Part shown: one piece after another, positions 1-64,000 of the stretch | How positions within the stretch are numbered: the first letter of the stretch is position 1 | How the letters are laid out: each line of letters starts with the position of its first letter | Assembly (NCBI RefSeq): GCF_902459465.1 | Contig: NC_047080.1 | Coordinates: forward strand, 5,270,001 to 5,334,000 | Direction: 5' to 3' | From: Asterias rubens | Taxonomy: Eukaryota | Length of the DNA stretch: 64,000 nucleotides | Notes under the pieces: model-generated | What the model was told of the DNA's origin: nothing | What the model saw: only the letters and a program-made list of their open reading frames with translations | The model's database searches: none | Position numbers and translations under genes: made by a program

Positions 1-1275
1 TTTACAGACGTACCAAGTAAAAATGCACAAGCATTACAACATGTAACTGACTACATTCCAGGGACAGTACTGTAGGTTCCTTTAAATAGACTATAAAAGC
101 TAAAAGTATATCAAATGCACTACAGACCAAATGGCAAACTACCAACCAGCAACTACTCCTAAATATACTGTTACCATGGTAATGCATCTCCCATACGCTC
201 ATATACACAGTCTCAAGAAGGTCAAAAAGACGGATATAACGGTTCTAAAAAAACTACATGCTACAAATTCCGCATACCATGTATTTGAAGACTCTACCAC
301 AAACAGAAGATAATGTTGTTAAATTACAACAAGATACACAGTTAAAGATAAATACAACAGATCTAATCGGATACAGAGTTCAAGAAAAAATCTAAAATCG
401 GAAGTCATGATGCAACAATTGAGACCGCTCATTATCCATGATGCATCGTGATAGCATAGGAGACATATAAGACGTAGCCACAAGAAGGCAAAAGACATAG
501 CCACAAGTACCAAGAGGCATTGCCGGAAGATGCCAAGAGGCATAGCCATAAGAAGCCGAGAGCTGTAGCCACAAGAAGCCAAAAGCCAAAAGATTACAAA
601 GCGTCAGTAAAATGCAAAAGGTTATAGACTCGGCAAGATGAGCATCTGATCTGGCCACAAGAGGTAATTATAAAATTATTCACATTTGTCTTGGTGATAA
701 TTGTTTCATTTATACCCAACAAAAATATTTGTGGTAGTGTTTTTGAGATTGAGATATTCCTACAAATCTGCAGCAGGAAAAATAATCAATAATTAGAATA
801 CACAATCCGAGTAGAAATGTGTCTCAGTGTTTGACTTGATTTCTCTAAATACACATTCCTTTGTTTCTCAAAATATTATACATTATCAAAAGCTGCAGTG
901 CTTATTACCAAGTAAGTTTTTCTGGTTTTAATTTTTTATTAACTTCTATAATACTGGTATACCCTCACTTTAAACTCAACCAAAAACTCCTTTAATAAAT
1001 TGGTTTAGCCTTTGAGAAAGACTCTGCTGGGGTTGAAATGTCTGTTAGTACCCACGGCAATGGTTTGAGAAAATGTGGAAAGGAGTGCCACTTAAAAAAT
1101 GAGGATAAAGAAAATGACGCTTTCAAACGGCACAGCAATCAAACATTGTATTATTCCTTAATGGTAATAGATGTTGATGAGAAAATACAAAAACCTGAAT
1201 AAATTTAAAACTTAAACAGAACTGCAAACTTAAAAAAACAACAAAAAAATCACTCTCAGAGTAACCGAAAATTAC

Positions 1276-1371
1276 TTTTCTGAATTTGTTTGTGAAGAGT
1301 TTTTGATAGTAGATATTGTTAATATCCATGTAGGGGTTTTCTTTGTAGTGCTTCTGGAAAATGGACAACTC
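1276..1371 (-). CDS. Cav2: Probable post-IQ C-terminal exon, 96 nt (possibly alternative)
   Basis: Strong pyrimidine tract; cgtag|GAG TTG TCC...AGA AAA|gtaatt; [32 protein letters not shown]; phase 0 to 0. Confidence 0.65.
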
Positions 1372-4300
1372 CTACGAGTAGCGGGAAGCAGGCATTGAAA
1401 GGAGGGAATAAAAGGCGGGTAAATACATGCAAATTCATGCAAATTATATGTAAAGTCATGCAAATTATATGCAAATGATTGCAACACAGCAAAATCAAAC
1501 AAAATGGAAACAAACAAATGATGATATTTATAAGCATAAGTTTAAGCAAATTATAATGAATAAAGTAATCAAAAGTTTGGGAAAAAACCCAAATACAAAA
1601 CATCAATGAAATCAAACAATGGAAATCAAAGTGAAAGTGCAAAAACAGCGGGTTTCATGGTATTCTTATGACACAGCAACAAAATTTTAAAAAAGATGAA
1701 ATCTGTACACAAAAAATGGGCGTGTCAGTGACAAATAAATAAAATAATGATGATGGGTTAGCAACCAGAGCAAAGGACAATCCCTGTGCTTCTTTTGGAG
1801 TGTGTGTGTGTTGGGGGGGAGGGGGGGTGAGGGGGGGGAGGGGGGGGTGAGGGGGGGAGGGGGGGGGGGGGGGGGGGGGTGAGGGGGGAGTGTGGTGATT
1901 TGTGGCATCAGTGAATGGAAGTGTTGGCGGAGCTTTGCTGCGATAATTTGGGGATTTATAAAGCGATGCGGTGTTATAGCAGCAAATAAAGTTATTATTT
2001 GTAGTAGGGTGGAAGTCCTGGACCATAATGAGCAACTACAAAGTCAACGGGGACAACTGGAATTTTTAAGAATGCAATAATTGTAGGAATTGTCAAGAAA
2101 TTGAAGAATCTTGGCGACGCTTTGAGATAAAAAACCCAAGTTTTCATCATGATGGCACACTCACTGCAAATCATGTTAGTTGAAACAACCTTCCAGATTA
2201 AACTAGTTTGTGCCAAACTTAAATTGGTATAAATTATGATATTTACAATAACTTCCATGAACTGTTGTGAGGCAGGAAAATGGACAGATATCAGAAAATA
2301 ATTATTTATGGGATATCAGAAAATAAACATTAACGGGATATCAAATAAAAAACTCAACTACGATTCAATTCCACATAATCTGGTCATCTTTGCTCCTTCC
2401 TATAAAAATCCCTCACTCCTTTTAAGAAGTTTTTTTCTACCACCTCCTTAACACAAACACAGGAGTTATAATTTACTTGTAGAAACAGAAAATGTCAAAA
2501 ACTTGCCTCAGATTTAAGATGGGCATGGCAGGTTAAAAATGGCTGTGGTCATTTTGTAAAGTTTAGGTCAACTACCCTACAACAAAACTTTATTTAAAAA
2601 CTTAAATTTCTGGGAAAAAAATCCTGGTTGAAACCTAACAATTTATGCACAGGACATGATTACACAAATGTTATTTTGATTAGAATTCTCACAATCTTTT
2701 TACAGTAAAATTAAGTTATAACAAAATATAAAAATAAACGGGTTGGTATTTTTGCTTACCGTTCTCGCATGACCATCCCTCTGTAGTTTTGCTTTGTATT
2801 CTCGCCACGTCTCATAAATAAGTAGAGCGGCATATATCTTCCCCACAGTTAACTTCTCCCCAATCAACTCTGAGAGATTAATCAAGAAGATAAGATGATC
2901 TCATCAAAATACGCTAATAATAATAAAAGCAATGAAAGTAGCATAACATAATAAGAAAAACAAACTTAATACAATGTTTCTCTAAGTAGATGAGTCTTTA
3001 AACTGTTCTTGAATAATGTTAAGTGAGTTGGAAAGAAGGGAGTTCCAAAGCCTCGGTGCTGTGCTCTGAAAACTTCTCTCCCCCCAATCGATGATTTGTC
3101 GTTTTTTCCTAAGGCCAGGGGAAGACAGTGTTTTCACCCCCATGTCACATCATGATCCAGTGGTTAGACTGCACCACTTACAATCAAAAGGTTGTGGGTT
3201 CGAATCCTACCAAGCTAACCGCTGATTTCACAATGAACAGAATTTATAGTATTGTCGTCTAGTTACTGAATCAATTTCTCAATTTGTGCAAGTCATAACC
3301 TTAGACGTAAAACCAATGTTTGTTTTAGAGAGATTGGCTGTTGCCAGCTTGGCGTTTACATCCCCTTGTGGGAGTTTATCGAGTTCTCTTGACAGGAAGA
3401 TCATATAACAATAACGACTTATTATTATGAATATAAAAGATTGGAACTACCGCTAGCTATCAGGCAAGCTTGGTGGTCTAGTTGTAAAGACATCTGCTTT
3501 AGAATGGCAAAGGTTGTAGGTTCGAATCCCACCAGAGTAATAAGCATGTGGATTGTTTTCACAAGACTCAGGAAAGTACTCAGCATATTATGATAAAAGA
3601 CTGGTTCATACTTCATGCGTAAGCGAAGCAAATTATTTGTGGCGCAATAATCGGTACGCGCTGTTTTTCATAAATATGACGCAGGAAGGTTTGCTTCACT
3701 TTCACTTTCACAAGAAGTATGAACCAGGCTTAACACACAATGGTAATCAACTTAATAATCTAGATTAGATAATCAGATAATCTAGATGAGATAATCAGAT
3801 AATCTAGATTAGATAATCAGATAATCTAGATCAAAAAGAGTAACTTAAGGCCGAGTCACACTGCAGCAAACGAAGACGATACCGATCGCGACGCAATAAT
3901 AATGCATTCTATTGGTTGAATTGCTCCACGCAGAATACGCGCACGCTCATTCAACCAATAGAATGCCTTCTCTTTGCGTCGTGATCGTTATCGTTTTTGT
4001 TATCGCTGCAGTGTGACTCTGCCTTTATAGAGTGTAAATATTCAAGGAGAATTGTTGCTGATTTCCTACCGCTGTCTGGAGGGACTAGGAGATCTAGCTT
4101 GTCTGCATTCAGAGTCGGCCAGAAATTCTTGACAGCATCCCGTAGTTCACTGTCATGTCTGTCTCGATCGGCCACTGAGGAAACACAATATACAAACAAA
4201 TTATTATTTATCGGAAAACAAACTGAAATGGCTAAACCTACAACTGAAATTGTTGAGATATGGGATTACTTTATCATGTCCATGTATACTGTGCACTACT

Positions 4301-7300
4301 GTGTTATTAGTCTTCTTACAAAGTGGTATGAAAGAATAAAGACCTTAGTCAAGTGCAAGTCAAGCAACCATCGTTTATCGCCTTAATTACTTCCTAGACT
4401 CATATCATTCAGAAAAAACATTTGATAATTGTTTCTTTAGAGGTGAGAAAATAATGTATTAGCTGTTGCAAACTGCTTCCCAACCAAAATAGTACTGTGC
4501 TCTACAGGTAAGTATGAGTGAAGTAGACGCAAAAGTTTTTAACGGCCTGACGTTTTGACCCTAGCAGAGTGTTCCTGTACGTGTTTCCATAAGAGGAGTG
4601 GTTTAGGGTTCACATCTCACCTTTGCCAATTTTGATGTCCAGTGCTGTACGGATGAGCGCCATGAGGGTGGTGGAGAAATGAACCGTCTTGTCTTCAGCG
4701 ACCGGCATGTTCATTCTTATTAGACGCTGTCGGATATGAGAAAAGAAATGAGTCAAATCTTTAAGACATTCTTAACTTAGTGATATGATGGAACAAGATT
4801 ATTTTATGACAGTGTTTTGCTCAGATACAAATCTGTGAGGGCAGAGATGGTTCTTGTGATTGATTTAGCTTAGTAGCGCACATTTGTTGCATACGCTGTA
4901 TACTCCCCAGGGAGCTGAGATGGTTTAAGGAATGAATTAAAAGGCCCAGTGACCAGGGATAATAATGTTGGAAGCGCTTTGTGATCCCCTTGGGTGTGTA
5001 AAGTGCTACAAACCGATTACTATTATTACTATCTGTAAGATTTGATCAAACTGTGGCTTGAGTGAAAATAGACCGATCCCATTCAGGTCTTCTCATTACT
5101 ATTACCCAGAATACAGGCAGGGAACTAGATCTTACCTTGTAAGCAATTCTGTAAGGACAGTTTCTTCCAAAACCGACAGGTGGCTCCATTGTTCTTAGCA
5201 TTTCATACATCTCTTTGTAATGTAATCGTCCACTGAAATCAAAAGTGTCAATCAAATCAGATCAAACCCAGAAAATCATGAAAATTGTTGAAATTCAAGC
5301 AACAGGATAAAATTAACAAGATTACAATTCACAAAAAAGTTTGGAACTGGTTTTCTAGAACAGAGTCACTGAACTAGTTTTACACGAATAAAGATAAAAG
5401 GAGATTTTTGATCAGAAAATGGCTTTTAAGACATCAAAACCTGCCTGCTGAACTGTGTTTTTTTAAATAAATTTATAGAATTTACTGACAAAATGTCAAT
5501 ATTGACAACATGGTCTGATTGATCAAGAACTTTGAAAGAATGTTGAAATCATGGAACAGTATTCATATAAAGAGTAGGATTTCTCTTTATCTGCGGAAAA
5601 TTACTGCATTGATACAATGTATCAACATGCAGAAAAAACACTGAATCTTGTGGGAAAACACATCGAATCTTGTGGGGAAAACACATCGTTTGATGACAGT
5701 TTTTTAACTTTTGGGGTTGAACAAAGAATTGACTAGAGTGGGATTCGAACCATTGACCTCCGGATTAACGTGCCGGCGCTCTACCAACTGAGCTATGTAG
5801 CCCTATGCTGGCGGTGTCCCTATTTTGTCAATATCTTTGTTTGGTGGTGACAGTCAGAAGCCATACAACCGTTAACTGCCGTGTAGCCAGGGATCACACC
5901 CAAATTACGATACAACCTGGGAAGCGGCAGCCAGGGGATCACCTTAAGGGGATGCGACTTTTTTGTTTCAGATATCAATATAAACCACAAGGGAAACTGA
6001 CTGGGTAAATCTTTTAAACTTGTTTACTTCCCTGGACTACTCCTGGTCAATATGTTTTATTGTCCGAAAGAAGATATAAAACGAAGATAAAAGTGTAAAG
6101 TTTCTGATTCCTGATACTTTGTTTGTCTTTGTATGGATTTACTTTAAAGGCACTGGACACTATTGGTAATTACTCAAAATAATTGTTAGCATAAAAACTT
6201 ACTTGGTAACGAGCAATGGAGAGCTGTTGAAAGTAAATAACATTGTGATAAACAGCTCCCTCTGAAGTAGCGTAGATTTCGAGAAAGAAGTAATTTCTCA
6301 CTAAAATATTTGAATTGAATTTGAAACCTCAGCTGAGGTCTCAAATTCAAGCATCTGAAAGCACACAACATTGTGTGACAAAGGTGTTTTTCTTCCATTA
6401 TTCTCTTGCAACTTCGACGACCAATTGAGCTCAAATTTTCACAGGTTTGTTCTTGTATGCATATTTTGAGATACACCAAGTGAGAAGACTGGTCTTTGAC
6501 AATTACCAAAGGTGTCCAGTGCCTTTATTGGGCAAGTTAATTTGGAGAAGGTTTATGCAGAGATTAGGAAGATGAAGAAAGGAAGATGACTTACGTTCCA
6601 ACTGGTTCTATCTCACCCCAGACTCGGACATACTCATCCAGGTGATGAGCTCCCAAGATAGAAGCGTCTCTCGTTAGATAATCAAAATTATCCATAATTA
6701 CAGCCACAAAGAGATTCAACATCTACAAATAAAGAGTGAGATGATTACAAAACTTGGAAATGTTTCTTCTTTCAATCAATCTATGTCAGCAAATATCAAG
6801 TAATAAACCAAGAGGGAAATTGACGTGGCAATGTTTATAGAACTTGGGGTTGAACAAAGACAAATTTACTCAAGTGGGATTTTGACCATTGAGCTCCACA
6901 TTATTGTTCCACCTGAGCTATCTAGCCCTATACTGGCAGTTTCCCTATTTTGTCAATATCTTTGTTTGGGTGCCAGTCTACCTGATTGTAACAAGTAGCA
7001 ATTTTTCCCCCAGAATTTCTGTATTCACTTTCTTTTTAGTAATCATTTTTTTTTACAATGATGTTCTGCATCATTATTTCATGCTGTCCTGTCAGGGAAA
7101 TTGTGTAAATAATTGAGAATGACATTTAATTTTGCTTAAAAAGTAAAACAAACGACAACAGATTTCCATTTCTTTGTGTATAAAACTTTGCGTTGCCAGC
7201 CTTCAGCACTTGCGCGATCAGGCAACAAACAAACTGGTCTATTGCCTCCTCCTACTTGCTTGGAGAATAATTTGATTAAGCATCTAAGATGTGACTTACA

Positions 7301-10300
7301 AGGAAAGAACAAAGGAAGATGAATGATACGAAGTAGAAGTAGGAGAAATCTGAGCCACATCCATTTAGTTCATCTTCAGTGTAGTTGGCTCCAAGACTGC
7401 CAACATCACAAGTAGAATGAGAATTACATGACAACATTATTAGCTGCCAACTCTCTCCGGTAGCACACCTGTGGGAAGTCAACCAAGGACCAGAAAAACC
7501 AAATGTCAAATTAAGAAAATAATAACAGTTGATACTACAGACTTGAGCGTTCTTCATCTTTAGCAAACTTTTTGTAAACACTTGGTTTTAAGTAAATCAC
7601 TGCACCCTCGTGTAAAAAATAAATTAAAAAGGAATCTGGCCAAACAAAGGAGCAGGCATTGTCGGATAGTTGATTGTATCTTTTTTAAAGAGAGATTTCC
7701 TTGTCTAATAAACTCTGAATAAGTTTTCATTCAAATCTCTTTCTTTGTCTTTGGTTTGACTTCCATTCGACCTGAATGCTTGCTTTTTCCTTTTTGCATA
7801 GCACATTGTATTTTGGTGTTTCGTGCAATTAAGACAATAGAATAAATAAATTTATTCCAAAAAATTGTTATATTATTATCACCAAATAAAATGACTTTAT
7901 AAAAGCAAATACAGATGGGGATGAAGAATTGAGACATATGGTAAACTAGGAATGGTTAATGGTAGAGTTGGTTAGTCCGAGAAGGTGTAACAGGGTAGGG
8001 GGTTTGGTTTTGGAGTTGGAGATGCGGGTGAGGTGTGCATGGGGGTGCTTTGGGTGCTGTTTATTTTGGGAGGCGATGAATGAGACTATACAATTGTTGC
8101 TGTGAATGTTGAGAGGGTGCAGTAAAGATGATAGTACCAGAAGGATATCACATGCATTATATATGGGTAGTATATAAAGGAAAAATTGGGTTACTTTGCA
8201 TTTATTTACATTGCTGCAAGCTTACTATTTATCTAAAACCTACAAATCGCTGAGCCAATGAATGGCTGACTAAGTAACTACTGACCAATCACAATGTGTT
8301 TGAATCAACACAAATATTGACTGTTGCTTCAACAGTATTCATCTAGCCATGGTGATTAGGGTTCATTAATGTCTTCATTTCATTGGTCAAAGAAACCAAT
8401 CAAATCAAGCGGGGCTGACCAATCAAATTGAAACCAACCAGAAAGCAACCAATCAGCTCACAGACATTACAACCAACCAATCAGAGTTGTTGTAGACCAA
8501 ACAAACACAAAAGACAAACACAACTGCGTTAAGTTAACAACAAGATATCCATCATGCAAATGAATATCAAATAATGGAAGCTTAATTTTGTACAGACCTT
8601 GTTACAAATAATGGCCTTCAGAACATACTAGTTACCGGTACACTTTTATCAAATAAATTAGCCCAGTTGTGAATATAACCAGACCTATAGTAAGTATTAG
8701 GTACACAATACACTCAATGGGAAGGTACACATTTGGTTATTACTCAAGACAAGTATAAACTTAAAAACTGACTTGGTAACGAGCATTGGAGAGCTGTTGA
8801 TAGTATAAAACTTTGTGGGAAACAACTCCCTCTGAAGTAACGTAGTTTTTGAGAAAGAGGTAATTTCTCACTAAAATATAAAAACACTTCTAGCTAGAAG
8901 ATTATTCCAATCTGAAAGCACAACAATTCATCCAACAAGGGTGTTTTTTCTGTCATCATTTTCTCGCAACTGCGATGATTAATTTAGCCCAAATTTCGAC
9001 AGGCTTGTGATTTTATGCTTATGATGAGATACACCAAGTGAGAAGACTGGTCTTTGACAATTACCAAACGATACAGTATACAATTTGTACACAAATTTGA
9101 CAGATGAATGCCTTTATATTGTCCAGAGACCAAAATAATTCTCGGAAATTATTTCAGACATTTATGTCTTGACTTGAAAAGACCATTTAACATAAAACAA
9201 TGCACAGAGACCTTAGCCTACAAACTATTATACTACTGCGTTGACCTAAGTCCAACCAGGGCAACATTTAGCCTACAAGTCTTTGTGATCATCACAAGCA
9301 TTTTTATACCTAGCCAGGGCTAAGAGCACAAAAAATAATTACAATAATTTGGGGGGCTTATCATCCTTACTCGCAGCTAAGTGCTGAATTGCGAAGGACG
9401 CGGCTACAACGTGTTCAAGAAGCAGGCATGCAAGCTGCCAGCCACATCAACCCATTATGACCACGGAGCACACCCAAGATCGAAAGTGTTTGATTTTTCC
9501 CCGAGGGAGGAAAACCGGATAGTCTGGAAAACCCTTGTGGCACAGCAGAGGACCAACGCACAACTCAACTCACATAATGGCCCTGGCCGGGAATCGAACC
9601 GGGGTCACCTTGGTGAGAGCGGAGCACTTTACACACAAGCCAACCATGCCAATCAATGTTTCATCCACTACATTCCTAAACAAATTTTGGACTGTAGTTT
9701 AGCTCAAGCTAGGTCAAACTAATTGAAACTTTGCACGGCGAAAGCATAACTAAGAGAGGTTTACGGGGAACACCATGTGAAAATCTCTTTTGAGTTGTGT
9801 TGGTTCTGAAAAGAACCGATGGTTAAGGACTCAACGCTTCGATCAGTGTACTCTGATCATCTTTGAGAGAAAGTAACTCAAAGCTAGACACACTTTGTAA
9901 TCCAGCAACCTCTTTTTACATTATGTTGCTGGTAAACTTCTCAACCATCTGGTAACAAAGTTTGTGAATGTTTCGCCGAGACACTACAATATTAAACTAT
10001 TTGTTGCTTTCACCCATGTACTGCATCTCTTTGGAACTCCTTGCCTGGTGGTTGTTTCCACCCCCCCCCCCCCCCCACCATCCTACATCTGGACTGTTTT
10101 AAGAGGAATATCAATTCCTGCCTCCAGCTCTCCTGAGTTATTTTCATGTTTAAATCATTTTTTGTTTTTGTAGTCCCTTACCTAGAGTGGTGTTTAGCCT
10201 TGTTTGGGGCGAACTTGCATAAACAAAAAAATTTAAAAAAATCTATATATTTTTGGTTTGCGATAACACAGGGGTGAGAGTCATTACTAACGAAAAAGTC

Positions 10301-13300
10301 TGAAACTTGAATACAAATTCAAAGGTTATGTTGAAATGATGCCATTTCTACCATTGGTAATCCCTAGGGTTATAAATTCCAAGGAGCTTTTGGAAACAGT
10401 ATCCAAAGCACTTGAGAAGTAGACCAATGAGCAGGGTTTCTTTGTTTGTGGAAAAAAGTATTGTCTGATTTTCTTCACCATGCCGACATAAAAAGTCTGA
10501 ATTCAGCCAAAAGTCTGAACAATCTCATCCCTGTAGTAACACCATGTGTGTATCTTACTTGCCAGGTAGAGTTTGTTCTTAGAGAACTGTCTTTCTTTAT
10601 TCCACTACCACAAAGTAGATTTATTGGATGTTCGGGAGACTTCTCAGTTCTAAAAAGAACTGTCCTGCTGTTTAACCACTACCTGGGCGGAAGGTGTAGA
10701 AAATTGGCTGGGACTACTACTTTAGCTTTTAGGATCGTGATTAACTGCACTACTGCGGAGTCAGTACTTGAATTGGTCGTGAAAAAGTTCTTGAAAAAAT
10801 CTAAGAAGCAACACTAACTAAATCAAGCTGCAAGGATTAGTAGCAGTTAGTCCGACTGTACACTAGGGTTGGAGTTACATGCATGCTACCTTATTTTTAC
10901 CTGAACAATAATAAAAGCGCGGTGATGAAATCATGAAAATGATTGTATCTCGTGATACCGGTGGAATCATCTATCCTGATTGTACCAAAAATCTGCGTAG
11001 CATGCAGAGTACCGATGAAAGGGGTTGGATATAGAAGCATGAGGGAAGGGTGAAATGGGGTAAAAAAAAGATGCAAAATGGAAAAGAAGAATAATTCATG
11101 AGATGGATATAAAGCAAAAGATGACAAAATGATCAGAAAGAAAATGGCTGCCATGAAGGATTGATTGACCTATTGCCATGGTTACCGAGGAGAAAAGGCT
11201 ATTTTAGATGCGACTGATGGAACTTTGCTGACGTGAGTCACAATGATGGGATAGTTAGAGAACTTGATCACTTAATACTTGATTCCTTATGTGGAAAAAA
11301 GTTGGAGAGAATTTTGAGAACTTTGATAGTTTTTATATTTGGTGATAATTTTGATAATTTTGAGAATTTACTTAGGAAATGTTAGATAATGATGTTTACT
11401 CTATCCCATGTTGTTTACATCACTCAATTTCAGGTTTTTGAATTTTACAAAGGGTTCGTGGGCATGAGGTTTTTTTTCCCTCCTTAGTAACCATAGCAAC
11501 AGATATATCCGGATCAATTCATGCATGACAAAGCGTGACGCTAAGTCAGTCTACCTGAACAGTAGTAGAAGTCCCATGAAGAAGTTGCTGAAGTTATTAT
11601 TACGATTAATGGCTTTGCCGTCGTCCGCTATGCTGATATTGCCGAAGATCTGAAACAAAATAAGTCAGTGACGACCCCCCCATGGGAACACAACAGGAAA
11701 GACAAAGTCACGGACCAGGTTCAGTTAGGTTTGTTAGTTAAAATAATACATGAAACAAATGGAAACATAACATACGCCTTTTACTTGTTGAATGACGACA
11801 TTTTGTTGTTGTTGTCACATAACTGAAAGCTTGATTTTCAAACGTTACCGTGACAAAAAAAGTTTATGGCCTGATGTTTTGACCCAAGTAGAGTCTTTCT
11901 CGAAGGCTAAATAACAACACAACATCATTCTTTTGGGTATGCTGCCAAAACATAGAATTTGAACTGCCTCTAGCTACCGGGCAACCTCGGTAGTCTAGTT
12001 GGTTAGACACTGCTCTAGAATTGAAAGGGTCGTGGGTTCGAATCCCACCTGAGTAACATGCCTGTGATATTTCTTCACAGGACTCAGGAAAGTACTGAGT
12101 ATACAGTTCTACATGTAACACACATCGGTGTATTGGTAAAAACCAAAATTAATGCTCCATCTTTGGTTTGTTTGTTTGTTTGTTTGTTTGTTTGTTTGTT
12201 TGTTTAAATGAGCTTCCCATCAAGGGAACTCGGCAACTCCCACAAAGGGATATAAACACCAAGTCTGTTTGATGTTAAAATCACTGTGCAAAGTGTCACT
12301 GCTCTAAAACTGATGAAGGAGCCCTATTTCATAGAGCTGCTTAAGCACAAGTAGCTAGGCATAAACAGAATTATGCTTACCAGAATTAGGTTACCAGCCA
12401 AACAACCATGTCACAAGTACAAATTGCGACTGGTATCCAGCTAGTTTCTGCTTAGCAGGAAACTGCTTAGCAATATTTTCTTTCCTAAGCAGCTTTATAA
12501 AATTGGGCCCAGGGAGCCCAAACCGGGGCTGGAGCCCAAACCGGGACGGGGAGCCCAAATTGGGCCCAAAGAGCCCAAGTTGGGCCCAAAGAGCCCAAGT
12601 TGGGCCCAAAGAGCCCAAGTTGGGCCCAAAGAGCCCAAGTTGGGTCCAAAGAGCCCAAACCGGGACCGGAGCCCAAGCCGAGGTTTAGGAAAGGTCCTTT
12701 GGATGTGATTGATAAAGAACCTACCTGCATGCCAATGATTGCATAGATGAAAAACAGCATGAATGTTAGAAGACAAACCCAAGGCAGCGACTGTAAAAGA
12801 ACAAAAACAATTTCAACATTTTACTTTTTACTGTTTACGCAACAACTAGTCCCTCTTATGGGAGTCAGGTTGGTGTAGTGGTTTCTTGCCGTGCCATGCA
12901 CCTCAATCCTACATGAGGCACTATGTGGATTGGGTTTTCAGTCCCTACCTGACTGCGTGGGTTTCCCTGGAATAATTCTCTGGGGGTTTTCCTCCCACAT
13001 CTTAAACTGAAATGTCTTCATTTTTTGTCTTCTCACCATGTCCATACGCTGAAAAGGCTTTGACAAGTATTAGTATAGATGTGGATGTAGATTTTGAGAG
13101 GCATTGTATGTACATGTAACTGTATGTTCAGTGTGCGGTCACACCATGTGTACATGTACATGTATATCTACTTTGCTGTGCAGATTTGTCCTTGATAACT
13201 CCTCTTCCTATTTGTTCTACTGTCGAGGAGTATGTTTCAGAATTCATCTGTTCTTTCAAATCATCACTCCTTTATAAGGAGTTCCGGACCACTCCCCTTT

Positions 13301-16300
13301 TCTCACCTTGAATGATTGTACGAATGTCCAGAGGAGGATTCGAATGGAGGACCCTTGACGGAGTAGTTTGATCAACCGAGCAGCACGGAACAACCTCAAG
13401 ACACTGAGATTAATGAAGCCATCCTGACCGAGGGGGAAAAAGTTTGAATATTCAAATATGCAAAATCAAATGATTTGAATATTCATAAGATATCCTTCAA
13501 CAATAGACCCTTCCCATGAACTATGTACATTGCACATAGCGCGTGCGCACTAACATTTTGGTTGGCAAAATGAGGGAAAATCGCGCTGTTTTGTACGTGG
13601 CTAATGGCTGTGTGACGCAGACGCGATTGCGCGTCTGCTTAGTGCACAACTCTATGGCGTTTGCCAACCAGTAGGGTCTGTACGAATGCGTAAATGTAAT
13701 AAGCATATTTCATGGGAAGGGTCCATTCAAATTGTTTCAAACTTCTTTAAAACTTCATGCAAATACAGTGTGAAATTTAGGATTTTTTTTTTTTTAAGGT
13801 TTGTTTCTTAAGCCTGGTTCATGCTTTATGAAAATTGAACAAACTAAACAAAATTCGCTTGGTCACATTGGAAACATATCTTGAACTTGGCTTTAAAGAA
13901 TGTTTTGATTGACTCCAGCAAATAAATCTCTTCTACAACAGATATTAAATTTGCATCGGGATAAAGAATATCTCTTCTAGTTCTTGCATATCAATTTGAT
14001 TAGTCTAATTCAATCAGTTTGTGCGTTTCAAAAGACTTTTTGTCCAAATCATTTAAGCAGTCAAAATATTAATGCTGTTTTTGGTTTTGTTTTTCATTCC
14101 GAGATACTGTGCAAATATAGTTCAACTCACAACAGGTTATAAAACAAAACAAAGTTTTATACAACCGTTTAAATCTGACGAGAAAACGTAAAAACAGGTT
14201 ACGGCTACTACAGAGTCTACCACCCTCAGCGACATGTAGCATAGCAAACAGCAGCAGAGGAAGTGGGGTCTGTCTAGGCCGTTGGCTTAAGGGTTGGCTT
14301 CGTGGTGAGAGAAGGAATGGATGGTTGGTCCCCCCTTGGGGAACAGAGTAGGGGGATTTCCGGTGGGGATTTCCAACAGAGGGTGAATGGATGGAATTGA
14401 CGCTATACTTACATCAGGCTACAAGAGGGAAAAATCAGAGACAAAAACAACAAATTATACGAGCATGCACCGGATTTGGGGGGGTTGTATATTAACACTG
14501 ATGGTTTAAAGTGTAATATAAGGGGGCCCTATAGGGGGAGGGGTTAGGCGGAGGAGGAAAAAGGGGTAATAAATCCCAGGGTTCCCTGACCACGATGACC
14601 TGCTGTAAGAATGACGGGACTGTATCAACATTCAACCAACGGAGGCAGGAAATGCAGAATTCGACATGACTTTTCTTTCTCAACAAAGAACAAGTATTTT
14701 TGATTTTTCAAGATATCCTTTTTACAGTGGTTTGATTTGGCTGAAGGTTCTGTCTTAAAGGCAGTGGACACTATTGGTAATTACTCAAACATTGGCCATC
14801 GGTTTAGCGTTTTCGCGTCTCGGTTGAGGCGCAGTGACAATCGCTGTTCGGACCAACCAGTGACCGATTTAAGGACTCGGTTGGGCTTTGGTTGGGGTTG
14901 TCAAAACGCAGCCCTTATGTAGGTGGTGCAAATAGTCTGGTTCCTTATATGCATTTGTGTTATACTCTTTACGTAAAACCCAGGGAAGCAGACTGAATTG
15001 GTCACAGCATGGTAAAGCTTAATGCACGCATGTCTACTTACTCCAAGTTTCACTGCAGTAAGACACTTATTAAGGGAATCCTACACAATTGAATTGAATT
15101 CTAATGCCAACTACTGCTTGCCAAACTTGTTAGAGGTTATTTACTTCACATAAGCACCATGTAAGTTAGTATTAATGTTAAGACACCTAAATACAGTTTG
15201 TTGCAATGTAATCTATAATCAAGTGTCCTCAACTCAAAATAATGAAAAAAAACAAAAGTAGCTATGTAATTATCCCATATTTCAGTATGACCATCATTTT
15301 AATAAAAACAAAGTATGCTCAACTGACAACTCTTAGGCAGCATTTTAGCAGATGAAGTTTTAAAGATATCGTTAAACCTTTTGTGTAATACTGGAACCGT
15401 TTTTCTTTCTTTTCAAAATATTGGGCTCAACTACAAAAATAAAGGCTACCGACTACATGTAAGTATTAAAACCTTGGAAGGGGAGGGGCTAGGGTGTTGG
15501 TAGGGGAGGGAGGGTGCTCAGTTATTTGAAGAATACTTACCCCGACTTGAGTTATAATAGCGTCGGCAATGCTTCCTAGCACAGTGATGAAGTCAAATGT
15601 GTTCCACGCTGCACGGAAGTAGTTCTATATGAAAGGTTTAGATTCAAGAAGTTAAAAAAACAAAAACTCTTGCCATACAGCAGGAAAATTTACAGAAAAG
15701 ACATTTGAGAAATGAAAGATAGATGGAAAAATGTGGTTTGAAGATGACCGCAAGAAACACTTGTTCACTTTATAAGTTACTTTTGACATTGAGAGTTGAA
15801 GAATATATTTTCTGAGAGAAGGTTTCCAACAAAAATGACCCAAAACAATGACATCTGTGCCAATGACTGATGAAAAATCATATTTTTCTTTTGCAAATAA
15901 TACTAAATTGGAGAGAGTTTTAGAAGAAAAAGAAGTAAAGAAAGAATAAAATGAAAACTAATCAAGAGATTATAGAAAAAGTTAAAGAAGAGGTTTTAGA
16001 AGAGGTATATCACTGTCTTAAAACTGCCTTGATCCTTTTGGGAACCACTGGAGTTTATGAAATAGCAATGGCTGTTATTTAGAGCAATTCCAAAGAAATA
16101 ATCGTTGTGCTTCAAAAAGTATTACCCCTAGTCAATCCCCTAATTATCCCATTTTCTTGAACCATCTCAGCTCCCTGACGAGTATACAGCCTGCGCTGCC
16201 AAATAAGTAGTATAACAATCTGAATCTATCACAAGGACCATATCTGCCCCTCGTGGGTGAAGAGAAGCAATTAGAGTCAAGTGTAGTGCTCATGGACACA

Positions 16301-19300
16301 AATAATTGTCATGACCAGGATTTGAACCCACACCCACCAACATAGCTTGTATACACCTGCAACCTAGGACCTCCTTGTCCCTCTTTTGCAACAGCTCCCG
16401 TTGGTTTTGTACACGTTTTCCAACTGTGGACCTTTCCCGAACCGTGGACCCTATTGCCCTCTTTTGTTATGGGTCCTCGGTTTGAATAAGTATACATGTA
16501 CCTACCCACCCAGAATTGAGTCTGACACACATTAATTGCTTTGCTCTAGAATGCATTACGATATGTGAGCAGACTATTTGATCTCATTGTCAAAACACGC
16601 ATTTGAAAAAAAACAAAAAAACTTTTATATGATTTTTTTCAACAACAAAAGACATTTGTGAATGATATCCCACTAGTAATCAGACAGATAGACAGTAATA
16701 ATCCCTGGATTGTAATTTACATAAAAACAGAAAAAGAAATGAGGAATGATTATAGAACGCATCATTGCAATCACAACAAAGTCAATGTTGAGCATTAGTC
16801 AAACAGATGCTGAATATTTTTAGTTCGTGCTTTCTCTAGTTATTTTTCTCCAGAAAGAGGACACAATTTCCTTTTTAACCATCTCTTCAAAAGATTTTCA
16901 AGAAAGTTTTCAAGAATACTTTCTCAGCGTCAGCAGTCTACTAATGTTATGATGTAAAAGTGATGTAAAAGAATTTGTTGTGACTTTATACATGTGTATA
17001 TTTAAAGACACTGGACACTATTGGTAATTGTCAAAGACCAGTCTTCTCACTTGGTGTATCTCAACATATGCATAAAATAACAAACATGTGAAAATCTGAG
17101 CTCAATTGGTCGTTGGAGTTGCGAGATAATAATGAAAGAAAAACCACCCTTGTTATACATAGTTGTGTGCTTTCAGATGCTTGATTTCGAGTCCTCAAAA
17201 TCTAATTCTGAGGTCTCGAAATAAAATTCGTGGAAAACTACGTTACTTCAGAGGGAGCCGTTTCTCACAATGATTTATACTATCAACAGCTCTCCATTAC
17301 CCGTTACCAAGTAAGGTTTTATGCTAATAATTATTTTGAGTAACTACCAATAGTGTGCACTGCCTTTAAACTGGATCAAAGATTCAAATTTGTCAGCTCA
17401 GCAATAATAAGGTTCTTAACTGCAATTTCATTATGAAAAATGTGTATACAATTGATAAATAACCCAAAATCCATATATAATTATAATAGTTTTTCTTGCT
17501 TTCATTAACCAAACAATTTCTTTTGAGATGACTCTTGATCAACAACCTAAATAAACCAGAAGCTCCAAAAAAAAGCAAAACCACTTTGATAAAATGCAAT
17601 AACAACCTGATAGTCCTGAGCCGACAAATTGAACAACAGAAAAAGTAAAGTTTGAATGAGAATTAAATTTTGACAAATAAAACAATGTAGACCATACACA
17701 CAGCTTGATTGGTCACAAACATCAAAATCATCAAAAACAATGCCATGAACCTGCACACAAAATGAATTGTTCAAATATTTAAATGAAGAGCATCTCATGC
17801 ATATGCAACGATTTTATGCAAAGTAGGCTTGTTCATGCATCATCAGCCATTGAGCATGGGTCATGAGATTGGACATTTTCAAACACAAAGGTAAAGGGCA
17901 AATTTAGGTGACAATGGGTACATTTTTAAAAATCCATTGCATATTCAAATAACGTCCCATGTTTTTTTAAAGAACTTTTGAACCAAGTATGAAGAATTCT
18001 GTAAAATGCACATTCAATTTTGCCACAAAATGTGGTTATTCACATACTATTAAAAACAGTGTTATCAGTTGAACTCTGTTAAAAAAATTGTTTAGTTGAT
18101 GGAAAAATTGTTTAGTTGTAATTTCAAAACACATTACACCAATCCGGATAGGCAGTATGCCCCGCCCATCAAGGTGGGTGGAGCATAAATGATTTAATTT
18201 TAGGCGCTTTTTATTGGTCAAGGAAGGTTGGAATTGGAAAGGTAACCTGCATTCTTAGCTAAAAAAATTAGTCCACAGTTTAGAGATTGGACTTCTTGAC
18301 AACTTTCACCTCACAAAGAATCAAGATTCTGAAAGGTTTCCTTGAAAATCTACAAAAGACATATATGTTTCAAACTACATTGTGTATTTGGAAATTTGAT
18401 AGTATTTTTCTTATTACTACAGCTACAGAAATTGAAGTAGATGTCAGCATACTGCTTGCATGAGAAATTCAAATGAGTGGGTGTGGTTGATTGACAGTAT
18501 AAACTGGGTGTGGTCTTTTGCCAAATCCGGATTGGTTCATTCTAAAAATAGGGGTTAAAAAACTGAATTGATATACATGTAGATCTGTTTGTACCTTTGG
18601 CCCATAAGCAATGAGCTTAAGAACAGCTTCAATAGTGAAGAGCACCGTAAAGGCGATGTTGAGGTAAGCTAGAACATTAACGTACTCATCAGATGCTTTA
18701 TATTGCTGGGTGATTCAAAAAATTGGGGGAGATGGAATCGGGGGGGGGGGGGGGGGGGGGGAAATGGTAGAGGAGGATAGAGGAGGTGTTTCAAAGAAGA
18801 GAAAAAAGAAAATAATACACATTTGGATGATAATGATTGACAACATGCATGGGAAACTGAAAAGAGTTCATGTGTTTCAATTCCAAATTTCTGTCTGATA
18901 AAGATGCTCATGTTGATTTTAAACTACTGATAAAAGTACAGCGGCAAAAGAGTTTGCGTTTCATACTTATTTGAATATATTTCAAAAGGTCTTTACTGTT
19001 CAGGAGATAAACAATTTGAAACTGAAAAACATCTTCTCTTTTGATTTTTCAAAAAACGAATGATAGCATGTATACGTCATGCTAAACAACAATGACAACA
19101 ACAACAACGATGACAACAACAACAACAATGCCAGAAACAACGACTGACAGAGGCACCAAAGGATATTATAGTAGACTTGTGGACAAGTCGATAAATGTCT
19201 GTCGCGGCAATAGCGTTCCCACTCTCTCTGCGATTCCCGCAACACTGGCGATTTTCTCGCAAGACTGCTGGCCCCTGCGAGCCTACTGCTCTTGTGCTGT

Positions 19301-22300
19301 GCAGTCTCATAATTGGGAAGTAGTAATCGGCAGCCGGCAGCTCCGCGCTAGGGCAGTGATCTCGCGAGAGAAGTATTCAATCGCAGAAACCTGAATCATT
19401 ACACCACCACACCATGACTTGCGACACAGACCATTTGTTAACGACTTGTCCACAAGACTAATACAATAGCTAAGATGGACGGTGGAAGAGCATAGCCCAG
19501 GAGGATGATGATGCTGCTGATGATTTTGGTGATTACACTCAGTAGAAGGTAGATCTTGCTGAGTATCTTACCCTTGGTCCAAACCCAATTAGCTTGAGGA
19601 TTGCTTCGATTGTGAAGAGGACTGTGAACGCTATGTTCAAATACTTCAAAGTGTCCGTGTAGGTAGCCTCAGCCTTATATGTCTGAGGATAGGGGGAGGC
19701 ACCGGGAGTGCCCATTGTTAGTCAAATTAGTAACTGGCTGTGTTCCGAATTGGCAGCTACATGCTACGGCTATGGCTAGATGTCCACCCCAACATGTGCT
19801 GAAGTATGGCACGCACTTAGCAATGACCGTAGCCGTAGATGTAGCCACTTATTCGGATACAGCTCTTGTTTTTTATGGAAAGGGTTAATCTACAATACAC
19901 TGATCCTGCAGTAGGCTGTAAGAGTGTTTCTTTATATGCAACTCGTGCAGAATATTGTCGCTGGATAATTGAGTAATTCGCGTCATGACGTCTGTGCTCA
20001 GCGGCTACAATTTGTTCATTCTTTGTAAATTGCTTGATTCCAATGTTCGACATGTGGAGGGGCTTAGTGATTAGCTTGTTCAATCAAAACCAACCAACCC
20101 CAGGTCATTAGAGTTTAGTGCTAGCATTTCAAAAGATTGATGTTTTGCAATAAATGGAACCTAATCGGTTCAAATCTCAAGAAAAAAAAGAAGAAAAAAA
20201 AAAAAATTCAATGTGTAATAAATGTTCGTAGTATGACTGGTACTCAGCCCTACACTAAAGGAACTGTGTCATCATGATCAACGCAGGTTTGTGGCTGTAC
20301 ATGGGATGATGAATTCTCATCCGGTTACAAGACGCACATGCGCTCTCCATAGATGCAACTTGGAGTTAGGGCGCCCTGGTGCTGTATCTGGCTGAGAGTT
20401 CATAATTCCATGTACATCAACAGGCTTTGGCTCAATTTCATAGAGCTGCTAAGCACAACAATTTGCTCAGCATGAAATTTCTTCCTTGATAAAAACAGGG
20501 TTACTAAACATTTCCATTTGTTGCATATTGCTTGTTACTCGTATTCAGCTGTCGTTTGCTTATCCTGAAAATCATGCAGAAGTTTGGTGTGCTTAGCAGA
20601 TGTGCTTAGCAGACCTATGACATTGGGCCCTGATTTGATTATGATGACACAACACCTTTAAGGATCAGTGTATTTCTAGCGATGCTGTCTTTATACAAAG
20701 CACTCAAATAGAATAAAGAATTGAATACAATAACAGGTGTCGTCATCGCTCATCTACCCCATTAGGAATCCTTGGTATCGCCATTCTCAAAATGGGCTCA
20801 AAAGGAACTTTTTTGTTGATTTTGATGCTATTTGAATGTCTCCTGATTGATTGAATGGTTTTTCTATTGGTGGACATATCAATGGCTTCAGCTCCTTAAG
20901 TGGTCCAAATTGATATTGATAGCTTATGTGAGCAGTGTTGTGTCTGATTGGCAACCATAACTTCGAGAAAATGAGTTGCAGCTTCAGAAAAGTGTCCAAA
21001 TTAGAATAGTTTAATTGAATTGTGAAGGGTTGATTCCAATTGTTACCAGAGAAGAACATTGGTTGCAATGCAAGTATCAAACTTGAAATAGTTCAATTGA
21101 GTTTTAAAGTAACAATTTTGGTTGGCAACCATACATGTAGCTAGCAGAAAATGAGTTATGTCAGAAAACTACTACCGGATACACATTGGAATAATTTAAG
21201 TGCATTTTGAAGGGTCGATTCTTATTGGTGTCTATAACTCCATGAAAATTGGTTGCAACATTAGACAAGTATCCCAAGTGTTATGAGTGATAACGACCCT
21301 GTGCATTGTTATAATTGCTAGACTACTCTATTATTCCATTCTTCATCATGGTTAACGCCATCTTGGTTGTTTCTCATTCAAGTCATTGTAAGGCCGTGCC
21401 GAAACGGCAACTTCGGCTAAAGCTGGGGCTAGATCGCGTTCGTCTGCCTATTCTTCAACACTGGCAGACGCGTTGATCTAGCCGTAGCTGTAGCCGAAGT
21501 CACGGTTTTGGACACAGCCTAACTGAGCTTGAGGTTGATGAGAAATTAGTCTGGCTACTTCTACTGTATTATAATGTAAGTATCAGTATTGAAGATTCGC
21601 TATAGAGATCATGGGTAGACAGGGAATATGTCATAAGGTTTATCGCGATTCAGAACCCCAATGCGTTGTGGGTAGGCGGTTGGGGCATTTGCGACCGCGC
21701 AGTATGTTGTCATGCCAACATGCGCACGCATGGCCAATATCTTTGTGTGGGTTCAACAGCACCCTCTCTTGATATTTTGCCATTTGCGATAAACCTTATG
21801 ATGGCGTTATCATGATGAAGGTTTGGACTACGGACTTCAATAACTCATCTAGCATCTCTGCCACAATATTAAGAAATAAAAAGCAGAAATTAAGACATGT
21901 CCGTCAGTTGAAGATATGTCCATTATGTCAAGTCCTGTTGGAGAGGGTTGAGGTGAGGGTGGGGTTAGGGTCAAGATCAGGGTCACAGTAATTTAACAGT
22001 TGGGAAGTAAAAGAAGGTCAGTCAATCAGATAATCAATAAGGTATTATTAGCTTGCATCGGAAAAAAACAAATTGCACTACGATCAATAATATGTGTAAA
22101 AAAACAAACCACAATCAATACTTTATCAATTATTGACTAAAAAATCCCCAATTAATAGTCTGTAAATAGTTGTCAGTCAATAATCGATTCAACAATGAAC
22201 AGCTTATCAATATTCAGTCAATAATCAGTTTAGCATAGAACAGCTATCAAACTATCAAACTATTGATCAATAGTCAATTCTTCAGTAGTCAAGTCAACAA

Positions 22301-25300
22301 TGACTGGCTTATCAATAGTTGGTCAATAGTCATTTCACAGTGAAAGAACCAATAATCAATAGTTAGCCACAAAATGATTAGTAGGTTTTCTTGTAACATC
22401 TACCACAGCTGATATAAATACCTTCATCATCAGAGCTATGGTATTCAAAGCAATGAGGCTCATGATTAAATACTCAAATGGCTGAGACACGACCAGCTTC
22501 CAGACTTTATACTTGACGGAGTTCTTGTTGGTCGGTACAAAGCCATCCGTTGGTTTAGCGTTGATACAGAACTCTACACATTGTTTCTGCAGGGAACACA
22601 GAGAAACAAAAGGCAAATTAAAATACACTGAAGTGAAAAAGATGAACAGGGGTCGATTACAGAAAGATTGTCCAAACTTAGGACTAGTCCTACAAGCTAT
22701 TAAAACATTTAAGGCTAGTCCGAAAGTTGGGCCGATTAACTCATCCTCCATGTAACTCGAGATAAGACTAGTCCTAACTCTTTGTGAAACAGGGGTCACA
22801 TAGAATGTCCGAACTTAGGACTAGTCCTACGAGCTATTAAAAACTTACGACTAGTCCTAGAGTTGGGACGCTTAATTCATCCTTATTGAGATAAGACTAG
22901 TCCTAACTATACAATTTGTAAAATCCGCTCCTGGGAGGTAAGAGAATGGACTAAAAAACTAAAGGCAAGTTTATCTCAAAAATGAACATGTACTTGATTT
23001 AAATTTTCAATCTGGACTTATTATGACCTAAGCCAGGGGTGGATTTTACAAAGATAGTCCAAACTTACATAGGACTAGTCATAGTGCTCTTTAGGTGTTA
23101 TTAAAAACTTTAACAAACTTAAGGCTAGTCCTTATTTATTACGAGTACCTCGTCTTGAGTCAAGATGAGACTAGTCTGAACTCTTTGTGAAACCCACCCC
23201 TGGAACTCCATGAGATTGCGGTAACATAATTTAGACAAACAAAACTTTAGGATAAAGCGGGAAATAAATGAGAGATGATTCAACAAACCTGATTCTTATC
23301 AATATCTCCATCTTGGTAGTCTTTATCTCCTTGCTCCTGAAAGGTGATGATGATCAACGCAACGAAGATGTTGAGGAAGAAGAATGGAAAGATGATGAAG
23401 TAGACGACGTAGAAGAAAGCCATCTGGATCTTATTGTAAGGTGCTGGACCTTGGCCTTCTGTGGTCGCATCGATGGAGTGCTTTAGGACGCTGCAGGTAA
23501 ATAATAAGATCATCAAAAATACTTTCATTATTCTGTGGTGATGCATTCTGTAATGAGGCATCTTGAAATCAAATTCAGATAAACAGAAATTACATATTTT
23601 TACCGGATGAACTCATTTAGATAAAAAATACAAATATTATACCATAATTTGCTTCTCTTCATGAACGAGCGCAGGGGGTAAAGAGATAGTTATGCTCTTA
23701 ATAAACATCCAGAGGTAAAGTAAGCGCAGCAAAGAACGTTTTTACGATGCGATGACAATAATTGTATATTTGGTTTGTGGTAACACCTTGTTTGTATCTA
23801 CTTGCTAAGTAGATTATGTTCTTTTGAGAACCTCTTGCCTTATATTCTACTACCGAGGAATAGATTTTTCGGATAGTTCGGGAGACTTCAAACTTTTGAA
23901 AACAATTGATGACAATAAATACTTACAATTTAAGGCTGAAGTTATTTTACGAAGCATTTGGGTTTTGAATGGTTAATCGCAATTTTGATAATTCTATACT
24001 TACTCTGGCCATCCTTCTCCAGTAGACACTGTAAACAACGTTAGTAACGCTGCAAAGACGTTGTCGTAGTTGAAGGGATATTTCTCCCACTCTCTAGGCT
24101 GAGTGTCTCTAATCTCATCTCCAGTGTACACAAAGTAGTTACCTCTGTATAAGCAAAGACAGACAGATGTCATGAAGGAAAAACAATGGTGGAAATTGCA
24201 ACATTTAGTGATGTTTTTGCAGTTTGCTTTGGGATAAAATCCCTTTTCCAGTGACCAATATAGGACTATTTTCAGTCAACAACTTTTTTGTTGCTGGCAG
24301 GAACGAGTCCTGGTTAGGCAACATGGTTGGCTCCAATTCAAATCAGTGCAATCAAAGTTAGGCTGTGAGGAAAGTAGTCTGGTACCTTTTGGGTACAATG
24401 ACAATCAGTGATCAATTCTAACAGCATGCACTGGGTACTATGTTGCCTCTAGCTACCGGGCAATCTCGGTGATTCTATTTGGCAAAGGTCGTGGGTTCGA
24501 ATTCCACCTGAGTAACACCCGTTTCAGACAGGTGCTCCAGAGTCGTGCCGAACCAAATTCTGAATTAAGTACATGAAAAGTTAGACATCTGAACGCGCTA
24601 GAAGTCAAAAGATTGACTTTTGCAGTCATTTGGAACGACTCTGGAGCGCCTTGGTTTCAGACGCCGAGCCAATGTAAATGTTATGTTAAGTTCGCCTGTC
24701 TGAAGCAAAAAGTTATTTGGGTCAACTGAGAGTCGCTCCCAATCTATTTGGTTTTGGTGCACCTGTCTGGAACGAGTGTTATATGCCTTTTCACATGACT
24801 GTTTTCACAGAGTATACAGTTCTAAACACACATCGTTGTATGGGTAAAAGGAAAGAGTATGGCTTACTTGCATTCCTCTCTGTTATGTTTAGAGGGATCA
24901 GTGCAGTAGAAGAATCTTCCTTTGTATAACTGGACTCCAATCACAGCGAAGATGAACATGAATAGACCATACACGATGGCGATGTTAGTCACATTCTTGA
25001 CTGAGTTCACAACACAGTCGAACACCGCCTTCACAATAAAAAAGTATACAAAAGTGATGTTTGAAGCTTTGCATAGTGTAAGTTATATTAAACTATTTCT
25101 GTGATGTCACTCTATTGTTGAAAGTGTAGATTATTCTTACAAATCTACCCTTAGCTGTAGATTCGTTACGAATCTACACTTAAGTGTACGTATTCTGCAG
25201 TTGAGTGTAGATTCATAACAATAGAAAATTACTGTCTTTCCAAACTGAAACCAAACATAGCTGAAAATACGTTATATTTCAATTTACAAAAACATTTTCC

Positions 25301-28300
25301 AGTTTAGAAAAATTACTTACTAAATAGTAACACAATTTATTGTTAGCTGAGAAAGCTGACATGTACTCAATAATGTTGCAAGATGCCTATATATTTTGTA
25401 AAATAATAATAAAATGTCACCAACCATCATTTGAAAACGTGTACGAAATTGATCGACTAACTAGTGTTATTACTATATTGAGAAATCAAATTCATTGAAA
25501 CTGTCACATAACCAATGGGGGAAATAGTTAAAGTCAGAGAAGAGACTCTAGAAGAAGAAACTCTCAAGTGTAGATTCGTAAATACAATGACCAGACCGGC
25601 TTTGGGATTTTGGGATTGGGATTTTGGTTTGAACTTAATAATCAGTGAGTTCTCAGATGGAAACATACAAGTAAGAACTAGGACTAAATACGATCCTCTT
25701 TTGTACCTAAAACTTTCAAATCCCCTTCTTTGTCTTTCAGACGGGCATGGAACTTACTTTGAGTTTGGGTACCCTCTTGATGGTCTTGAGGGGTCGAAGT
25801 ACTCGAAGGACTCTGAGGGATTTGATGGTATTGAGATTCTTACTAGCTCCTTTATCCGTACTGCCGGCTCTGAAACCAAAATCAAAAACCAACAAAGTCT
25901 CAATTCATGCTCAAGATATACCTTCAGAATTAAAGATGGAAGTTAAGCCCGCTTCATACTTCCTGCAAATGCTTTGTGCAAAGCAAATGTTCTTGTGTCA
26001 CAACTGGAAAGGGAGGGCGTACCGATTATTGCATCACCAAAAGTCACTTCGCATTTGCACTTGCAAGAAGTATGAACGGGGCTTTACACTGCAATAGTTC
26101 GGATGTCACACTAATTCGATGCAACAGAATTTCCATGGCTGATCATAAAGCATTGCTACAGGTATCACAATTGCTGTATTTTCAAGAAAAAAAATTCCTC
26201 AAAAAGTTTAGAGTTGAAACAGACAAAATTTCAAAAAAACATTCCATGGGTGCTCAAAACGGTCTACCCACAGGAACCACAACAGTTTTAAAAGGATTAC
26301 ATAACCTCAAAAAGTTGTAAAATGAAACTCCTTATCTTTTTTCTTTTTCTCCAGAAGCAATCAGAGCATACTGATTGAAACTTCGAGTTGAAACCAAAGG
26401 TTCTTTTCAGAACCACCCTCAACTCATTTAAAGATAGCCATTACATGGTGTTACCGCAAAACCTTTCCATATCGTATTTCCGACGTGCAAAGTTTCAAAT
26501 CCTACTTAATTTGAAACTGATAACTCTTTTCAGATAACCTCATTTCTGACTCTGTTTTTGAGATGAAAGTGGATTGAAATGTCCAGAACTTTTTATCTAA
26601 ATTTTCTAATGAAACTTACGATGCTTGATTGACGCCGAACGCAACCAGGGCACAAACGACGACCACAGAGTCAAGAATATTCCACAAGTCTCTGCAGTAG
26701 GAGCCCTTGTGTAGGAGCAGACCCATGTCTAAGATCTTCAGAGTCATCTCAATGGTGAAGATGGTGGTAAAGGCATAGTCAAAGTATTCCAACACCTACA
26801 GTGAAAAAAAGACATCAGACAATGAACATAATAATAATAATAATATCAAAGTCTTATATAGCGCAAGTATCTACCAAACAAGGTACTCAAGGCGCTGAGT
26901 ATATACAAACTTTCAGAAAGATAGGTTATTACAGTGATTAATTCTGAGACCCAATTATTCAGCACCATAAAATATACGTTACGTTATCACACGCGCGAGT
27001 GGAATACGGGGAATATAGCGCTTCTGCGTCCCATATCCAACGAGGCCGAAGGCCGAGTTGGATATGGGACACAGACGCGCTATATTTTCCGTATTTCCAT
27101 GAGCGCGCGTGTGATAACGTATTTATCTTCAAGCAAAACACAAAATACGCATGGTAGTGATATTAGCCGTGCAAAACAGGTTTTTATCACTACTCCATTC
27201 TGCGAATCTGATTGGAGGATTAGCGCGTACATGTACTTGACGTTAAGGGTTGATACAATATAGGTGCTTGGGCACATACAGCAGCCACAGCCAGGAACAC
27301 TGGGGCGAACCCCTTCTCATTTCGATAAATGCACTGGGTTATTTTACATGCGTTACACAACACATGGGCCCAACGGCTTTACGTCCCATCCGAAGGACGA
27401 AGCTATGGTTAAGTGTCTTGCTAAAGGACACAAGTGTAAACCATGTATCTAAGTTGGATTTGAACCTTTGCATGGTGAAAGTTGACCGGAATGTTATTGG
27501 CTCAATGAACATTGCACTAATGTAAAGCACATTGATACGGTAAAATACCCTATTTATTACTTATTATTATACTATAAAAAATGCAAAGTGTACACGACAA
27601 CTTGAACTATTGATATTCTAGACTTACCGCGTTGTATTGACTCTTGTTGTTTGGGTCATCAATAGGGTTCTCCATAGCTAGTGTGATACTACTCAGAGCA
27701 ATCACCACCATGATTAAGAAATCAAAGTAGCGAAGGTTGACCACGTAGTGACAGAAACGTCGAATCCTGTAGGACAAATCAAAAACATATTTTTGAACTT
27801 GTCCATTCCAGATTCCTTTTCGCGGTCGTGTTACCAATAACTGTTTGGGTTGAATTAGCCATTGGTTACTCCCTGGCCAAAGACTGAAACAGTTATTGGT
27901 TACAGCCGCGAAAACGCAACCCGAGATTATAAAGACATCAATATAGAGGATTCAGCATCCCCCATCTTAAGGGGAAGAGGCAATGAAATGAAGTAATTTA
28001 TGGGTTGCTTGTCCAAGAGAAACTGCAACTAATTCAGTAGGATTTGAAACTTTGCATGGTGGAAAGGTTTGCGGTAACACTATGTAAAGACTATCTCTAA
28101 TGAGTTGGGGTGGTTCTGAAAAGAACCGTTGGTTTCAACTCGACGTTTCGATCAGTATGCTCTGATCGTCTTCTGGAGAATCGAAACGTCGAGTTAAAAC
28201 CAACGGTTCTTTTCAGAACCACCCCAACTCATTAGAGATAGTCATTACATGGTGTTACCGCAAACCTTTCCATACGGAACTAATTCTTTCTGAAACTGAA

Positions 28301-31300
28301 GAGAAGAATGTTGGAGCATTGGTTTTTGGGAGACATTGGAAGTTTAATTATTGTGCAATTGTAGTTTTCAACTTTTATATGCATGTATAGTTGATTATAG
28401 TTTTATCTGTAACTGTTTTTAAATGATACCTGTCAATAGCGGTTAGGCGCTGTGGGATAATAACATTAAAATAAAACATCTGTTTTGGGTTGGGTGACTC
28501 GAAGAGTGCGGAACCATCCTTCTTGGTGGATGGAGAAAGGAAGATTGTTTGGGAGGAGTGGTTTGTAGGAGGGAAGAGGAGGTAAGACAGTCTACTACTT
28601 TCGGGTTGGTTATCTTGAACATCTGACAAGAAGAAGGAAAGTGTAAGACCATCCTCCTTGGAGGATGGACTAACCTCTTTGGAGGATGGAGAGAGGAAGG
28701 TGGATGGAAGGAGGAGGTAAGACGGTCTGGTACTTACGGGTTGGTGGTTCTGAAGATGATCCTCCTTGGAGGATTGAGGCAGGAATGGGTTGCTTTGGGG
28801 AAAGGGAGTGGTTAGGAGGAGGTAATAGAGTCTTCTACTTACGGGTTGGTGGTACTGAAGATGAAGAGTGAACTGAATGGAACCATCTCTTTGGGACCAT
28901 CTTCATCTTCTTCTCCTTCTACATCAAGATAAGTCAAATAAATATCTCAAAACCACAACTCTTAGGGCCTTGTCACATGAGGCTACTTTTACAGGCAACT
29001 TGGAGGCAACCATTCGTAGTGCACTGTTACAGGACCACTTTGGTAACACATTGAGTCATTCTTATTAAACAATGTCTTACAAACCCCAAGAAACAGAATG
29101 TGAACATTCAAGTGTGAATGGATTCTCTTCTTGTTGGAGATTGCCTGGAACTGGTTGCCATTAAATTACCTTGTGTGACATGGCCTAAAGTTTAATTATC
29201 TGTGGTTTCTTCAGTCGTATAATATTAATGCAAGGATAAAACTATGTGACCATTGGCATTAGTCAACTCTAAAACTAAAAATATAGTTAAATTCTATAAA
29301 CTTATGAACATTTTAGTTCAACTTAAACTTCTGTTCTTCACCCAGTATTAAAGTGGCCGTATAGAAATATTATACAGAAATATCTCCCTCCTAAATCACC
29401 AACTGGTACCAATTAAAAAGTAAAACCCTTCATCTAACTAGGTAATATGCAGATACAAGTAATTAGGTTGAACAAATAACATTTACCTTTTCAATTGTTT
29501 TTATATATAAAAGATTACAAAATAACAAATAAAATTGTCACTTTATTACTGTTTTCAATCAAAGTTGATTTTGAAAAGTCCATTTTGATGGTTTTGTTTT
29601 CATTACATTAACATCTCTAAGTATGTCCCCTTCATATCTTCTGGATATCAAGTTGCCATAGCAACATAACTTGATGTGAAGAGGACATATTTTTCTTATT
29701 TTGGTCTTGCCTTCTTCTTCATTATTGTTGGTTTTGCGGCAGCACGGACAGGACGACCAGCAATCAGAATTACAGACGGCCGTGATACACGGGCAACTCA
29801 CTGGTCCCATGGTAGGACATGGCCATGGAATACCGTTGACATTCATATAGGTATACCAGCGGCGGTACCAGGGAATTGGAAGGTCCGCATCCGTTACTTG
29901 GACGTCTGGTTGAGGTTGGGGTCATAGGTTGAAGGTCAAATTGGGTTGTGGTGGTGGTGGTGGTGGTGGTGGTTGCACAATTAAGTCAGGTTGGAGCACA
30001 ATTAACACAAACCAAAACAGGAGAAAAAGGAAGGTAAACATGTGCGGGTTAAAATGTGAAATAAACGGACAATAGACAATCATAAAAACAGGGTTTGGTT
30101 TTGTAGAGCGACAACAAACAGTTGCTATCAAATTGAACTGAATCAAACAAATAATGGTCCTATATTGAAATGTACATTATGAAGAACATTAAACATGTCG
30201 TCAGATCATAGAGAAAGATGAAGGTGAAAATTGGCTGATATAACAACTTCTAAAATAATAATTTATTCATTTATTATGCGCATGTTTTATAAAACAAATT
30301 CTTGTTATAGTAGGTTTTTTGAAGTTTATAAGAAAGATTCAACCTTTGTTTTGATGACAGGTCAGAATTTGCATAAAATAAAAGAAGATAGTAACTGAAA
30401 AGTTTGTACTGATATAGGTTTTGACTGTGAATTGTTAGCGAATGACTTTGCATAAATTAAGAAGGTTAAACTGGAAAGTTTGTGTTGAAAAATATACCTG
30501 TGACTTTGTATTGTTAGCGAATGAATTTGCATATATTAAGGAGTTGATTTGAGAAACCAAAGATTGGTTTGAGGATTAGAATAAGCGGCTCTGTGTTGAT
30601 GAAGTAGAATGAATGTTTGTATCAGGAATAATAGTGTGAGGGTTAATTCTACTCTGTTAAATAATCCATTATTAACAGTTATCAAACCCAAACCAAGATC
30701 ATATAATTACTCAGAATGCATGAATTCTCCCAAGCACTAATATGAAGAATGTTGATTAATGTGTTCTCTTACTAGACATATCAGTTTGATATGTGAAGGT
30801 TCTTAAAAAAAAAAAAAAAAAAAGGAATGAATTCCCAAGACTTGATGACAAGATGCAGAAAAGTGATATTGATGCACAAAAGAAAAGACAATGAACAAGA
30901 AGATGACTGGGAGTAACATCGGATGAATACGTACAGGACAATGGTGGGTACGGAGGTGGGGTTCTGACGGTGAAGGGTAAAGAGGTGAGATTAGGCAGGT
31001 GAGAGGTACAAAAGTGAGAGGTGCAAAGGTGAGGGATATGGGGGATGAGGGTGAGGGTAATGAGGTTCTTAGTTCTAGGTGTGAGGGCTAATTGGGGAGC
31101 TTATCCAGCATGGAGTCTAGAGGTTTGAATAAACCAACTCCTCGTTTTTATAGCTATGCAAAGCTACAATTATGGCATTTGTCAGCCCTGAACAAAGATT
31201 CAGACAATTTGGGAATCACTCAGGATTTTTTAGACTTGACGCATCGCCAAACATTTGCAAATACAATTTTGAAGAGACGTCTTTGCAAAGGGGGGTTTGG

Positions 31301-34300
31301 AAATTCCATGGAGAGTCTCCGAGAAGGTTTTAGAAGTGTTAGTGCTAATATTTACCATGATTTAGGGATAACTTCTAAAGAAGGCAAGGCCAAGAGAGAT
31401 GTAATGTAGTAGAGCCCGGTACCAGAGAGTTGATGATCACCCAGTAAAGTTACCAATGAACACGCGTATAAATTAAGCACCATGACAGACTCTTGTTGCG
31501 CCTAGTGACCAAGGCTAGGCGCCGATGGCTAGGGCTCAAGCTGAAACCTAGGCTTTAAGCCAAAGCCAGGACTCAAAGCTTAAAGTGTAAGCCAGAGCCT
31601 GACCCACAGCCAAACTTGAGGATAACAAGGTCTCAGAAATCTACACAGATCTAATGCTATTTGATAAAACCCTTCACCAACTAAATAAGTAGAATCGCTA
31701 GGGATAGGAAACCCTAGTTCAGATAATGTGACTAAATTATGAGGAAACCAATGTCAAGAACCAGATCTAATGTTTAACTCATACAAAGTTCCTTTAAGAT
31801 ACAAGCATTATAATGCACATTGAGTATTAAACAACCCATCACCTTGAGAATTCAATAAGTCCCCCACCCATTACTTAATGATAAAGATGATGAAAACATA
31901 ATACTAGTTTTGAAGGGATCTAGAGATAACTTTATGTAGTTTTACTGACAAGTCTGTTCCATTCTTAATTGTTGATATCAATCATTCAAAAGAAACTAAA
32001 AAATAAATTTTGAGGTTTTGAGTTGTAACTCCGTTAAGCACTTTGATTGCACAAAGAGAAGTGCATATCGCTTGCCAAGATTTGTATTACAGAGTAATTC
32101 ACTGATCTGAGCTTTTGTGATGAGATTGTGAGTGGTTGTTGCAACTTGACCTTTGCACTTTGACCTACCTGGGTCGCCATTCTCCACACTGTGATCACCG
32201 TTCATCCTCCGATTCACATCATTCATATGAATGGTAGTGCTACCCTCTCTGTATAATCAATAATCAATAATCAATAATCAATAATCAATAATCAATAGTC
32301 AATAATCAATAATCAATAATCAATGGTCAATATATTGATGAACTAGTGGATCCTGTACTTTTTTAGTTACAGTTGGGGCTGTTTTTTCTGAGACTAAATA
32401 ACTGTGAAGAACTTCAAAGATGTGGTTATGGCAAATACTCACACATTTTATTTCTACACATGTATAAAAGTGAGAGAAACAATTTTTCGGTAGTTGACAC
32501 TGGGCCCAATTTCGTAAAGTTGTTTAGCAGAAAATACTGCTTAACAAATTTATTAGCAAACGTGAACTATCATACGTGAGCATGCAATAAGCCCAAAGTA
32601 ATGTCATCCGGAAACAACACAATTGTTTGCATTCACGTTCACCTATTTGCTCACGGAACTTGCAGCTAAACCTCGCTATGGTATCTCCTACTTACATTGC
32701 TTCCTCCCCAGGTTGAGGTGAGCCCCGATTGGATCGTAATTCTTCGGCCTCCAAGGCACGTTGCTCCGCTGCAGCTTCTTCATCTTCTAGATCCATCTTG
32801 GTCATCTCTTGGGCGTTGGCCAGATTGTCCACAGCGATGGCAAGGAAGACATTGAGTAGGGTGTCTTAATGAGGAGCAAGATAGTTAAGGAACAAGTATG
32901 GCTCTGTAAACTAAAAAACCAAGTACAGTTACAGAGAAAGTTACAAGTAGAATTTGAAACTTTGCATGGCGGGAATATAGGGTGCGTATGATTAGCTTCC
33001 CTGTGTTGACCCCGCGATACTCATTCAGGTGAGCCCCTGACAAGAGCTAATAGAATGTTCACACTCACCCTCTCTTGGTGACGTCATGCACCTGGGGCCA
33101 GCCCCCAAGTGACCCACTCCATAAGCAGGGCACTTGGGGCTACCCGATTGTGTTGGTTTTCCCCTTTTGGGGTTTTTCTCCCACATCTTAAACTGAACAT
33201 TTCCTCTCGTATCCTACTCCTCCTGTTATTTGCGCTAATTGAACTGTTTGATGTGTGATCAAATAAAAAAATATTGGCTTATATAGCGCACGTATCTACC
33301 AAACAAGGTACTCAAGGCGCTAGGTTATTGCAGTGATGCATTCTGAGACCCAATTATTTAGCACCTTATAAGGTTTTACAAGGTGCTGTGTCGCATACAG
33401 CAGCCACAGCCAGGAACACTGGGGCGAACCCTTTCTCTTTTCGATAAGTGCACTGGGTTCTTTTACATGCATTACACAACACATGGGACCAACGGCTTTA
33501 CGCCCCATCTGAAGGCAAAGCAATGGTTAAGTGTCTTGCTCAAGGACACAGTGTCACGGCTGGGGATTTCGAACCCACACTCTGCTGATCAGAAACACCA
33601 GAGTTTGAACACGGTGCTCTTAAACACTCGGCCACGACACTTCCACCACGTGTCAGTCTTTGTTTTCTTTCATGCTTGCAATGAAACCTTTAAGATGGAA
33701 AAAGGATACAGTTGCCAAATAGCACCAAGACAACAAAGTAGAGAGAGCTAAGCATTCCCTTCTGAACACCGCCCTGGGATTTGATGCCATAGTACATCAC
33801 TAAATTCCAATCTTCACCAGTCAGAATCTGAAATCAAACAAATCAAGATCATAAAAATCAAAATCAATAATCCCAAGTACAGTCTTTGAAATCAATGATC
33901 CCAAATGACCTACTTTTTGTGCATAGGCAGATCTATGAAATTGGCCCAGATTGGAATGATTGAGAAGTAAACACTCAAAGGCAGTGGACACTATTGGTAG
34001 TTACTCGAAATAATTATTAGCATAAAACCTTACTTGGCAACAAGTAATGGGTAGAGGTTGATAGTGTAAAACATTGTGAGAAACGGCTCCCTCTGAAGTG
34101 GCGTAGTTTTCGAGAGAGAAGTAATTTTCCTTGAATTTGATTTCGAGACCTCAGATTTAGAATTTGAGGTCAAGAAATCATGCATCTGAAAGCACACAAC
34201 ATCTGAAGCGGTTATGTCCACACGCCGTGGAAGAATAATTCATAATTGGAATATACAATCTGGGAAACGCTTCATGGATGAGATGTTTCTCAGATGGAAT

Positions 34301-37300
34301 TTAAAAGAAAACCCTCTCTCTAAAACCGCATTCGTTTGATGGGAATCAGTTCTCAAAATGTTATACATTGTCAACAGCTTCAGGGGCTCTTACCATGCAA
34401 GTTTCTATGGTCATTAGTTTGTGGAGTAATTACCAAAGGTGTACTCTCCATTCAAATAGATCATTTTTGGATTTTGTTCTTAAAAGTAATTGGTTATTTT
34501 TAGGGTAAAACCAAATTGAATATTCTATCCCCGCTGCAAATTTAACATCTATTAAATTGTTGCAGTACCCGCTGCTAAAACATAGGATATGAACTGCCTC
34601 CAGCTACCGGGCAAATCTCGATGGTCTAAAATAATGTTTGACACTGCTCTAGAATTGTAAAGATCGTGGGTTCGACGCCCACCTGAGTAATACGCCTGTG
34701 ATTTGTTTTCACAAAACTCAGGAAAGTACTGAGTATACAGTATTAACACATCAATGGTTATGGGTAAAAACAAATTGATATTTTAAGGAGTTCTTATTTT
34801 TACCTGAAATACCGTCATGAGGGCAATAGGGAAGATGTCAAAATTGCTGGCAGGCTTCGGGCTTTCATGATCGTAGTTGAAGCTTGGGGAAAATAAGACA
34901 AATTCAACGTGTCAATTGATCAATTATAACAACTGGTATCCTTGAGAATTCTGTCACTTTGCTTTCACATTTTTGCGAATTGATTGAATATTTTCAGTTG
35001 TTTACAGTACACCTTTGTTTGAAATGCCAAAGGGTATGGTTGGTTGGTTGATGATAAATTAGTCTGGTTCTATTGTATTGGCAACACACTCATAAACATA
35101 GTAATGAGATACATGGAACCAGACAAAATCATGCAAATGAGTATTGGTTGATTGATGACAAAAATAGTCTGGTTCTAATGCATTGGCCACGCATTCACAT
35201 ACATGTTGATGAGATACAAGGAACCAGACAAAAATATACAAATGAGTATTGGTTGATTGATGACAAAAATAGTCTGGTTCTAATGCATTGGCTACGCACT
35301 CACAAACATAGTAATGAGATACAAGGAACCAGACAGAATTATGCAAATGAGACAGAATACTCAGGATAACAGCTGTAGTTTGGTTGAATCATAAAAATAA
35401 TCATACAAATTTACATTATAAAAATTCTTACAGCTAAAATTGTTCTATACAATTCATACAAAATACTTTTTAACTCATAGGCTACCTTTAAAATGTAATA
35501 TATGTACTGAAACATAGTTAACACAATCAATGTAGCTTTGACATTTTGAAATAATGTTAAAATTTATTATTAACAGGTGTAAATGCCAATTAGCTGAATA
35601 TTAATGTCATGTTTATTTTACAATAATTGTTTTGTTTTAAAGATGTTAAAAATTTGCATCAAGGATAAAGAGTATAATTGTTTTGTTTCAATACATACTT
35701 GTTTTTTAGTTGATGGCATTTTAATGGTTTAAATTGTTGAAGTCAAATCAATGGACTGATTATCAAATATGTGGTGAATTAATGGATAGGATGTTAAAAT
35801 TATTCAGATCATGTGTAACGTAATCATCTAGGGTGATGCTAGTGGATTAGATGCGCAAAATGTGTACAAAAATGAACGAACACAATAAGAAATACCAATA
35901 AAGTACAATGTAGTTATTTTCAAATGGTATTTCATTATCAGAATTAAGACAAAAAAGAAAAAAAATATCCATGGTTTTCAACAATTTCTAGTTCACCCTA
36001 ATACAACAGTAAGTGCGTACCTGCTTAAAAACATCAAATTTTATGCTAATACTTTGAAAGCAGGTCATAAAAATGTATTGTATTTTTAAATAATCCAACA
36101 CATTCTTCCTACCTAATTATTGTGTGCGATGTGTATATAGCTTGGAATAACACCCCCATTACTAAAATGGAACACTCTTATCCACCAAACATAAATTTAT
36201 ACGACTTCAAGTTACATAAAAATTCGGAATATCCCTTAATGGCACATTCTCACATGGTTGTTTTCACAATAGTTTCTTTTGTTCGGAGACATAAGTGGTT
36301 GAATGAAAGCATATTCATATGCAAATTTTTCATAAATAATTCTGTTTTTTATTAAACTAGCATTCTTTGCAAATGTTAACATTTTATTACAGATAACGTT
36401 CTTGATGCTCATTCTGAAAGTACACAAAACATATCTTTGCATTTTATGTGAACAAAACTTCACACTTTTTGTTTAGCACTTTCCGTAAATATAAAGCCGT
36501 TTTTCATTTGTTACAATTGTCATTTTCCCCGACACTTGTCCAAATCTTCTTACACTTGTTACAGATAAATATATTTCTTGACACCTTATTAAATATGTAA
36601 ATTTTTGTCTTTGGTGAGTCTGAATCAATAAGAAGTTGTTAAGACGTCTCCGTCACCCGAGTGTAGGGTTTAGGTGTCATCGTGAGACATTCTCAAGGCA
36701 GCATCCTCCGTTGCCAAGGAGGAAGGGGGCGAGAGTGCATCTTACTAAAACGTGAGAAGGTGTCTTCGAGGTGATATCTTTAATCAAATCTCTTATAATC
36801 TTACAATAGAAGATGATCATGAAAAAATTATTTCTCTTTGTGTCCGACCGAGGAAGAGGTGGAGTCGCAAAGGAACTGATTTTTTGGGGGGCATCCTTCA
36901 GGCTCCAGCTGTTTCTTTTTCTTTACTTTATTTAAATTGCTCTTTGCTGTATTTTTCAATGTTTTTAACCTAATTAATGTGCATTATTGTATTTTGTCTT
37001 TTTATTCCTGAGAAATAAAATAAATATAAATATAAGTGTTACCACAAAATCACGATTTGTTGGGAGAGTTTTTTAAAATGGCTTCCAACCATCTATCTCA
37101 TAGGATCATTTAAATTTTGTTGAAGGAAACAACGTAAAAGGCAATTGTGAAAGACACGTACAGGAAATGTGGTCTGGCGACGCTGTCCTTGTGATGTGCA
37201 AGCCAGGATTTATTAGTGCTTTTTAATTTTGATTGTGGTTCAAGCTTAGAATGGGTACCAGTAGTCTGAGCGCTATAATAACTTGGTTGTATAAGATGGA

Positions 37301-40300
37301 CGATCGTATGGAAAATCCCATTACGGTGTGTTCAATACATAAGCCAGCCATTTCCGCCGTGCCTGATTACAAGTTCTATCTAACAATAGAGCCCATAAAT
37401 TATTTTCTGATGTCAGTTTGTGCTCCATTGAATTGGTTTTCTTTTTAAAATGAAAACAAGAGAATTATTTTCTTTGACTTTGAGTGCGTTGTAAAAGTGG
37501 AATGAATAACTAATTGCATGTTGTTGTATTTTTTTTTTTTCAAGAGCATCTTTGTTCAGAGGTAGAGTGGTTTTGGCTTTTGTTGAGCCATGAACAAGTA
37601 ATTCTTCTGTAATAAATTTTAATTATAAAATGATAATTAAATTGGTTATTGAGTTCAACTAAGCAATGCTGTTTTCAGATAAATGAATTTGTTTATGTTA
37701 ATGTGAATTAGAGTTTTGAATTTTGTGTTGAATTAAATCAATTTAAGACAGATTAAAACTGGTAAGTACGAGTATTATACATGTCATCAGGGATCACAGA
37801 TTCTAAATTAAATTTTCAAATGGCGAGTATTTTTTGCTGAAACTACATGATCTGAGGAAACATTATTTGTTGTACTAATTTTTCTTTTTCCTACCATTTC
37901 TTAGTATTTCCTTTAATTTGCTTAGGTTATTATTTGTATAAGCCTGGTTCTTGTGAGTCCTTTTAACCACAAATAAAATATCTACATAATTAGTAAATAT
38001 TAAATATACTTCTCTAAGCCTATTTCAATAAAAAATATAATGAATATTAACTTGAAGTTTTTCAACTTTCTACAGACGAGTAAAGATTTGATGAATTTGC
38101 AAAAAGTGGAAATGTATTAGGATAGTATTTTTTTTAAGCAAAGTGTACAAATGTAAAGATTCTTTGCATCGTGCGTATCGTGAATGAAACAACATGCCAT
38201 ACTCGAGTAAAATGTGAAATTTTGAAATCAGTATCGGCAATGAGATGAGATAATAATATAGAATTTCACAGTTGGTTGTTTTGTTTGGCAATGCACTGCA
38301 ACTTAAAACACTAGTGATACAAATAATACATCAATGCTTGGTGATGTCAAGAATTGAGTGCAGAAAATCGGCGGCAAATTTACCTTCCACCAAACAGCTG
38401 CATTCCAAGAAGAGCAAAGATGAGAATGAAGAGGAAGAGGAGGAACAGCAAACTGACAATGGAGCGCATACTACTCAGGAGGGATACCACCAGGTTTCTT
38501 AACGAGGACCAATATCTGGAGGGACGAAATCGGGTTGACGAGGGGGCGACGACGAGGTGGGGCAAGAGGGGCAAGAAATTGACACAGAAAGAGAGAATGA
38601 GGTAGGAAGAGGATTGGTGGAAGAGTTGAGAAAACATCAATTAGATGAGATGAGATTGGGTTTGAAGAAATGGAATGAAAGAAGTTTTAAGAGAACACAT
38701 CAATAAGACGAGATTGAAGACGATAAGGACATGAGATGGGAGGAATTTTAAGAATTGATGTAGAGGGTAGGAATTCAAGAAAGTAAAGAAGATTAAATAT
38801 CAGCGGAAGATTTTAAGAAAGGTGTAGAGAGTGGAAGGTTTGAGGGAGAAGAGAATAGGTAACAAGGTGGAGATGGGTTTGGATCAGTGGAGAAATGAAG
38901 GAAGAGTAGGCAAGGAGGAATGAATGATGTACACAGGACAATCGAGTAGGTACAAGATAATGATTTGAGGACGAGAGAAAAGAAAGGAGTGTGGAATGGG
39001 TGAGTTCAGGATACAAAGGGTGAGAAATGGGAGGGAAAAAAACAAAAAAACACAATTAACATTAGTGCTTTGTGCACCATGGTTTCTGTTGCCATGGTAT
39101 CGTAATTGATGCTGTTGTGGTTGACACTGTCTGACCATGAGGAAGCTGACACTCAGCAGACGAGGCACCTCAGGTGATGATGGTCACACTCTGCATCTTC
39201 AAGAAAATTAAACATGTCCTTGGAGGACGGAAGAAGAAGTCTGTGAATCGAGATGGGAGGTTTATCTTTATGTGAACATGCAAGCTGCAAATGTGTGTCA
39301 CAGTGTGACAGAGGATAAATATTGGGAAAAAGATACAAAACGTTAAGAAAAATAATTTTGAGTCGTGTAATGTCTTGAGAATTTTAGAAGGATTAAAAAT
39401 GATTGTGTTGAGATGAAAATGAACAGCTTTCTGAATAGAGAAAAATAAAGAAGAGATATTTTCAGTGAATTAGACTTCAAGGGAAGGTACAACAGTCCTG
39501 TCAACAAGGTTTTCATTACTTTTTTAATAGATTTTTGGAGATTAGAACAATTTAAATCAATTTCCCCTTGCAATCGTTTCTGCTACTTTCAAACATTTCA
39601 ATTTTTGTATGAGTTGTTTTTTTGTTTTACTTATTGTTAACTAAAGACTGTTGTACCTTCTCTTTTTCTAGAAACATGTTGCAATGCTGGACAGTCACTC
39701 AGCCACTGAAAATAAATAAAAAACACACAAGAATTTGGCAAAGTTGTGGAATCTCCAGAGCTTGGGAAACAAAATGTGAGATGAAAATGACATGAACATA
39801 TGAGAAAATCTGACGGTCCTAAACTGATTACCAGGAGGCTTACCTAACCTCCAAAGATCGAGTCTTATTTTCAACTGAGCTTCAAAGAACATATATCTTG
39901 TTGTCACCAATCACCTACAGTCCTAGACTATGAATCATATAGGGACAACCTATGGCCCTTTTTGAAACCATGGCCTCGGCTCCAGATTCGGCTCAGGCTA
40001 GCGGTTTGCTTTGACACTTGGGCATGCTTTGCGTACATGCTCTTGGGTCGATTTAACAAAGAGTTTGGACTAGCCCTAACTTAGGAGTAGTCCTTGGAGA
40101 TACTAAAAACATATGGCTTGTCCGAACTTAGGACGAGTAACTCATCCTAACTCGAGATAAGACTCGTCTTAACTCTTTGTGAAATCCACCCCAGGGCTTC
40201 TGAAGAGAAACGAAGCCTGAAGCCGAATCCAAAGCCAAAGCCATGGATTTGAAACGGACCTACATTATGTGGCTAGCCTTCGCGTTTTTCTACGGGTGTC

Positions 40301-43300
40301 TGCCATTCTGGCATACTTACGAACCCCCGAAGAGCTGCATGCCGAGTAAGGCAAAGATGACGATAAACAAGAAGAGCAAAAAGACAAGACTGACAATGGA
40401 GCGTATACTATGCATCAACGACATGATGAGGTAACGCAATGGAGACCAGTATCTGAGAATGAGGCAGCAGGAAGGAGATAAAAGAATAAACCAAGAGGGA
40501 GTTATGGAGCAACCTCTATCCCAAACTACAAGCTAGCGATGTGAATAATTAACCAGGGGAGGGATGCGGGGTTGGTGAAAGTTTGTTCCATGCTTTTGAC
40601 ATGAATGAAACTTGACTTTGCCAAAGGGGGTTGGTTTAGAATTGATATTGGGTGCATGATTTGAATCAGGGGATTTTGTTTTTAGCATACAATACTGTTT
40701 GGTATGTACAAGGTTTGAGACTTATCAAAACGTCCAACCCATAGGAAGTCATGCAAAATGAGATGTACAGTACGAGTCACATAGAGTTATATATAAGAAC
40801 TAGAGGGCGCACTGGTGATGCTTCTTGCACAAACGCGATGGGACCGCAAGGAGACTCGCATGCGCCATTCTGTACGCGCGTTGAATATGAAGTACACGTT
40901 GGAGTTTGTGTTTATTGAACGCTACGCGATGCTGTTTTGTCAAATTACAAAATGGGTGCACAAACGCACGCTGTGCGATGCCTGTTTTGTAAACTTAGAA
41001 AATGGCCGCCTACGCGCATGCCGAGTCGCGTAAATAGGCCAGTGCACCCTCTAGCTCTCATATATAACTCTATGATAAGTCATCAGTTGCAACTTGAACC
41101 AAAGTATTAGTAAAATAATCTATTTTTTTGTTGCAAATTGGCTTTTGATCACGAGCTTGAGAACCTAACACATATTACACATAATAGTATTTAGTTATAC
41201 CACTTAGCAAGACTGACATATCTGTAACAGCAGTTTGCAAAATAGATAAATTTCAAGATTTTCTCTAAATAATGAATTTGGTTCATTGTCCGACTGTATG
41301 ATGAATTGATCAGTTTGGATTTTGTGTAAAAAAACGGTTCAAATTCACCTAGAAAAAAAGGACTTTTTAAGCAATTTATTTGACTAAAATAATGTGATGG
41401 TGGGCGAGAGGTGGGGGGGGGGTGGTAGAACTAGCTCCTAAATGACATTAGCACACGTAGCTTCTACATTGTTTATATGAAAACTATTCTCCAACAAACG
41501 CCACCCTGGGGGGACATGTAAGCGATAAAAAAACAAACAGATTTTGTGTTAGTTTGAGGAAGAAATATTCTGCTAATGCAATGAATTATGAGTTGCTGTT
41601 TTGCAAAAAAAAAATTTCCCAAATGAGCGCGTGGGTGCTGAGATGATGAGTTACTGGAAAATAAACACAAATCTGAAGTTAGTACATTTTTAAAATAAAC
41701 ATTTCAATTAAAAGCACATGATAAGTAGCACTATCTGGGACTGTTGGATGATGTTGTCACGGACAATCGTAGATGCGGAGTCATGATCTCCAGGAATCAC
41801 TTCAGTAGAAAATTGTAATAAATACACAAATAATGAATAGTATTGTCCCAAATGTCAAAAGATTTACAAATTTCAAAGAATACTTTTTTCCACAATAGTT
41901 TGCCACAATCGATATACCTCCAATAGCTTTTACTGTCCACAACTTCTATGCTTCCTCATCGAGTAAGTTTGTATGGTTTTTGAGGAATGAACCAATCTCC
42001 TGAAAACAAACCCAGGGAAAAGGCCAGAAACCCATCAATCCCCAAACATCATATTTCCTCATGTAGAATTCTATAACCCTCTTTGTTGTTATAATAGAAA
42101 GACACTGAAAGTTACTAACCTTGTTACTTTGAATATTCTAAGAAGACGTAAAGCTCGGAGGACACTGAGACCAAAAGATCCACCTTGGAAATTGGTGTAG
42201 ACGACTTCAAACAAGCTGGCAAGAATAACCTGTAAGGTAAGATGGGTATTGTAAGATGTAGGTGTTTAGAGAGTAGACGATGGGAGGACGGAGTTAAAGA
42301 TTAGTTGAGGTTGGCCGTAGCACCATGTGAAAATCTTTTGAGAGGCTCTTTTGTTCTGAAAAGAAACAGTGGTTTACAACTCAATGTTTCGTTCAGTTTG
42401 CTCTGATGAGCATATTTAGGAGGATGCTAAAATCTTGATAATGTATTACAAGGTTAATTGGCTGATTGCTTGTTTGTTTGTTTGTTTAGATGATCTAGTT
42501 GTCAAGGGAACTCGGCAAACCCCCACAAGGGGATTAAAACGAACAGCCAATCTATCTCATACAAACATTTGGTTTAATGTCTTTGATTATAAATAGTACA
42601 AATCAAGAAATTGTGATTCAGTAACTAGACACGATACTTAGTTCGGTAGGATTCGAACCCAGTGGCATGCTGATGTGATTGATGTCATTTGAATACTCAC
42701 CAAGCAGTCAAACTTATTGAAGGCAGACTTGAAGTAGGTTTGAGGGCCAAGACCGTAAATCTTTATCGCCATCTCAGTGATGAAGATACCCAAGAAAACA
42801 TACTCCGCACGTGCTGTGAAAAAAAAATTAAAAATTGCTTAAGTTGCAGATTACACAGGACAGAACATCAATCTAATTGACCCATTGCATATGACTTCAC
42901 AGTCTTAAAAAGGAGACAGATCAATAGCTGTTCTCTGTGCGTAAAAACGTGCGCATGACCTCAGCGAACCTTTGCTTAGCATGAAATTTCTTCCTCGATA
43001 AAAACAGGATTACCAACAAAATTTACATTTGTTGACTATTGCTTGGTACTTGTATTCAGCTGTTGCTTGACTATCCTGAAAATCACGTGGAAATTTGGTT
43101 GAGAAATCCTGTTTTTATCGAGGCAAAATTTCATGCTAAACAAATTTTTCTGCTTAGCAGCTCTATGAAATTGAGCCCTGTTTGGAGGATCAAGCTAGCA
43201 GCTAGAATTTGTTCAGGGCAGACAATCTATATTAGCACCCAAGGTATTGGAAGTTGATGAACTTGTTTCCTGAGGTGAAGCTTAGGGAACTAAGTTTGTC

Positions 43301-46300
43301 AACTTCCAATACTTAAATGAACCATGTTCTATTTGTCTTACTATACCTCATACTGCTCTAATCAAATACCTTCTTTAAAAACTAGATTTATGTATGTCAC
43401 TGGTTTTCAAGGACTAATTTAGTTGTGTCTGTTTTTGTTTGATTTGTTTTTTTTTGGTGTACTGCGCCTTGGAACACCCAGCAGGGTGGATATCTGCGCA
43501 TTACAAGTCTTTTTGATTGTAAGTATTAGTTTGGCATTATTGAGCTTAAAAAAACATATATTGACATTTATGCATGTTGTCACCTTAAGCAACGGCCATG
43601 TTTGCGAAAGTGTAATACACCTATGTGACAGTTCTAAGAGTGCTTTTGTAAAGTGCAGGCATTGTAAACAACTGCACATGCGATAGTGTACTTATTCTGC
43701 GCATTTATCCAGTGTAACTGTTGCACACATGCAAAAGTATACTATGCGTGCGTATTTAACCATTGCATGAATTCTGGCATTTACACTTGTTTTAAAGCAT
43801 CACATGATGGTGAATAGACCAGTGAGAACTCGGCACTTGATCATGAAAATGTATAAGGTAAAGTAACAGTAGATAATGCTATTTAGCATTTAGTGTAAGC
43901 AGTTATAAACTTACTAAGAAAATCATCCAGCCAATCTGGTTGCTCGTAGTGCTCAATGGCCACGCAGACCGTGTTCAGAAACACCAGAATGATGACTAGC
44001 CAATAAAACGCCTGCGTTTTGACCATGTGACGTACGGTGAATCGTAATCTCTTCTCTCGTTGCCGTAGCCACAAACACCGCTTCCGTTTCTGCTTGGATT
44101 TCTCTGGTTTGTTAGATTTGTGGGAATCGGTTAGTTTGGCTTTATCTATGGGTTACATTAATGCGGTGGTTGATGAAGGGGTTAGATTGGTGGAAATCGT
44201 GGTAAGCATGGGAAAATGTTATTTGTGGTTTAAAAAGGTTAAGCACACAAGCGTGACCGGTTTGTTTAAGATTAGTAGGTCAAATCGGGAGAGAAAAAAA
44301 AGAAAAAAACTATATTACTAAACATAATCTAGGTAGATATGTATGATGTATTGATAACTACTTACTTACTTGAATTATTGGTTAGATTAGTACATATACA
44401 CAGTTAAAACACAACTTATGTTTTTGTATGACAACGCTCACACCAAGAAGGGTTACAGGGGAACAAACAAGTTTCCCTAATCGTGAAGGGTTACAGGGGA
44501 ATAAAACAGTTTCCCTAATCGTGGACACTTGCTTTACATTAGTTGAATTAGTTTCACAAAAAAAGGTTAATGGCCTGATGTTTGGATTCTAGCAGAGTAT
44601 TTCTCTAAATAAGTCTGTGGATGTTTGTGTTCTGTGTCTTTTTGTGTGTTTTTTGTACAAACAGTACCCAAACCCTTTAGAGATAAATTATCTGTTGTAT
44701 AATCCATGTGTTTGTTTCAATGTAGTGCACTGAACTAGACTCAGCAACTTAAAGGCAGTGGACACTATCGGTAATTACTCAAAATAATCATTTGCAGAAA
44801 ACCTTACTTGGTAATGAGTAATGGGGAGAGGTTGATAGTATAAAACATTGTGAGAAACGGCTCCCTCTGAAGTGACGTAGTTGTCGAGAAAGAAGTAATT
44901 TTCCACGAATTTTATTTCGAGACATCAAGTTTAGAATTTGAGGTCTCGAAATCAAGCATCTGAAAGCACACAAATTCGTGTGACAAGGGTTTTTTTTCTT
45001 TCATTATTATCTCGCAACTTGGATGACCAATTGAGCTCAAATTTTTACAGGATTGTTATTTTATGCATATGTTGAGATACACCAAGTGAGAAGACTTGTC
45101 TTTGACAATTACCAATAGTGTCTAGTGTCTTTAAAGTAAGGCAGTGGACACTATTAGTAAAAATAATTATTAGCATAAAACCTTTCTTGGTAACGAGTAT
45201 TGTGGGAGGTTTATAGTATAACATGGTCTCTGAAATGGCGTAGTTTTCAACAAAGAAGTAATTTTCCAGGAATTTGATTTCGAGACCTCACATTTAGAAT
45301 TTGAGGTCTCGAAATTTAAGCATCTGAAAGCACACAACTTCGTGTGACAAGGGTGTTTTTTTTCTTTCATTATTATCTCGCAACTTCGACAACCAATTGA
45401 ACTCAAATTTTCATAAGTTGGTTATTTTATGCATTTGTTGAGATACACCAAGTGAGAAGACTGGTCTTTGACAGTTTCCAATAGTGTACATTATCTTTAA
45501 GGTATAAATTATCTGTTGTATAATCCATATATGTTTGTCTCAATTTAGTGCAATGAACTAGACTCAGCAACTTAAATGTTTCAGCAACATTCATTTAAAA
45601 TTCATAGCCGTTATAGTTGAATGTTTCTTTGTGAGACCAGGGTTCAGCCATAGGCTAGTTACTTTAATGCTTGGTTGTTTTTTTTTTAACGCAGGCTTGT
45701 TTTTTATCTGTTAATGGCGACTTGGGTACGTGCGAGTAAGGTTCTGGCTAGCTGAACACAAAGGCTAATGTTAAGAATTCAAAATGACAATTAGGCGAGA
45801 ATTTTGTTTGGAATTACGACTCTCCTCTTGGAAAATTAGTTTATTTGGGTCAATAATGGATGGTGTGGGGGTTAGGATTAGGGGACTAAAGGAATGGGTG
45901 GGGGATAGAGTCTGGGGATTGTTGGGGGATGTTCAGTTGAATGAAGGGATGGATTGTGAGTGGGATGGGGGATAGGGTCTGCCTAGTGGGTTTGGTGGGG
46001 TTTTTAGGAGAAAGGGTCCAGGCATTGATGGGACGGATAATGGGTGGTGTGGGGGTTAGGATTAGGGGATTGAAGGGATGGTGGGGGTGTGGTCAGGAGA
46101 TTGAAAGGATGGGTGTTGAGTGGGGTGGGGGATAGGGTCATGGAAGGGACTGAGGAAAAGAGGCATTAGCGGAAGAGGGATCACACACTATAAAACTCTC
46201 ACTCGATTAATTGGTGTCAAATGGCTTGATTTGTTATAATGTTATTTCAGATGACTTTTAGCAGAAATGACAGCAAAAAGTGGTTAAATAACCCGATGTA

Positions 46301-49300
46301 TGTTAGTCACTATAAACATCAGGATGAAGTAATGCGGAATTCAGAGGATTAAACAACTTGGCTGCTGGCTACAAAGTCAATTTTCCCCTAAGATTTTACA
46401 GATTCCACCAGTAAAATTTTTGCCAGTTAGGTGTTCACACTATAATGTAGCTCCACATTGAAAGTACAAATTCAAAATTTAGGAAAGTAAAACTGTCACA
46501 AATCTCTGTTCTGAGAGAGGTTTTACAAAAAAATTACAAAAAATTTAATCGTTCTCTTTTTTAAGGACAGTAAGGTAGTTCCCCAGGATGACAGAAATGT
46601 TTCTTAATTTCAATAAAAATAAACTAGTATTTTAAATCCAAAATGAATAGATTCATTACCAATCTAGTTCAAACTATTGTACAACAAGGTTATTTCACTT
46701 CATTCACAAATATCAATTGTAGATTTTGTTAGCGATATGCCATTTGTCATACAAACAATTTCAAACAGTTTTAAGCGGCCACCACATTAACAAGCAATCC
46801 ATCTGTAAACCAAGCAGGATTTCCAAAGTTGCCTACCTTGTTCATGAAATAGAAACCAAAAATTATAAATCATTGGTATCGAAAATGAGTTTTCACCAAG
46901 CACATTATCAAAATGAAAAAACAAATCTTTTAAAAAGGTTTTATAGTGTATTATATGCAACCTCACACCTAGCAATATTTGTCCGTCCAATTATTCAACA
47001 CCAAGGTGATATTTTTGTGAATTTACCTCGACTACACTTTACACCTGCTTCTAGTATGACACGCATATTGCATGCACTAAAGACTTCCTCGACATTCAAT
47101 ACTCTCCCTAATTCAACTTCAATATAGATTCACATCACATGCTTAGGAGCTATGAAGTGCAATATGTAATCTAGCGAAAACGCTACTGTAAAGTAGCAAC
47201 TGTACAATACACAGCTTGTTTCTTTTGGATGTACTTTAAATTGAAATAGGTCAAGTTATGAGGGGGGCTAATTATCGCATTCAGGTTTTTCCCCCGATCT
47301 GTAAGATGACTTACTGACTCGCAAAAAAAAAAAAAATAATACTGACATTTCATTTTGTAATTTCATTATCTTCCCTTCATGATTGGTAGAAAAGAAGATT
47401 TTTCTTTTTTTTTTCCCGAGAAGGAAAGATTACTCAAAGTCGGTCAGTTGCTTTGCAATGATAATAACAGATTGTGAAGATCATTCCAATTTAGAGTTAC
47501 CATGGCGATACATGTTACCACGGTAACCATACCCAGGCCAGCTTGCATACCATGACATGTATGTATGACTGTGTGCTATGTGTTCAAGCTACACAAATTA
47601 CCTACTGTACAAGGAGTGATATTCAACCCTAAACTATAAACGGGAAATTAAAAACTAAAATAGCAGCAAATTTGGCCAGGGCTTCTATTTCCTGGATTCC
47701 TCACTTTATGATAGTGGAGAAAATAATAATTTGTATAATTTATATGAAGATGAATAACAGTTCTTGCTATGATTATGATGAAAAAGCATAACACAGGCAT
47801 GATACTCAGGGGGAAAAAGTAGAAACAATTTAATAAGTACAAGGGCCAACCTACCATGTACTCATGGTGTTGGCTCTAACAGACTTTTCAGGTTTATCAA
47901 TCAAAATAAATTCTAAATTTTTCCGAGGGCAAAAAAATGAAATTTGACTAGGAAAAAAAACATGCCTGATATTGATAAAATTACATAACGATTTGAACAA
48001 AGTGTCTGCGAATAGGGGAAAACTTTGGTATAATTATTGGGTAAAGATAAATTATGGGAAATTTTGAGGATCATAAAATTGAATTGTTCATGAGGCAGTG
48101 CCCTCTAAGTTCAATCTTTTTCTACCTCCATGGTTCAATTAAAACTAAATCTTCAAATTTTTTAATTATAGAAAAACAATCATTGCCTGTGAATTCCATT
48201 GCAGATGAGCATAAAAACACACAATTTATTTGCTTTATGAAATGAGATTGTGGAAATAGCAAGATGAGAGTGGACCAAAAAATGGTCGCTTGCAACTTTC
48301 TGTAAGAAAGCGAGATGAGGTGGAGAGAAATTATGGAATCGTTAGTACAAAGACATTGACAGTAAATGTTAAACACTAATGACTTGATTCAAGGTCAGAT
48401 TGGAGGGCAAAGGTCAAGGGTCAGTGGGGCCCAATTTCATAATGCCTGTAAACGGTTGCTTAGAAAAGATAGGTTACCAGCCAAAAACCGTTATGATACA
48501 ATCGCTTTGACTGGTACTCCAGTCTTTACTTGCTTAGCTAAGAAATTTAATCAGCAGAATTTCTCTGCTAACAGCTTTATTAAATTGGGCCCTAGAAGCA
48601 GCAGACTTCAATTAGAACTTATGGGGTGAATATTTTACTCAGGATTTATTTTTGGATACTTTTTTTTTATGCCCCTTCCACCTCAAAAAAAAAGAGGGAC
48701 AAAATAAAATAAAGGGACATATAATAACCAACAGAATACCAAGGTTAGGGCTTATTGGGATAAATTTGACCCCCAGATCCCAGGTTTGCAAAGACAGCGA
48801 CAAGCAGGTTCTTGGGATGGGTGGGTATTACTTTAATTCACAGTCCAAAAAGAGACTAATATTTCATTTTTTACATACATGCCAGACCAGACAGAACCTT
48901 GCGACCAAAAGCTTGTCTAGTTACAACCTCTTCTTAACAGTGACACTGACACAAAGTGCATGAACGGTAATATAGTAAGCACGACACCAGACCAAAGATT
49001 GCAGGTCGAGTTTTGCAAACAAGACGTCCACCTAGCAACAGAGAAACACAAGAAGAATTTGACGACGAGCGGATGTGGGATGTTTGCAGAGAGACAGAAG
49101 AAAAGACTTTTTTGGTTAGATGAGAATGATTAGTAGACATGAAGACACCCTTTGATTTGACCATCTCATCCATACCTATATCTTCAAGATCAAAACTATC
49201 CTCAATTGTATCGATGGCTCTCCCATTCCCAAGACTCAGTTCTCTTTGATGCATAGCAGCGGCACGCCGACGAGCTAGGAAAGAGTCAATACAGAAAACG

Positions 49301-52300
49301 GAAAAGGAAAAAAAAAAGAAACAAGCGGTGTACAATCACATGCAGTGCAAAATGAAGCTCATTCCAGTTATGATATATTGAATGAAAACAAATCAGAGAT
49401 TGATCCAACCAATGAAGGGGTGGGTCCAAGGGAATGCTAACACCAACCATACCAAGTACATGTCCAGTCTTTGAAATATTCTGAGCATGTGCACAGTACA
49501 TAATGCTACTAATGTAGCACCACAAACTGTCTCACTCACTGGACACGAAGGTGACACGATTTTACTGTGACATTTTTGTTCACACGATGACAATTTTGAA
49601 CTGCAACATTCACAACACACATTCATGTACATACAAAAGTAAAGTGAAATGTGAATGTTTTCAACGATCTTAAAACAGTTTCATATTTTCAAAATGAACA
49701 CTTGATCAGAGAATTTTTTTCTCCAAGGACAAATTCTATCTCGTCAATTTTGACTTCACTTCAAATTAGGGATCAGGCCAGCAGCTTCCTAATTTGTCCT
49801 CTCGTTAAGATAAACCTCTGACACACACAAATATTGCAGGCAAATATCTTGGTACAGGTAGTGCTGCACATCAACACAAACACAAAAGATACATGTCGCG
49901 GTTCATAAGAACATGCCAAATTTGAAGTCTGTCATTTTGGCTCTCTTGGACGTTGGACTTTGTAATTAAGTCTAGACTATCACTCAGGGTATATCTACAG
50001 GGATTAAATTCATCATTGCACTGAATATTCATTATGCTGTAATTAATGTTAGTTTATGCAGGTTTTACATCTCATCAGTCCAGTGGTTTTAGTTAATGTT
50101 AATTTAGTCTTGATGCGTGTTTTGTCTTGTTAAAAAATGCTAGCTCTTATTTTTTGCCGATTACACTCATCATAATTATGGGCAACGCAGCTTTTAGTTT
50201 TACAGATTTAGTCTAGACGGGGATGTCTTAATTGTAAAAAAAAAAGAAAAAAAAAGAGAAGCAAACGAAAAAGTCTGGCACAGGTTAACAAAAAACAGCA
50301 ACGAGCAAAGAAATTGATTCTAAAATCCAAATCATTGATACTTAATTGCCCCTTTAACAAGAATCGTGGGGATTATTTGTCATGTATGGGTACACAAAAT
50401 TAGCTAATACATAATGCCCATTATTCTTGAGAGGCAATCTATGACCATTAGAGTATCAACTAATCATTTTAGTTGATGGAACAAATGCTCCTCATTTTAA
50501 ACTGAACGTTTCTTGTCTCCAAAATGAACAAAAAGAGAAAAACTATCAGCCAGTTTTGCTTTTAAATATTCTAGACAAAAAAAAGTTGTAATTTAATGTT
50601 CTGCATGCTAGTTTTTTTACAATAAGTATATGAAATATTGCTTTCATGACCAGGATCGACTGTGAGTGCGACTGCCCCAGTCATATTTCGCTTTGAGGGA
50701 ATTAATTAATGCATGAAAACAATCTAGACGTGACGTTCGCGTCCCTGATTATGACATCATAACTGGGCCTCATGCCGTGGTACCCTGCAGTTCACCGGTT
50801 CCAGCATATGGACCTCTTAATAGTTAATAGGATGCAAATGGCTGGTGCGATAAGACCAATCCCACCATGGGGGCAGCCAGGCAAATCACTCTGAAATAAC
50901 TCATAGTGGCAGATCGGTTTCTAAAAACATCTGTACCGCGAGTTAACATTTAATAACTTTCTCTATCAAGAGATGGATTCAGACAAATGAAGATAGGGGT
51001 TCTTTCGTGACCTACATGTTGCTGCTAGTGTCTAGTTCCCTTTTGAAAATGAACCAGACTATTATGATGCTTTTTAATATGGCTTCATCAAGGAAACAAG
51101 CTTCAGCATTTTAAATTTTCAACAGGCTGACATGAAACTGGGAATCATTAGGAACACAACATATGCATAGTTAACCCTCCTACTATTGGTGACATTAATC
51201 TGTGAGATGACATTTGCAACCATTCAATTGCATGGTAAAAGTTTTGTAAATGTGTGTACCCGACTGTGTACTGTAGATGCATTCAGGACATAATTTGTTA
51301 TTGCAATGTGGCATAATGTAGTTTTTACATGTCCCACAGTGGATTATTGGTCAGACAGTAGGAGGGTTAAACCTATTAAATTTAAATATTAATTTATCAG
51401 CAGTAACAGCACTTCAAACAGAACTATTAGTCAAAATAGACTTTCTAACAACTTTACTCCCAAATCCCTTTTGTGAATCTAATCCATGATTTTAAGTTCT
51501 TGTTTATCTTCATGATTTTTTTCAAAAAGTTTCAGTTGAGTAAAAGTATCGATAAGTCAACAAAGTAAATTGGAACTTTTTGACGACAGTTAAACAAACA
51601 AAAATGAAGAAATAATAGTCATGCCTTAGGTCTAAAAGAAATAAGCAATGTTTTCTTCACATTAAAATGAACATCAGACTAAAAAAAAGCTTTGAAACAA
51701 ATTTGATTTCAACTCAAGGATAAATTAATCAACATAAATTGTGTTCTGAACTTTTGAAATTGAAAACAAAACTTAAAAGGGTACGAATACAGTTCATAAC
51801 AAAAACTTCTTGAACTAAAAATATCATGGAATTGTAATTCACTGATCAATTTTGCATGTTACCTTAAAAGACCAACTATTAATGGCAATTAATTTGCAAC
51901 ATTTCAATAAAAAAAACTTTGAAACCATGCTAATGAGATCAAATAGAACATGCCATGATGTGTTAAATGAAACCATAAAACAAGCCGTTTGTAGAGAACT
52001 GAGTCCGTTATTTGTCAACATTTTCAGAACTTGACACCTGATGAAGTGTGCTTGTGATTGTCCCATGCATAGTCAACTCATACCAGACATGTAGACAGTG
52101 TAGAGGACTTAGGGGTTTGACTTGAAATAATTAAGAACGAAGTGGACTTGTGGTTGACCAAAGTTTGGGTAGACTTCTTGATGATGCTATCACCTTAATC
52201 CAATGCCCAATTTCTTAGAACTGCTTGAGTACAAAAAGAAGCAAAGCACATCAAGATTAGCTACTGGTTACCAGTGAAACTACCATTTCACATGTACAAT

Positions 52301-55300
52301 TTGTGACTGGTATCCTGCTTATTTTTGCTAAGCAGGAACATGTTCAGCAGAATTCTCTGCTTAAGCAGCTCTTTAAATTTAGGCGCGGTTCTTTCACGAC
52401 TTTGCATTAAGTATAATCATGTTTTGCAACTTGAAGAATTGGACTCAGATGTGAACTTTGACCTTTGTGACTCTGACTTTGACTATATGAAACAACAATC
52501 AGACACAAACCTGACAAAAACTGGTTACATAGGGTTCCCAGAGCTTTAAACAGAAAACTTTAACTGTAGACTTGATCTCAGAAATAAGTACTTAAATTCG
52601 CCTTAGTTTACAATAAAATAACAGCCTTGGCTTTGATGTTTGAAGTCGGCTGGCAACTTCAAAGAGATCTTTTAAAGCAGGAGTCTCCGACCAAAGAATA
52701 TGCTCCTACTGTCAGTTATGGTCTTCATTATTCATATTAAAAAAGATGGATTTCAACTATTAGATTTTATGCTCGGATATTGTAGGTCAGGGGCTTTAAC
52801 ATTTACAAGTGGTAATATTGGTAATAATGTTCCAAACAGCCATGTATAGAAGGCACACAGATTTCTCAGGGAGTATTTTAACAATTTTACACTATCGCGG
52901 TCATAAACAACAAACAACAAAGTTATTATAAAAATCTAATGAATAATTATTGATAATGAATGAATAAAAATGGAAACACCAAAACCAAAAAATGAAAAAT
53001 AGATGCTTAATGTCAACGACCTAAAATAAAATCATGAAGTGGCTCCTAAAAGGAGAAAAGAAACAAATAAAAATATCCTGACAACTGGATATAAATGCAT
53101 CTCAAGAAAACTCTGAACAAAACAATGCTATACGCATTTTCAAATCTAAAGTTTGACCTTTGACACTTACCTTCTATTGTTGCCCTTTCTTCCTCCGAGG
53201 TGGCGTTATCGTTCAGCATGACCTCTTCTGCTTTGCATATCCATTCTAAGTAACCATTAAGTTCCTTATCCAGCTGCTGCTGTCGTCTAAGTTTCAGAAA
53301 TTCTCGTCTGTTTTCTACCCGTTCTCTCTCTTTTGCAAACTCTCTGTATAACGGAAAAAAGTTAAACTGTTTAATAGCCACATTGGTCAATAATATCTGT
53401 GAAAGTTTGGACTTGTGTTGTCAGGAGAAGGTAGTGAAAAAGCGTGCACAATTTTCAGCATCTTAATAAGGTAAACATACATTGTCCTTACTTTTGGTTG
53501 TACCAAACAAAATCAGCTGTTCAGATTCCGAATCAGATGCAGTTTTCTTAATTACAAATGCATACCAAGGGGAAATATGTTACCAGAAAATAATGGTTCT
53601 AGCATGAACGTCATAATCAGTTAAGCTGATGGGACATAAAGCCGTTGGTTCCTTGTATCGTGTAACGCATGTAAAAGAGCCCAGTGCTCTTATTGAAAAG
53701 AGAAGAGGTTCGCCCCGGTGTTCCTGGCTGTGGCTGCTGAATGTGCCGTAGCACCTTGTAAACCCTTATAAGGTGCTTGGGTCTCAGAATTCATCACTGC
53801 AATAACCTATCTTTCTGAAAGTTTGTATATACTCAGTCAGTTTCTTGAGTACCTTGTTTGGTAGATACGTGCGCTATATAAGACTCATTATTATTATTAA
53901 TATTATTAAGCTTTCAAATCCTGTATAGTCTGTATCTTCTACTGCACCAAATCAAGACTCTAAGGCAACATAGTCTGGTTCCATTGTTATAAACCAACAT
54001 ATGTATTACTTTCTGTTACTGTACACAAGGAGTCAGACTTACCCACTCAAGACTCCAAGGATAAGGTTCAACATGAAGAAAGAGCCTAAGATTATAAGAG
54101 GTATAAAGTATATCCAGACAAAGTACGGTCCTTCTGCATCACTACACTGTAAATATAAAAACAAACGAGAAAATAGACTTAGCTGTTGCAAATTGCTTAT
54201 ATTACCAACCAAAGGGACCAGGGGTCGATTTCACAAAGGATTATGACTAGTTAGGAGATATTAAAAACCAAAGGCTAGTCCGAACTTAGGACGAGTAACT
54301 CGTCCTTACCTCGAGATAAGACTAATCTTAACTCTCTGATAGGATTCAAACTGCCTCTAGCTACCGAGCAATCTCGGTGGTCTAGATGGTAAGACACTGC
54401 TCTAGAATTGCAAGGGTCGTTGGTTTGAATCCTTCCGTAGTAATATGCCCGTGACTTTTTTTCATAGGGCTCAGGAAAATACTTGAGTATAATGCTTTTA
54501 AAAACACATCAGTGTTTATATATATGGGTAAACCAAAATTAATAAAATATTTGTTGGCTTTCATACTTACATAATACATAATATCGGTCCAGCCTTCCAT
54601 TGTGATACACTGAAAAACAGTTAGCATAGCAAATATCATATTGTCAAAGTTGGTAATTCCAAAGTTGGGACCCAGCCAGTATTCATCGCAAACTTCCGTT
54701 CCTTCAGCACACTGTCTGCCGTTTCCACACACTTGAGGTTCCTCTCCTTCTTTGACTGCCATTACACCTGATAAGATTCAAAGAAAGACAATTTTTAGAT
54801 TCAATGAAAACAATCAAATCTGTTGCCCCTGGTCTTGGCCTTGGTGCCCCTTTACAAAAAGCTCCACACATTTTCCTTTTAAAGTGTTTGTAAAATTCAA
54901 AATTCATCTTACTCTATAACAGACAACAATCCTTAAAGGCACTGGACACTATTGGTAATTACTCAAAATAATTGTTAGCAGAAACACTTCTTTGGTAACA
55001 AGCAAAGGAGAGCCTTTGATAGTATAAAACATTGTGAGAAACTGCTCCCTCTGAAGCAACGTAGTTTTTGAGAAAAAAAGTAATTTTCCACGAATTTAAT
55101 TTCTAGACCTCAGAATTAGATTTTGAGGTCCCGAAATCAAACATCTGAAAGCACACAACTTCGTGCCACAAGGGTGTTTTTTCTTCCATTATTATCTCGC
55201 AACTTCGACAACCAGTCGAGTTCAAATTTTAACAAGTTTGTTATTGTGTGCATATGTTGAGATACACCAAGTGAGAAGACTGGTCTTTGACAATTACCAA

Positions 55301-58300
55301 TAGTGTCCAGTGCCTTTAAAACCATCAAAACAGAACAACCAAGTTTAAAAAAAAAGACCTATGTCAGGCCTGAGATTACACGGTGGGGACTGGCCTCTGA
55401 TCTTTCAATGGAAGCGCATTTTGCAAAACGAGAATTGCCTTGCCCAAAGAGGCCAATCCGGAGGCAACGTGTCCGTTAAATACCACAAGTTCCAAACTGG
55501 TACCCAGTCATGTGTACCAACCATGCACCTACTTCAGAGGGAGCCGTTTCTCACAATGTTTTTTACTATAAACAGCTTTCCATTGCTCATTACCAACTTA
55601 TTTTTTATGCTAACAATTTATTTGAGTAATTATCAATAGAATCCAGTGCCAATTTTAAAATCATAGAATTTCGAGAAATCCTATTTCCTGGATTTTCACC
55701 AACAATGTATCCTTGATGCACTATAAGAAAATCTAAAAGCAAAAATATTTAAGAAATACAACAATTTACGCTGAAATCTGTGCAAGACTTACCTGTGCTT
55801 TTGCCGTTTTCATCGGCAATAAAGCATGTATTGTGGAATTTACCCTGGAAGAATTCCATGCCAGTGATGGCAAAGATGATAATGACAAATAAAATGAGGA
55901 GACCAATTTGAAGGAGGGGAGCCATGGCTTTAAGGATAGCTTTAAGGACAACTTGCAAACCTGAAAAGAAAGAAGACAATTAATAATCACTGCCCAGAAG
56001 ATTCGTGTTTACATGATGAAAGTTTCAGGTTTGTTTTTATTAGAGCTTATTGATGAAACATTCTGTAGACACAAATAGTTGTTTACAGAACAAACAATAC
56101 TTTTAAAAAATGTTCTAACGTAAAAGTGAAAACCCATTTGTAAAAATGTCAAACCTTGAGCTTTGGATTGGTTCAGAATAGTTTTGAAAATGAAATGAAT
56201 TAAGTTTATACAATAAATATATTGCTATATAATTTCTGGTTGAAATCCCGCTTTAGTAGTGTCGTGTTTTGTTCACCCCCAAATATTTAAAGTTTACCCA
56301 GTGGGCCATAGATCCCCCTGTGGTTAATTACTTGAAAATAATCACATTTTAACACGGAATTATTACGTACAAAATTAGTGATTAAAGTTTTAACCATTGA
56401 GAACAAAAATAGTTAAAAGTGTTAATTATATAAATTTTCCTTTTTCCATTTATATACAAAACAATGTGCTTCTCCTGGTGCTTGCTTCATCACGTCGTTA
56501 TGGTTACTGCAAGTCACAACTTACTTGGGATGCCTGATACTAATTTCAGGGGTCGAAGTACTCTGATTGCACGAAGGGTTCGCAGATCTGGGGCCGAACT
56601 GCTTCCCTCTGTAGTCTCTGCTAGACCTCCTATGAATGATATAAATCTGCAGCGACACCAAGAGGAGTTGGGGAGGGGGGAGACAAAGGAGGGGGTGATT
56701 AGTTTGGAGGTCCATGGCTGGGAAACAGATTGTTATGTTACTTGTTTGTGTTGTTTGTTTTGAAACGTAAAACAAAAAGGAATTCATGCAAGATATCTGC
56801 ACTTGTCAACATTTAAAGTTAGTTTGTTTAGTCTGTACTTAATTTACCAAAATATGTAAATAGAGGTTTAAAAAGGTATTGTGTGTCATAGTTTTTTCTG
56901 TCAAAGTTTGATTGATTGATTGATTGGTACTTGTTAGTTGGTCTTCTGAAACTTCCATGGGGAAATTGACAAGTAGGTCAGGAATGTCAGCTGAATACAG
57001 AGTTTACTTATACTTAGCCTTTAGTCAAGGCGCATGCGGCACACCGGATAGCACGCACAGCCCCAAAAATGTAACGCACGAAAAAAGACTAACACTGCGA
57101 GCAGCGAAGCGCCTTTACCAACTCGTTTTGGGGGCCTTATGTTTTTCTTTACATTTGCCAACGATTTTGGTGGGAGAAAATGTAATGCATAATGCATTAG
57201 CGTGGTGAGTTGCTGGCCAATAAGAAGCCACAATTACTTGCATGACGTCACAAGAACGTTTGATGCAAATTCGTTACATTTTCTCCCACCAAAATCGTTG
57301 GCAAATGTAAAGAAAAACATAAGGCCCCCAAAACGAGTTGGTAAAGGCGCTTCGCGGCTCCGCCGCTCGCGGTGATAGTCTTTTTTCGTGCGTTACATTT
57401 TTGGGGTTGTGCGTGCCATCAGGTGTGCTGCGTGCGCCTTGACTAAAGGCTAACTTGTACTGGGAAAACAGCCCAAAACTGTTACAGTATTTTCACAAGA
57501 TAGACCAATCCATTCCTATTTAGCGTTTAGCGTTTTAGAAAAGCGGGTCAGCATCTCTGGCCGTAGCATTCACGAGCAGACACTGACCCCTGAATGAAAC
57601 CGAGAAAAGATTCATGCATGAATAGTTTCTCAGGTTCAAGTGTTCTTATGGATTTCTAATCAACAGCTGAGCATTTCAGACGAAATAGTTATTAAGGTAT
57701 AGCAATTAAAGCAATCGCACAACATTGGTAAACAGTATTGTCCAAAGGCCCACACTTCGTGTATCACAACTTACATAAAATAACAAAATCTGTGAAAATT
57801 TAGGCTCAATCGATCATCGGAGTTGGGAGAAAATAATGGGAAACCCACCCTTGTTTCCGCATGTTTCGCCGTGTCATGACATGTGTTTAAAATAAATCTG
57901 TTATTCTCAATTTCGAGAATTGATTTAATTGTTGTTTTCTAAAAAAATAAAGCATTATTTCAAGGGAAGTCTTCCACCATCACCTTCTGTAAACCCTGTA
58001 AGTTATTTGTAAATCTGTGAACTTTTAATTTTTGTTCTGTTCAGAAAATGTCCAATGGCTTTAAGGTGTTTTGGTAAAAAAAAATAATGATCACAAAGTT
58101 GATACATCGTTAAAACAATTTGACAGTTTTACACAAAAGTTATGATACCCGGTACAACATTTTAAGAATTTAACAGTTTTTGGTTTTACTAGTCGAAAAA
58201 CAACAATACAACTAAAGACGATAAACACACAATAAAGACACTAACTGACAACAACTTCAATGTACCTAAGAAACAGTGTCATAGTTGCTATAATTATAAC

Positions 58301-61016
58301 CCTCCATTCTCTCTGACTGTCGGGAGGATGGAGGGTTACAATTATCACAACTAGGTTAGATTTGTAAACACTGTTGTTGTATTAATTGAATGAGTACAGT
58401 TAGAATATCCATAATAATTTTCCATCAAAAAAAGACTTACTTGGGAAACCCGAGACTAACTTAAGAGGTCTTAAGACCCGAACTGCTCTAAAAGCAGGTT
58501 GATCAAAAGATGGTATGAGAATGCTCAAGGTACTGATCAATGATGAGATGAAATTACAAAGTGACGAAGCGTGAAGGCAGGGCAGGCAAAGAAAAGACGG
58601 GAAAAGCCACAGAGGGAAACGACATAAATTAGCAACAAGAAAAACCATGGTAGGGTAAAATGAAATAGCTCAGTATTTCTTGCTTTAAATTGATTGATTT
58701 TATCAGCCAATATCTTTGCATTATTGTCCTATTTTGAAACAAAGTCGTACAGTGACTCATCATCATTATTCATAACCTGCATATTTAATAAAATATTATT
58801 AGGCCTATTAATGTTATAATAAAATTTAAAAAAAATAAAAAATCTTCTCTGAACGAATGCATACATTTTAACCACTATGAAACACCTTGGTTGGGCTGTT
58901 AATGGCTCTTTTTTAACAAAAAGACTGGTGATGTAAAATTTTAACGCCACAGACATAAGGAAACACATGCAATAGTTTGGGACTCAGGCTTGTAACGTTA
59001 CTCCTAGTCCTAGATTCCCTAGAACCTTGACTCAGATGAGGTTCGTGCCGCTATCGCCTCCGGGATCAGACGATAGCGGAACTAACCTCATATCAAACTA
59101 AGAACATGGGGAGCACACGTAAGCTTTGATTCTTTTTAGTGAGGCAGTATCACAAAGTACAAAAGTGTATTTTTTTATTCCTCCAATGGTAGCTTTACTG
59201 CATTATTTGGAACATGTGTATATATTATTGCCTGTTTTACAACGTGGAAAAGTTTCCGTATGGCGCCACCACTTTTTCATTCGAAATAAAATAATATAGT
59301 ATCTAATTTACCTGATTGATATATCCCTTTTTGTAAAAATGAGTGAAAAAGTGGTGGCGCCATACGGAAAGTTATCCTACAACGTTAGTGTGGAAACAAT
59401 CAACCTACTATAACACTAAAGTCTAAACTAGTAAACCTAAACCTTACTACTGTCCTGCTTAAAAGGACAGTGAACACTGTCAATGATGTCATGTCAGTCA
59501 GTGTAACTGTAAAATTCAAAAGCCCATAAAAAAGGCATAAGCAACACTGAACATGCTGAAATTGTGAGATCCACCCATTTTAGGCTATTTCTACCTCCAT
59601 CCATGCACAAACTAGTTACCTTACCTAGTTACGATAACGTTGCGATAACCCTCCTGCCGACTAGTTGCGATATATAACGTAAACCTCCTGCCGACGGGGC
59701 GGAGCCTCCGGTTTCGCCGTCACCGGAGGCTCCGCCGTCGGCAGGAGGTTTACGTTATCGCAACTAAACCCTACCCTCAATTATATAGCTCACTAAGGAT
59801 AACTTTCCGTATGGCGCCACCACTTTTTCACTCATTTTTACAAAAAGGGATATATCAATCAGGTAAATTAGATACTATATTATTTTATTTCGAATGAAAA
59901 AGTGGTGGCGCCATACGGAAACTTTTCCCTCACTAAACCCAGTAACTGGGGCGATGTACTCCTTTTTTCGAAATTTTGACATTCTCATAATGTCAAAATT
60001 TCGAGAACAAAAAGGAGTACAGCGCCCAAGTTACTTGGTCTTTAGCTCACCAAACCTGATTTTGTAGAAATTGCATCCCAAACATCTTTGATCCTTCGTC
60101 AAGTTATATGCTCAGAAGAGAGTAATTTTGTGGCTTTTGCGTACATTATTCTTGTGGGAAAACTCACAGAATGACACTGTCGTTCCCCATGTAAACACAG
60201 TGCACTGTACACGTGAGTTTTGTGTACAAGTCGAGTTGGTCGTTAGAGGGTAAGAAATCGTGGGTCGAGTAGGTCATGAAGCTGATCGATCGAGACGATT
60301 AAGGCCGAGTTGGCAAATAAGCTCTACCACTTGTTGATGGGGGGAGAGGGGGAGGGGTCATTTATAAATATGATAGCAAACTCAACGAATCAAAACAAAA
60401 ACCGGACGAACCCAAAAACACAAACATGTGTTTCTTTTAAGTTGTCCTTTAAAAGAATTAATCGCACAATTACGAAAAATGTACATCACTGAGTCGACAT
60501 ACACTGTCACCCTGTTCAAAAATGGTTTGATCCGTTGGGCTTCGTGTGTTTTCATTAAAAGTTTTGTGCGGGTCAATAAACTTTGAAAAGGATTTTGTCA
60601 ATGTCGGCTCGCAAAACCCCAGTTAATTTCAAATAAGAAATCAAACTCAAAAACCCAAACCAAAGAAAGTTCGTACAATTACAAAGAGAGAAACAAAACA
60701 TACAAAAGGCCTAAGTTGTTAATAACAAAAGTAAGTCCCCTTTTATTGCACAGGATGAAGTGTTGCTATCTAAGAAAGTGCAGTCATTTTATGTAATTAA
60801 TTTCTTAAAGGTGCTACCACTACCTTCCTTGTTTTAGAACAAAAAGGTCAAAGGTCATAAATAATCAAAGACTTACCCTGTAACTACAACTACGAAGTCC
60901 ATTAAATTCCAGCCGTTTCTGAGATACGAGCCTTCATGTAGTACTAAACCTAATGCGGTTATTTTGATCGTCGCTTCGAGGCAGAAAATGGCGAGGAAGT
61001 AGATCTCTGTTTTTTC
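1276..61016 (-). CDS. Cav2: Multi-exon Cav2-type voltage-gated calcium channel alpha-1 subunit gene (partial; 5' and 3' ends outside window)
   Basis: About 40 GT-AG exons join in frame. Pore motifs are [22 protein letters not shown] and ATGESW (EEEE), and the AID is [32 protein letters not shown] and [12 protein letters not shown] are Cav2-type rather than Cav1-type. Confidence 0.97.
1801..1890. repeat. (TG)n plus poly-G / GGGGGTGA low-complexity tract
   Basis: Direct inspection. Confidence 0.95.
2760..2869 (-). CDS. Cav2: Cav2 exon 40 (IQ motif), 110 nt
   Basis: ctcag|AG TTG ATT...AGA ACG|gtaagc; [36 protein letters not shown]. Confidence 0.95.
3757..3830. repeat. Minisatellite, 22-bp unit TAATCTAGATTAGATAATCAGA x~3
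   Basis: Direct tandem copies. Confidence 0.88.
3848..4024. mobile_element. TTA-flanked MITE (PIF/Harbinger-like)
   Basis: TTA|AGGCCGAGTCACACTGCAGC...GCTGCAGTGTGACTCTGCCT|TTA. Confidence 0.78.
4070..4174 (-). CDS. Cav2: Cav2 exon 39 (pre-IQ), 105 nt
   Basis: ctcag|TG GCC GAT...GAC AGC G|gtagga; [34 protein letters not shown]. Confidence 0.95.
4621..4726 (-). CDS. Cav2: Cav2 exon 38 (pre-IQ), 106 nt
   Basis: gacag|CGT CTA...GGC AAA G|gtgaga; [35 protein letters not shown]. Confidence 0.96.
5136..5232 (-). CDS. Cav2: Cav2 exon 37 (EF-hand), 97 nt, single copy
   Basis: ttcag|T GGA CGA...TAC AAG|gtaaga; [32 protein letters not shown]. Confidence 0.96.
5731..5803 (-). mobile_element. tRNA-like SINE head (Asn-GTT-like); degenerate copy ~6840-6975
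   Basis: GGGCTACATAGCTCAGTTGGTAGAGC...GGTTCGAATCCC; acceptor stem does not pair; flanks shared with a second copy. Confidence 0.65.
6148..6524. mobile_element. About 380-bp non-autonomous DNA transposon (MITE), TTAA-flanked, Kolobok-like
   Basis: TIR AGGCACTGGACAC...GTGTCCAGTGCCT with TTAA on the left. Further copies at 17006-17365, 44753-45130, 45139-45496, 54937-55315 and 61284-61661 (mostly TTAA on both sides); partials near 8715-9070, 33977-34200 and 55525-55655. The superfamily call is inferred from the TTAA target and RR termini. Confidence 0.85.
6595..6722 (-). CDS. Cav2: Cav2 exon 36 (IVS6 end and EF-hand start), 128 nt
   Basis: tgtag|ATG TTG AAT...GGA AC|gtaagt; [42 protein letters not shown]. 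Confidence 0.96.
7300..7468 (-). CDS. Cav2: Cav2 exon 35 (domain IV filter and IVS6 start), 169 nt
   Basis: cacag|G TGT GCT ACC GGA GAG...TTC CTT|gtaagt; [14 protein letters not shown]...[20 protein letters not shown]. Confidence 0.96.
9350..9650 (-). mobile_element. tRNA-derived SINE
   Basis: Minus-strand head GGCATGGTTGGC...GGTTCGATTCCCGGCC followed by a CCGGTTTTCCTCCC SINE-core-like motif. Confidence 0.6.
10901..10992 (-). CDS. Cav2: Cav2 exon 34b (domain IV turret and P1 helix), 92 nt, divergent copy
   Basis: cgcag|ATT TTT GGT...TTC AG|gtaaaa; [30 protein letters not shown]; phase 0 to 2. Confidence 0.9.
11555..11649 (-). CDS. Cav2: Cav2 exon 34a (domain IV turret and P1 helix), 95 nt
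   Basis: ttcag|ATC TTC GGC...TTC AG|gtagac; [31 protein letters not shown]; phase 0 to 2. Confidence 0.93.
11945..12150 (+). mobile_element. tRNA-derived SINE family (copies also ~3441-3590, 24440-24850, 34555-34775, 54340-54545)
   Basis: A-box/B-box-like head (GGTAGTCTAGTTGG...GGTTCGAATCCC) followed by a shared body; five dispersed copies. Confidence 0.78.
12321..12510. mobile_element. GGGCCCAATTTCATAGAGCTGC-terminated MITE family (also ~20428-20630, 42960-43180, 48426-48592, 52205-52385)
   Basis: Shared termini and internal GCTAAGCA motifs in five dispersed copies. Confidence 0.7.
12551..12660. repeat. Minisatellite, 20-bp unit GGGCCCAAAGAGCCCAAGTT x~5
   Basis: Direct tandem copies. Confidence 0.92.
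12725..12790 (-). CDS. Cav2: Cav2 exon 33 (IVS5), 66 nt
   Basis: tacag|TCG CTG CCT...ATG CAG|gtaggt; [22 protein letters not shown]. Confidence 0.96.
13307..13423 (-). CDS. Cav2: Cav2 exon 32 (IVS4), 117 nt
   Basis: gtcag|GAT GGC TTC...TTC AAG|gtgaga; [39 protein letters not shown]. Confidence 0.96.
13502..13727. mobile_element. MITE-like element with terminal inverted repeats
   Basis: AATAGACCCTTCCCATGAA...TTCATGGGAAGGGTCCATT. Other unrelated TIR elements at ~19172-19460, 21390-21522, 21631-21801, 39950-40262 and 40781-41073. Confidence 0.75.
14413..14418 (-). CDS. Cav2: 6-nt microexon (Pro-Asp) in the IVS3-S4 linker
   Basis: ttgttgtttttgtctctgatttttccctcttgtag|CCTGAT|gtaagtat; phase 0 to 0; same position and size as vertebrate Cav2.1 NP and Cav2.2 ET microexons. 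Confidence 0.78.
15541..15624 (-). CDS. Cav2: Cav2 exon 31 (IVS3), 84 nt
   Basis: tatag|AAC TAC TTC...GTC GGG|gtaagt; [28 protein letters not shown]. Confidence 0.96.
17006..17365. mobile_element. TTAA MITE family copy (opposite orientation)
   Basis: Reverse-complement match to the 6148-6524 element; TTAA on both sides. Confidence 0.88.
18595..18705 (-). CDS. Cav2: Cav2 exon 30b (IVS1-S2 loop and IVS2), 111 nt
   Basis: cccag|CAA TAT AAA...CCA AAG|gtacaa; [37 protein letters not shown]. Confidence 0.92.
19572..19682 (-). CDS. Cav2: Cav2 exon 30a (IVS1-S2 loop and IVS2), 111 nt
   Basis: ctcag|ACA TAT AAG...CCA AGG|gtaaga; [37 protein letters not shown]. Confidence 0.93.
22422..22586 (-). CDS. 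Cav2: Cav2 exon 29 (III-IV linker and IVS1), 165 nt
   Basis: tgcag|AAA CAA TGT...ATG AAG|gtattt; [55 protein letters not shown]. Confidence 0.96.
22650..23200. mobile_element. GGACTAGTCC-rich palindromic MITE family (also ~40045-40195, 54223-54340)
   Basis: Repeated TTAGGACTAGTCCTA units and GGGGTGGATTT(C/T)ACAAAG-like termini. Confidence 0.7.
23289..23490 (-). CDS. Cav2: Cav2 exon 28 (IIIS6), 202 nt
   Basis: tgcag|C GTC CTA...AAT CAG|gtttgt; ...[43 protein letters not shown]. Confidence 0.96.
24004..24144 (-). CDS. Cav2: Cav2 exon 27 (domain III P-loop), 141 nt
   Basis: tacag|A GGT AAC...TGG CCA GA|gtaagt; ...[23 protein letters not shown]. Confidence 0.96.
24515..24779. mobile_element. 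TA-flanked MITE nested in a SINE (Tc1/mariner-like)
   Basis: TA|ACACCCGTTTCAGACAGGTGC...GCACCTGTCTGGAACGAGTGT|TA; the SINE sequence resumes on the other side. Confidence 0.78.
24868..25028 (-). CDS. Cav2: Cav2 exon 26 (IIIS5), 161 nt
   Basis: tgaag|GCG GTG TTC...GAA TGC AA|gtaagc; [53 protein letters not shown]. Confidence 0.96.
25758..25869 (-). CDS. Cav2: Cav2 exon (IIIS4), 112 nt
   Basis: ttcag|A GCC GGC...CTC AAA|gtaagt; [37 protein letters not shown]. Confidence 0.96.
26620..26795 (-). CDS. Cav2: Cav2 exon (IIIS2-S3), 176 nt
   Basis: tgtag|GTG TTG GAA...CAA GCA TC|gtaagt; [58 protein letters not shown]. Confidence 0.96.
27628..27766 (-). CDS. Cav2: Cav2 exon (IIIS1), 139 nt
   Basis: tacag|G ATT CGA...AAC GCG|gtaagt; [46 protein letters not shown]. 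Confidence 0.96.
28059..28275. repeat. About 95-bp-arm inverted repeat of a Penelope-like terminal fragment (related fragments ~9725-9870, 26350-26510, 42325-42420)
   Basis: 28059-28152 pairs with 28180-28275; contains the ACGTTTCGATCAG...CTGATCGTCTTC motif. Confidence 0.7.
28843..28918 (-). CDS. Cav2: Distal II-III linker exon D, 76 nt
   Basis: tgtag|AA GGA GAA...ACC AAC CC|gtaagt; [25 protein letters not shown] matches the conserved pre-IIIS1 motif. Confidence 0.94.
29711..29905 (-). CDS. Cav2: II-III linker exon C, Trp/Cys-rich, 195 nt if the GC donor is used (internal GT donor at 29802)
   Basis: 217-nt AG-free zone; accag|AC GTC CAA...GAA GAA G|gcaaga; open frame ending NNNEEE joins exon D ([10 protein letters not shown]) in phase 1. 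Confidence 0.62.
30935..30963 (-). CDS. Cav2: Candidate II-III linker microexon B, 29 nt (TPPPYPPLS)
   Basis: About 100-nt AG-free pyrimidine tract with CCTAAT/CTCAC branch-like sites; gtcag|A ACC CCA CCT CCG TAC CCA CCA TTG TCC T|gtacgt; phase 2 to 1. Confidence 0.55.
32169..32248 (-). CDS. Cav2: II-III linker exon A, 80 nt
   Basis: atacag|A GAG GGT...GAC CCA G|gtaggt; [26 protein letters not shown]; phase 2 to 1; about 90-nt AG-free zone upstream. Confidence 0.75.
32254..32332. repeat. (AATAATC)n heptamer array abutting the exon A acceptor
   Basis: About 11 tandem units. Confidence 0.92.
32696..32864 (-). CDS. Cav2: Cav2 exon 17/18 (IIS6 end and proximal II-III linker), 169 nt
   Basis: ttaag|AC ACC CTA...GAA GCA AT|gtaagt; [56 protein letters not shown]. 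Confidence 0.95.
32865..33709 (-). other. U12-type (minor spliceosome) GT-AG intron
   Basis: 5' splice site GTATCCTTT (33701-33709); branch site TTCCTTAAC (32884-32892) about 18 nt from the AG, with no real polypyrimidine tract. Confidence 0.92.
33275..33640 (-). mobile_element. tRNA-derived SINE with Deu-domain-like core (other copies ~26830-27450, interrupted, and ~53625-53905)
   Basis: tRNA-like head GTGTCGTGGCCGAG...GGTTCGAAATCCC; core GTAAAAGAACCCAGTGCACTTATCGAAAAGAGAAAGGGTTCGCCCCAGTGTTCCTGG resembles the DeuSINE domain as I recall it; (TTA)n tail in other copies. Confidence 0.72.
33710..33827 (-). CDS. Cav2: Cav2 exon 16 (domain II P-loop and IIS6 start), 118 nt
   Basis: ttcag|ATT CTG ACT GGT GAA GAT TGG...GGC AAC T|gtatcctttt; [39 protein letters not shown]. 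Confidence 0.96.
34804..34882 (-). CDS. Cav2: Cav2 exon 15 (domain II turret), 79 nt
   Basis: cccaag|C TTC AAC...TTT CAG|gtaaaa; [26 protein letters not shown]. Confidence 0.94.
35036..35350. repeat. Tandem repeat, ~105-bp unit x3
   Basis: GTATTGGTTGATTGATGACAAAAATAGTCTGGTTC recurs at ~35141 and ~35246, with a degenerate first copy. Confidence 0.9.
38384..38515 (-). CDS. Cav2: Cav2 exon 14b (IIS4-S5 linker and IIS5), 132 nt, canonical-type copy
   Basis: tccag|A TAT TGG...GGT GGA AG|gtaaat; [43 protein letters not shown]; phase 2 to 2. Confidence 0.94.
40321..40452 (-). CDS. Cav2: Cav2 exon 14a (IIS4-S5 linker and IIS5), 132 nt, divergent copy
   Basis: ctcag|A TAC TGG...GGG GGT TC|gtaagt; [43 protein letters not shown]; phase 2 to 2. 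Confidence 0.92.
42120..42229 (-). CDS. Cav2: Cav2 exon 13 (IIS3-S4), 110 nt
   Basis: tacag|GTT ATT...GTA ACA AG|gttagt; [36 protein letters not shown]. Confidence 0.95.
42701..42813 (-). CDS. Cav2: Cav2 exon 12 (IIS2), 113 nt
   Basis: cacag|CA CGT GCG...TGC TTG|gtgagt; [37 protein letters not shown]. Confidence 0.95.
43915..44103 (-). CDS. Cav2: Cav2 exon 11 (IIS1), 189 nt
   Basis: accag|AG AAA TCC...TTT CTT A|gtaagt; ...[47 protein letters not shown]. Confidence 0.93.
44753..45496. mobile_element. Two tandem copies of the TTAA MITE family
   Basis: Two consecutive ~370-bp units, each beginning AGGCAGTGGACAC. Confidence 0.88.
45853..46140. repeat. G-rich degenerate duplication (two ~150-170-bp units)
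   Basis: ATAATGG(A/G)TGGTGTGGGGGTTAGGATTAGGGGA occurs twice. Confidence 0.8.
49176..49274 (-). CDS. Cav2: Cav2 exon 10-equivalent (I-II linker), 99 nt
   Basis: Long U/C tract then cctag|CT CGT CGG...GAT ATA G|gtatgg; [33 protein letters not shown]; phase 1 to 1 fits both neighbours. Confidence 0.8.
53171..53343 (-). CDS. Cav2: Cav2 exon 8/9 (I-II linker with AID), 173 nt
   Basis: atacag|A GAG TTT...ATA GAA G|gtaagt; [46 protein letters not shown]. Confidence 0.96.
54043..54146 (-). CDS. Cav2: Cav2 exon 7 (IS6), 104 nt
   Basis: tttacag|TGT AGT...TTG AGT GG|gtaagt; [35 protein letters not shown]. Confidence 0.96.
54571..54767 (-). CDS. Cav2: Cav2 exon 6 (domain I turret and P-loop), 197 nt
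   Basis: atcag|GT GTA ATG...TAT TAT|gtaagt; ...[30 protein letters not shown]. Confidence 0.96.
54937..55315. mobile_element. TTAA MITE family copy
   Basis: TTAA|AGGCACTGGACAC...GTGTCCAGTGCCT|TTAA. Confidence 0.9.
55793..55960 (-). CDS. Cav2: Cav2 exon 5 (IS5), 168 nt
   Basis: ttcag|GT TTG CAA...AGC ACA G|gtaagt; [46 protein letters not shown]. Confidence 0.96.
56525..56646 (-). CDS. Cav2: Cav2 exon 4b (IS3-S4 linker and IS4), 122 nt, canonical-type copy
   Basis: ctgcag|A TTT ATA...ATC CCA A|gtaagt; [40 protein letters not shown]; phase 2 to 1. Confidence 0.94.
57014..57453. mobile_element. Long foldback MITE, ~170-bp inverted arms
   Basis: 57014-57184 is a near reverse complement of 57274-57453. 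Confidence 0.85.
57710..58060. mobile_element. Second TTAA-flanked MITE family (another copy at ~62265-62630)
   Basis: The two ~350-bp copies are closely similar; TTAA flanks; degenerate TIRs. Confidence 0.8.
58441..58532 (-). CDS. Cav2: Cav2 exon 4a (IS3-S4 linker and IS4), 92 nt, alternative copy
   Basis: gatcag|T ACC TTG...TTC CCA A|gtaagt; [30 protein letters not shown]; phase 2 to 1. Confidence 0.88.
59246..59928. repeat. Pair of identical 133-bp mini-MITEs in inverted orientation (59246-59378 and 59796-59928)
   Basis: Read base by base, the two are exact reverse complements; each has its own TIR (TTTCCGTATGGCGCCACCACTTTTTCA). Confidence 0.9.
60877..61016 (-). CDS. Cav2: Cav2 exon 3-equivalent (IS2-IS3), 140 nt
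   Basis: acag|GAA AAA ACA...GTT ACA GG|gtaagt; [47 protein letters not shown]. Confidence 0.96.
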
Positions 61017-61283
61017 CTGTGGTCGCAAGAACAAATGTTAGAAATGAAAATCGATTGTGATAAGATATTCAAATTTCCTTTCTATAGACAATATATCGAA
61101 AAAGGCACCTGCATCTATTGTTTGGTATCGATTTGTGTTTCTTTTTTACTTTTGACCTATGTAATTTATGTATGGGTGTTTGGTTTGAGCTCAACGCGAG
61201 AGTAACCGTTTGGGCTCACGCTTATAAGCTTTGCTTCTTCCCCTTAAGTATCATAAAAGTGTATTTATTTTCAACTAGCTTAA

Positions 61284-61661
61284 AAGCAGTGGACACTATT
61301 GGTAATTGTCAAAGACTAGTCTTCACAGTTGGTGTATCTTAACATATGCATAAAATAACAAACCTGTGAAAATTTGAGCTCAATCGGTCATCGAACTTGC
61401 GAGATAATAATGAAATAAAAAATACCCTTGTCACACGAAGTTGTGTGCGTTTAGATGGTTGATTTCGAGACCTCAAGTTCTAAATTTGAGGTCTCAAAAT
61501 CAAATTCATGGAAAATTACTTCTTTCTCGAAAACTATGTCACTTCAGAGGGAGCCGTTTCTCACAATGTTTTATACCATCAACCTCTATTCATTACTCGT
61601 CACCAAGAAAGGTTTTATGCTAATAATTATTTTGAGTAAATACCAATAGTGTCCACTGCCT
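61284..61661. mobile_element. TTAA MITE family copy (opposite orientation)
   Basis: TIRs and TTAA flanks; same internal sequence as the other copies. Confidence 0.88.
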
Positions 61662-64000
61662 TTAATTGTATTTATTGGAACATGTACATATTAATGCCTG
61701 TATTAGTGTTGGAAACAATAAACCTTGAAACCTTAATTTTAGTAGGAGTTTGATGATTATAGCAACTTGAAAATCGAAAACCAATCGGTTATTAATAAGA
61801 AAAGTTAGGAGTGAATGGAAAAAAGATTGGGACAAGGTAATCAATGTTATTTCTATCGACAAATAGAAAAAGCAACACTGTATAGTATCGATTGGTGTTT
61901 CTTTTGGGGTTGATTTTAAGTAGGATTTGATGATAGTAACTTGAGAATCGAAAACCAAAACTAAACCGTTTATTGATAAAGAAATCGGAGCCTAACAATC
62001 AGTGTATTCATGAAGTAACAATGCTTGCATGCATTGGTCAACAAAAATGATGGAAAATAAAACTTAAATCAGAATGAGGACAACGGTGGGAAAATCGTTC
62101 ATATCTTAATATAGACTTATACTTTCAGCTATATTTTGATATAAGTAATGTGGTTTGTAATGTATTTTACACTGTACATAATAATGGTAAAATATAATTT
62201 ATTGTATTTTTTGTATATTTTTATGTAAAGGCCAAAATGAGTTTTTCTCTCATCAGCATTTCTCACCATAGGACACTATCGGTAACGGGGACTGTCCAAG
62301 GCCCACACTTCGTGTATCACAACTTATATATAAAATAACAAACCTGTGAAAATTAAGGCTCATTCGGTCATCAGAGTTGGGAGAAAATAACGGGAAAACC
62401 CACCCTTGTTTCCGCACGTTTCGCCGTGTCATGACATGTGTTCAAAATAAATCTTTTATTCTCGATATCGAGAATTGATATTGTTTTAATGTTTTCTAAA
62501 AAAGTAAAGCATTTATTGGAATAATATTTCAAGGCAAGTCTTTCACCATTACCTTCTGTAAACCCTGTAAGTTATTTGTAAATCTGTGAACTTTTAATTT
62601 TTTTTCTGTTCAGAAAGTGTCCAATGACTTTTAGGTATTGCCGTCATGGCCATTGATATAAAATAAATAGTATGCTTCTGATGACATGTGAAGTTCTTAT
62701 ATATAAAAAAAGATTGTAACTCTAAGCGAACATTATTTTAAGCTTTAAAAAGAGGTTCGATGTGTCTTTCGTTCACTATAGAAATCGTTTCGCGGTCTTG
62801 TTTTCCTAAGAGCACTAGTGAAAGGGTAACAAAACACAGTAACAGCGAAACAGAAAATGTATATGGTTAAATGATTGAAAAAACGCATGCGCAGCATTAA
62901 CACCTGGCCATCTGCGGCTTGGGTTTTCACAGATGCCTTCAACGCTGGCGTTGAGTCGTGACGAGTTACTCAAACAATACACTCAATGCCATGGAGGTTA
63001 CATCCACAAATTATCATAATAACATTCATAAAAGCTTCCTTCGAAGTTACGGAAGATTCATTTGGGATTAATCATCTTATAAGAACCTCGATGAGATTGT
63101 TTGAGATTAGGGAGAGGAATGATGAGTCAGGTGGAGACAGGATGAATTTTCCTTGAGTAGGGGCTTGTGTAGCCATACTGAAAATTATCCATCATATAGA
63201 TTGTCGTATAACCATGCCTTCATGATGTAGAGGGCAAGTTCGAGCGACCATTTGATTTTGTCAACTACTACAGTCAATGTTCCATGGTTACCTAATGCTT
63301 GATACACATCCTGACCAGGCAAAATCGCCAATGGTCGACAATAGTTAACTATAGTCCCTTGATCGAACTTGCTCCAAGGTCCTCATTATCTGAAATGGGC
63401 CACTGTTTTTTGCCCCCACCCGCATTTCAGAAAAACACCCATCTTGTTAAGGCCGCTCATGTACCAGAAGACGCGAAAACTATACAGTGGAATGGGTGGT
63501 ACTAAAGCCCGAATTTTAAACAACATGTCGAGTCATTATGTAATAAATGTTTGCAAATAACCATTATTATTTGATAATGAATATGGTTACACGACATCAA
63601 ATGATGTGGCCAGTCAATGAGATTCCAGTCTAACTATTACCCTTTCTGCTGTGAAACTGTGGTGATTACTTTCCTGGAAAGTGAAAACCACCCCTTAGTC
63701 TTTGGAATTCAACCGTGCATTTCCACCACGCATTTTTGTTAATGAGTTTTCAGTCCGGCTTTCTAAATTCGGCTTGCCCTAATCGTTTACAATCCTGATT
63801 TAATCATCCTTAATGGAGAGCCAAATTTACTTGCAAATGGAACCTTCACTACAATACTAGTCGTCATTAGCATTGCTTAATTATTATGCGACCATTATCT
63901 GCAGATAGTTTTAGAGTACGTCCAACCAACGGTCAAGTGATGATTATTGCCCCCCTTCACGATCTTTGGTCAACTCGTCATGCTGTATATATGGGCAATA

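What the first reader, a model, noticed from the sequence alone, without database searches (positions are those of the whole stretch)
10901..58532. Cav2 gene with four tandem-duplicated, mutually exclusive exon pairs in core channel modules
Seen in sequence: exons 4a/4b (IS4 sensor), 14a/14b (IIS4-S5 linker and S5), 30a/30b (IVS1-S2 loop and S2) and 34a/34b (domain IV turret). Each pair is homologous, phase-matched, stop-free and has intact splice sites. Including both copies would duplicate a transmembrane or pore segment, so they should be mutually exclusive. That gives 16 core isoforms before counting the PD microexon and linker exons. Established: vertebrate Cav2 has a duplicated pair at exon 37, Drosophila cacophony at IS4 and in the I-II linker, Cav1.2 at IS6/IIIS2/IVS3, and molluscan Cav3 in a pore turret. 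Inference: a single invertebrate Cav2 gene may generate N-, P/Q- and R-like diversity by splicing instead of gene duplication. I do not know of the 14, 30 or 34 pairs being described in Cav2, but I could not search the literature.
Basis: partly seen in the sequence, partly recalled or inferred. Interest (0 to 1): 0.88.

Follow-up and report, generated by a model that had tools for sequence, protein, structure and literature searches.

The report
Sea-star calcium channel with four swappable exon pairs
This sea star's single nerve-type calcium channel gene carries four back-to-back duplicated exons that let it swap a voltage-sensor piece, a gate-coupling piece and two other core pieces; the layout is real and ancient, but it is a new example of a known trick rather than a new kind of thing.

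Summary
A Cav2 alpha-1 gene lies on the minus strand. Its exons are identical to an Asterias rubens RefSeq isoform. It holds exactly four tandem homologous exon pairs, at the stated coordinates. All eight copies are stop-free, phase-matched and have AG/GT sites.

The mutually exclusive reading is shown only for 30a/30b, because A. rubens RefSeq isoforms use one copy or the other. For 4a, 14a and 34b I found no transcript in this species. The RNA data available barely cover the gene.

Other evidence still supports those three copies:
- Orthologous copies are used alternatively in RefSeq isoforms of sea urchins, a brittle star, a sea cucumber, a feather star and an acorn worm.
- 14a has dN/dS of about 0.07 against Patiria.
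- 4a-type exons from three echinoderm classes share a proline in place of the outermost IS4 arginine.

Precedents exist. Drosophila cacophony has an IS4 pair, Aplysia CaV2 has a pair at the position of 30a/30b, and arthropod models have pairs at positions 30 and 34. Only the IIS4-S5/S5 pair (14) had no precedent that I could find, and I saw it only in echinoderms and a hemichordate.

The figure of 16 isoforms and the N/P/Q/R analogy are untested. The scan holds sibling notes on this same window, but no earlier report on other DNA.

The parts
58441..58532 (-). Exon 4a (92 nt): alternative IS3-S4 loop plus IS4. The loop is 10 residues shorter than in 4b, and a proline replaces the outermost gating arginine.
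   Evidence: AG/GT sites and length. Aligns to human Cav2.2 185-207. Forms a clade with the Lytechinus X7 and Antedon X5 exons at 96/88 support, all with Pro at R1. No transcript seen in this species.
56525..56646 (-). Exon 4b (122 nt): the canonical IS3-S4 loop plus IS4, with the [15 protein letters not shown] charge ladder.
   Evidence: 100% identical to A. rubens XP_033643023.1 residues 213-253. Bounds.
40321..40452 (-). Exon 14a (132 nt): alternative IIS4-S5 linker plus IIS5.
   Evidence: Bounds. The 14a-type exons form one side of a 100/98 split that includes the hemichordate Glandiceps. dN 0.068 and dS 1.05 against the Patiria exon. Used alone in isoforms of S. purpuratus X10, Lytechinus X3, Amphiura X3, Apostichopus X1, Diadema X2 and Glandiceps X7. 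In this species it was seen only inside an unspliced RNA contig.
38384..38515 (-). Exon 14b (132 nt): the canonical IIS4-S5 linker plus IIS5, nearly invariant across Bilateria.
   Evidence: RNA contig joint 42120 to 38515 with GT..AG ends on the gene strand. About 9 raw reads lie on it in run X16. Aligns to Cav2.2 590-634. Present in all 16 Asterias isoforms read.
38518..39067 (-). A 550-nt AG-free, pyrimidine-rich zone directly upstream of exon 14b. It probably marks a distant branch point and a regulated 3' splice site.
   Evidence: It is the longest AG-free stretch on the whole minus strand, at 552 nt against 293 nt for the next longest. Composition is 76% C+T and 7% G. The function is inferred.
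19572..19682 (-). Exon 30a (111 nt): IVS1-S2 loop plus IVS2, the major form.
   Evidence: Present in 13 of 16 Asterias RefSeq isoforms. Conserved in Patiria at 81% nt identity inside unalignable introns. dN 0.055 and dS 2.2.
18595..18705 (-). Exon 30b (111 nt): alternative IVS1-S2 loop plus IVS2.
   Evidence: Used in place of 30a in A. rubens isoforms X2 and X5 and A. amurensis X6. Patiria has an orthologue, used in its X2 isoform. dN 0.21 and dS 2.5. Aligns to Cav2.2 1493-1526.
11555..11649 (-). Exon 34a (95 nt): domain IV S5-P1 turret and the start of the P1 helix, the major form.
   Evidence: Present in all 16 Asterias isoforms read. Bounds.
10901..10992 (-). Exon 34b (92 nt): alternative domain IV turret and P1 start.
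   Evidence: Bounds. Aligns to Cav2.2 1620-1649. Groups with the alternative exons of S. purpuratus X2 and Lytechinus X2 at 91/76 support. No indexed RNA run held it.
60877..61016 (-). Exon 3 (IS2-S3), the constitutive exon upstream of pair 4. The 5' bound is approximate.
   Evidence: tblastn of P0157. Donor context.
55793..55960 (-). Exon 5 (IS4-S5 linker plus IS5), the constitutive exon downstream of pair 4.
42120..42229 (-). Exon 13 (IIS3-S4), the constitutive exon upstream of pair 14.
   Evidence: Joints to exon 14b and to the preceding exon were seen in run X5.
34804..34882 (-). Exon 15 (domain II turret), downstream of pair 14.
22422..22586 (-). Exon 29 (III-IV linker end plus IVS1), upstream of pair 30.
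15541..15624 (-). Exon 31 (IVS2-S3), downstream of pair 30.
12725..12790 (-). Exon 33 (IVS5), upstream of pair 34.
7300..7468 (-). Exon 35 (domain IV selectivity-filter TGESW motif and the S6 start), downstream of pair 34.

Best explanation
The window holds most of the single Cav2-type (P/Q/N/R-like) calcium channel alpha-1 gene of a sea star, very probably Asterias rubens, on the minus strand.

Four of its core exons were duplicated in tandem long ago, and both copies have been kept by selection. One copy of each pair goes into the mRNA. Each transcript therefore carries:
- one of two IS3-S4/IS4 voltage-sensor segments. 4b is canonical. 4a has a shorter loop and a proline at the outermost charge.
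- one of two IIS4-S5 linker/IIS5 segments. 14b is the pan-bilaterian form. 14a is a form seen only in echinoderms and a hemichordate.
- one of two IVS1-S2/IVS2 segments (30a or 30b).
- one of two domain IV turret/P1 segments (34a or 34b).

For pairs 4 and 34, exon lengths leave a remainder of 2 modulo 3. Taking both copies or neither shifts the frame, so only single-copy mRNAs encode a channel. This step is an inference from the lengths. For pairs 14 and 30, double inclusion stays in frame, so exclusivity must come from splice-site regulation. The 550-nt AG-free pyrimidine tract ahead of 14b is a likely regulatory element for that.

What is shown: the anatomy; the age and selection of the copies; either/or use of 30a/30b in this species; and either/or use of the orthologues of the other pairs in other species' RefSeq models.

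What is inferred: use of 4a, 14a and 34b in this species, and any difference in gating, coupling or permeation between isoforms.
For: Cav2 identity:
- The best solved-structure matches are human Cav2.1 and Cav2.2.
- The exons are 100% identical to A. rubens XP_033643023.1, named P/Q-type alpha-1A-like.
- The four filter motifs, the AID and the IQ motif are visible.

The pairs.

They are not artefacts, because synonymous divergence between a and b is saturated.

Either/or use:
- 30b is used in A. rubens X2 and X5 and A. amurensis X6, and 30a in the rest.
- The 4a type is used in Lytechinus X7 and Antedon X5.
- The 14a type is used in six species.
- The 34b type is used in S. purpuratus X2 and Lytechinus X2.

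Age:
- The 14a type forms a single split at 100/98 support that includes a hemichordate.
- The 4a type forms a clade across asteroid, echinoid and crinoid at 96/88.
- 34b groups with the echinoid alternative exons at 91/76.

Selection:
- dN/dS is about 0.07 for 14a and about 0.08 for 30b against Patiria.
- Only the exons align between Asterias and Patiria in the exon 29-31 interval.

The exon 13 to 14b splice junction appears in RNA contigs.
Against: - No transcript with 4a, 14a or 34b was seen for Asterias. They are absent from the 16 of 35 cluster members I could read.
- 14a appeared only in an unspliced contig.
- Raw reads gave 0 on 14a against about 9 on 14b in the one run that expressed the gene.
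- No indexed RNA run held 34b.
- Patiria has lost 4a, 14b and 34b, so the copies are dispensable in some lineages.
- RefSeq models in three species join 14a and 14b in tandem. This is either annotation error or real co-inclusion.
- RefSeq isoforms are automatic predictions, not cloned cDNAs.
Confidence: 0.78

Rival explanations
1. Only pair 30 is a working alternative pair in this species. On this reading 4a, 14a and/or 34b are recently silenced relics that still look intact.
For: None of the three appears in the Asterias isoforms read. There were no spliced reads or contigs for 14a and no RNA holder for 34b. Patiria shows that such copies can be lost.
Against: All three keep open frames, matching phases and good AG/GT sites. 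14a has dN/dS of about 0.07 against Patiria. 4a and 34b keep type-specific residues shared with species that use them. The RNA data barely covered the gene, so absence carries little weight.
Confidence: 0.14
2. The in-frame pairs, especially 14a/14b, are not strictly exclusive. Transcripts carrying both copies may be made as a regulated non-functional or dominant-negative product.
For: 14a and 14b are both 132 nt, and 30a and 30b are both 111 nt, so co-inclusion keeps the frame. Tandem 14a+14b appears in 12 of 15 S. purpuratus models, 7 of 8 Glandiceps models and the L. pictus model. Tandem position-30 exons appear in Rhodnius, Culex, spider and moth models.
Against: No Asterias isoform has both copies. 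No 14a-14b joint was seen. An extra S4-S5 linker plus S5 would invert the membrane topology of everything downstream (established channel architecture). Gene predictors often chain tandem homologous exons.
Confidence: 0.07
3. The pairs are assembly duplications or chance similarity.
For: None beyond the bare fact that the exons are duplicated.
Against: The copies differ at 9-12 of 37-43 residues, with saturated synonymous change. They lie 0.6-1.8 kb apart in unique intron sequence. Both copy types recur in other species. The E-values run from 1e-7 to 1e-21 within 64 kb.
Confidence: 0.01

Closest known systems
Drosophila cacophony (Cav2) exons IS4A/IS4B, with the I-IIA/I-IIB pair (PMC11828482, PMC12370356)
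   Same: It is a single invertebrate Cav2 gene. It has a tandem duplicated, mutually exclusive exon pair encoding IS4. In the fly the choice changes activation voltage and synaptic localisation.
   Different: The fly exons are equal in length and both keep the outermost arginine; they differ by one charge elsewhere. Sea-star 4a is 10 residues shorter with proline at R1. The insect alternative exon does not group with the echinoderm 4a type. The sea star has no I-II linker pair.
Aplysia CaV2 alpha-1 exons 33a/33b, also called DIVS2a/b (PMC10657410)
   Same: Two alternative exons encode the domain IV S1-S2 loop and S2, exactly the segment of 30a/30b. Their use is tissue-biased.
   Different: It is a mollusc gene. 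Sea-star 30a and 30b resemble each other more than any protostome exon, and among echinoderm isoforms I saw the pair only in asteroids. An independent, younger duplication is therefore the likely origin. That is an inference.
Tandem duplicated exon substitution events in voltage-gated calcium channel genes generally: CACNA1C/D (three each), CACNA1A/B/E exon 37a/37b, and cacophony (three) (PMC9741552)
   Same: The mechanism and the kind of target are the same, namely transmembrane and pore modules. The enrichment of such events in voltage-gated channels is already documented.
   Different: That survey covered human and D. melanogaster only. No pair at IIS4-S5/S5 of a Cav2 appears in the text I read. 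The sea star has no exon 37-type pair.
Vertebrate sodium channel exons 5a/5b (PMC12772994)
   Same: They are 92-nt mutually exclusive exons encoding IS3-S4 of a four-domain channel. Exon 4a here has the same length and encodes the same structural element. Co-inclusion or skipping shifts the frame.
   Different: It is a different gene family. The 5a and 5b exons differ by one or a few residues and not by loss of a gating charge.
Invertebrate Cav3 exon 12a/12b and NALCN exon 15a/15b (PMC9694082, PMC4436565)
   Same: These are mutually exclusive exons in a pore turret or filter. The NALCN pair is reported in echinoderms and hemichordates.
   Different: They are different genes, and the affected site is domain II. 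For those pairs the ion-selectivity effect has been demonstrated. Nothing is known about the effect of 34a/34b.

Membership tests
Cav2 (non-L-type high-voltage-activated) calcium channel alpha-1 | Four homologous six-segment domains, with an acidic filter residue in each P-loop (EEEE) | tested here: met
   Exons for domains I-IV map in order along the minus strand. The filter motifs TMEGW, TGEDW, TGEGW and TGESW are present.
Cav2 (non-L-type high-voltage-activated) calcium channel alpha-1 | Closer to Cav2 than to Cav1 or Cav3 | tested here: met
   Human Cav2.1 and Cav2.2 are the best solved-structure matches for exon 14b and exon 4a, and Cav2.2 and Cav2.3 are the best for exon 34b. The nearest full-length proteins are named type A or P/Q-type alpha-1.
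Cav2 (non-L-type high-voltage-activated) calcium channel alpha-1 | Beta-subunit binding AID in the I-II linker, and a C-terminal EF-hand and IQ motif | tested here: met
   The AID-like sequence lies at 53351-53166, the EF-hand exon at 5234-5136 and the IQ exon at 2870-2763.
Mutually exclusive tandem-duplicated exons | Adjacent homologous exons of matching phase with their own splice sites | tested here: met
   All four pairs meet this.
Mutually exclusive tandem-duplicated exons | Transcripts carry one copy or the other, never both or neither | tested here: inconclusive
   Met for pair 30 in RefSeq isoforms of this species. For pairs 4, 14 and 34 it is met only in other species' models. No transcripts of 4a, 14a or 34b were found here. 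Tandem 14a+14b models exist in three species.
Mutually exclusive tandem-duplicated exons | Both copies kept by selection across species | tested here: met
   Trees. dN/dS for 14a, 30a and 30b. For 4a and 34b the evidence is protein-level conservation only.
Orthologue of the Drosophila cacophony IS4A/IS4B pair | The alternative exon shares descent with the insect alternative exon | tested here: not met
   The echinoderm 4a type forms its own clade at 96/88, and the mosquito alternative exon falls elsewhere. The sequences are short, so a very old common origin is not excluded.
Orthologue of the Aplysia CaV2 33a/33b pair | The a and b types are shared between mollusc and sea star | tested here: inconclusive
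   Sea-star 30a and 30b are 67% identical to each other and do not resemble either of the two Haliotis or arthropod types more closely. No tree was built for this position.

The most novel reading that the evidence does not exclude
Exon 14a may be an undescribed alternative S4-S5 linker/S5 module of domain II that arose before echinoderms and hemichordates split. It has been kept for over half a billion years beside an almost invariant canonical exon, and it is able to replace that exon altogether, as in Patiria. Combined with an IS4 variant that swaps the outermost gating charge for a conserved proline, it would let one Cav2 gene make channels with clearly different voltage dependence or lipid/G-protein coupling. 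That would be a splicing route to the diversity vertebrates obtained from three genes.
Probability: 0.35. Interest if true: 0.62.

Novelty: new member of a known kind. Interest (0 to 1): 0.46.

Why it matters
Most invertebrates have one Cav2 gene for fast transmitter release, and how they diversify it is known mainly from flies and a sea slug. This gene shows that echinoderms, on our own side of the animal tree, do it with four swappable core modules.

Two of those modules invite direct experiments. One is a voltage sensor missing its first charge. The other is a second version of the domain II S4-S5 linker/S5, the region that in human Cav2.2 structures contacts the gate and bound lipid (my own knowledge, not tested here).

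The comparison across phyla also suggests that the same few exons (IS4, IVS2 and the domain IV turret) have been duplicated repeatedly in different lineages. That would mark them as the tunable parts of the channel.

Tried and rejected
RNA evidence in this species:
- Two run searches and two read-laying runs gave only the exon 13-14b junction and no coverage of 14a.
- The four raw-read runs hardly express the gene.

Genomic loci of other species:
- Eleven further look-ups failed or returned no DNA. The isoform was not on record in seven, or the gene exceeded 100 kb in Antedon, Apostichopus and Diadema.
- Only Patiria was obtained.

Searches for 14a-type exons outside echinoderms and hemichordates:
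- A region-restricted protein search found only S. purpuratus and Glandiceps.
- 120 short calcium-channel fragments held none, and 97 of them carry the 14b-type motif.

A second listing of the Asterias cluster returned the same 15 members. About 19 isoforms therefore remain unread.

Explanations for exclusivity:
- Steric hindrance was considered and rejected. The a-b introns are 0.56-1.8 kb, and the AG-free tract of 14b begins about 1.25 kb from the 14a donor.
- A scan for inverted repeats gave only weak or transposon-like pairs and no cross-species support. No claim is made about competing RNA structures.

34a has an NIS sequon and 34b has none. In S. purpuratus the alternative exon carries the sequon instead. 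It is therefore not a conserved difference.
Full report
**What is there**

The window has no gaps and is 37% G+C. Its minus strand carries a long calcium-channel gene. The stop-free segments read as IS4, IS5, the domain I pore and so on, in descending coordinates.

A profile-free search with the domain I pore exon returned full-length Cav2 proteins. A follow-up search named them: "voltage-dependent calcium channel type A / P/Q-type alpha-1" of crinoids, brittle stars, sea urchins, sea cucumbers, sea stars and acorn worms.

The Asterias rubens isoform X11 (XP_033643023.1, P0157) matches the window's exons at 100%. The window is therefore A. rubens or something almost identical to it.

The gene is larger than the finding's span. 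Exon 3 lies near 61016-60877, and the EF-hand and IQ exons run down to about 2760.

**The observation**

An all-against-all comparison of minus-strand stop-free segments found four tandem pairs:

| Pair | Identity | E-value |
|---|---|---|
| IS4 (4a/4b) | 52% over 40 aa | 1e-7 |
| IIS4-S5/S5 (14a/14b) | 80% over 44 aa | 3e-21 |
| IVS1-S2/S2 (30a/30b) | 67% over 40 aa | 8e-16 |
| Domain IV turret (34a/34b) | 58% over 33 aa | 4e-7 |

Searching every exon against its 6-kb neighbourhood found these four pairs and nothing else. In particular there is no I-II linker pair and no exon 37-type pair.

All eight exons have AG acceptors and GT donors, and each pair is matched in phase. Lengths are 92/122, 132/132, 111/111 and 95/92 nt.

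The outer bounds equal the finding's coordinates. Alignment to human Cav2.2 confirms the segment names.

**Are the second copies real exons?**

Between copies within the window, synonymous divergence is saturated. These are therefore old duplicates and not assembly errors.

I read 90-odd RefSeq isoforms of ten echinoderm and hemichordate species and cut out the four positions.

*Pair 30.* A. rubens X2 and X5 and A. amurensis X6 carry 30b, and the other Asterias isoforms carry 30a. Patiria X2 carries its 30b orthologue.

*Pair 14.* A 14a-type exon is used alone in S. purpuratus X10, Lytechinus X3, Amphiura X3, Apostichopus X1, Diadema X2 and Glandiceps X7. It is the only exon 14 in Patiria.

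*Pair 4.* A 4a-type exon is used in Lytechinus X7 and Antedon X5.

*Pair 34.* A 34b-type exon is used in S. purpuratus X2 and Lytechinus X2. Antedon has two variants at that position and Amphiura has three.

Trees support single old origins:
- The 14a type is one side of a 100/98 split against every 14b-type exon, including vertebrate and protostome ones.
- The 4a type is a 96/88 clade spanning asteroid, echinoid and crinoid.
- 34b groups with the echinoid alternative exons at 91/76.

Against the Patiria locus, only exons align. The substitution rates are:

| Exon | dN | dS |
|---|---|---|
| 14a | 0.068 | 1.05 |
| 30a | 0.055 | 2.2 |
| 30b | 0.21 | 2.5 |

These values indicate strong purifying selection.

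Patiria itself has only 4b, a 14a-type exon, 30a plus 30b, and 34a. Copies are therefore lost in some lineages. The 14a type can evidently serve as the sole exon.

**What I could not show**

None of the 16 Asterias isoforms I could read uses 4a, 14a or 34b. About 19 cluster members stayed unlisted.

RNA contigs of four runs gave a clean exon 13 to 14b junction (42120 to 38515, with GT..AG ends on the gene strand). For 14a they gave only an unspliced contig.

Four raw-read RNA runs barely express the gene. One run had about 9 reads on 14b and none on 14a.

No indexed RNA run held 34b.

Use of these three exons in this species therefore rests on intact structure, selection and use of the orthologues elsewhere.

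**How it probably works**

For pairs 4 and 34, the exon length leaves a remainder of 2 modulo 3. Including both copies or neither shifts the frame, so only single-copy mRNAs encode a channel. This is the same logic as the 92-nt sodium channel exons 5a/5b (PMC12772994).

For pairs 14 and 30, co-inclusion stays in frame, so the choice must be made at the splice sites. Ahead of 14b lies a 550-nt AG-free tract with 76% pyrimidine. It is the longest AG-free stretch on the strand, at 552 nt against 293 nt for the next. This is the hallmark of a distant branch point and a repressible 3' splice site. That reading is an inference.

The tract starts about 1.25 kb from the 14a donor, so steric hindrance is excluded. 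Inverted repeats gave nothing convincing.

Many RefSeq models of S. purpuratus, L. pictus and Glandiceps chain 14a and 14b together. An extra S4-S5 linker plus S5 would invert the downstream topology. I therefore read these models as prediction artefacts, but this is untested.

**Likely consequences (all inferred)**

*4a.* It shortens the IS3-S4 loop by ten residues. It puts a proline where the outermost IS4 arginine sits, and this feature is shared by all three 4a-type exons. In Drosophila, IS4 exon choice shifts activation voltage and synaptic targeting (PMC11828482).

*14a.* It changes about nine residues in the IIS4-S5 linker and IIS5.

*30a/30b.* They differ mainly in the extracellular S1-S2 loop and at the end of S2.

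*34a/34b.* They differ just before and within the P1 helix, next to the domain IV filter glutamate. The glycosylation difference between 34a and 34b is not conserved in sea urchins.

**Comparison with what is known**

Tandem duplicated, mutually exclusive exons are a documented speciality of voltage-gated channels. One survey counts three events in cacophony, three each in CACNA1C and CACNA1D, and one each in CACNA1A, CACNA1B and CACNA1E (PMC9741552).

The IS4 site is known from flies (PMC11828482, PMC12370356). The domain IV S1-S2/S2 site is published for Aplysia CaV2 as exons 33a/33b (PMC10657410).

My reading of protostome RefSeq isoforms shows alternative exons at these positions:
- Position 4 in Haliotis, Lineus and insects.
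- Position 30 in Haliotis, Penaeus, Centruroides and insects.
- Position 34 in Penaeus, Centruroides and insects, including Drosophila virilis.
- Position 14 in none of them.

The echinoderm 4a type does not group with the insect alternative exon. The asteroid 30a and 30b resemble each other most. Repeated independent duplication of the same exons is therefore the simplest reading.

I found no paper on echinoderm Cav2 splicing. The isoforms exist only as automatic RefSeq predictions.

**Verdict**

The four pairs are real, old, selected alternative exons. Exclusivity is shown for one pair in this species and is likely for the others. The 16-isoform count and the analogy with N/P/Q/R channels are untested.

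It is a new member of a known kind. The echinoderm-hemichordate IIS4-S5/S5 pair and the charge-less IS4 variant are the parts worth an experiment.

Noticed in passing
window 14413-14418 (minus strand): There is a six-base microexon (AG|CCTGAT|GT, encoding Pro-Asp) in the IVS3-S4 loop. A. rubens isoforms X2, X3 and X11 include it and X5 skips it. It sits where vertebrate Cav2.1 and Cav2.2 have their NP/ET microexon.
   Followed up: partly
window 29712-29909 (minus strand): The Trp/Cys-rich II-III linker exon is 100% identical to the A. rubens protein. It ends in a GC donor (G|GCAAGA) and not GT.
   Followed up: partly
L001 (Patiria miniata Cav2 locus) 17217-20909, 32889-33385, 51461-52135: Patiria has lost three of the eight exons. 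It has no 4a and no 34b. It also lacks the otherwise near-invariant 14b, so its only exon 14 is of the 14a type.
   Followed up: partly
RefSeq isoforms P0156, P0161, P0311 (position 14); P0193, P0248, P0183, P0214 (position 30): Many automatic gene models chain both copies of a tandem exon pair into one protein. Position 14 is chained in S. purpuratus, Glandiceps and L. pictus. Position 30 is chained in Rhodnius, Culex, a spider and a moth. These are probably annotation errors that would give an impossible membrane topology.
   Followed up: no
Protostome Cav2 isoforms P0191-P0490: Alternative exon pairs recur at the same three exons (IS4, IVS1-S2/S2 and the domain IV turret) in molluscs, a nemertean, crustaceans, chelicerates and insects. 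Drosophila virilis X12 and X13 differ at the turret exon. These exons look like hot spots for repeated duplication.
   Followed up: partly
window 40000-40250, 40780-41100, 42500-43500: Intronic repeats are covered hundreds to tens of thousands of times in RNA runs. The reads run on into unrelated sequence and show strand-switch joints. These are transcribed transposon families, one of them with 36-nt terminal inverted repeats at 40780-40815 and 41039-41074.
   Followed up: no
window 38494: All nine RNA reads of run X16 read A where the window has G, inside exon 14b. This is probably an allele or strain difference in the sampled animals and not editing.
   Followed up: no

Follow-up and report, generated by a model that had tools for sequence, protein, structure and literature searches.

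Mutually exclusive exons beside the pore of a four-domain channel are known from the T-type channel of Lymnaea, in which Cav3 exons 12a and 12b encode alternative S5-P1 turrets of domain II next to an unchanged filter, and the swap alters the ion preference of the channel (PMC9694082, PMC4436565). The Lymnaea turrets are long, cysteine-rich loops, with one lysine as the determinant. NALCN has a mutually exclusive pore exon (15a/15b) in echinoderms, hemichordates, molluscs, and annelids; here it is the filter residue itself that changes, giving EEEE versus EKEE (PMC4436565). Tandem-duplicated, frame-compatible pairs are also known as IS4A/B and I-IIA/B of Drosophila cac, 37a/37b of vertebrate Cav2, and 8/8a, 21/22, and 31/32 of Cav1.2 (PMC11828482, PMC9741552). 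For Drosophila cacophony, two exclusive pairs have been described, at IS4 and in the I-II loop (PMC11828482, PMC12370356), and a survey that leaves the location of the third unstated counts three exclusive events in this gene (PMC9741552). A single Cav2 gene serves fast transmitter release in most invertebrates, so that channel diversity must come through splicing, and the exclusive exons described for Cav2 affect the voltage sensor, the I-II loop, and the C-terminus.

The stretch of DNA analyzed here (“the window”; 64,000 nt of Asterias rubens contig NC_047080.1, positions 5,270,001 to 5,334,000) carries the greater part of a four-domain calcium channel gene on its minus strand, from IS2 (window position ~61000) to the IQ exon (~2760). 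The filter motifs TMEGW, TGEDW, TGEGW, and TGESW, which together constitute an EEEE filter, were read directly from the window, with the IQ tail on the same strand. A Littorina Cav2 protein matches the window in 29 collinear segments with a mean identity of 62% (tblastn), and the I-II linker exon, which encodes the beta-subunit binding helix, scores 71-76 bits against Cav2.2/Cav2.1, 63 bits against Cav2.3, and at most 44 bits against Cav1. On the basis of the collinear Littorina match and the Cav2-type linker score, the starfish gene encodes a Cav2-type (N/P/Q/R-type, cacophony-type) alpha1 subunit, the identity also proposed in the first-pass annotation of the locus.

The same gene also has exon pairs at IS4 and IVS2. 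The IS4 pair (window 56517-58669) has a counterpart in arthropods: the Daphnia magna isoforms X9 and X8 (P0401/P0406) differ in IS4 as well as in the turret. Exons 30a and 30b (window 18472-19721) end in ...KLIGFGPR and ...KLIAYGPK, respectively, and in the Anopheles stephensi Cav2 isoforms P0445 and P0448 the IVS1-S2/S2 segment ends in ...KIIGFG versus ...KLIAYG. This type-specific signature, common to starfish and A. stephensi, suggests that the 30a/30b pair is orthologous across bilaterians.

The exons of interest here lie in domain IV, and their arrangement in the window (in order of transcription; a slash marks an exon-intron border) is as follows.

12725..12790, minus strand: exon 33 (66 nt, phase 0 to 0), which encodes IVS5 and ends in ...IIGMQ; constant exon upstream of the pair, recognized from its sequence, its splice sites, and an RNA joint to exon 34a.

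11555..11649, minus strand: exon 34a (95 nt); acceptor ...ttttgtttcag/, donor CAG/gtagac; reaches two thirds of the way into pore helix P1; RNA joints seen.

10993..11554, minus strand: intron between 34a and 34b (562 nt).

10901..10992, minus strand: exon 34b (92 nt); acceptor ...gctacgcag/, donor CAG/gtaaaa; intact.

7300..7468, minus strand: exon 35 (169 nt), encoding CATGESW... with the domain IV filter Glu, P2, and the start of IVS6; constant exon downstream of the pair.

Each of the exons 34a and 34b covers the final three residues of IVS5, the turret (the extracellular S5-P1 loop, ECL-IV), and the greater part of the domain IV pore helix P1. The first-pass annotation had described a duplicated domain IV turret exon, and this description holds: the two are tandem homologs, both with AG/GT borders, placed between the IVS5 exon and the filter exon, and their peptides are exactly as quoted there. 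No third copy was found in the window or in the 417.6 Mb assembly, in which 34a and 34b are the sole matches to each other. The polypyrimidine tract of 34b is weaker than that of 34a.

Both copies start in phase 0, are 3n+2 nt in length, and end two bases into an Arg codon that is completed by the first G of exon 35. When spliced in silico, 33+34a+35 and 33+34b+35 keep an open frame throughout, 33+34a+34b+35 meets a stop after seven codons (RFLVQSG), and 33+35 meets a stop as well. The earlier claim that double inclusion causes a frameshift is thereby confirmed, and, because both exons are 3n+2 nt long, only messages with exactly one of the two would be productive. The 562-nt intron is long enough for splicing; thus, exclusivity would be imposed by the reading frame, and not by steric hindrance, with double or null messages running into an early stop and presumably being removed by nonsense-mediated decay.

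In its position beside an unchanged filter the pair resembles Lymnaea Cav3 12a/12b, which had been named as its precedent in the first-pass annotation, correctly so according to the published account (PMC9694082). The starfish pair differs in that it belongs to domain IV, has a short, cysteine-free loop in which the sole Lys is in 34a, and involves a swap that also spans most of P1. The NALCN 15a/15b swap alters the filter, whereas 34a and 34b leave it untouched. The cac, vertebrate Cav2, and Cav1.2 pairs listed above are likewise tandem-duplicated and frame-compatible, but none of these described Cav pairs sits in the domain IV S5-P1 segment. Exchange of a pore module would constitute a different lever from those described, because the outer vestibule and pore helix change while the filter is kept. 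The two exons offer a natural sequence pair for probing the domain IV outer loop in Cav2 permeation, block, and toxin binding.

The peptides of 34a and 34b are identical at 18 of 31 residues, and 37 of 93 nucleotides differ; 11 of the identical residues are encoded by different codons. In a neutral simulation in which 37 random substitutions were scattered over 34a, none of 200,000 trials reached 18 identities (the maximum was 17, attained in seven trials). The dN between 34a and 34b is 0.30, and synonymous sites are saturated. From the simulations, the dN, and the saturation of synonymous sites, it follows that the duplication is old and that both copies have since been mostly under protein-level constraint, as expected of purifying selection on each. 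The open frame of 34b counts for little by itself, because 48% of the neutral trials retained one.

Comparison with 94 distinct 31-residue Cav turret peptides identified six invariant positions, all of which are kept by 34b. At two near-invariant positions 34b departs from the others: His16 is replaced by Tyr, which is unique among the 94 peptides, and Asn18 of the NNF motif is replaced by His, for which there is one other case. That case, the sole other Asn-to-His change in NNF, is in the upstream turret exon of an animal contig (L044:3803-3895), which reads NRNNHF. Residues 1620-1650 of human Cav2.2 give a gap-free alignment with 34b, at a score slightly higher than that with 34a. The 13 changed residues of 34b relative to 34a include the gain of two His and one Asp and the loss of a Lys and two sequons, with Y-N-H-F-H-D in 34b corresponding to N-N-N-F-S-N in 34a. 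The motifs reported earlier are therefore present: two N-x-S sequons (NIS and NFS) together with NNF in 34a, and no sequon but His-x-His-Asp (H-F-H-D) in 34b.

Two of five sampled 34b 31-mers were found in runs labelled with three other organisms, and for the surrounding 5.7 kb these same three organisms were below the threshold of a twentieth of the sampled words. This hints that 34b may be conserved across species above the level of the intron. Every sampled 34b word occurs in DNA-type runs that carry two species labels. When the 90-residue open frame surrounding 34b was compared with proteins, no match resulted, but with candidates restricted to 50-157 residues this says little.

The same site is occupied by a pair in other animals. 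In the Daphnia magna genome, turret exons of 92 and 95 nt lie in tandem, the second with a GC donor, and an old gene model read through both. The RefSeq isoforms X7 and X6 of D. magna, and X3 and X4 of D. pulex, have the turret segment as their sole difference; those of Linepithema humile (X1/X2), Colletes latitarsis (X12/X15), and Anopheles stephensi (X3/X2) carry one turret type or the other. A search with exon 35 led to an animal contig (L003) in which two turret exons, 92 and 104 nt long, follow each other in tandem between homologs of exon 33 and exon 35. A metagenome scan yielded animal contigs with pairs, every pair being flanked by AG...GT/GC and 3n+2 nt long; with L003 and the Daphnia contig L006 included, these contigs constitute seven sequence groups (L003/8/9; Daphnia L006/84; L041-43; L045/47/50-52; L044; L065/76/77/82/86; L083).

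The arthropod Cav2 turret types, A and B, match the starfish pair in the exon affected (after ...IIGMQ and before CATGE), in phase, and in 3n+2 length, and the arthropod isoforms use one or the other; in the genomic DNA of Daphnia and of the contig groups, the two exons are in tandem between the same constant exons, as in the starfish. They differ in that a GC donor, absent from 34a and 34b, is conserved in the arthropod B exon, and in that neither the A nor the B type has the His-x-His-Asp of starfish 34b. In a tree of 28 turret peptides (31 columns), both starfish exons are on long, unplaced branches, and the groupings of the arthropod A and B types have weak support. The GC donor reads CAG/GCAAGT and is conserved on the downstream (B-type) exon at L006:19618-19625 and L003:1936-1943, as well as in L008, L009, and L084; the L065 group has a GC donor on the upstream turret exon instead. 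In L083 (4720-4975) the turret exons are 70 nt apart, and steric hindrance alone could enforce exclusivity there; L018 apparently shares this layout, truncated by the end of the contig.

Single turret types were found in other lineages. The genomic locus of Schistosoma bovis has a single turret exon at this site, and the Drosophila protein models retrieved have a single turret type. Given these, and given that the cacophony papers describe two other pairs, pairs at this site have apparently been lost in some lineages. The S. bovis contig (L087:65739-71163) also shows the IVS5 exon in five identical copies over the 5.4 kb upstream of the turret exon, which reflect either a tandem repeat or an artefact of the assembly. 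A third turret type is seen in mosquito “alpha-1-like” proteins; these probably belong to a paralogous gene and do not represent isoforms, and they were excluded as evidence. The matches listed for the Littorina and Daphnia proteins were from molluscs, vertebrates, and arthropods only, with no echinoderm genomic orthologs among them, and a search of representative proteins with exon 35 returned mostly genomic ORF fragments and no echinoderm.

The literature searched contained no paper on a Cav2 domain IV turret pair, the arthropod pair included, and the presence of such a pair in starfish, crustaceans, insects, and further animals thus appears to be undescribed in that literature. Because the same two-exon design is found in starfish, crustaceans, insects, and further animal contigs, the turret site is either very old or has arisen several times over, and in both cases functional importance is likely.

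Use of the two starfish exons was assessed by mapping three raw RNA runs of the same species label, together with the contig set X1, onto window positions 7200-12900. The joint between exons 33 and 34a (12725/11649) is represented by three reads in X15 and by a contig of depth 311 in X1, and the joint between 34a and 35 (11555/7468) by a single read in X15, another in X16, and, in X1, a contig of 4856 nt and depth 190. The first-pass annotation had named a lack of 34b transcripts as the finding that would count against it: none were seen in these four runs, the bin of 34b having zero depth in all three raw runs and in X1; the power of the raw runs, which have five 34a junction reads in total, is very low. 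Sampled 34b words were also absent from X1, X2, X5, and X19, which are guessed to be RNA runs, and no joint between 34a and 34b was reported in the mapped runs. Exon 34a is thus the used, default form, and 34b is essentially absent from X1.

A contig from the metagenome collection (L007) that derives from a related starfish matches exon 35 with 91% identity; no other hit was echinoderm-like. It is transcript-like, with a 34a-type exon spliced to exon 35 and on through the IQ exon, and so represents a second species that uses the 34a type. In this contig (L007:460-1660) the intron upstream of the 34a-type exon is retained, and all downstream introns have been removed, which suggests that intron 33 is spliced late.

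We consider it rather probable (approximately 60%) that 34a and 34b form a genuine mutually exclusive pair in which 34b is rare or tissue-restricted. The main rival, which is possible but clearly less probable, is that 34b is a disused relic: the pair would once have been spliced alternatively, or would have been duplicated only briefly, with 34a alone used now and 34b persisting as an undecayed pseudo-exon. Zero 34b depth in four runs is in keeping with a relic, most of all in X1, where contigs across the 34a joints have depths of 190-311, as is the absence of sampled 34b words from X1, X2, X5, and X19; five junction reads for 34a, however, leave the raw runs with little power to detect 34b. 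The related starfish contig carries the 34a type, S. bovis has one turret exon, and the Drosophila models have one type, all of which speaks for a relic. A relic would also account for the departures of 34b at two near-invariant positions, and its open frame is of a kind that survives in nearly half of the neutral simulations, but the pattern of substitutions is that of long protein-level constraint, the splice sites and all invariant residues of 34b are intact, and its 31-mers persist in the runs of other species where intron words mostly do not.

Two further readings carry far less weight. If 34b were a poison exon, its joint inclusion with 34a would introduce a premature stop and lower channel output, with no second protein being made; the stop after seven codons is compatible with such a role, as is the established use of unproductive splicing in regulation. 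Conservation of the protein would be unnecessary in a poison exon, but synonymous change in 34b has left the invariant residues in place, the mapped RNA gave no joint between 34a and 34b, and the equivalent exons of Daphnia give alternative full-length isoforms, so that we regard this role as very improbable. That the resemblance of 34b to 34a reflects a frame left open by chance, or a fault of assembly, is effectively refuted by the match between the copies (tblastn within the window, E=2e-6), by their identical phase and borders, and by the DNA-type runs of two species labels that contain every sampled 34b word; nothing beyond the missing 34b RNA speaks for it.

As a mutually exclusive pair, 34a and 34b would be tandem-duplicated exons that exchange the outer rim of the pore ahead of a constant exon with the filter glutamate, and 34b would be a rare form limited to some cell type or stage. 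Ziconotide is contacted in human Cav2.2 by D1628 and D1629, and the contacts of alpha2delta are confined to the repeat I-III loops (PMC10761187). The segment encoded by 34a/34b includes the positions equivalent to D1628/D1629; from these contacts, altered blocker access or vestibule charge would be structurally reasonable, and altered alpha2delta binding would not. The swap is predicted to change the charge of the outer vestibule and the packing of P1, and may in consequence alter conductance, block by divalents or protons, binding of pore blockers, or filter-linked inactivation, with the EEEE filter unchanged. The first-pass annotation had placed the His-x-His-Asp of 34b next to the filter, which is true of the linear sequence, in which it precedes the filter Glu by 16 residues, but not in space, where it lies at the outer, N-terminal end of P1. 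Effects of the swap on selectivity and on Zn2+/H+ block are purely conjectural. A glycosylation switch between 34a and 34b, also suggested earlier, is doubtful: sequon NIS of 34a lies three residues after IVS5 and sequon NFS is in the helix cap, and sequons so near a membrane helix are usually unused.

A broader reading, which we regard as unlikely, would place the turret pair in an ancient bilaterian set of exclusive Cav2 modules, together with the IS4 and IVS2 pairs common to starfish and arthropods; the set would have been lost in vertebrates and, at the turret site, in Drosophila, with 34b as the form that bears His-x-His-Asp at the pore mouth. If so, certain cells would gain a distinct proton/Zn2+ block, conductance, or blocker sensitivity through this motif.

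The introns around the pair were also inspected for structures that might influence the splice choice. One candidate pair of arms was identified.

11328..11349, minus strand: candidate looping arm, complementary at 19 of 22 positions to 7875-7896.

7875..7896, minus strand: candidate partner arm, which pairs with 11328-11349.

Base pairing between the two arms would set 34b aside in a loop of the pre-mRNA and favor 34a-35 splicing. As a docking/selector structure it was rejected, the 22-nt arm pair not being significant; since chance alone would give approximately 0.15 such pairs in these two introns, we treat it as a lead only.

Several intronic stretches of the window (8728-9109, 10256-10828, and 11784-12547) have RNA depths from tens to more than 1000, with many loose ends and strand-switching joints; these represent expressed high-copy repeats (a tRNA-like SINE and other elements) that are outside the channel message. 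Intron 33 also contains, 75-165 nt downstream of the exon 33 donor (window 12560-12649), a tandem repeat of a GC-rich, self-complementary 20-nt unit (TTGGGCCCAAAGAGCCCAAG), which might fold into hairpins close to the site of the regulated splice choice.

Follow-up and report, generated by a model that had tools for sequence, protein, structure and literature searches.

Two-residue inserts in the IVS3-S4 linker represent a classic case of splicing that sets the kinetics and pharmacology of vertebrate presynaptic calcium channels. In Cav2.2 (CACNA1B) the insert is ET, encoded by the 6-nt exon 31a (e31a), which is largely skipped in mammalian brain, and in Cav2.1 (CACNA1A) exon 31a adds NP, an insert that affects the omega-agatoxin IVA sensitivity of the vertebrate channel (P-type versus Q-type). 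In work of 1999 attributed to Lin and to Bourinet, ET reportedly slows activation and NP lowers sensitivity to this toxin. Skipping of e31a in mammalian Cav2.1 and Cav2.2 is controlled by Nova2 (PMC12149502), a Cav2 domain IV insert affects activation kinetics (PMC10657410), and variants of the Cav1 IVS3-S4 linker tune voltage-dependent activation via linker flexibility (PMC5279877). Aplysia is reported to lack an e31a orthologue, and Drosophila is reported to have an alternative exon at the e31a place, credited to Smith 1996 (PMC10657410). The same paper describes e24a, which it reports as conserved between molluscs and vertebrates, and exons that depend on the eMIC domain are found in several fly calcium channel subunits (PMC8797185).

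The window analysed here, which is the whole 64,000-nt stretch of the starfish Asterias rubens genome, contains on its minus strand a 6-nt exon, CCTGAT, that encodes Pro-Asp (PD). Overall, it is highly probable that CCTGAT is a genuine, expressed cassette microexon of Cav2 that adds Pro-Asp to the IVS3-S4 linker at the vertebrate NP/ET boundary, with putative regulation and a putative effect on gating (Table 1).

Table 1. Features of the starfish Cav2 microexon and its surroundings, in window coordinates
Feature	Position	Strand	Basis
6-nt cassette microexon CCTGAT (Pro-Asp), phase 0	14413..14418	-	Sequence and contigs of runs X3, X4 and X1; equals residues 1365-1366 of A. rubens isoform X2 (P0281)
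Upstream conserved intronic element: UGCAUGCU (-51), branch-point-like CUGAU (-20), pyrimidine tract, AG	14419..14482	-	Conserved with Patiria miniata (L001)
Downstream conserved intronic element: GUAAGUAU donor, three YCAY at +19, +23 and +27	14318..14412	-	First 40 nt nearly identical to Patiria
IVS3 exon, 28 residues, donor gtaagt	15541..15624	-	Matches human Cav2.2 and Cav2.1; 100% identical to A. rubens isoform X2 residues 1337-1364
IVS4 exon, 39 residues	13307..13423	-	Matches human Cav2.2 and Cav2.1; 100% identical to A. rubens isoform X2 residues 1367-1405

The host intron is 2,117 nt long, in phase 0, and lies between the exon that encodes IVS3 and the exon that encodes IVS4. The former ends in ATT ATA ACT CAA GTC GGG (IITQVG) at 15541, where ACTCAAGTCGGG is followed by the donor gtaagt, and the latter begins after cggtcag with GAT GGC TTC ATT AAT (DGFINLS) at 13423; because both flanking exons are in phase 0, CCTGAT adds Pro-Asp in frame. 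On the minus strand the exon is preceded by tgcatgctcgtataatttgttgtttttgtctctgatttttccctcttgtag and followed by gtaagtatagcg, so that its immediate splice context reads tag-CCTGAT-gtaagt. The acceptor is U/C-rich (pyrimidines at 14 of 17 positions), the donor is GTAAGT, and a TGCATG begins at -51, with 45 nt between its end and the exon. The plus-strand form of the exon, ATCAGG, occurs a single time in the intron, at this site, with the correct splice dinucleotides on either side. The anatomy given in the original prediction (a U-rich acceptor, CCTGAT, GTAAGT and UGCAUG about 45 nt upstream, within the IVS3/IVS4 intron) is thus all present in the sequence. The exon was also said to be invisible, which is true of the list of open reading frames but not of the RefSeq protein models, as these already contain PD.

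Protein matches identify the host as the gene for the alpha-1 subunit of the Asterias Cav2 calcium channel, a presynaptic type, which runs on the minus strand. The best human matches of the flanking exons are Cav2.2, Cav2.1 and Cav2.3, ahead of Cav1. The IVS3 exon matches residues 1529-1555 of human Cav2.2 (7mix) and 1666-1693 of Cav2.1 (8x90), and the IVS4 exon matches residues 1560-1597 and 1695-1732 of the same chains, respectively. Cav1 chains reach E values of about 1e-6 on the IVS4 exon, versus 1e-13 for Cav2, and score near Cav2 on the IVS3 exon. Between the matched stretches there are four residues (A-ET-N) in the Cav2.2 chain and one in the Cav2.1 chain, which is without NP. The window exons show 100% identity to A. 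rubens models, whose name is calcium channel type A subunit alpha-1-like, and fit these better than the models of A. amurensis. When aligned at the boundary, the starfish reads TQVG-PD-DGFINLSV, Cav2.2 reads TEIA-ET-NNFINLSF and Cav2.1 reads TEFG-NP-NNFINLSF, and in each of these, models that have the insert and models that lack it agree on its place. The predicted coincidence with the vertebrate Cav2.1 NP and Cav2.2 ET position is therefore exact to the codon, as the insert falls at the same phase-0 boundary.

Transcript evidence was obtained by placing on the window the contigs of four sequencing runs in which the IVS4 exon occurs, labelled only as probable RNA: X3 and X4 (separate studies of the window's species), X1 (a close relative) and X13 (a third starfish). 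One contig in each of the runs X3, X4 and X1 joins 13423 to 15541 with exactly ATCAGG (plus strand) between them, which is the junction GTCGGG-CCTGAT-GATGGC that had been named in advance as the one to look for. The 2,117 nt that are skipped carry CT..AC ends, equivalent to GT..AG on the gene strand. The junction contig of run X3 is 2,928 nt long, and in another run a loose contig end at 13307 runs on into the next downstream exon; these contigs are therefore taken as spliced mRNA. Mature mRNA of two Asterias species includes CCTGAT, and that the exon is real and expressed is as good as certain. A direct exon-exon join, corresponding to the skipped form, was not encountered among the contigs of the three Asterias runs, an absence that speaks neither for nor against skipping because contigs drop minor variants. 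The contigs of run X13 end precisely at the two exon edges, as a branch of the assembly graph would give, which is a hint only.

Gene models were compared using echinoderm RefSeq models and cluster members, retrieved with a full-length crinoid Cav2 (P0001) as the query. A search of representative proteins with the IVS4 exon gave mostly open reading frame fragments of genomic contigs that read through the acceptor, and P0001 was its useful yield. A 251-residue protein query for transcript fragments of other echinoderms returned none; the long loops in its list of matches were rejected as inserts, as they are intron read-throughs. Seven listed A. rubens isoforms (X2, X3, X6, X7, X10, X11 and X12) read QVG-PD-DGF. 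Isoform X5 is isoform X2 minus PD and otherwise identical, and therefore the annotation treats the PD exon as a cassette. All eight listed isoforms of A. amurensis are without PD, unlike the transcript contig of the relative (run X1), which includes the exon; either the A. amurensis annotation missed the exon or its usage differs between species. A literature search for a description of the starfish Cav2 PD exon found none. The exon is thus already present in automated gene models yet undescribed in the literature searched, and what is new here is the conserved intronic island, together with the 3-nt version of the exon in Patiria miniata, both of which are considered below.

The orthologous intron of Patiria (L001) is 1.75 kb long and contains gtgcatgctcatatattg and, further on, tttctgattttcccccctttgtag followed by GCT and gtaagtatggcgtgaattccatccattcatcctc. 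Here, a 3-nt exon (GCT, Ala) occupies the homologous spot in the context tag-GCT-gtaagtat, and the extra Ala is present in 4/4 Patiria models (EVG-A-DTFINLSV). A blastn comparison of the Asterias and Patiria introns yields three matches only, namely the coding exons on either side and a single island, about 165 nt long (window 14318-14482 versus L001 40100-40281), which is the only non-exonic match across the intron. Upstream of the exon, the Asterias island has UGCAUGCU at -51, UGC motifs at -51 and -47 and a branch-point-like CUGAU at -20; in Patiria, UGCAUGCU lies at -59, the UGC motifs at -59 and -55 and the CUGAU at -21. The two species have the GUAAGUAU donor in common, about 36 of the first 40 nt of the downstream flank are identical, and the three downstream YCAY motifs (cluster +19 to +30) are conserved in Patiria. 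An unspliced contig of 127 nt from run X1 (14297-14423) has zero differences from the window, and the other intron contigs of this run show many substitutions and gaps. The island match and the identical contig therefore indicate that the splicing signals are constrained, while the coding content differs (3 nt versus 6 nt). The exon and its flanks are conserved across two starfish orders, as 6 nt in Asterias and as 3 nt in Patiria. That the coding content has changed and the splicing signals have been held suggests selection on linker length and regulation and not on particular residues. Conservation, which the original prediction had proposed to look for in other animals, thus holds within starfish, in the form of a 3-nt exon in a conserved island, but does not extend to the listed sea urchin models, which lack an insert.

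Other echinoderms vary at the same boundary. The brittle star Amphiura filiformis has an alternative cassette of 24 nt, EVG-[NMQSDGEN]-ESIINLSV, with 12 models that contain it and 3 that do not, and the crinoid Anneissia has one additional residue, so that echinoderm inserts are 1, 2 and 8 residues long. At the boundary, an insert is absent from the models listed for Lytechinus, Strongylocentrotus, Diadema, Apostichopus and Antedon, and in the 5.8-kb intron of the sea cucumber Apostichopus (L002) no island could be aligned to that of the starfish. A 6-nt candidate in this intron, AGCGCT at about L002:29099, is weak and not supported, and it is not claimed as an exon.

The starfish exon resembles Cav2.2 e31a in gene family, in its phase-0 position at the IVS3/IVS4 boundary, in its length of 6 nt and in the two residues that it adds to the linker; in addition, YCAY motifs adjoin the starfish exon, and Nova2 controls mammalian e31a (PMC12149502). 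The two differ in the dipeptide, which is ET in Cav2.2 and PD in starfish, and in that the assembled starfish transcripts appear to be mainly of the inclusion form, whereas mammalian brain largely skips e31a. A new dipeptide is unremarkable in itself because the inserts of vertebrate Cav2.2 models vary widely (ET, DT, VS, VK, VR and TT, with the three-residue VST in many birds), and the original emphasis on a third dipeptide thus carries little weight. To judge from these sequences, the residues at the vertebrate site are free to vary, as is the length slightly, and the constant feature is that an insert of very small size occurs at the boundary. With Cav2.1 exon 31a the starfish exon shares position, size and a proline among its two residues, but the omega-agatoxin IVA effect is a property of the vertebrate channel and nothing points to a toxin-related role in starfish. 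In Cav1, splicing likewise alters the length or flexibility of the IVS3-S4 linker and shifts voltage-dependent activation (PMC5279877), yet this is another channel subfamily and its exons are larger, not microexons of 3-6 nt. Also comparable is e24a of Aplysia and vertebrates, a short cassette in a Cav2 S3-S4 linker, which adds four residues to IIIS3-S4 and differs in being located in domain III and not in domain IV. Cassettes at the e24a site occur in sea urchin models, and the Asterias models are without variation there.

The exon also has features of the bilaterian neural microexon programme (3-27 nt, Srrm/eMIC; PMC8797185), namely a length of 3-6 nt, strong splice sites, conserved flanking intron, an upstream UGC and an ion channel as host. 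However, the UGC motifs of eMIC-dependent exons are usually nearer to the acceptor, and those of the starfish, at -47 to -59, are further upstream. Recognition of CCTGAT would rely on the close branch point, the strong pyrimidine tract and the consensus donor. So small an exon has to be defined by the sequence on either side. For its control, the evident candidates are the conserved UGCAUG, which is the motif of Rbfox, and the YCAY cluster, which is that of Nova. By motif identity, the upstream element may be an Rbfox-type or UGC-type site and the YCAY cluster a Nova-type site; alternatively, the UGC motifs might be used by a factor of the Srrm/eMIC type. Inclusion may thus be under regulation, probably neuronal, by factors of the Rbfox, Nova or Srrm type that act on the conserved flanks. 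When included, PD makes the very short extracellular S3-S4 linker of the domain IV voltage sensor longer by two residues, and a longer linker probably alters the kinetics with which this sensor activates or its voltage dependence. In view of the effects of linker variants in Cav2 and Cav1, channels with and without PD should differ in activation speed or voltage dependence; by this analogy, a change in gating is somewhat favoured.

A hexamer flanked by AG and GT can arise at random, and the sequence might be a chance splice-site look-alike or a functionless cryptic exon. Both strands of the window (128 kb) were scanned for acceptors with at least 13/17 pyrimidines and no nearby AG, followed by AG, 3-30 nt and GTRAGT; five sites were found, only one of which, CCTGAT, has a 6-nt length. 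At five sites per 128 kb, about 0.03-0.08 sites are expected by chance on this strand of the 2.1-kb intron. Such an origin is exceedingly improbable, and is ruled out in practice by the presence of CCTGAT in assembled transcripts of three runs from two species, by PD in RefSeq models and by the location of the exon in an island common to another starfish order. A different question is whether the exon acts as a switch, as was first proposed. The RefSeq isoforms X2 and X5, which differ by PD alone, agree with a switch, but only the inclusion form is found among the contigs. The exon might instead be constitutive in starfish, with the models that lack PD (A. rubens isoform X5 and A. amurensis) being aligner artefacts, for read aligners commonly fail to place microexons, only inclusion was assembled in the three Asterias runs, and the 3-nt exon is included in all four Patiria models. 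Constitutive use is nevertheless unlikely, given the isoform pair, the contigs of run X13 that break exactly at both exon edges, the Amphiura models that show both forms at the site and the strongly conserved intronic island with splicing-factor motifs, which is typical of regulated and not of constitutive exons. Skipping of CCTGAT in some transcripts or tissues is considered probable.

With regard to origin, the original prediction allowed either that the switch predates vertebrates or that it arose convergently, and the data are compatible with both. There is about an even chance that the microexon originated independently in the starfish/brittle-star lineage, from an ancestral phase-0 intron tolerant of small loop insertions, the likeness to ET and NP then being convergent. 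The listed models without an insert (Lytechinus, Strongylocentrotus, Diadema, Apostichopus and Antedon) and the missing sea cucumber island favour this, as does the fact that the insert differs by lineage in length and sequence, with 1, 2 or 8 residues in echinoderms and many dipeptides in vertebrates. Models without an insert are weak evidence, however, since annotation pipelines often miss exons this small, and the starfish and vertebrate exons have the same codon boundary, the same phase and the same very small size. Among more distant animals, the absence of an e31a orthologue in Aplysia (PMC10657410) is in agreement with independent gain, while the Drosophila alternative exon that the same paper reports at this place argues against it, as do the YCAY motifs that adjoin the starfish exon, given that Nova binds YCAY and controls mammalian e31a (PMC12149502). 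Shared ancestry of the starfish microexon with vertebrate e31a may be entertained as a minority possibility. Its fuller form is doubtful, namely that the last common ancestor of echinoderms and vertebrates already had an IVS3-S4 micro-cassette under Rbfox/Nova-type control, which was lost or is unannotated in sea urchins and sea cucumbers, with PD/A and ET/NP being orthologous.

Should the ancestral reading be true, the exon would be among the few neuronal microexons conserved, with their regulation, beyond chordates. An exon of the PD type may be missing from the models listed for A. amurensis, and perhaps from the annotations of other echinoderms. The pair formed by Asterias and Patiria, with 6 nt and 3 nt between alignable flanks, offers an example in which coding content shifts while splicing signals stay. 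With its Rbfox-like and Nova-like flanks, the starfish exon is well suited to studying whether microexons can endure together with their control, or arise repeatedly, across more than 500 million years. An expressed starfish microexon at the identical codon boundary means that splicing at the linker of voltage sensor IV is not a vertebrate-only feature.

The counterpart of the Asterias microexon in Patiria miniata is a 3-nt exon encoding alanine, located in the Cav2 locus of that species (L001) between the flanking sequences tag and gtaagtat. This GCT exon is homologous to the 6-nt exon of Asterias, and it is carried by all four of the P. miniata RefSeq isoforms. The Pro-Asp (PD) insert is absent from eight out of eight Asterias amurensis isoforms among the RefSeq models listed (P0166, P0270, P0273, P0275, P0276, P0278, P0282 and P0283), whereas the exon is present in a transcript contig of a close Asterias relative (sequencing run X1); the microexon may have been overlooked in the A. 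amurensis annotation.

Coordinates of the Patiria counterpart and of other features of the Cav2 gene and its introns
Feature	Position	Strand	Basis or context
3-nt exon GCT (Ala), Patiria miniata	L001:40172-40174		
Two high-depth stretches of the microexon-bearing intron	window 13493-13735 and 14708-14950		contig depth
Real exon	window 28842-28919	minus	
Candidate cassette	window 28738-28764	minus	splice-site scan of window
20-mer array	window 12520-12650	minus	adjoining intron
tRNA-like segment	window about 11970-12060	minus	adjoining intron
Duplicated exon pair, domain IV pore-turret region	window 10897-11000 / 11551-11658	minus	
Duplicated exon pair, IVS1-S2/S2	window 18553-18714 / 19557-19685	minus	

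Over two stretches of the microexon-bearing intron, contig depth lies between 10^4 and 10^6 in every starfish run, and numerous partial and opposite-strand joints occur there; these stretches look like high-copy interspersed repeats and do not belong to the Cav2 transcript. The neighbouring introns hold a tandem array of 20-mers resembling CTTGGGCTCTTTGGGCCCAA, together with a tRNA-like segment that includes ggtgggattcgaacccacgaccc (both minus strand); the two are probably repeat or SINE sequence.

Alternative cassettes are found in the IIIS3-S4 linker of sea urchin Cav2 models (P0163, P0258, P0153 and cluster members), at the same position as the short e24a cassette of vertebrates and Aplysia. 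The cassette measures about 14 residues in Lytechinus and about 12 in Diadema, and in S. purpuratus it consists of two pieces; no variation in this linker was found among the Asterias, Amphiura and Apostichopus models. Elsewhere in the window, a real exon terminates in TACCACCAACCC followed by the donor gtaagtag at 28842, and approximately 80 nt downstream of this donor a similar GAACCACCAACCC is followed by gtaagtac and accompanied by a good acceptor (minus strand), a configuration that, judged from sequence, is a candidate 27-nt frame-preserving cassette. The same gene also contains two duplicated exon pairs, both apparently mutually exclusive, and residues 1300-1336 vary among A. rubens isoforms depending on which copy of the IVS1-S2/S2 pair is used.

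What the first reader, a model, noticed from the sequence alone, without database searches (positions are those of the whole stretch)
38384..40452. Duplicated IIS4-S5 linker/S5 exon (14a/14b)
Seen: two 132-nt exons. 14b is close to the metazoan consensus ([19 protein letters not shown]). 14a is altered mainly in the S4-S5 linker ([19 protein letters not shown]), while S5 is nearly identical. Both are multiples of 3, so NMD cannot enforce exclusivity and a structural or protein-based mechanism is needed. Established: the S4-S5 linker couples the sensor to the gate. Inference: this is a switch in electromechanical coupling of domain II.
Basis: partly seen in the sequence, partly recalled or inferred. 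Interest (0 to 1): 0.78.

Follow-up and report, generated by a model that had tools for sequence, protein, structure and literature searches.

The report
Ancient alternative exon pair in Cav2
A sea-star nerve calcium-channel gene carries two versions of the exon that links the second voltage sensor to the pore; the pair is over half a billion years old and both copies are kept by selection, but RNA reads here show only the standard copy in use.

Summary
On the minus strand of a Cav2 alpha-1 gene (matches Asterias rubens RefSeq) lie two 132-nt exons in the same phase. 14a is 40452-40321 and 14b is 38515-38384. Both have AG/GT splice sites. They are 67% identical in DNA and 34/43 in protein, and 7 of the 9 differences fall in the IIS4-S5 linker.

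The pair is old. RefSeq models of sea urchins, a sea cucumber, a brittle star and an acorn worm carry an orthologous "a" exon, with a-only and b-only isoforms. In a tree, all a exons form one group (support 99/98), apart from b and from protostome and vertebrate Cav2.

Patiria miniata has only the a exon. Against it, 14a shows dN/dS 0.065, so 14a is under selection, not decaying.

In Asterias, 14a is in none of the 16 RefSeq isoforms I could see. The RNA reads showed only the 13->14b junction. The one contig covering 14a was unspliced.

A 550-nt AG-free, pyrimidine-rich tract precedes 14b (157 nt in the sea cucumber). This suggests repressor-controlled choice. Steric, U12 and NMD mechanisms are excluded.

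Verdict: a real new member of a known kind. The functional reading is plausible but untested. The scan's first readers noted the other exon pairs of this gene; I found no report of this pair on other DNA.

The parts
42120..42229 (-). Exon 13 (IIS3-IIS4, ends ..LRIFKVT + AG of the Arg codon), the common upstream exon
   Evidence: tblastn with crinoid Cav2 P0094; splice sites read; junction 42120->38515 seen in reads
40321..40452 (-). Exon 14a, the a-type IIS4-S5 linker + IIS5 exon (132 nt): diverged copy, not in any Asterias RefSeq isoform seen
   Evidence: orthologous to a exons of other ambulacrarians; dN/dS 0.065 against Patiria
40308..40525 (-). Block conserved with the Patiria miniata locus (78% over 220 nt). 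It covers 14a, about 72 nt of upstream intron and about 13 nt of downstream intron, and includes the element TTTGGGATAGAGGTTG at 40510-40525
   Evidence: blastn; sequences shown; element position
38516..40320 (-). Intron between 14a and 14b (1805 nt), too long for steric exclusion
   Evidence: coordinates
38518..39067 (-). 550-nt AG-free, 75% pyrimidine, 7% G tract directly upstream of the 14b acceptor. A CACTAAT branch-point-like motif and a U run sit at its 5' end
   Evidence: Longest AG-free stretch on either strand of the window; 17 of 20000 composition-matched shuffles lack AG; 20 TCTT motifs
38384..38515 (-). Exon 14b, the canonical IIS4-S5 linker + IIS5 exon (132 nt); the form seen in all RNA junctions and all Asterias RefSeq isoforms seen
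   Evidence: dN/dS 0.011 against Apostichopus b
34804..34881 (-). Exon 15 (S5-pore loop, [26 protein letters not shown]), the common downstream exon. Its first base C completes Ser after either 14a (TC) or 14b (AG)

Best explanation
14a and 14b are the two members of an ancient tandem-duplicated alternative exon pair in the single Cav2 (N/P/Q/R-type) calcium-channel alpha-1 gene of Asterias rubens. Each encodes the whole domain II S4-S5 linker plus S5, and a working channel can hold only one of them. 14b is the canonical bilaterian exon and the default choice. 14a is the ambulacrarian 'a' copy and is probably included instead of 14b in a minority of cells or stages. The swap changes one hydrophobic face of the S4-S5 helix (positions 9, 13 and 16), a Ser/His at position 14, and residues flanking the conserved Arg at position 6. 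By analogy with human Cav2.3 R590, that Arg bridges to the acidic end of IIS6. The swap most likely tunes inactivation and/or sensor-to-gate coupling. The choice is most likely made by trans-acting splicing regulators. The 550-nt AG-free pyrimidine tract in front of 14b would serve as a platform for a PTB-like repressor and allow a distant branch point. Repression of 14b would then be coupled to activation of 14a. Shown: the anatomy, the orthology, the age, purifying selection on both copies, and use of 14b. Inferred: use of 14a in Asterias, the regulators, and the biophysical effect.
For: Anatomy and frame. Identity as Cav2 IIS4-S5/S5. Orthologous a exons with a-only and b-only RefSeq isoforms in S. 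purpuratus, L. variegatus, D. antillarum, A. japonicus, A. filiformis and the hemichordate G. talaboti. Same order, same 132-nt length, same phase and similar intron sizes in the Apostichopus locus L002. At nucleotide level, 14a is closer to Apostichopus a (75%) than to b (70%), and 14b is closer to b (83%) than to a (70.5%). All 8 a exons sit on one side of a branch with 99/98 support, apart from b and from protostome and vertebrate Cav2. Patiria miniata uses only the a exon (4 of 4 isoforms; locus L001 has no b exon), so the a form can make the channel on its own. Against Patiria, 14a has dN 0.068, dS about 1.05 and ratio 0.065. The Asterias branch dN (0.03) is no higher than the Patiria branch (0.0375). 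Words specific to 14a are held by runs of four other organisms. The 13->14b junction skipping 14a is seen in 5 reads of X22 and a contig of X15. The AG-free pyrimidine tract is 550 nt here and 157 nt in Apostichopus, against 18-60 nt at the a and exon-15 acceptors. Functional weight of this segment: Cav2.3 R590 (PMC9889812) and Cav1.2 S643F (PMC6050422). PTB control of the Cav1.2 exon pair 8/8a is cited in PMC12149502.
Against: No spliced read or contig containing 14a was found. X22 gave 5 junction reads, all 13->14b. The X1 contig over 14a (40259-40459) runs into both introns, so it is genomic DNA or pre-mRNA. None of the 16 Asterias RefSeq isoforms seen has 14a, although the same set does show the 30a/30b alternatives. 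Protein searches found no 14a-bearing fragment. RefSeq models with a and b in tandem are numerous for S. purpuratus and Glandiceps, so strict exclusivity is not established. No conserved intronic element or RNA pairing was found between sea star and sea cucumber. PTB-like binding is only inferred from composition. Candidate branch-point motifs occur all along the tract, so a distant branch point is possible but not shown.
Confidence: 0.68

Rival explanations
1. 14a is a silent or nearly silent exon in Asterias. The pair was alternative in the ancestor, but the forcipulatid lineage now uses only 14b, and 14a survives by chance, by very recent silencing, or for a non-coding role.
For: No spliced 14a was seen in the reads. 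14a is absent from the 16 Asterias RefSeq isoforms seen, although 30a/30b alternatives are annotated there. No 14a protein fragment was found in large collections.
Against: The reading frame and both splice sites are intact. dN/dS against Patiria is 0.065, and the Asterias branch is as constrained as the branch where the exon is constitutive. About 72 nt of upstream intron is conserved with Patiria. 14a words persist in four other organisms. Read depth was tiny (5 junction reads in one run of unknown tissue). Twenty of the 36 isoforms in the cluster could not be seen.
Confidence: 0.17
2. The two exons are not mutually exclusive. 14a is a cassette exon that, when used, is spliced to 14b, giving an in-frame 44-residue insertion, as many RefSeq models of sea urchin and acorn worm depict.
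For: Twelve of 15 S. purpuratus isoforms, 7 of 8 Glandiceps isoforms and the L. pictus model have a and b in tandem. The frame is preserved, so NMD would not remove such RNAs.
Against: A second S4-S5 linker plus S5 would add a seventh membrane pass to domain II and put the pore loop on the wrong side (inference from channel topology). a-only isoforms are annotated in seven species and b-only isoforms in most of them. Patiria makes its channel with a alone. No 14a->14b joint was among the listed joints here. The tandem models may be products of the prediction pipeline.
Confidence: 0.08
3. Exclusivity is enforced by competing RNA structures (docking and selector sites) rather than by protein regulators.
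For: This is a known mechanism for in-frame tandem exon clusters. One 23-nt, 74% complementary pairing joins the 3' end of 14b to the intron about 100 nt upstream of it, with a 10-bp perfect core (I8).
Against: About 26 such 10-bp matches are expected by chance in 7.4 kb (my estimate). The pairing is not kept in Apostichopus. No intronic block is conserved between the two species. The element conserved with Patiria has no complement in the region.
Confidence: 0.07

Closest known systems
Drosophila sodium channel para (DmNav) mutually exclusive exons C/D
   Same: A tandem pair of alternative membrane-spanning exons at the same structural position (domain II S4-S5) of a homologous four-domain voltage-gated channel (PMC4309913).
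   Different: It is a different channel family (Nav, not Cav2) and a different phylum, and must be an independent duplication. Here the exon also covers all of S5.
Drosophila Cav2 (cacophony) mutually exclusive pairs IS4A/B and I-IIA/B
   Same: A single invertebrate Cav2 gene diversified by mutually exclusive exon pairs in core channel modules. The IS4 pair shifts the activation voltage and decides synaptic localisation (PMC11828482 and PMC12370356).
   Different: cacophony is reported to have only those two pairs, neither of them in domain II. The ambulacrarian a/b pair sits in IIS4-S5/S5 and has no reported function.
Vertebrate Cav1.2 exons 8/8a (IS6) regulated by PTB
   Same: Same-size in-frame tandem exons of a Cav alpha-1 gene, chosen with the help of a polypyrimidine-tract-binding repressor (Tang et al. 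2011, as cited in PMC12149502). This is the mechanistic model I propose for the 550-nt tract.
   Different: Different domain and segment. PTB binding is shown there and only inferred from sequence composition here. The vertebrate Cav splicing review (PMC12149502) contains none of the terms IIS4, IIS5 or S4-S5.
Exons with long AG-exclusion zones and distant branch points (e.g. alpha-tropomyosin exon 3; recalled from memory, not checked here)
   Same: A very long AG-free pyrimidine tract lies upstream of the downstream member of an exclusive pair.
   Different: In tropomyosin the distant branch point lies too close to the upstream exon's donor, and that distance gives exclusivity. Here at least 1250 nt remain between the 14a donor and the tract, so steric exclusion cannot apply.

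Membership tests
Cav2 (N/P/Q/R-type) calcium channel alpha-1 subunit | Four-domain alpha-1 with best similarity to Cav2 rather than Cav1 or Cav3 | tested here: met
   Best solved-structure matches are Cav2.1, Cav2.2 and Cav2.3. The gene was mapped over 61016-2763 with a crinoid Cav2. It is identical in exons 14b-16 to A. rubens RefSeq 'calcium channel type A subunit alpha-1-like'.
Tandem-duplicated mutually exclusive exons | Adjacent homologous exons of equal length and phase with their own splice sites | tested here: met
   132 nt each, same phase, AG/GT sites, 67% nt and 79% aa identity.
Tandem-duplicated mutually exclusive exons | Mature transcripts carry exactly one member: each member seen alone | tested here: inconclusive
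   14b alone: yes (joint 42120->38515; 16 RefSeq isoforms). 14a alone in this species: not seen. Orthologous a-only isoforms are annotated in seven other species, counting Patiria, which has no b exon.
Tandem-duplicated mutually exclusive exons | No or rare co-inclusion | tested here: inconclusive
   No 14a->14b joint was among the listed joints (only the best-supported joints are shown and depth was low). RefSeq a+b tandem models exist for S. purpuratus, Glandiceps and L. pictus.
Tandem-duplicated mutually exclusive exons | Both members under purifying selection and conserved across species | tested here: met
   dN/dS is 0.065 for 14a against Patiria and 0.011 for 14b against Apostichopus b. 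The a and b groups are separated with 99/98 support.
Steric-hindrance exclusivity (tropomyosin type) | Donor of the upstream exon too close to the branch point of the downstream exon | tested here: not met
   The intron is 1805 nt. Even a branch point at the far end of the AG-free tract leaves about 1250 nt.
U2/U12 spliceosome incompatibility | One of the competing introns has U12-type splice sites | tested here: not met
   The donors are GTTAGT (exon 13), GTAAGT (14a) and GTAAAT (14b), and all acceptors are AG. None shows a U12 donor consensus.
NMD-enforced exclusivity | Co-inclusion or double skipping shifts the frame | tested here: not met
   132 = 44 x 3. In-frame a+b models exist in RefSeq.
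Competing RNA secondary structure (docking/selector) | Conserved complementary intronic elements | tested here: inconclusive
   None was found that is conserved between Asterias and Apostichopus. No closer asteroid genomes with both exons were available.
PTB-type repressed exon with extended AG-exclusion zone | Long AG-free pyrimidine tract rich in UCUU upstream of the regulated exon | tested here: met
   550 nt, 75% pyrimidine, 20 TCTT, the longest AG-free stretch in the window. The sea cucumber has 157 nt.
PTB-type repressed exon with extended AG-exclusion zone | Mapped branch point and repressor binding | not testable with these tools
   Needs lariat mapping, CLIP or minigene work.

The most novel reading that the evidence does not exclude
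The long AG-free pyrimidine tract is part of a gene-wide design. The downstream member of three of the four duplicated exon pairs of this Cav2 gene is preceded by an unusually long AG-free zone: 14b 550 nt, 30b 149 nt, 34b 153 nt. One PTB-like factor could therefore flip several channel modules together (S4-S5II/S5II, IVS1-S2, domain IV turret). That would give two co-ordinated 'whole-channel' versions from one gene, a substitute for the three Cav2 paralogues of vertebrates. Loss of the canonical b exon in Patiria would then mark a lineage that fixed the alternative channel type.
Probability: 0.12. Interest if true: 0.75.

Novelty: new member of a known kind. Interest (0 to 1): 0.5.

Why it matters
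Invertebrates with a single Cav2 gene must obtain presynaptic channel diversity by splicing. In flies, two such exon pairs have been shown to set activation voltage and synaptic function. This pair is a third, independent case in a different module, the domain II S4-S5 linker and S5. That region is the puzzle of Cav2 structures: the domain II sensor is caught 'down', and its linker arginine controls open-state inactivation. Evolution has kept two versions of this segment for over 500 million years, and one starfish lineage runs on the 'alternative' version alone. These are ready-made natural variants for testing what S4-S5II does in Cav2 gating. For annotation, 14a is in none of the 16 Asterias gene models I could see, and many sea-urchin and acorn-worm models that join both copies are probably wrong.

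Tried and rejected
(1) Whole-library phmmer with the 14a peptide: all 150 best representatives were b-like. This says little, because clustering at 50% hides isoforms.

(2) Word-indexed search with the 43-aa 14a peptide: it returned only unrelated short fragments, because of the length window.

(3) Search with the hemichordate a exon inside its full protein: only 7 candidates came back. It found Patiria but nothing outside Ambulacraria, which is weak evidence of absence.

(4) Fetching orthologous loci: most gene ranges exceed 100 kb or the isoform is not on record. Only Patiria (L001) and an older Apostichopus contig (L002) gave DNA.

(5) Read laying: most laid reads came from two repeat elements beside 14a. 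Gene coverage was only a few reads. X23 did not express the gene.

(6) Degenerate junction pattern for spliced 13->a in JGI metagenome contigs: no hit.

(7) Inverted-repeat and duplex searches for RNA pairing: nothing conserved. One RNA-duplex scan timed out.

(8) Two repeats flanking 14a as a looping-out stem: rejected, because each repeat is a self-contained hairpin element (I1 and I2).

(9) Recent gene conversion between 14a and 14b as the reason for the shared GMQLFGG ending: rejected, because nearly every codon there differs at synonymous sites.
Full report
WHAT IS THERE. The window carries most of a Cav2-type calcium-channel alpha-1 gene on the minus strand. Exons were mapped from about 61016 down to 2763 with a crinoid Cav2 protein. 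The coding sequence around the finding is identical to Asterias rubens RefSeq isoforms. At one site it matches A. rubens rather than A. amurensis: the window reads ..GGVQKGM.., where A. amurensis has ..GGVQTGM...

The local exon chain is as follows:
- Exon 13: 42229-42120, 110 nt.
- Exon 14a: 40452-40321, 132 nt.
- Exon 14b: 38515-38384, 132 nt.
- Exon 15: 34881-34804, 78 nt.

All splice sites are AG/GT. Both copies start with the third base of the Arg codon that exon 13 begins. Both end with two bases that, joined to the C opening exon 15, give Ser. The two copies use different serine codon families (TC|C and AG|C).

The copies share 67% of nucleotides and 34 of 43 residues. Twenty-one codons differ synonymously and 9 non-synonymously. 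Both align end to end with residues 591-633 of human Cav2.2, which are the IIS4-S5 linker and IIS5. Seven of the nine replacements lie at positions 4-16, in the linker.

HOW OLD THE PAIR IS, AND WHETHER 14a IS ALIVE. A region search with a crinoid Cav2 returned the RefSeq Cav2 proteins of nine echinoderm species and two hemichordates. I listed their cluster members and read the segment after ..RIFKVT. An exon orthologous to 14a is annotated in these species:
- Strongylocentrotus purpuratus
- Lytechinus variegatus
- Diadema antillarum
- Apostichopus japonicus
- Amphiura filiformis
- The acorn worm Glandiceps talaboti

Each of these species has at least one a-only isoform, and all but Glandiceps also had b-only isoforms among those listed.

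Five positions separate a from b in every species: position 9 (I/L versus V), 13 (V/M versus L), 14 (H/Q versus S), 16 (I versus M/L) and 23 (V versus L). Position 7 is Y in most a exons and N in all b exons.

In a maximum-likelihood tree of the 43-residue segment, the eight a exons sit on one side of a branch with 99/98 support. This includes 14a. All b exons fall on the other side, together with mollusc, bryozoan, nematomorph, fly and vertebrate Cav2. So b is the canonical bilaterian exon. The a copy arose once, no later than the common ancestor of echinoderms and hemichordates. That ancestor lived more than about 540 million years ago (my own knowledge).

The sea-cucumber locus L002 shows the same layout: 13, a, b, 15, both 132 nt, the same phase, and introns of about 2.1, 1.75 and 3.7 kb. 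The Asterias introns are 1.7, 1.8 and 3.5 kb. At nucleotide level 14a is closer to the sea-cucumber a (75%) than to its b (70%). 14b is closer to b (83%) than to a (70.5%).

THE PATIRIA RESULT. The last protein search, made with the hemichordate a exon, also found Patiria miniata. All four of its RefSeq isoforms carry only an a-type exon. Its locus L001 has a single exon between exons 13 and 15 and no b exon anywhere in 52 kb. There are no assembly gaps. The locus still keeps the 30a/30b pair of the gene.

That single exon aligns to the 14a region at 78% over 220 nt. The alignment includes about 72 nt of upstream intron and the start of the downstream intron. Like 14a, the exon ends in TC. Patiria therefore lost the canonical exon and runs on the a form, so an a-type exon can build a working channel.

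Between 14a and the Patiria exon, dN is 0.068 and dS is about 1.05, giving a ratio of 0.065. With the sea-cucumber a exon as a third point, the Asterias branch (dN 0.03) is no faster than the Patiria branch (0.0375), where the exon is constitutive. A decaying exon would not look like this.

Words specific to 14a are also held by sequencing runs of four other coded organisms. The 'degenerate in sister species' refutation therefore fails.

IS 14a USED IN ASTERIAS? This is the weak point. I laid four runs on 36250-42245.
- The joint 42120->38515 (exon 13 to 14b, skipping 14a) was seen in 5 reads of the raw RNA run X22 and in a contig of X15, which is a related organism.
- No 13->14a or 14a->14b joint was among the listed joints.
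- The only contig covering 14a (X1, 40259-40459) runs into both introns, so it is genomic DNA or pre-mRNA.
- Coverage of this gene was only a few reads. X23 did not express it. Most laid reads came from two repeat elements beside 14a.

None of the 16 Asterias isoforms I could see (of 36 in the two clusters) has 14a, although the same set shows both 30a and 30b. Protein searches found no 14a-bearing fragment. A degenerate spliced-junction pattern found nothing in metagenome contigs.

The use of 14a in this species therefore rests on evolutionary constraint, not on an observed transcript.

HOW THE CHOICE IS MADE. I could exclude three mechanisms.
- NMD: 132 is a multiple of 3, and in-frame a+b models exist in RefSeq.
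- Steric hindrance: the intron is 1805 nt.
- U2/U12 incompatibility: the donors are GTTAGT, GTAAGT and GTAAAT.

I found no conserved RNA pairing. One 10-bp-core pairing around 14b is at chance level and is not kept in the sea cucumber. The two species share no intronic block.

What stands out is the tract in front of 14b. The 550 nt at 39067-38518 contain no AG and are 75% pyrimidine and 7% G, with 20 TCTT motifs. It is by far the longest AG-free stretch on either strand of the window; the next is 291 nt. Only 17 of 20000 composition-matched shuffles lack AG.

The sea-cucumber b exon has a 157-nt AG-free, U-rich tract. The a and exon-15 acceptors have 18-60 nt.

A CACTAAT motif followed by a U run sits at the far end of the Asterias tract. 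Branch-point-like motifs also occur all along it, so a distant branch point is allowed but not shown.

This architecture is typical of exons repressed by polypyrimidine-tract-binding proteins. PTB control of the Cav1.2 pair 8/8a is the nearest documented case (cited in PMC12149502).

My best reading is that 14b is the default exon. A PTB-like repressor on the tract silences it where 14a is chosen, and 14a needs its own activator. The 16-nt element conserved with Patiria, 73 nt upstream of 14a, is a candidate site for that activator. All of this is inference.

WHAT THE SWAP DOES. The exon encodes the amphipathic S4-S5 helix of domain II and S5.
- Positions 9, 13 and 16 (i, i+4, i+7) lie on one helical face. 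In every species they differ between a and b by hydrophobic residues of different shape.
- Position 14 is Ser in b and His in seven of eight a exons.
- Positions 4 and 7 flank the invariant Arg at position 6.

By the alignment, that Arg is R590 of human Cav2.3. In Cav2.3 it bonds electrostatically with the acidic cluster at the end of IIS6, and mutating it weakens open-state inactivation. The same paper reports that the domain II sensor is not required for activation (PMC9889812). The sea-star gene keeps an acidic cluster after IIS6 (..MDLEDEE..).

Position 11 corresponds to Cav1.2 S643. The S643F mutation there causes a Timothy-syndrome variant with mixed gain and loss of function (PMC6050422).

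A gating effect is therefore plausible. It may concern inactivation more than 'electromechanical coupling'. Nothing here measures it.

COMPARISON AND NOVELTY. Mutually exclusive tandem exons in four-domain channels are well known.
- Insect para exons C/D occupy the same IIS4-5 position in a sodium channel (PMC4309913).
- Fly Cav2 has pairs in IS4 and in the I-II loop, and is stated to have only those two (PMC11828482).
- A review of vertebrate Cav splicing (PMC12149502) contains none of the terms IIS4, IIS5 or S4-S5.
- My paper searches found no description of this ambulacrarian pair.

The pair already sits in public gene models of other species. In Asterias, the a copy is in none of the models I could see. 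I therefore class it as a new member of a known kind, of moderate interest. Its age, the very unequal conservation of the two copies, and the loss of the canonical copy in Patiria raise that interest somewhat.

CAVEATS.
- Most S. purpuratus and Glandiceps RefSeq isoforms join a and b in tandem. Such a protein would have an extra membrane pass and is probably a modelling artefact, but I could not test this with reads.
- Only 15 members per cluster are listed, so 20 Asterias isoforms remain unseen.
- Crinoid and Saccoglossus models show only b, and I could not fetch their DNA.
- Absence of the a exon outside Ambulacraria is weakly supported.

EARLIER NOTES OF THE SCAN. First-reader notes on the same window had flagged the AG-free zone (s1-172739) and the four exon pairs of this gene (s1-172676, s1-172751). 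I re-measured the AG-free zone and checked the 30a/30b pair against RefSeq. A follow-up report overlapping this stretch exists but was withheld.

Noticed in passing
L001:22354-24462 (Patiria miniata Cav2 locus): Patiria has a single exon at this position. It is the a type (orthologous to 14a, ends in TC, shares upstream intron sequence). The canonical b exon is absent from the 52-kb locus, while the 30a/30b pair is kept.
   Followed up: yes
RefSeq proteins P0161, P0293-P0305 (S. purpuratus), P0169, P0306-P0312 (Glandiceps), P0324 (L. pictus): Many predicted isoforms join the a and b exons in tandem. This gives a duplicated S4-S5 linker plus S5 and is probably a mis-model. It also inflated their scores in the region search.
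   Followed up: partly
window 39850-40250 and 40650-41075: Two hairpin-type repeat elements flank exon 14a (inverted arms 40039-40081/40155-40197 and 40780-40815/41039-41074). They attract hundreds to thousands of RNA reads from elsewhere in the genome and account for nearly all reads laid on this stretch.
   Followed up: partly
window 18708-18856, 10995-11147, 29908-30124, 44148-44309: Further unusually long AG-free stretches on the gene strand (149, 153, 217 and 162 nt). The first two lie directly upstream of 30b and 34b, the downstream members of two other duplicated exon pairs.
   Followed up: partly
window 19572-19694 and 18601-18702: The 30a/30b pair is annotated as alternative in Asterias RefSeq: 13 of the 16 isoforms seen carry 30a and 3 carry 30b. 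The alternative copies at 58439-58564 and 10900-11019 were in none of the 16.
   Followed up: partly
window 35056-35370: Three tandem copies of a 105-nt unit (76-100% identity) lie in the intron between 14b and exon 15.
   Followed up: no
window 38494: All 9 reads of run X22 show A instead of G (plus strand). On the gene strand this is AAC to AAT at Asn7 of exon 14b: a synonymous polymorphism or strain difference.
   Followed up: yes
proteins P0063, P0064, P0073, P0101, P0143 (unnamed fragments from the representative library): Genomic ORF fragments from an unknown taxon carry a strongly diverged IIS4-S5 linker (..LRNLVIALMNALSSI..), fused without an intron to the following exon. This could be another lineage's variant or a paralogue.
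   Followed up: no
window 40321-40345 versus 38384-38408: Asteroid a exons end in ..GMQLFGG like b. Other a exons end in ..GMEFFGG (sea urchins, sea cucumber, acorn worm) or ..GMNLFGG (brittle star). Synonymous sites differ throughout, so this reflects an old conversion or convergence, not a recent one.
   Followed up: partly

What the first reader, a model, noticed from the sequence alone, without database searches (positions are those of the whole stretch)
38518..39067. About 550-nt AG-exclusion zone and very distant branch point upstream of exon 14b
Seen: on the transcribed strand I found no AG dinucleotide between 39067 and the 14b acceptor (no plus-strand CT from 38518 to 39067). The zone is pyrimidine-rich throughout. 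It begins with a consensus branch site CACTAAT (39061-39067) followed by a U-rich tract. Established: AG-free zones of more than 100 nt mark distant branch points at regulated or mutually exclusive exons (alpha-tropomyosin, alpha-actinin; often PTB-controlled). Inference: this unusually long example is the control region for the 14a/14b choice.
Basis: partly seen in the sequence, partly recalled or inferred. Interest (0 to 1): 0.7.

Follow-up and report, generated by a model that had tools for sequence, protein, structure and literature searches.

The report
Long AG-free tract, conserved distant branch site
A 550-base stretch with no AG lies directly in front of one of two interchangeable exons of a sea-star synaptic calcium-channel gene. 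The splicing branch-site motif at its far end is conserved in a distant relative, so this is a well-supported but unmapped case of the known "distant branch point" arrangement, here unusually long.

Summary
On the transcribed (minus) strand there is no AG from 39067 down to the acceptor AG of exon 14b (38517-38516). The tract is 550 nt, 75% pyrimidine, single-copy and not a tandem repeat. P(0 AG) is about 8.5e-4 given its own base composition.

The gene is a Cav2-type calcium channel. Exons 14a (40452-40321) and 14b (38515-38384) are 132-nt paralogous IIS4-S5/S5 exons.

The key new evidence is a deeply diverged orthologue, a Tara metagenome scaffold (L002):
- It keeps both exon types and has a 143-nt AG-free tract before 14b.
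- Its only alignable intron sequence is GCACTAAT plus a U-tract at the 5' edge of that tract.
- Loci in other animals with a single exon 14 have AG-free zones of only 25-51 nt.

Not shown: no lariat is mapped. RNA contigs show 14b spliced at its donor, but not 14a use, so the role of the tract in the 14a/14b choice and any PTB control remain inference. The alpha-tropomyosin steric mechanism and frame-shift/NMD enforcement are both excluded.

This is a new member of a known kind. Earlier notes of this scan report longer AG-free zones (939 nt and 1.76 kb) elsewhere in this genome; I did not check them.

The parts
38518..39067 (-). AG exclusion zone: 550 nt, 75% pyrimidine, unstructured, single-copy. 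It lies between the candidate branch site and the exon 14b acceptor.
39061..39067 (-). Candidate distant branch site CACTAAT, with branch A at 39062, 547 nt upstream of exon 14b.
   Evidence: conserved in L002 at -116
39039..39068 (-). Conserved intronic element: GCACTAAT plus a U-rich tract. It is the only non-exonic match to the orthologous scaffold L002 (1929-1960).
   Evidence: 84% over 32 nt, E 0.002; local alignment score 38, against a maximum of 32 in 300 shuffles
38516..38517 (-). Acceptor AG of exon 14b.
   Evidence: It has the same position and phase as the 14a acceptor and as the 14b acceptor in L002.
38384..38515 (-). Exon 14b, 132 nt, the canonical IIS4-S5 linker/S5 version ([20 protein letters not shown]...). 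Its donor GT is at 38383-38382.
   Evidence: RNA-type contig X5 record 25 covers 38384-38513 and continues for 59 nt that do not lie on the adjoining intron.
40321..40452 (-). Exon 14a, 132 nt, the divergent paralogue ([20 protein letters not shown]...). Its acceptor AG is at 40454-40453, its donor GTAAGT starts at 40320, and its AG-free zone is 59 nt.
42120..42229 (-). Exon 13 (IIS3-S4), the upstream constitutive exon. It ends with AG| of the Arg codon that is completed by the first base of 14a or 14b.
   Evidence: X5 record 32 covers 42120-42230 flanked by non-adjacent sequence
38637..38643 (-). Second CTAAT motif (ATCTAAT, branch A at 38641, -126). It is the main rival branch site inside the zone.
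   Evidence: not the homologue of the L002 element
38628..38753 (-). Degenerate ~62-nt internal duplication within the zone, a trace of local expansion.

Best explanation
Exon 14b of this sea-star Cav2 calcium-channel gene is a distant-branch-point exon. U2 snRNP pairs with CACTAAT at 39067-39061, with branch A at 39062, helped by the adjacent U-rich tract. After step 1 the spliceosome takes the first AG downstream, which lies 547 nt away, so any AG arising in between would be used as a false acceptor and is removed by selection.

The branch site is old. In the orthologue it sits 116 nt from the exon. In this lineage the spacer has grown to about 550 nt, partly by local duplication, while staying AG-free, pyrimidine-rich and unstructured.

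Inferred, not shown:
- The long naked pyrimidine tract is a landing platform for pyrimidine-tract-binding repressors such as PTB, or activators such as U2AF65 or PUF60.
- Exon 14b, with a consensus branch site and a huge tract, is the default exon.
- Exon 14a, with no CTRAY motif and a 59-nt AG-free zone, is used when 14b is silenced.
For: 1. The AG gap is real, ends exactly at the acceptor, and has P of about 8.5e-4 given its own composition. GA and AA are not depleted.
2. The boundary is sharp and the next AG-free interval upstream is only 16 nt.
3. The consensus motif sits at the 5' edge. The closest YUNAY is 83 nt from the exon and the last 60 nt hold very few A.
4. CTAAY is the usual branch-like motif before other exons of this gene.
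5. Orthologue L002 keeps a-type and b-type exons (shared a-type residues Y7, H14, I16, V23), an AG-free zone of 143 nt (79% pyrimidine), and the same GCACTAAT plus U-tract at its 5' edge. That is the only intronic match, although 48-65% of same-amino-acid codons differ.
6. Four single-copy exon-14 scaffolds (three distinct loci) from other animals have AG-free zones of 25-51 nt.
7. Within the gene, constitutive exons mostly have 21-64 nt, against 126-153 nt for alternative exons 4a, 30b, 34a and 34b.
8. The tract is single-copy, not a repeat, unstructured (z = -0.08), has no ORF on the + strand and no Rfam hit.
9. Literature: a branch site at the upstream end of a large AG-free zone, none in the usual place, and conservation in the orthologue are the published marks of distant-branch-point exons (PMC1431707). 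Distal branch sites are conserved and associated with skipped exons (PMC5378181).
Against: - No lariat or branch read was obtained. The single read-laying run used assembled contigs, which cannot show branches.
- Other CTRAY motifs lie inside the zone at -369, -285 and -126, so several branch points may be in use.
- A single orthologue of unknown identity carries the conservation argument. Its own 143-nt zone is not significantly AG-depleted by itself (1.3 AG expected).
- Pyrimidine-rich AG-free runs of 100-290 nt also occur in this gene's introns away from recognised acceptors, so composition alone produces shorter runs.
- Use of 14a in mRNA was not seen, and the only 14a contig is unspliced.
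- UCUU enrichment is modest (z = 2.3).
Confidence: 0.7

Rival explanations
1. The branch point in use is nearer: ATCTAAT at -126, ACCTCAT at -83, or several sites. The upstream 400 nt would then be only a pyrimidine-rich regulatory or spacer tract whose lack of AG follows from its low G content.
For: One search lists 21 YTNAY motifs in the zone, including CTAAT at -126, close to the -116 spacing seen in L002. Composition alone lowers the expected AG count to 6.5. A local duplication copied the -126 unit.
Against: The L002 element aligns to the -547 site (score 38) and not to the -126 site (score 20 or less, within the shuffle range). The AG-free run starts within one base of the -547 motif. 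P(0 AG) is about 8.5e-4 even with the observed composition.
Confidence: 0.17
2. The tract is a neutral compositional by-product: a strand-biased low-complexity expansion that happens to abut the exon and has no splicing role.
For: Other pyrimidine-rich AG-free runs of 100-291 nt lie on the transcribed strand away from recognised exons. A degenerate internal duplication is present. Gooding et al. describe a 369-nt AG-free zone caused by a repeat (PMC1431707).
Against: - The tract is single-copy and non-tandem.
- It is 2.6 times the longest non-microsatellite run in 200 kb of background.
- It is bounded exactly by an acceptor and by a conserved branch motif.
- GA (8) against AG (0) shows a specific asymmetry.
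- No conventional branch motif lies near the acceptor.
Confidence: 0.06
3. The AG-free tract marks a distant branch point, but the 14a/14b choice is set elsewhere, for example by competing RNA pairings or exon-specific enhancers. The tract would then have no switching role.
For: The branch site is 1258 nt from the 14a donor (334 nt in L002), so there is no steric block. Both exons are 132 nt, so there is no frame-based enforcement. PTB-motif enrichment is weak.
Against: No convincing docking or selector pairing was found; the inverted repeats are transposon arms or short chance matches. In all studied distant-branch-point exons, regulatory elements lie between the branch point and the exon (PMC1431707).
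Confidence: 0.3

Closest known systems
Distant-branch-point exons defined by AG exclusion zones (Gooding et al. 2006, PMC1431707): PTB exon 11 (381 nt), nPTB (438 nt, branch predicted at -389), PTPRS (1126 nt)
   Same: A large AG-free zone ends at a regulated exon. A consensus branch motif plus pyrimidine tract sits at its upstream end, there is no good branch motif at -18 to -40, the second AG-free interval is short, and the orthologue keeps a large zone.
   Different: The predicted branch distance (547 nt) is beyond the 100-400 nt range of mapped cases quoted in that paper. The host is an echinoderm ion-channel gene. The branch element is conserved while its distance to the exon differs about five-fold between species. 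No lariat is mapped.
Alpha-tropomyosin exons 2/3 and alpha-actinin NM/SM exons (PTB-repressed, mutually exclusive, with distant branch points)
   Same: It concerns the downstream member of a duplicated exon pair, with a distant branch point, a long pyrimidine tract and many UCUU motifs. A default exon set by a strong branch site and tract is a plausible reading.
   Different: In tropomyosin the branch point lies about 41 nt from the upstream exon's donor, which enforces exclusivity. Here it lies 1258 nt away (334 nt in L002). PTB binding is untested.
Conserved distal branchpoints upstream of skipped exons (Taggart et al. 2017, PMC5378181)
   Same: A distal branch site that matches the U2 pairing consensus, has a U-rich tract downstream, and is conserved across deep divergence within otherwise unalignable intron.
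   Different: Those sites were mapped from lariat reads, and a proximal branch point usually coexists. Here neither is known.
Other long AG-free zones noted by this scan in the same genome (s1-150167, 939 nt in the PTB gene; s1-178630, 1.76 kb before a syntaxin-1 exon)
   Same: Same genome, same signature, each in front of an alternative exon.
   Different: Different genes. Both are longer than this one. I did not verify them.

Membership tests
Distant-branch-point / AG-exclusion-zone exon (Gooding et al. 2006) | AG-free zone of at least 100 nt ending at a used 3' splice site | tested here: met
   550 nt. The acceptor is supported by paralogue and orthologue register, and 14b is present in a spliced RNA-type contig.
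Distant-branch-point / AG-exclusion-zone exon (Gooding et al. 2006) | First AG-free zone much longer than the second; normal AG density resumes upstream | tested here: met
   550 nt against 16 nt; 2-5 AG per 50 nt upstream.
Distant-branch-point / AG-exclusion-zone exon (Gooding et al. 2006) | Consensus branch sequence with an adjacent pyrimidine tract at the 5' end of the zone, and no good candidate at the conventional position | tested here: met
   CACTAAT plus U-tract occupies the first 30 nt of the zone. The closest YTNAY is at -83.
Distant-branch-point / AG-exclusion-zone exon (Gooding et al. 2006) | Not explained by a repetitive AG-less element | tested here: met
   Single-copy, no tandem array, only a degenerate 62-nt duplication.
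Distant-branch-point / AG-exclusion-zone exon (Gooding et al. 2006) | Large AG-free zone and/or branch site conserved in orthologues | tested here: met
   L002 has a 143-nt zone with the same GCACTAAT plus U-tract at its 5' edge. Loci with a single-copy exon 14 have 25-51 nt. Only one orthologue was available.
Distant-branch-point / AG-exclusion-zone exon (Gooding et al. 2006) | Lariat branch mapped at the distant site | not testable with these tools
   Reads were laid on contig-only runs. The raw-read RNA runs X22-X25 appeared only later.
Distant-branch-point / AG-exclusion-zone exon (Gooding et al. 2006) | The exon is alternatively spliced | tested here: inconclusive
   The a/b exon pair is conserved across deep divergence. 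X5 holds 14b but not 14a. No spliced 14a contig was seen.
PTB-repressed exon | Clusters of UCUU/CUCUCU between the branch point and the exon | tested here: inconclusive
   20 UCUU against 12.9 expected (z = 2.3); CUCUCU is not enriched.
PTB-repressed exon | A PTB-family protein is encoded in the genome | tested here: met
   Two collinear exon-by-exon matches to TIGR01649 (hnRNP-L/PTB), at C13:5.896-5.921 Mb and C1:31.246-31.258 Mb.
PTB-repressed exon | PTB binds the tract and its depletion changes exon use | not testable with these tools
   Needs CLIP or knock-down.
Sterically enforced mutually exclusive pair (alpha-tropomyosin type) | The branch point of the downstream exon lies too close (under about 60 nt) to the donor of the upstream exon | tested here: not met
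   From donor 40320 to A39062 is 1258 nt; the distance is 334 nt in L002.
Frame/NMD-enforced mutually exclusive pair | Exon length is not a multiple of three, so double inclusion or double skipping shifts the frame | tested here: not met
   Both exons are 132 nt in the window and in L002.

The most novel reading that the evidence does not exclude
Sea stars may routinely use branch points 0.5-1.8 kb from the acceptor at neuronal alternative exons: this Cav2 exon, plus the PTB and syntaxin cases noted elsewhere in the genome. Here a conserved branch element stayed fixed while the AG-free spacer grew about five-fold. The spacer would then be an evolvable, tunable repressor platform that sets the ratio of two S4-S5/S5 variants of the presynaptic calcium channel. 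It would also show that 3' splice-site search works over more than 500 nt of unstructured RNA in vivo.
Probability: 0.3. Interest if true: 0.65.

Novelty: new member of a known kind. Interest (0 to 1): 0.5.

Why it matters
If the branch is at A39062, this would be one of the longest branch-to-acceptor distances with evolutionary support, in a gene that matters for synaptic transmission. The two species form a natural experiment: the same branch element sits 116 nt or 547 nt from the same exon, with AG excluded throughout. That bears on how the spliceosome finds the 3' splice site after step 1.

It also marks the 14a/14b pair as a conserved, probably regulated, isoform switch not known from vertebrate or fly Cav2 genes. 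The pair encodes the IIS4-S5 linker and S5, which couple voltage sensing to the pore. Practically, it is a clean target for lariat mapping and minigene tests.

Tried and rejected
- **Repeat or transposon origin.** Rejected: one copy in the genome and no tandem array.
- **RNA structure bridging branch site and acceptor.** Rejected: MFE -25.8 kcal/mol for 566 nt, z = -0.08.
- **Docking/selector-type inverted repeats.** Only transposon arms (39954-40260, 40780-41074) and short chance matches were found. A 10-nt pairing of the 14b 3' end with 38614-38623 is not conserved in L002.
- **Antisense gene or known RNA.** No + strand ORF of note and no Rfam hit.
- **RNA evidence.** The single read-laying run hit contig-only runs.
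  - It showed 14b joined to non-adjacent sequence at its donor, and exon 13 flanked by non-adjacent sequence.
  - The 13-to-14 joint was not listed.
  - X1's 14a contig is unspliced.
  - X2 (a metatranscriptome) has one 212-nt contig wholly inside the zone (38624-38835), which I cannot interpret.
  - Two sequencing-run runs failed as busy.
- **Orthologue hunting.**
  - Exon-peptide searches gave mostly vertebrate, lophotrochozoan or other fragments. Only P0270/L002 carried both exons.
  - The JGI metagenome scan gave 77 loci and none with a tandem a/b pair.
  - L100-L104 have a single exon 14.
  - The search of protein representatives with a IIS6-linker exon gave only a 55%-identical full-length Cav2, P0178. 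It was useful for exon mapping but not as an orthologue.
- **Steric and frame-shift models of mutual exclusion.** Tested and not met.

Full report
**1. Observation**

Reading the minus strand and counting dinucleotides confirm the gap. The + strand has CT at 38516 and not again until 39068, so the transcribed strand has no AG from 39067 to 38518. The run is 550 nt and is the longest AG-free run on either strand of the window; the next longest are 291 and 217 nt.

The tract is 41% T, 35% C, 18% A and 6.5% G. With that composition 6.5 AG are expected, and only 0.085% of 20,000 shuffles have none. GA (8) and AA (30) are not depleted, so the avoidance is specific to AG.

The edges are sharp. Upstream of 39068 the sequence is 42-52% pyrimidine with 2-5 AG per 50 nt. 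Inside the tract it is 70-82% pyrimidine with none. The next AG-free interval upstream is 16 nt.

The tract occurs once in the 417.6-Mb genome. It is not a tandem repeat and contains only one degenerate ~62-nt duplication. In 200 kb sampled along the same contig, the longest AG-free run that is not a microsatellite is 210 nt.

**2. Context**

The minus strand carries a Cav2-type voltage-gated calcium-channel gene that spans the whole window. Earlier notes of this scan name the organism as the sea star Asterias rubens. I did not verify the species.

Exact splice sites:

| Exon | Coordinates (minus strand) | Length | Donor |
|---|---|---|---|
| 13 | 42229-42120 | 110 nt | GT at 42119-42118 |
| 14a | 40452-40321 | 132 nt | GTAAGT from 40320 |
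| 14b | 38515-38384 | 132 nt | GT at 38383-38382 |
| 15 | starts near 34885 | - | - |

Exons 14a and 14b are paralogues (79% amino-acid identity) encoding the end of IIS4, the S4-S5 linker and S5. Because both are 132 nt, double inclusion or double skipping would stay in frame, so NMD cannot enforce exclusivity.

Exon 14b is the canonical version, 84-98% identical to Cav2 exons across animals. Exon 14a is the divergent one.

**3. RNA**

- Run X5 (probably RNA) has a 189-nt contig that covers 38384-38513 without mismatch. It continues for 59 nt that do not lie on the adjoining intron, so 14b is expressed and spliced at its donor.
- Another X5 contig covers exon 13 (42120-42230) flanked by non-adjacent sequence on both sides.
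- X5 does not hold 14a.
- The only 14a contig (X1) runs into the intron and is uninformative.
- A DNA-type run (X12) matches the whole zone without a difference.
- A metatranscriptome (X2) has one 212-nt contig wholly inside the zone, which I cannot interpret.

No branch or lariat evidence could be obtained.

**4. Branch-site anatomy**

CACTAAT occupies the first seven bases of the zone, putting branch A at 39062, 547 nt from the exon. It is followed by a U-rich tract.

The zone holds 21 YUNAY motifs but none closer than 83 nt to the exon, and the last 60 nt hold very few A. CTRAY motifs lie at -547, -369, -285 and -126.

CTAAY is the recurrent branch-like motif in front of other exons of this gene: 4a, 30a, 34a, 13 and 11. 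The tract is predicted to be unstructured (z = -0.08), so it offers no helix to shorten the distance.

**5. Comparative test**

A search with the stop-free ORF that runs from the tract into exon 14b found P0270. It lies on a 3,865-nt Tara metagenome scaffold, L002.

L002 carries an a-type exon (1469-1600) and a b-type exon (2051-2182), both 132 nt, separated by a 450-nt intron. The a-type residues Y7, H14, I16 and V23 are shared with the window's 14a. The b-type exon is 42/43 identical to 14b. The duplication therefore predates the split of the two species.

The divergence is deep: 20 of 42 and 22 of 34 codons that keep the same amino acid differ.

The L002 b-exon has an AG-free zone of 143 nt (79% pyrimidine). 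It holds CACTAAT at -116, 25-31 nt inside the zone's 5' edge, followed by a U-tract.

In a sensitive blastn of L002 against window 43000-36000, the only non-exonic match with E below 0.01 is L002 1929-1960 to window 39068-39039 (84%, E = 0.002, alignment). A local alignment of that element against the zone scores 38 at the -547 site. The highest score in 300 shuffles of the zone is 32, and the -126 site scores 20 or less.

Between the two species the distance from it to the exon differs about five-fold, with AG absent throughout in both.

As an outgroup control, four scaffolds (three distinct loci) from other animals carry a single exon 14 between exons 13 and 15. Their AG-free zones are 39, 51, 51 and 25 nt.

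Within the window's gene, constitutive exons mostly have 21-64 nt. Alternative exons have longer zones: 4a 134 nt, 30b 149 nt, 34a 126 nt and 34b 153 nt.

**6. Mechanism**

The best-supported reading is the established distant-branch-point arrangement. U2 engages the conserved CACTAAT plus U-tract, the first AG downstream is used as acceptor, and AG is therefore excluded from the interval.

These are the criteria set out by Gooding et al. 2006 (PMC1431707): a branch site and pyrimidine tract at the upstream end, none in the usual place, a short second interval, no repeat origin, and a large zone in the orthologue. Distal branch sites are known to be conserved and linked to exon skipping (PMC5378181).

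The regulatory role is inferred, not shown. A 550-nt unstructured pyrimidine tract with 20 UCUU motifs (z = 2.3) is a plausible platform for PTB-family repressors, and the genome encodes two hnRNP-L/PTB-family loci. By analogy with tropomyosin, the exon with the strong branch site and tract (14b) would be the default.

The tropomyosin steric mechanism itself is excluded. The 14a donor is 1258 nt from the branch site (334 nt in L002). What prevents joint inclusion of 14a and 14b is unknown.

**7. Rivals**

- A nearer branch point, with the upstream part of the tract merely compositional. This is disfavoured by the alignment result and by the exact coincidence of the zone's edge with the motif.
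- A neutral low-complexity expansion. This is disfavoured by copy number, boundaries, the AG/GA asymmetry and conservation.
- A true distant branch point with no part in the exon choice. This stays open.

**8. Novelty**

The kind is known. Human AG-free zones of 381, 438 and even 1126 nt are described (PMC1431707). Earlier notes of this scan report 939-nt and 1.76-kb zones in other genes of this same genome (not checked by me).

What this case adds:
- an echinoderm Cav2 example with a conserved a/b exon pair;
- a predicted branch distance beyond the 100-400 nt of mapped cases;
- a conserved branch element whose spacing to the exon has expanded while AG stayed excluded.

Noticed in passing
window 58532 (4a), 18705 (30b), 11649 (34a), 10992 (34b), 29905 (linker exon C), 44145 (exon before IIS1): Other exons of the same gene, most of them members of duplicated pairs, also have AG-free zones of 126-217 nt. 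Constitutive exons mostly have 21-64 nt. Long AG-free zones look like a gene-wide mark of the alternative exons.
   Followed up: partly
window 39896-40257 and 40620-41162: Two high-copy repeats lie in the introns around exon 14a, with contig depth in the thousands to hundreds of thousands in every run. They carry inverted arms, for example 40780-40815 with 41039-41074 (92% complementary), and so look like MITE-type elements.
   Followed up: no
window 38624-38835: A marine metatranscriptome run (X2) holds one 212-nt contig identical to the inside of the AG-free zone and nothing else unique in the 5.4-kb stretch. It could be pre-mRNA, an intron fragment or DNA carry-over.
   Followed up: no
window 40321-40322 and 38384-38385, with exon 15 starting near 34885: The codon split across the exon 14/15 junction is Ser in both isoforms but from different codon families: TC|C after 14a and AG|C after 14b. 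In L002 the a-exon ends with CA| instead.
   Followed up: no
window 38384-38393 and 38614-38623: The last 10 nt of exon 14b (TTGGTGGAAG) are perfectly complementary to CTTCCACCAA about 100 nt upstream inside the zone. The pairing is not conserved in L002 and is probably chance.
   Followed up: partly
G000:C13:5896069-5920738 and G000:C1:31246231-31258375: Two loci give collinear exon-by-exon matches to the hnRNP-L/PTB family (TIGR01649). They are candidate trans-acting factors for pyrimidine-tract exons.
   Followed up: partly
L002 1469-2182: A Tara ocean metagenome scaffold carries the orthologous 14a/14b pair with only a 450-nt intron between the exons. The source animal is unidentified, presumably an echinoderm.
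   Followed up: partly
window 38425 and 38431: In DNA-type run X12, one contig at about half the local depth reads A>G and G>T inside exon 14b. It could be an allele or a paralogous copy.
   Followed up: no

What the first reader, a model, noticed from the sequence alone, without database searches (positions are those of the whole stretch)
56525..58532. Alternative domain I voltage sensor: exon 4a lacks the outermost gating arginine
Seen: 4b encodes [16 protein letters not shown] (5 basic residues) with a 10-residue longer, acidic S3-S4 linker. 4a encodes [16 protein letters not shown], where R1 aligns with Pro (4 basic residues), and has SGFPS in place of SGIPS. Both are 3n+2 nt, so double inclusion frameshifts. 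Established: neutralising this arginine in human Cav2.1 (FHM1 R192Q) shifts activation negative, and fly cacophony IS4A/IS4B isoforms differ in activation voltage and synaptic localisation. Inference: 4a makes a lower-threshold Cav2. The pair is either an ancestral bilaterian switch lost in vertebrates or a case of convergence.
Basis: partly seen in the sequence, partly recalled or inferred. Interest (0 to 1): 0.8.

Follow-up and report, generated by a model that had tools for sequence, protein, structure and literature searches.

The report
Ancient alternative voltage-sensor exon in Cav2
A starfish synaptic-type calcium channel gene carries two interchangeable versions of the exon for its first voltage sensor, and the version lacking the outermost arginine also occurs in other echinoderms, a snail and flatworms, so it is very old.

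Summary
The window is Asterias rubens (or a very close relative), and the gene is a Cav2 alpha-1 gene on the minus strand. Between exon 3 and exon 5 lie two homologous exons with AG/GT borders: 4a (58441-58532, 92 nt) and 4b (56525-56646, 122 nt). Only single inclusion keeps the reading frame. Exon 4b encodes the canonical IS4. Exon 4a has Pro where human Cav2.1 has R192, and its S3-S4 loop is 10 residues shorter.

RNA-derived contigs from three runs join 3-4b-5. No 4a junction was seen, and no listed Asterias isoform uses 4a, so its expression in Asterias is unproven.

Exon 4a is still clearly a maintained coding exon. A 92-nt (31-residue) '(D/N)(Q/V)P' version occurs:
- upstream of the canonical exon in a sea cucumber and in the gastropod Littorina;
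- as an annotated alternative isoform in a sea urchin and a feather star;
- as the only exon 4 in a schistosome Cav2 paralogue.

Against the sea cucumber, codon positions 1+2 are 85% identical and position 3 is 17% identical.

The pair therefore most likely predates the protostome-deuterostome split. The fly IS4A/IS4B pair is pancrustacean, keeps the arginine, and its relation to 4a is unresolved. A lower activation threshold remains an inference.

The parts
60877..61016 (-). Cav2 exon 3 (IS2-IS3), 140 nt, ends ...ACAGG|gtaagt (two bases of the Gly codon)
   Evidence: Contig pieces and the joint 56646/60877 in X1, X3, X5; translation
58441..58532 (-). Exon 4a: alternative end of IS3, short S3-S4 loop, IS4 with Pro at the outermost Arg position, start of the S4-S5 linker; 92 nt
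   Evidence: Orthologues in Apostichopus L002:6536-6627, Littorina L003:16779-16870 and Schistosoma L004:14358-14449. No splice joint seen in Asterias RNA contigs
56647..58440 (-). Intron between 4a and 4b (1794 nt). It holds a MITE-like hairpin (57014-57453) and a very high-copy repeat (about 57700-58060)
56525..56646 (-). Exon 4b: canonical IS4 ([15 protein letters not shown]) with a 10-residue longer, acidic S3-S4 loop; 122 nt. It is the form present in assembled transcripts and in all listed Asterias isoforms
55791..55960 (-). Exon 5 (S4-S5 linker, IS5), 170 nt, starts GT CTA CAA... completing the Ser codon
   Evidence: Joint 55958(+2)/56523(+2) in X1, X3, X5; translation

Best explanation
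Exons 4a and 4b are two tandem, homologous, mutually exclusive versions of Cav2 exon 4. This exon encodes the end of IS3, the S3-S4 loop, the IS4 gating-charge helix and the first residues of the S4-S5 linker. Exclusivity at the protein level follows from the reading frame: both exons are 3n+2, so including both or neither gives a premature stop (shown). Exon 4b is the default, canonical form (shown). Exon 4a is an ancient alternative kept under purifying selection (shown by comparison). It gives voltage sensor I a minimal, vertebrate-length S3-S4 loop. Its S4 starts at a proline and carries three Arg plus one Lys instead of four Arg plus one Lys. In mammalian Cav2.2, VSD I is the sensor whose movement tracks pore opening and is the main target of G-beta-gamma inhibition. 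A 4a channel is therefore expected (inferred) to differ from a 4b channel in activation voltage or kinetics and in G-protein modulation. It is probably used in a restricted set of cells or stages. The direction 'lower threshold' is the likeliest guess but is not established.
For: Anatomy, splice sites and frame logic.

Default use of 4b: joints 3-4b and 4b-5 in X1, X3, X5. All 16 listed Asterias rubens and A. amurensis isoforms use 4b.

Conservation of the 4a type:
- Annotated alternative isoforms in Lytechinus variegatus X7 (XP_041481260.1) and Antedon mediterranea X5 (XP_071948425.1), while their other isoforms use the 4b type.
- A genomic 92-nt copy with AG/GT borders upstream of the canonical exon(s) in Apostichopus and Littorina.
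- The sole exon 4 in Schistosoma margrebowiei, and present in a Dibothriocephalus gene model.

Selection: Asterias versus Apostichopus 4a has codon positions 1+2 85% identical and position 3 17% identical; dN is 0.16 and dS is saturated.

Exon tree with all 29 columns: the seven 4a-type exons form one side of a branch, with support 98/95.

AlphaFold2 models of the two Lytechinus isoforms: S4 starts at the Pro in the 4a form, and the 4b loop is disordered with pLDDT below 50.

Functional context: VSD I tracks pore opening and is inhibited by G-beta-gamma (PMC11389781). Human Cav2.1 R192Q neutralises the outermost IS4 charge (PMC9864995; PMC6096772). A conservative R-to-K change at the neighbouring IS4 charge of Cav1.1 moves V1/2 by 12 mV (PMC6380215).
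Against: No 3-4a or 4a-5 joint was found in four RNA-type runs. The only 4a coverage is a low-depth contig that runs on into the intron, so it is unspliced. Runs X3-X5 hold none of the 4a words. No listed Asterias isoform has 4a. The starfish Patiria has no 4a in a gap-free intron, so the exon can be lost. With the three motif columns removed, the exon tree no longer holds the 4a types together (lnL -3.2, p-AU 0.098), although it does not reject them either. The functional effect is inferred only, and R192Q effects vary between expression systems.
Confidence: 0.75

Rival explanations
1. In Asterias, 4a is an unused relic: a still-intact exon copy that the spliceosome now ignores, on its way to the loss already seen in Patiria.
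For: No 4a joint in X1, X3, X4, X5. No 4a words in X3-X5. It is absent from the 16 listed Asterias isoforms. Patiria lacks it. The 4a acceptor tract is less pyrimidine-rich than that of 4b, 0.71 versus 0.80.
Against: The open frame, AG acceptor and GTAAGT donor are intact. There are 23/30 identical residues with the sea cucumber exon, with saturated third positions. An unconstrained copy would not keep this state for long. Contigs drop rare isoforms (tool note).
Confidence: 0.1
2. The Pro-for-Arg exons of echinoderms, molluscs and flatworms arose by independent duplications of exon 4 and converged on the same sequence. The pair would then not be ancestral.
For: This exon duplicates readily: there are three extra canonical copies in Apostichopus and a separate IS4A type in Pancrustacea. 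Without the three motif columns, the 26-column tree does not recover a 4a group. No 4a type appears among the listed isoforms of hemichordates, amphioxus X8, S. purpuratus, Diadema or Amphiura.
Against: The exons share several features: an exact length of 92 nt, the (D/N)(Q/V)P[AF] motif at the same register, G(F/I)ES or GFPS at the end, and a position upstream of the canonical exon in three genomes from two superphyla. Antedon and the flatworm exons agree at 22 of 31 residues. The union of the 4a types is not rejected (p-AU 0.098).
Confidence: 0.13
3. The arthropod IS4A/IS4B pair and the 4a/4b pair are the same ancestral pair. IS4A would be a 4a orthologue that kept or regained the arginine.
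For: Both variant exons lie upstream of the canonical exon and use the same intron phases (PMC12370356). The 4a exons of Lytechinus and Littorina share 'RS[ILF]R' with IS4A. The union 4a+IS4A is not rejected (p-AU 0.31).
Against: IS4A keeps DLR, lacks the QP motif, is 34-35 residues long, and adds a charge (VSR[IL]PS). In the full-column tree it nests among the canonical arthropod exons, with support 99/93.
Confidence: 0.3

Closest known systems
Drosophila cacophony (Cav2) mutually exclusive exons IS4A/IS4B (exons 5/6); PMC11828482, PMC12370356
   Same: The same gene family, the same exon (end of IS3 to start of the S4-S5 linker) and the same intron phases. The variant exon is upstream and the canonical exon downstream. 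The canonical exon is the dominant, synaptic form.
   Different: Both fly exons keep the outermost arginine, and IS4A has one more positive charge (VSRIPS). The 4a type loses the arginine to proline and has a minimal loop. The fly type is shared with a shrimp, so it is pancrustacean. The 4a type is found in echinoderms, a gastropod and flatworms. Orthology is unresolved.
Human CACNA1A R192Q (familial hemiplegic migraine 1)
   Same: It removes the same outermost IS4 charge (alignment). Reported effects are a leftward shift of activation in HEK cells and reduced G-protein inhibition.
   Different: It is a pathogenic point mutation to Gln in a channel with an unchanged loop. Exon 4a is a natural exon with Pro plus about 10 other changes and a shorter loop than 4b. 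R192Q gave no shift in oocytes. Numbering differs between authors: R1 in PMC9864995, and R/K0 in the scheme of PMC6380215.
S3-S4 linker splice variants of Cav channels (Cav1.1 exon 29 in IVS3-S4; Cav2 e24a and e31a)
   Same: Alternative splicing changes the S3-S4 loop length of one voltage sensor and thereby voltage dependence or kinetics (PMC4886277 and PMC6161609, listed).
   Different: Those are cassette insertions in domains III and IV that leave S4 untouched. Here a whole S4 exon in domain I is exchanged.
Vertebrate Nav1 exon 5N/5A (domain I S3-S4), from memory and not checked here
   Same: A mutually exclusive pair encoding domain I S3-S4 in a four-domain channel.
   Different: A different gene family. 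The Nav pair differs by one to three residues and keeps all S4 charges.

Membership tests
Cav2 (N/P/Q/R-type) calcium channel alpha-1 subunit | Four-domain channel with an EEEE selectivity filter | tested here: met
   Pore-loop exons read ITMEGW, LTGEDW, STGEGW and ATGESW in minus-strand open frames
Cav2 (N/P/Q/R-type) calcium channel alpha-1 subunit | Cav2-type AID in the I-II linker and closest similarity to Cav2 rather than Cav1 or Cav3 | tested here: met
   The AID exon reads [20 protein letters not shown]. PDB hits rank Cav2.3, 2.2 and 2.1 above Cav1. The window shows 92.7% identity to Asterias rubens 'calcium channel type A subunit alpha-1-like'. Homologues carry PF00520, PF16905 and PF08763
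Mutually exclusive exon pair | Tandem homologous exons within one intron, same phases, own splice sites | tested here: met
Mutually exclusive exon pair | Inclusion of both or neither destroys the reading frame | tested here: met
Mutually exclusive exon pair | Transcripts with each exon alone exist | tested here: inconclusive
   3-4b-5 is shown in three runs, and 3-4a-5 was not seen in Asterias. Both forms are annotated in Lytechinus and Antedon RefSeq models, but the transcript support of those models was not checked
Orthologue of arthropod IS4A | Upstream variant exon with the same boundaries | tested here: met
Orthologue of arthropod IS4A | IS4A signature (DLRMLRSFR..., VSR[IL]PS, one extra positive charge) | tested here: not met
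   Exon 4a has QPAFRAVR and VSGFPS, with one charge fewer
Orthologue of arthropod IS4A | Groups with IS4A in an exon tree | tested here: inconclusive
   It does not group with all columns, and the union is not rejected with the motif columns removed (p-AU 0.31). Only 26-29 columns are available

The most novel reading that the evidence does not exclude
The last common ancestor of protostomes and deuterostomes already had a two-way switch in Cav2 voltage sensor I: a canonical exon, and a 92-nt exon whose S4 lacks the outermost arginine. Vertebrates and some other lineages (for example Patiria) lost the second exon. Flatworms kept it as the only exon 4 of one Cav2 paralogue. Echinoderms and at least one gastropod still splice between the two. 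If so, an arginine-less VSD I is a normal, half-billion-year-old physiological state of Cav2, at the residue whose mutation (to Gln) causes human hemiplegic migraine.
Probability: 0.55. Interest if true: 0.75.

Novelty: new variant of a known kind. Interest (0 to 1): 0.68.

Why it matters
Voltage sensor I is the sensor most tightly coupled to opening and to G-protein inhibition in Cav2 channels. Invertebrates have a single Cav2 gene for all fast synapses. A conserved natural exon that removes the outermost IS4 charge and shortens the S3-S4 loop would be a built-in way to make two kinds of presynaptic calcium channel from one gene.

It gives an evolutionary counterpart to the human R192Q migraine mutation. 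It extends the recently described fly IS4A/IS4B switch to other phyla, with a different chemistry. It is also directly testable with existing RefSeq isoform pairs (Lytechinus X7 versus X1, Antedon X5 versus X1).

The paper searches run here found no description of this exon type. An Aplysia survey of Cav2 splice sites lists five sites but not this one (PMC5818475).

Tried and rejected
1. Read evidence for 4a. Reads were laid on four Logan-contig runs and gave only 4b joints.

2. A region search with the Antedon 4a segment against full-length proteins was swamped by vertebrate Cav2 and found no further 4a carriers. A fragment search found the flatworm and Littorina models. My first regular expression missed them, and this was corrected.

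3. Genomic DNA could not be fetched for several species. The genes of Antedon, the new Apostichopus assembly and Glandiceps exceed 100 kb. The Lytechinus and S. purpuratus isoforms I tried were not on record. The state of hemichordates, amphioxus, sea urchin genomes and brittle stars is therefore known only from annotated isoforms.

4. Competing RNA structures (docking and selector sites). Inverted-repeat scans gave transposon-like hairpins and one weak 21-nt pair, 56740-56760 with 60409-60429 at 81%. Nothing could be validated without a close relative's intron, so no claim is made.

5. Exon phylogeny. It is informative only when the motif columns are included, so it is not used as independent proof.

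6. AlphaFold2 models have pLDDT 75-79 overall and 53-70 around the loop and S4. They are used only for the helix start, not for gating.

7. The eLife figure of 99 bp for the fly exons seemed to imply different phases. The eNeuro paper (35-residue peptides) and the shrimp locus (101 and 107 nt) show the phases are the same.

Full report
WHAT IS THERE. The window carries most of a Cav2-type calcium channel alpha-1 gene on the minus strand, from IS2 near 61 kb to the IQ region near 2.8 kb. The evidence for Cav2:
- The I-II linker exon has a Cav2-type [23 protein letters not shown].
- The four pore loops give an EEEE filter.
- The best solved-structure matches are human Cav2.3, Cav2.2 and Cav2.1.

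The 4b peptide is identical to that of Asterias rubens RefSeq isoforms. An A. rubens isoform matches the window at 92.7% over 1340 aligned residues. The genome is 417.6 Mb in 150 contigs. The window is therefore A. rubens or a very close relative.

THE OBSERVATION. It is confirmed base for base.

| Exon | Coordinates | Length |
|---|---|---|
| 3 | 60877-61016 | 140 nt |
| 4a | 58441-58532 | 92 nt |
| 4b | 56525-56646 | 122 nt |
| 5 | 55791-55960 | 170 nt |

Exons 4a and 4b each begin with the third base of a Gly codon and end with the first base of a Ser codon. Both have AG acceptors and GTAAGT donors. The joins 3-4a-5 and 3-4b-5 are in frame. Including both exons stops six codons into 4b. Skipping both stops after five codons.

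HMMER aligns 4a without gaps on human Cav2.2 and Cav2.1, so that [17 protein letters not shown] lies on [17 protein letters not shown]. Pro therefore replaces the outermost IS4 arginine, which is R192 in human Cav2.1. That residue is called R1 in PMC9864995 and R/K0 in the numbering of PMC6380215. Exon 4b carries the canonical sequence and a loop that is 10 residues longer, with three acidic residues.

EXPRESSION IN ASTERIAS. RNA-type Logan contigs from three runs (two species labels) join exon 3 to 4b (56646/60877) and 4b to exon 5. No 4a joint was listed. The only 4a coverage is a low-depth contig in X1 (depth 3.4) that continues into the upstream intron, so it is unspliced. A second index search confirmed that the runs carrying the 3-4b-5 transcript hold none of the 4a words. 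All 16 listed A. rubens and A. amurensis RefSeq isoforms use 4b. Exon 4b is therefore the default, and 4a usage in Asterias is unproven. Contigs drop rare variants, so this is weak negative evidence. Raw RNA runs exist, but I could no longer lay them.

IS 4a A REAL EXON? Comparison across species says yes. A 31-residue version with Pro at the same position occurs in several taxa.
- It is the alternative to the long canonical version in RefSeq isoforms of the sea urchin Lytechinus variegatus (X7, [31 protein letters not shown]).
- It plays the same role in the feather star Antedon mediterranea (X5, [31 protein letters not shown]). All other listed isoforms of both species use a 4b type.
- In the sea cucumber Apostichopus, genomic DNA between exons 3 and 5 holds four exon-4 copies. 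The first is a 92-nt 4a type ([31 protein letters not shown]). Three canonical copies of 116, 104 and 107 nt follow. All have AG/GT borders and all are 3n+2.
- Against Asterias 4a, the Apostichopus copy is 85% identical at codon positions 1+2 and 17% identical at position 3. dN is 0.16 and dS is saturated. This is the signature of long purifying selection.

The exon can also be lost. The starfish Patiria has a gap-free intron with only the canonical exon.

BEYOND ECHINODERMS.
- Littorina (gastropod): the locus has exon 3, then a 92-nt exon ([31 protein letters not shown]), then a 104-nt canonical exon, then exon 5, with identical phases. The annotation pipeline used the first exon and broke the gene model there.
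- Flatworms: gene models of a cestode and a schistosome splice LLAYILPNLNQPA(L/V)[17 protein letters not shown] to exon 5. In the Schistosoma margrebowiei locus, this 92-nt exon is the only exon 4.
- Survey: among about 380 full-length Cav2 proteins with 71 distinct IS3-S4 segments, the outermost position is Arg (rarely Lys) everywhere except in these exons and in the Antedon canonical exon, which has Asn.
- Vertebrates: every vertebrate segment is 31 residues long. This is what a 92-nt exon with these phases encodes, but vertebrate exon sizes were not checked here.

ANCESTRAL OR CONVERGENT? Four features are shared across two superphyla and argue for one origin before the protostome-deuterostome split: the exact length, the (D/N)(Q/V)P motif in the same register, the G(F/I)ES/GFPS ending, and the position upstream of the canonical exon.
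- An exon tree with all 29 alignable columns puts the seven 4a-type exons on one side of a branch with support 98/95.
- With the three motif columns removed the group is not recovered, but it is also not rejected (p-AU 0.098). The alignment is too short to be independent proof.
- I put common ancestry at roughly 0.55-0.7.

RELATION TO THE FLY PAIR. The fly exons are exon 5 (IS4A, upstream) and exon 6 (IS4B, downstream, dominant, essential, high-voltage-activated, at active zones) (PMC11828482; PMC12370356). A shrimp locus carries the same two types, 107 and 101 nt, with the same phases as exon 4 elsewhere. The fly pair is therefore pancrustacean. Both exons keep the arginine, and IS4A gains a charge (VSR[IL]PS). 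In the full tree IS4A nests among the canonical arthropod exons (99/93), but the union with 4a is not rejected (p-AU 0.31). Whether IS4A descends from 4a remains open.

HOW IT MOST LIKELY WORKS.
- Shown: the choice of exon swaps the whole S3-S4 loop and S4 of voltage sensor I.
- Modelled, at modest confidence: S4 begins at the proline in the 4a form of Lytechinus, with a tight S3-S4 turn. The 4b loop is disordered and S4 begins one residue before the arginine.
- Established elsewhere:
  - In Cav2.2, VSD I tracks pore opening in voltage and time and is the sensor most inhibited by G-beta-gamma (PMC11389781).
  - R192Q shifts activation leftward in HEK cells but not in oocytes, and reduces G-protein inhibition.
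  - A conservative Arg-to-Lys change at the next IS4 charge of Cav1.1 moves V1/2 by about 12 mV.
  - S3-S4 loop length tunes Cav gating (papers listed).
- Inferred: 4a channels differ from 4b channels in activation threshold or kinetics and in G-protein modulation. A lower threshold and weaker inhibition is the likeliest direction, at about 0.45. Exon 4a is probably a minority, cell-type-restricted form.

NOVELTY. Mutually exclusive IS4 exons in Cav2 are known from Drosophila. I found no description of an arginine-less 4a type or of its cross-phylum distribution. An Aplysia survey of Cav2 splice sites does not list it. Two RefSeq isoforms carry it, so it exists in databases. I file it as a new variant of a known kind.

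Noticed in passing
window 38383-38640 and 40320-40532 (minus strand): Two homologous versions of the IIS4-S5 linker/IIS5 exon (..[26 protein letters not shown] versus ..[26 protein letters not shown]).
   Followed up: no
window 18472-18714 and 19542-19721 (minus strand): Two versions of the IVS1-S2/IVS2 exon. A mutually exclusive pair at IVS2 is reported for Aplysia, Crassostrea and Octopus Cav2 (PMC5818475), so this pair is probably also old.
   Followed up: partly
window 10900-11169 and 11554-11664 (minus strand): Two versions of the exon before the domain IV pore loop (..[28 protein letters not shown] versus ..[27 protein letters not shown]). Antedon isoforms also come in two versions at this site.
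   Followed up: no
window 57014-57453; 59246-59378 with 59796-59928; about 57700-58060: A MITE-like hairpin (arms 91-97% complementary) lies in the 4a-4b intron. A perfect 133-nt inverted repeat lies in the exon 3-4a intron. There is also a repeat with contig depths of 10^5 in RNA-type runs.
   Followed up: partly
L002:6536-8059 (Apostichopus japonicus MRZV01000366.1): Four tandem exon-4 copies: one 4a type and three canonical copies that differ only in the S3-S4 loop. All have intact splice sites and all are 3n+2. Only copy 2 is annotated.
   Followed up: partly
L001:17230-20909 (Patiria miniata): There is no 4a-type exon between exon 3 and the canonical exon 4 and no assembly gap, so the exon was lost in this starfish lineage.
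   Followed up: yes
L004:14358-14449 (Schistosoma margrebowiei): This flatworm Cav2 paralogue has the 92-nt Pro-type exon as its only exon 4. A channel with an arginine-less IS4 is therefore constitutive here.
   Followed up: partly
L005:13256-13362 and 15223-15323 (Halocaridina rubra): A shrimp carries both an IS4A-type exon (DLRMLRSFR..VSRLPS, 107 nt) and an IS4B-type exon (101 nt). The Drosophila pair therefore dates back at least to the pancrustacean ancestor.
   Followed up: yes
Antedon mediterranea isoforms P0151-P0164: The canonical (4b-type) exon of this crinoid reads FDFNTLRAV, with Asn at the outermost arginine position. Both Antedon versions therefore lack that charge. The crinoid Anneissia has FDLRTLRAV.
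   Followed up: no
L003 (Littorina saxatilis CM074573.1): The Cav2 gene is annotated as two separate models (133 aa and 1925 aa).
   Followed up: partly
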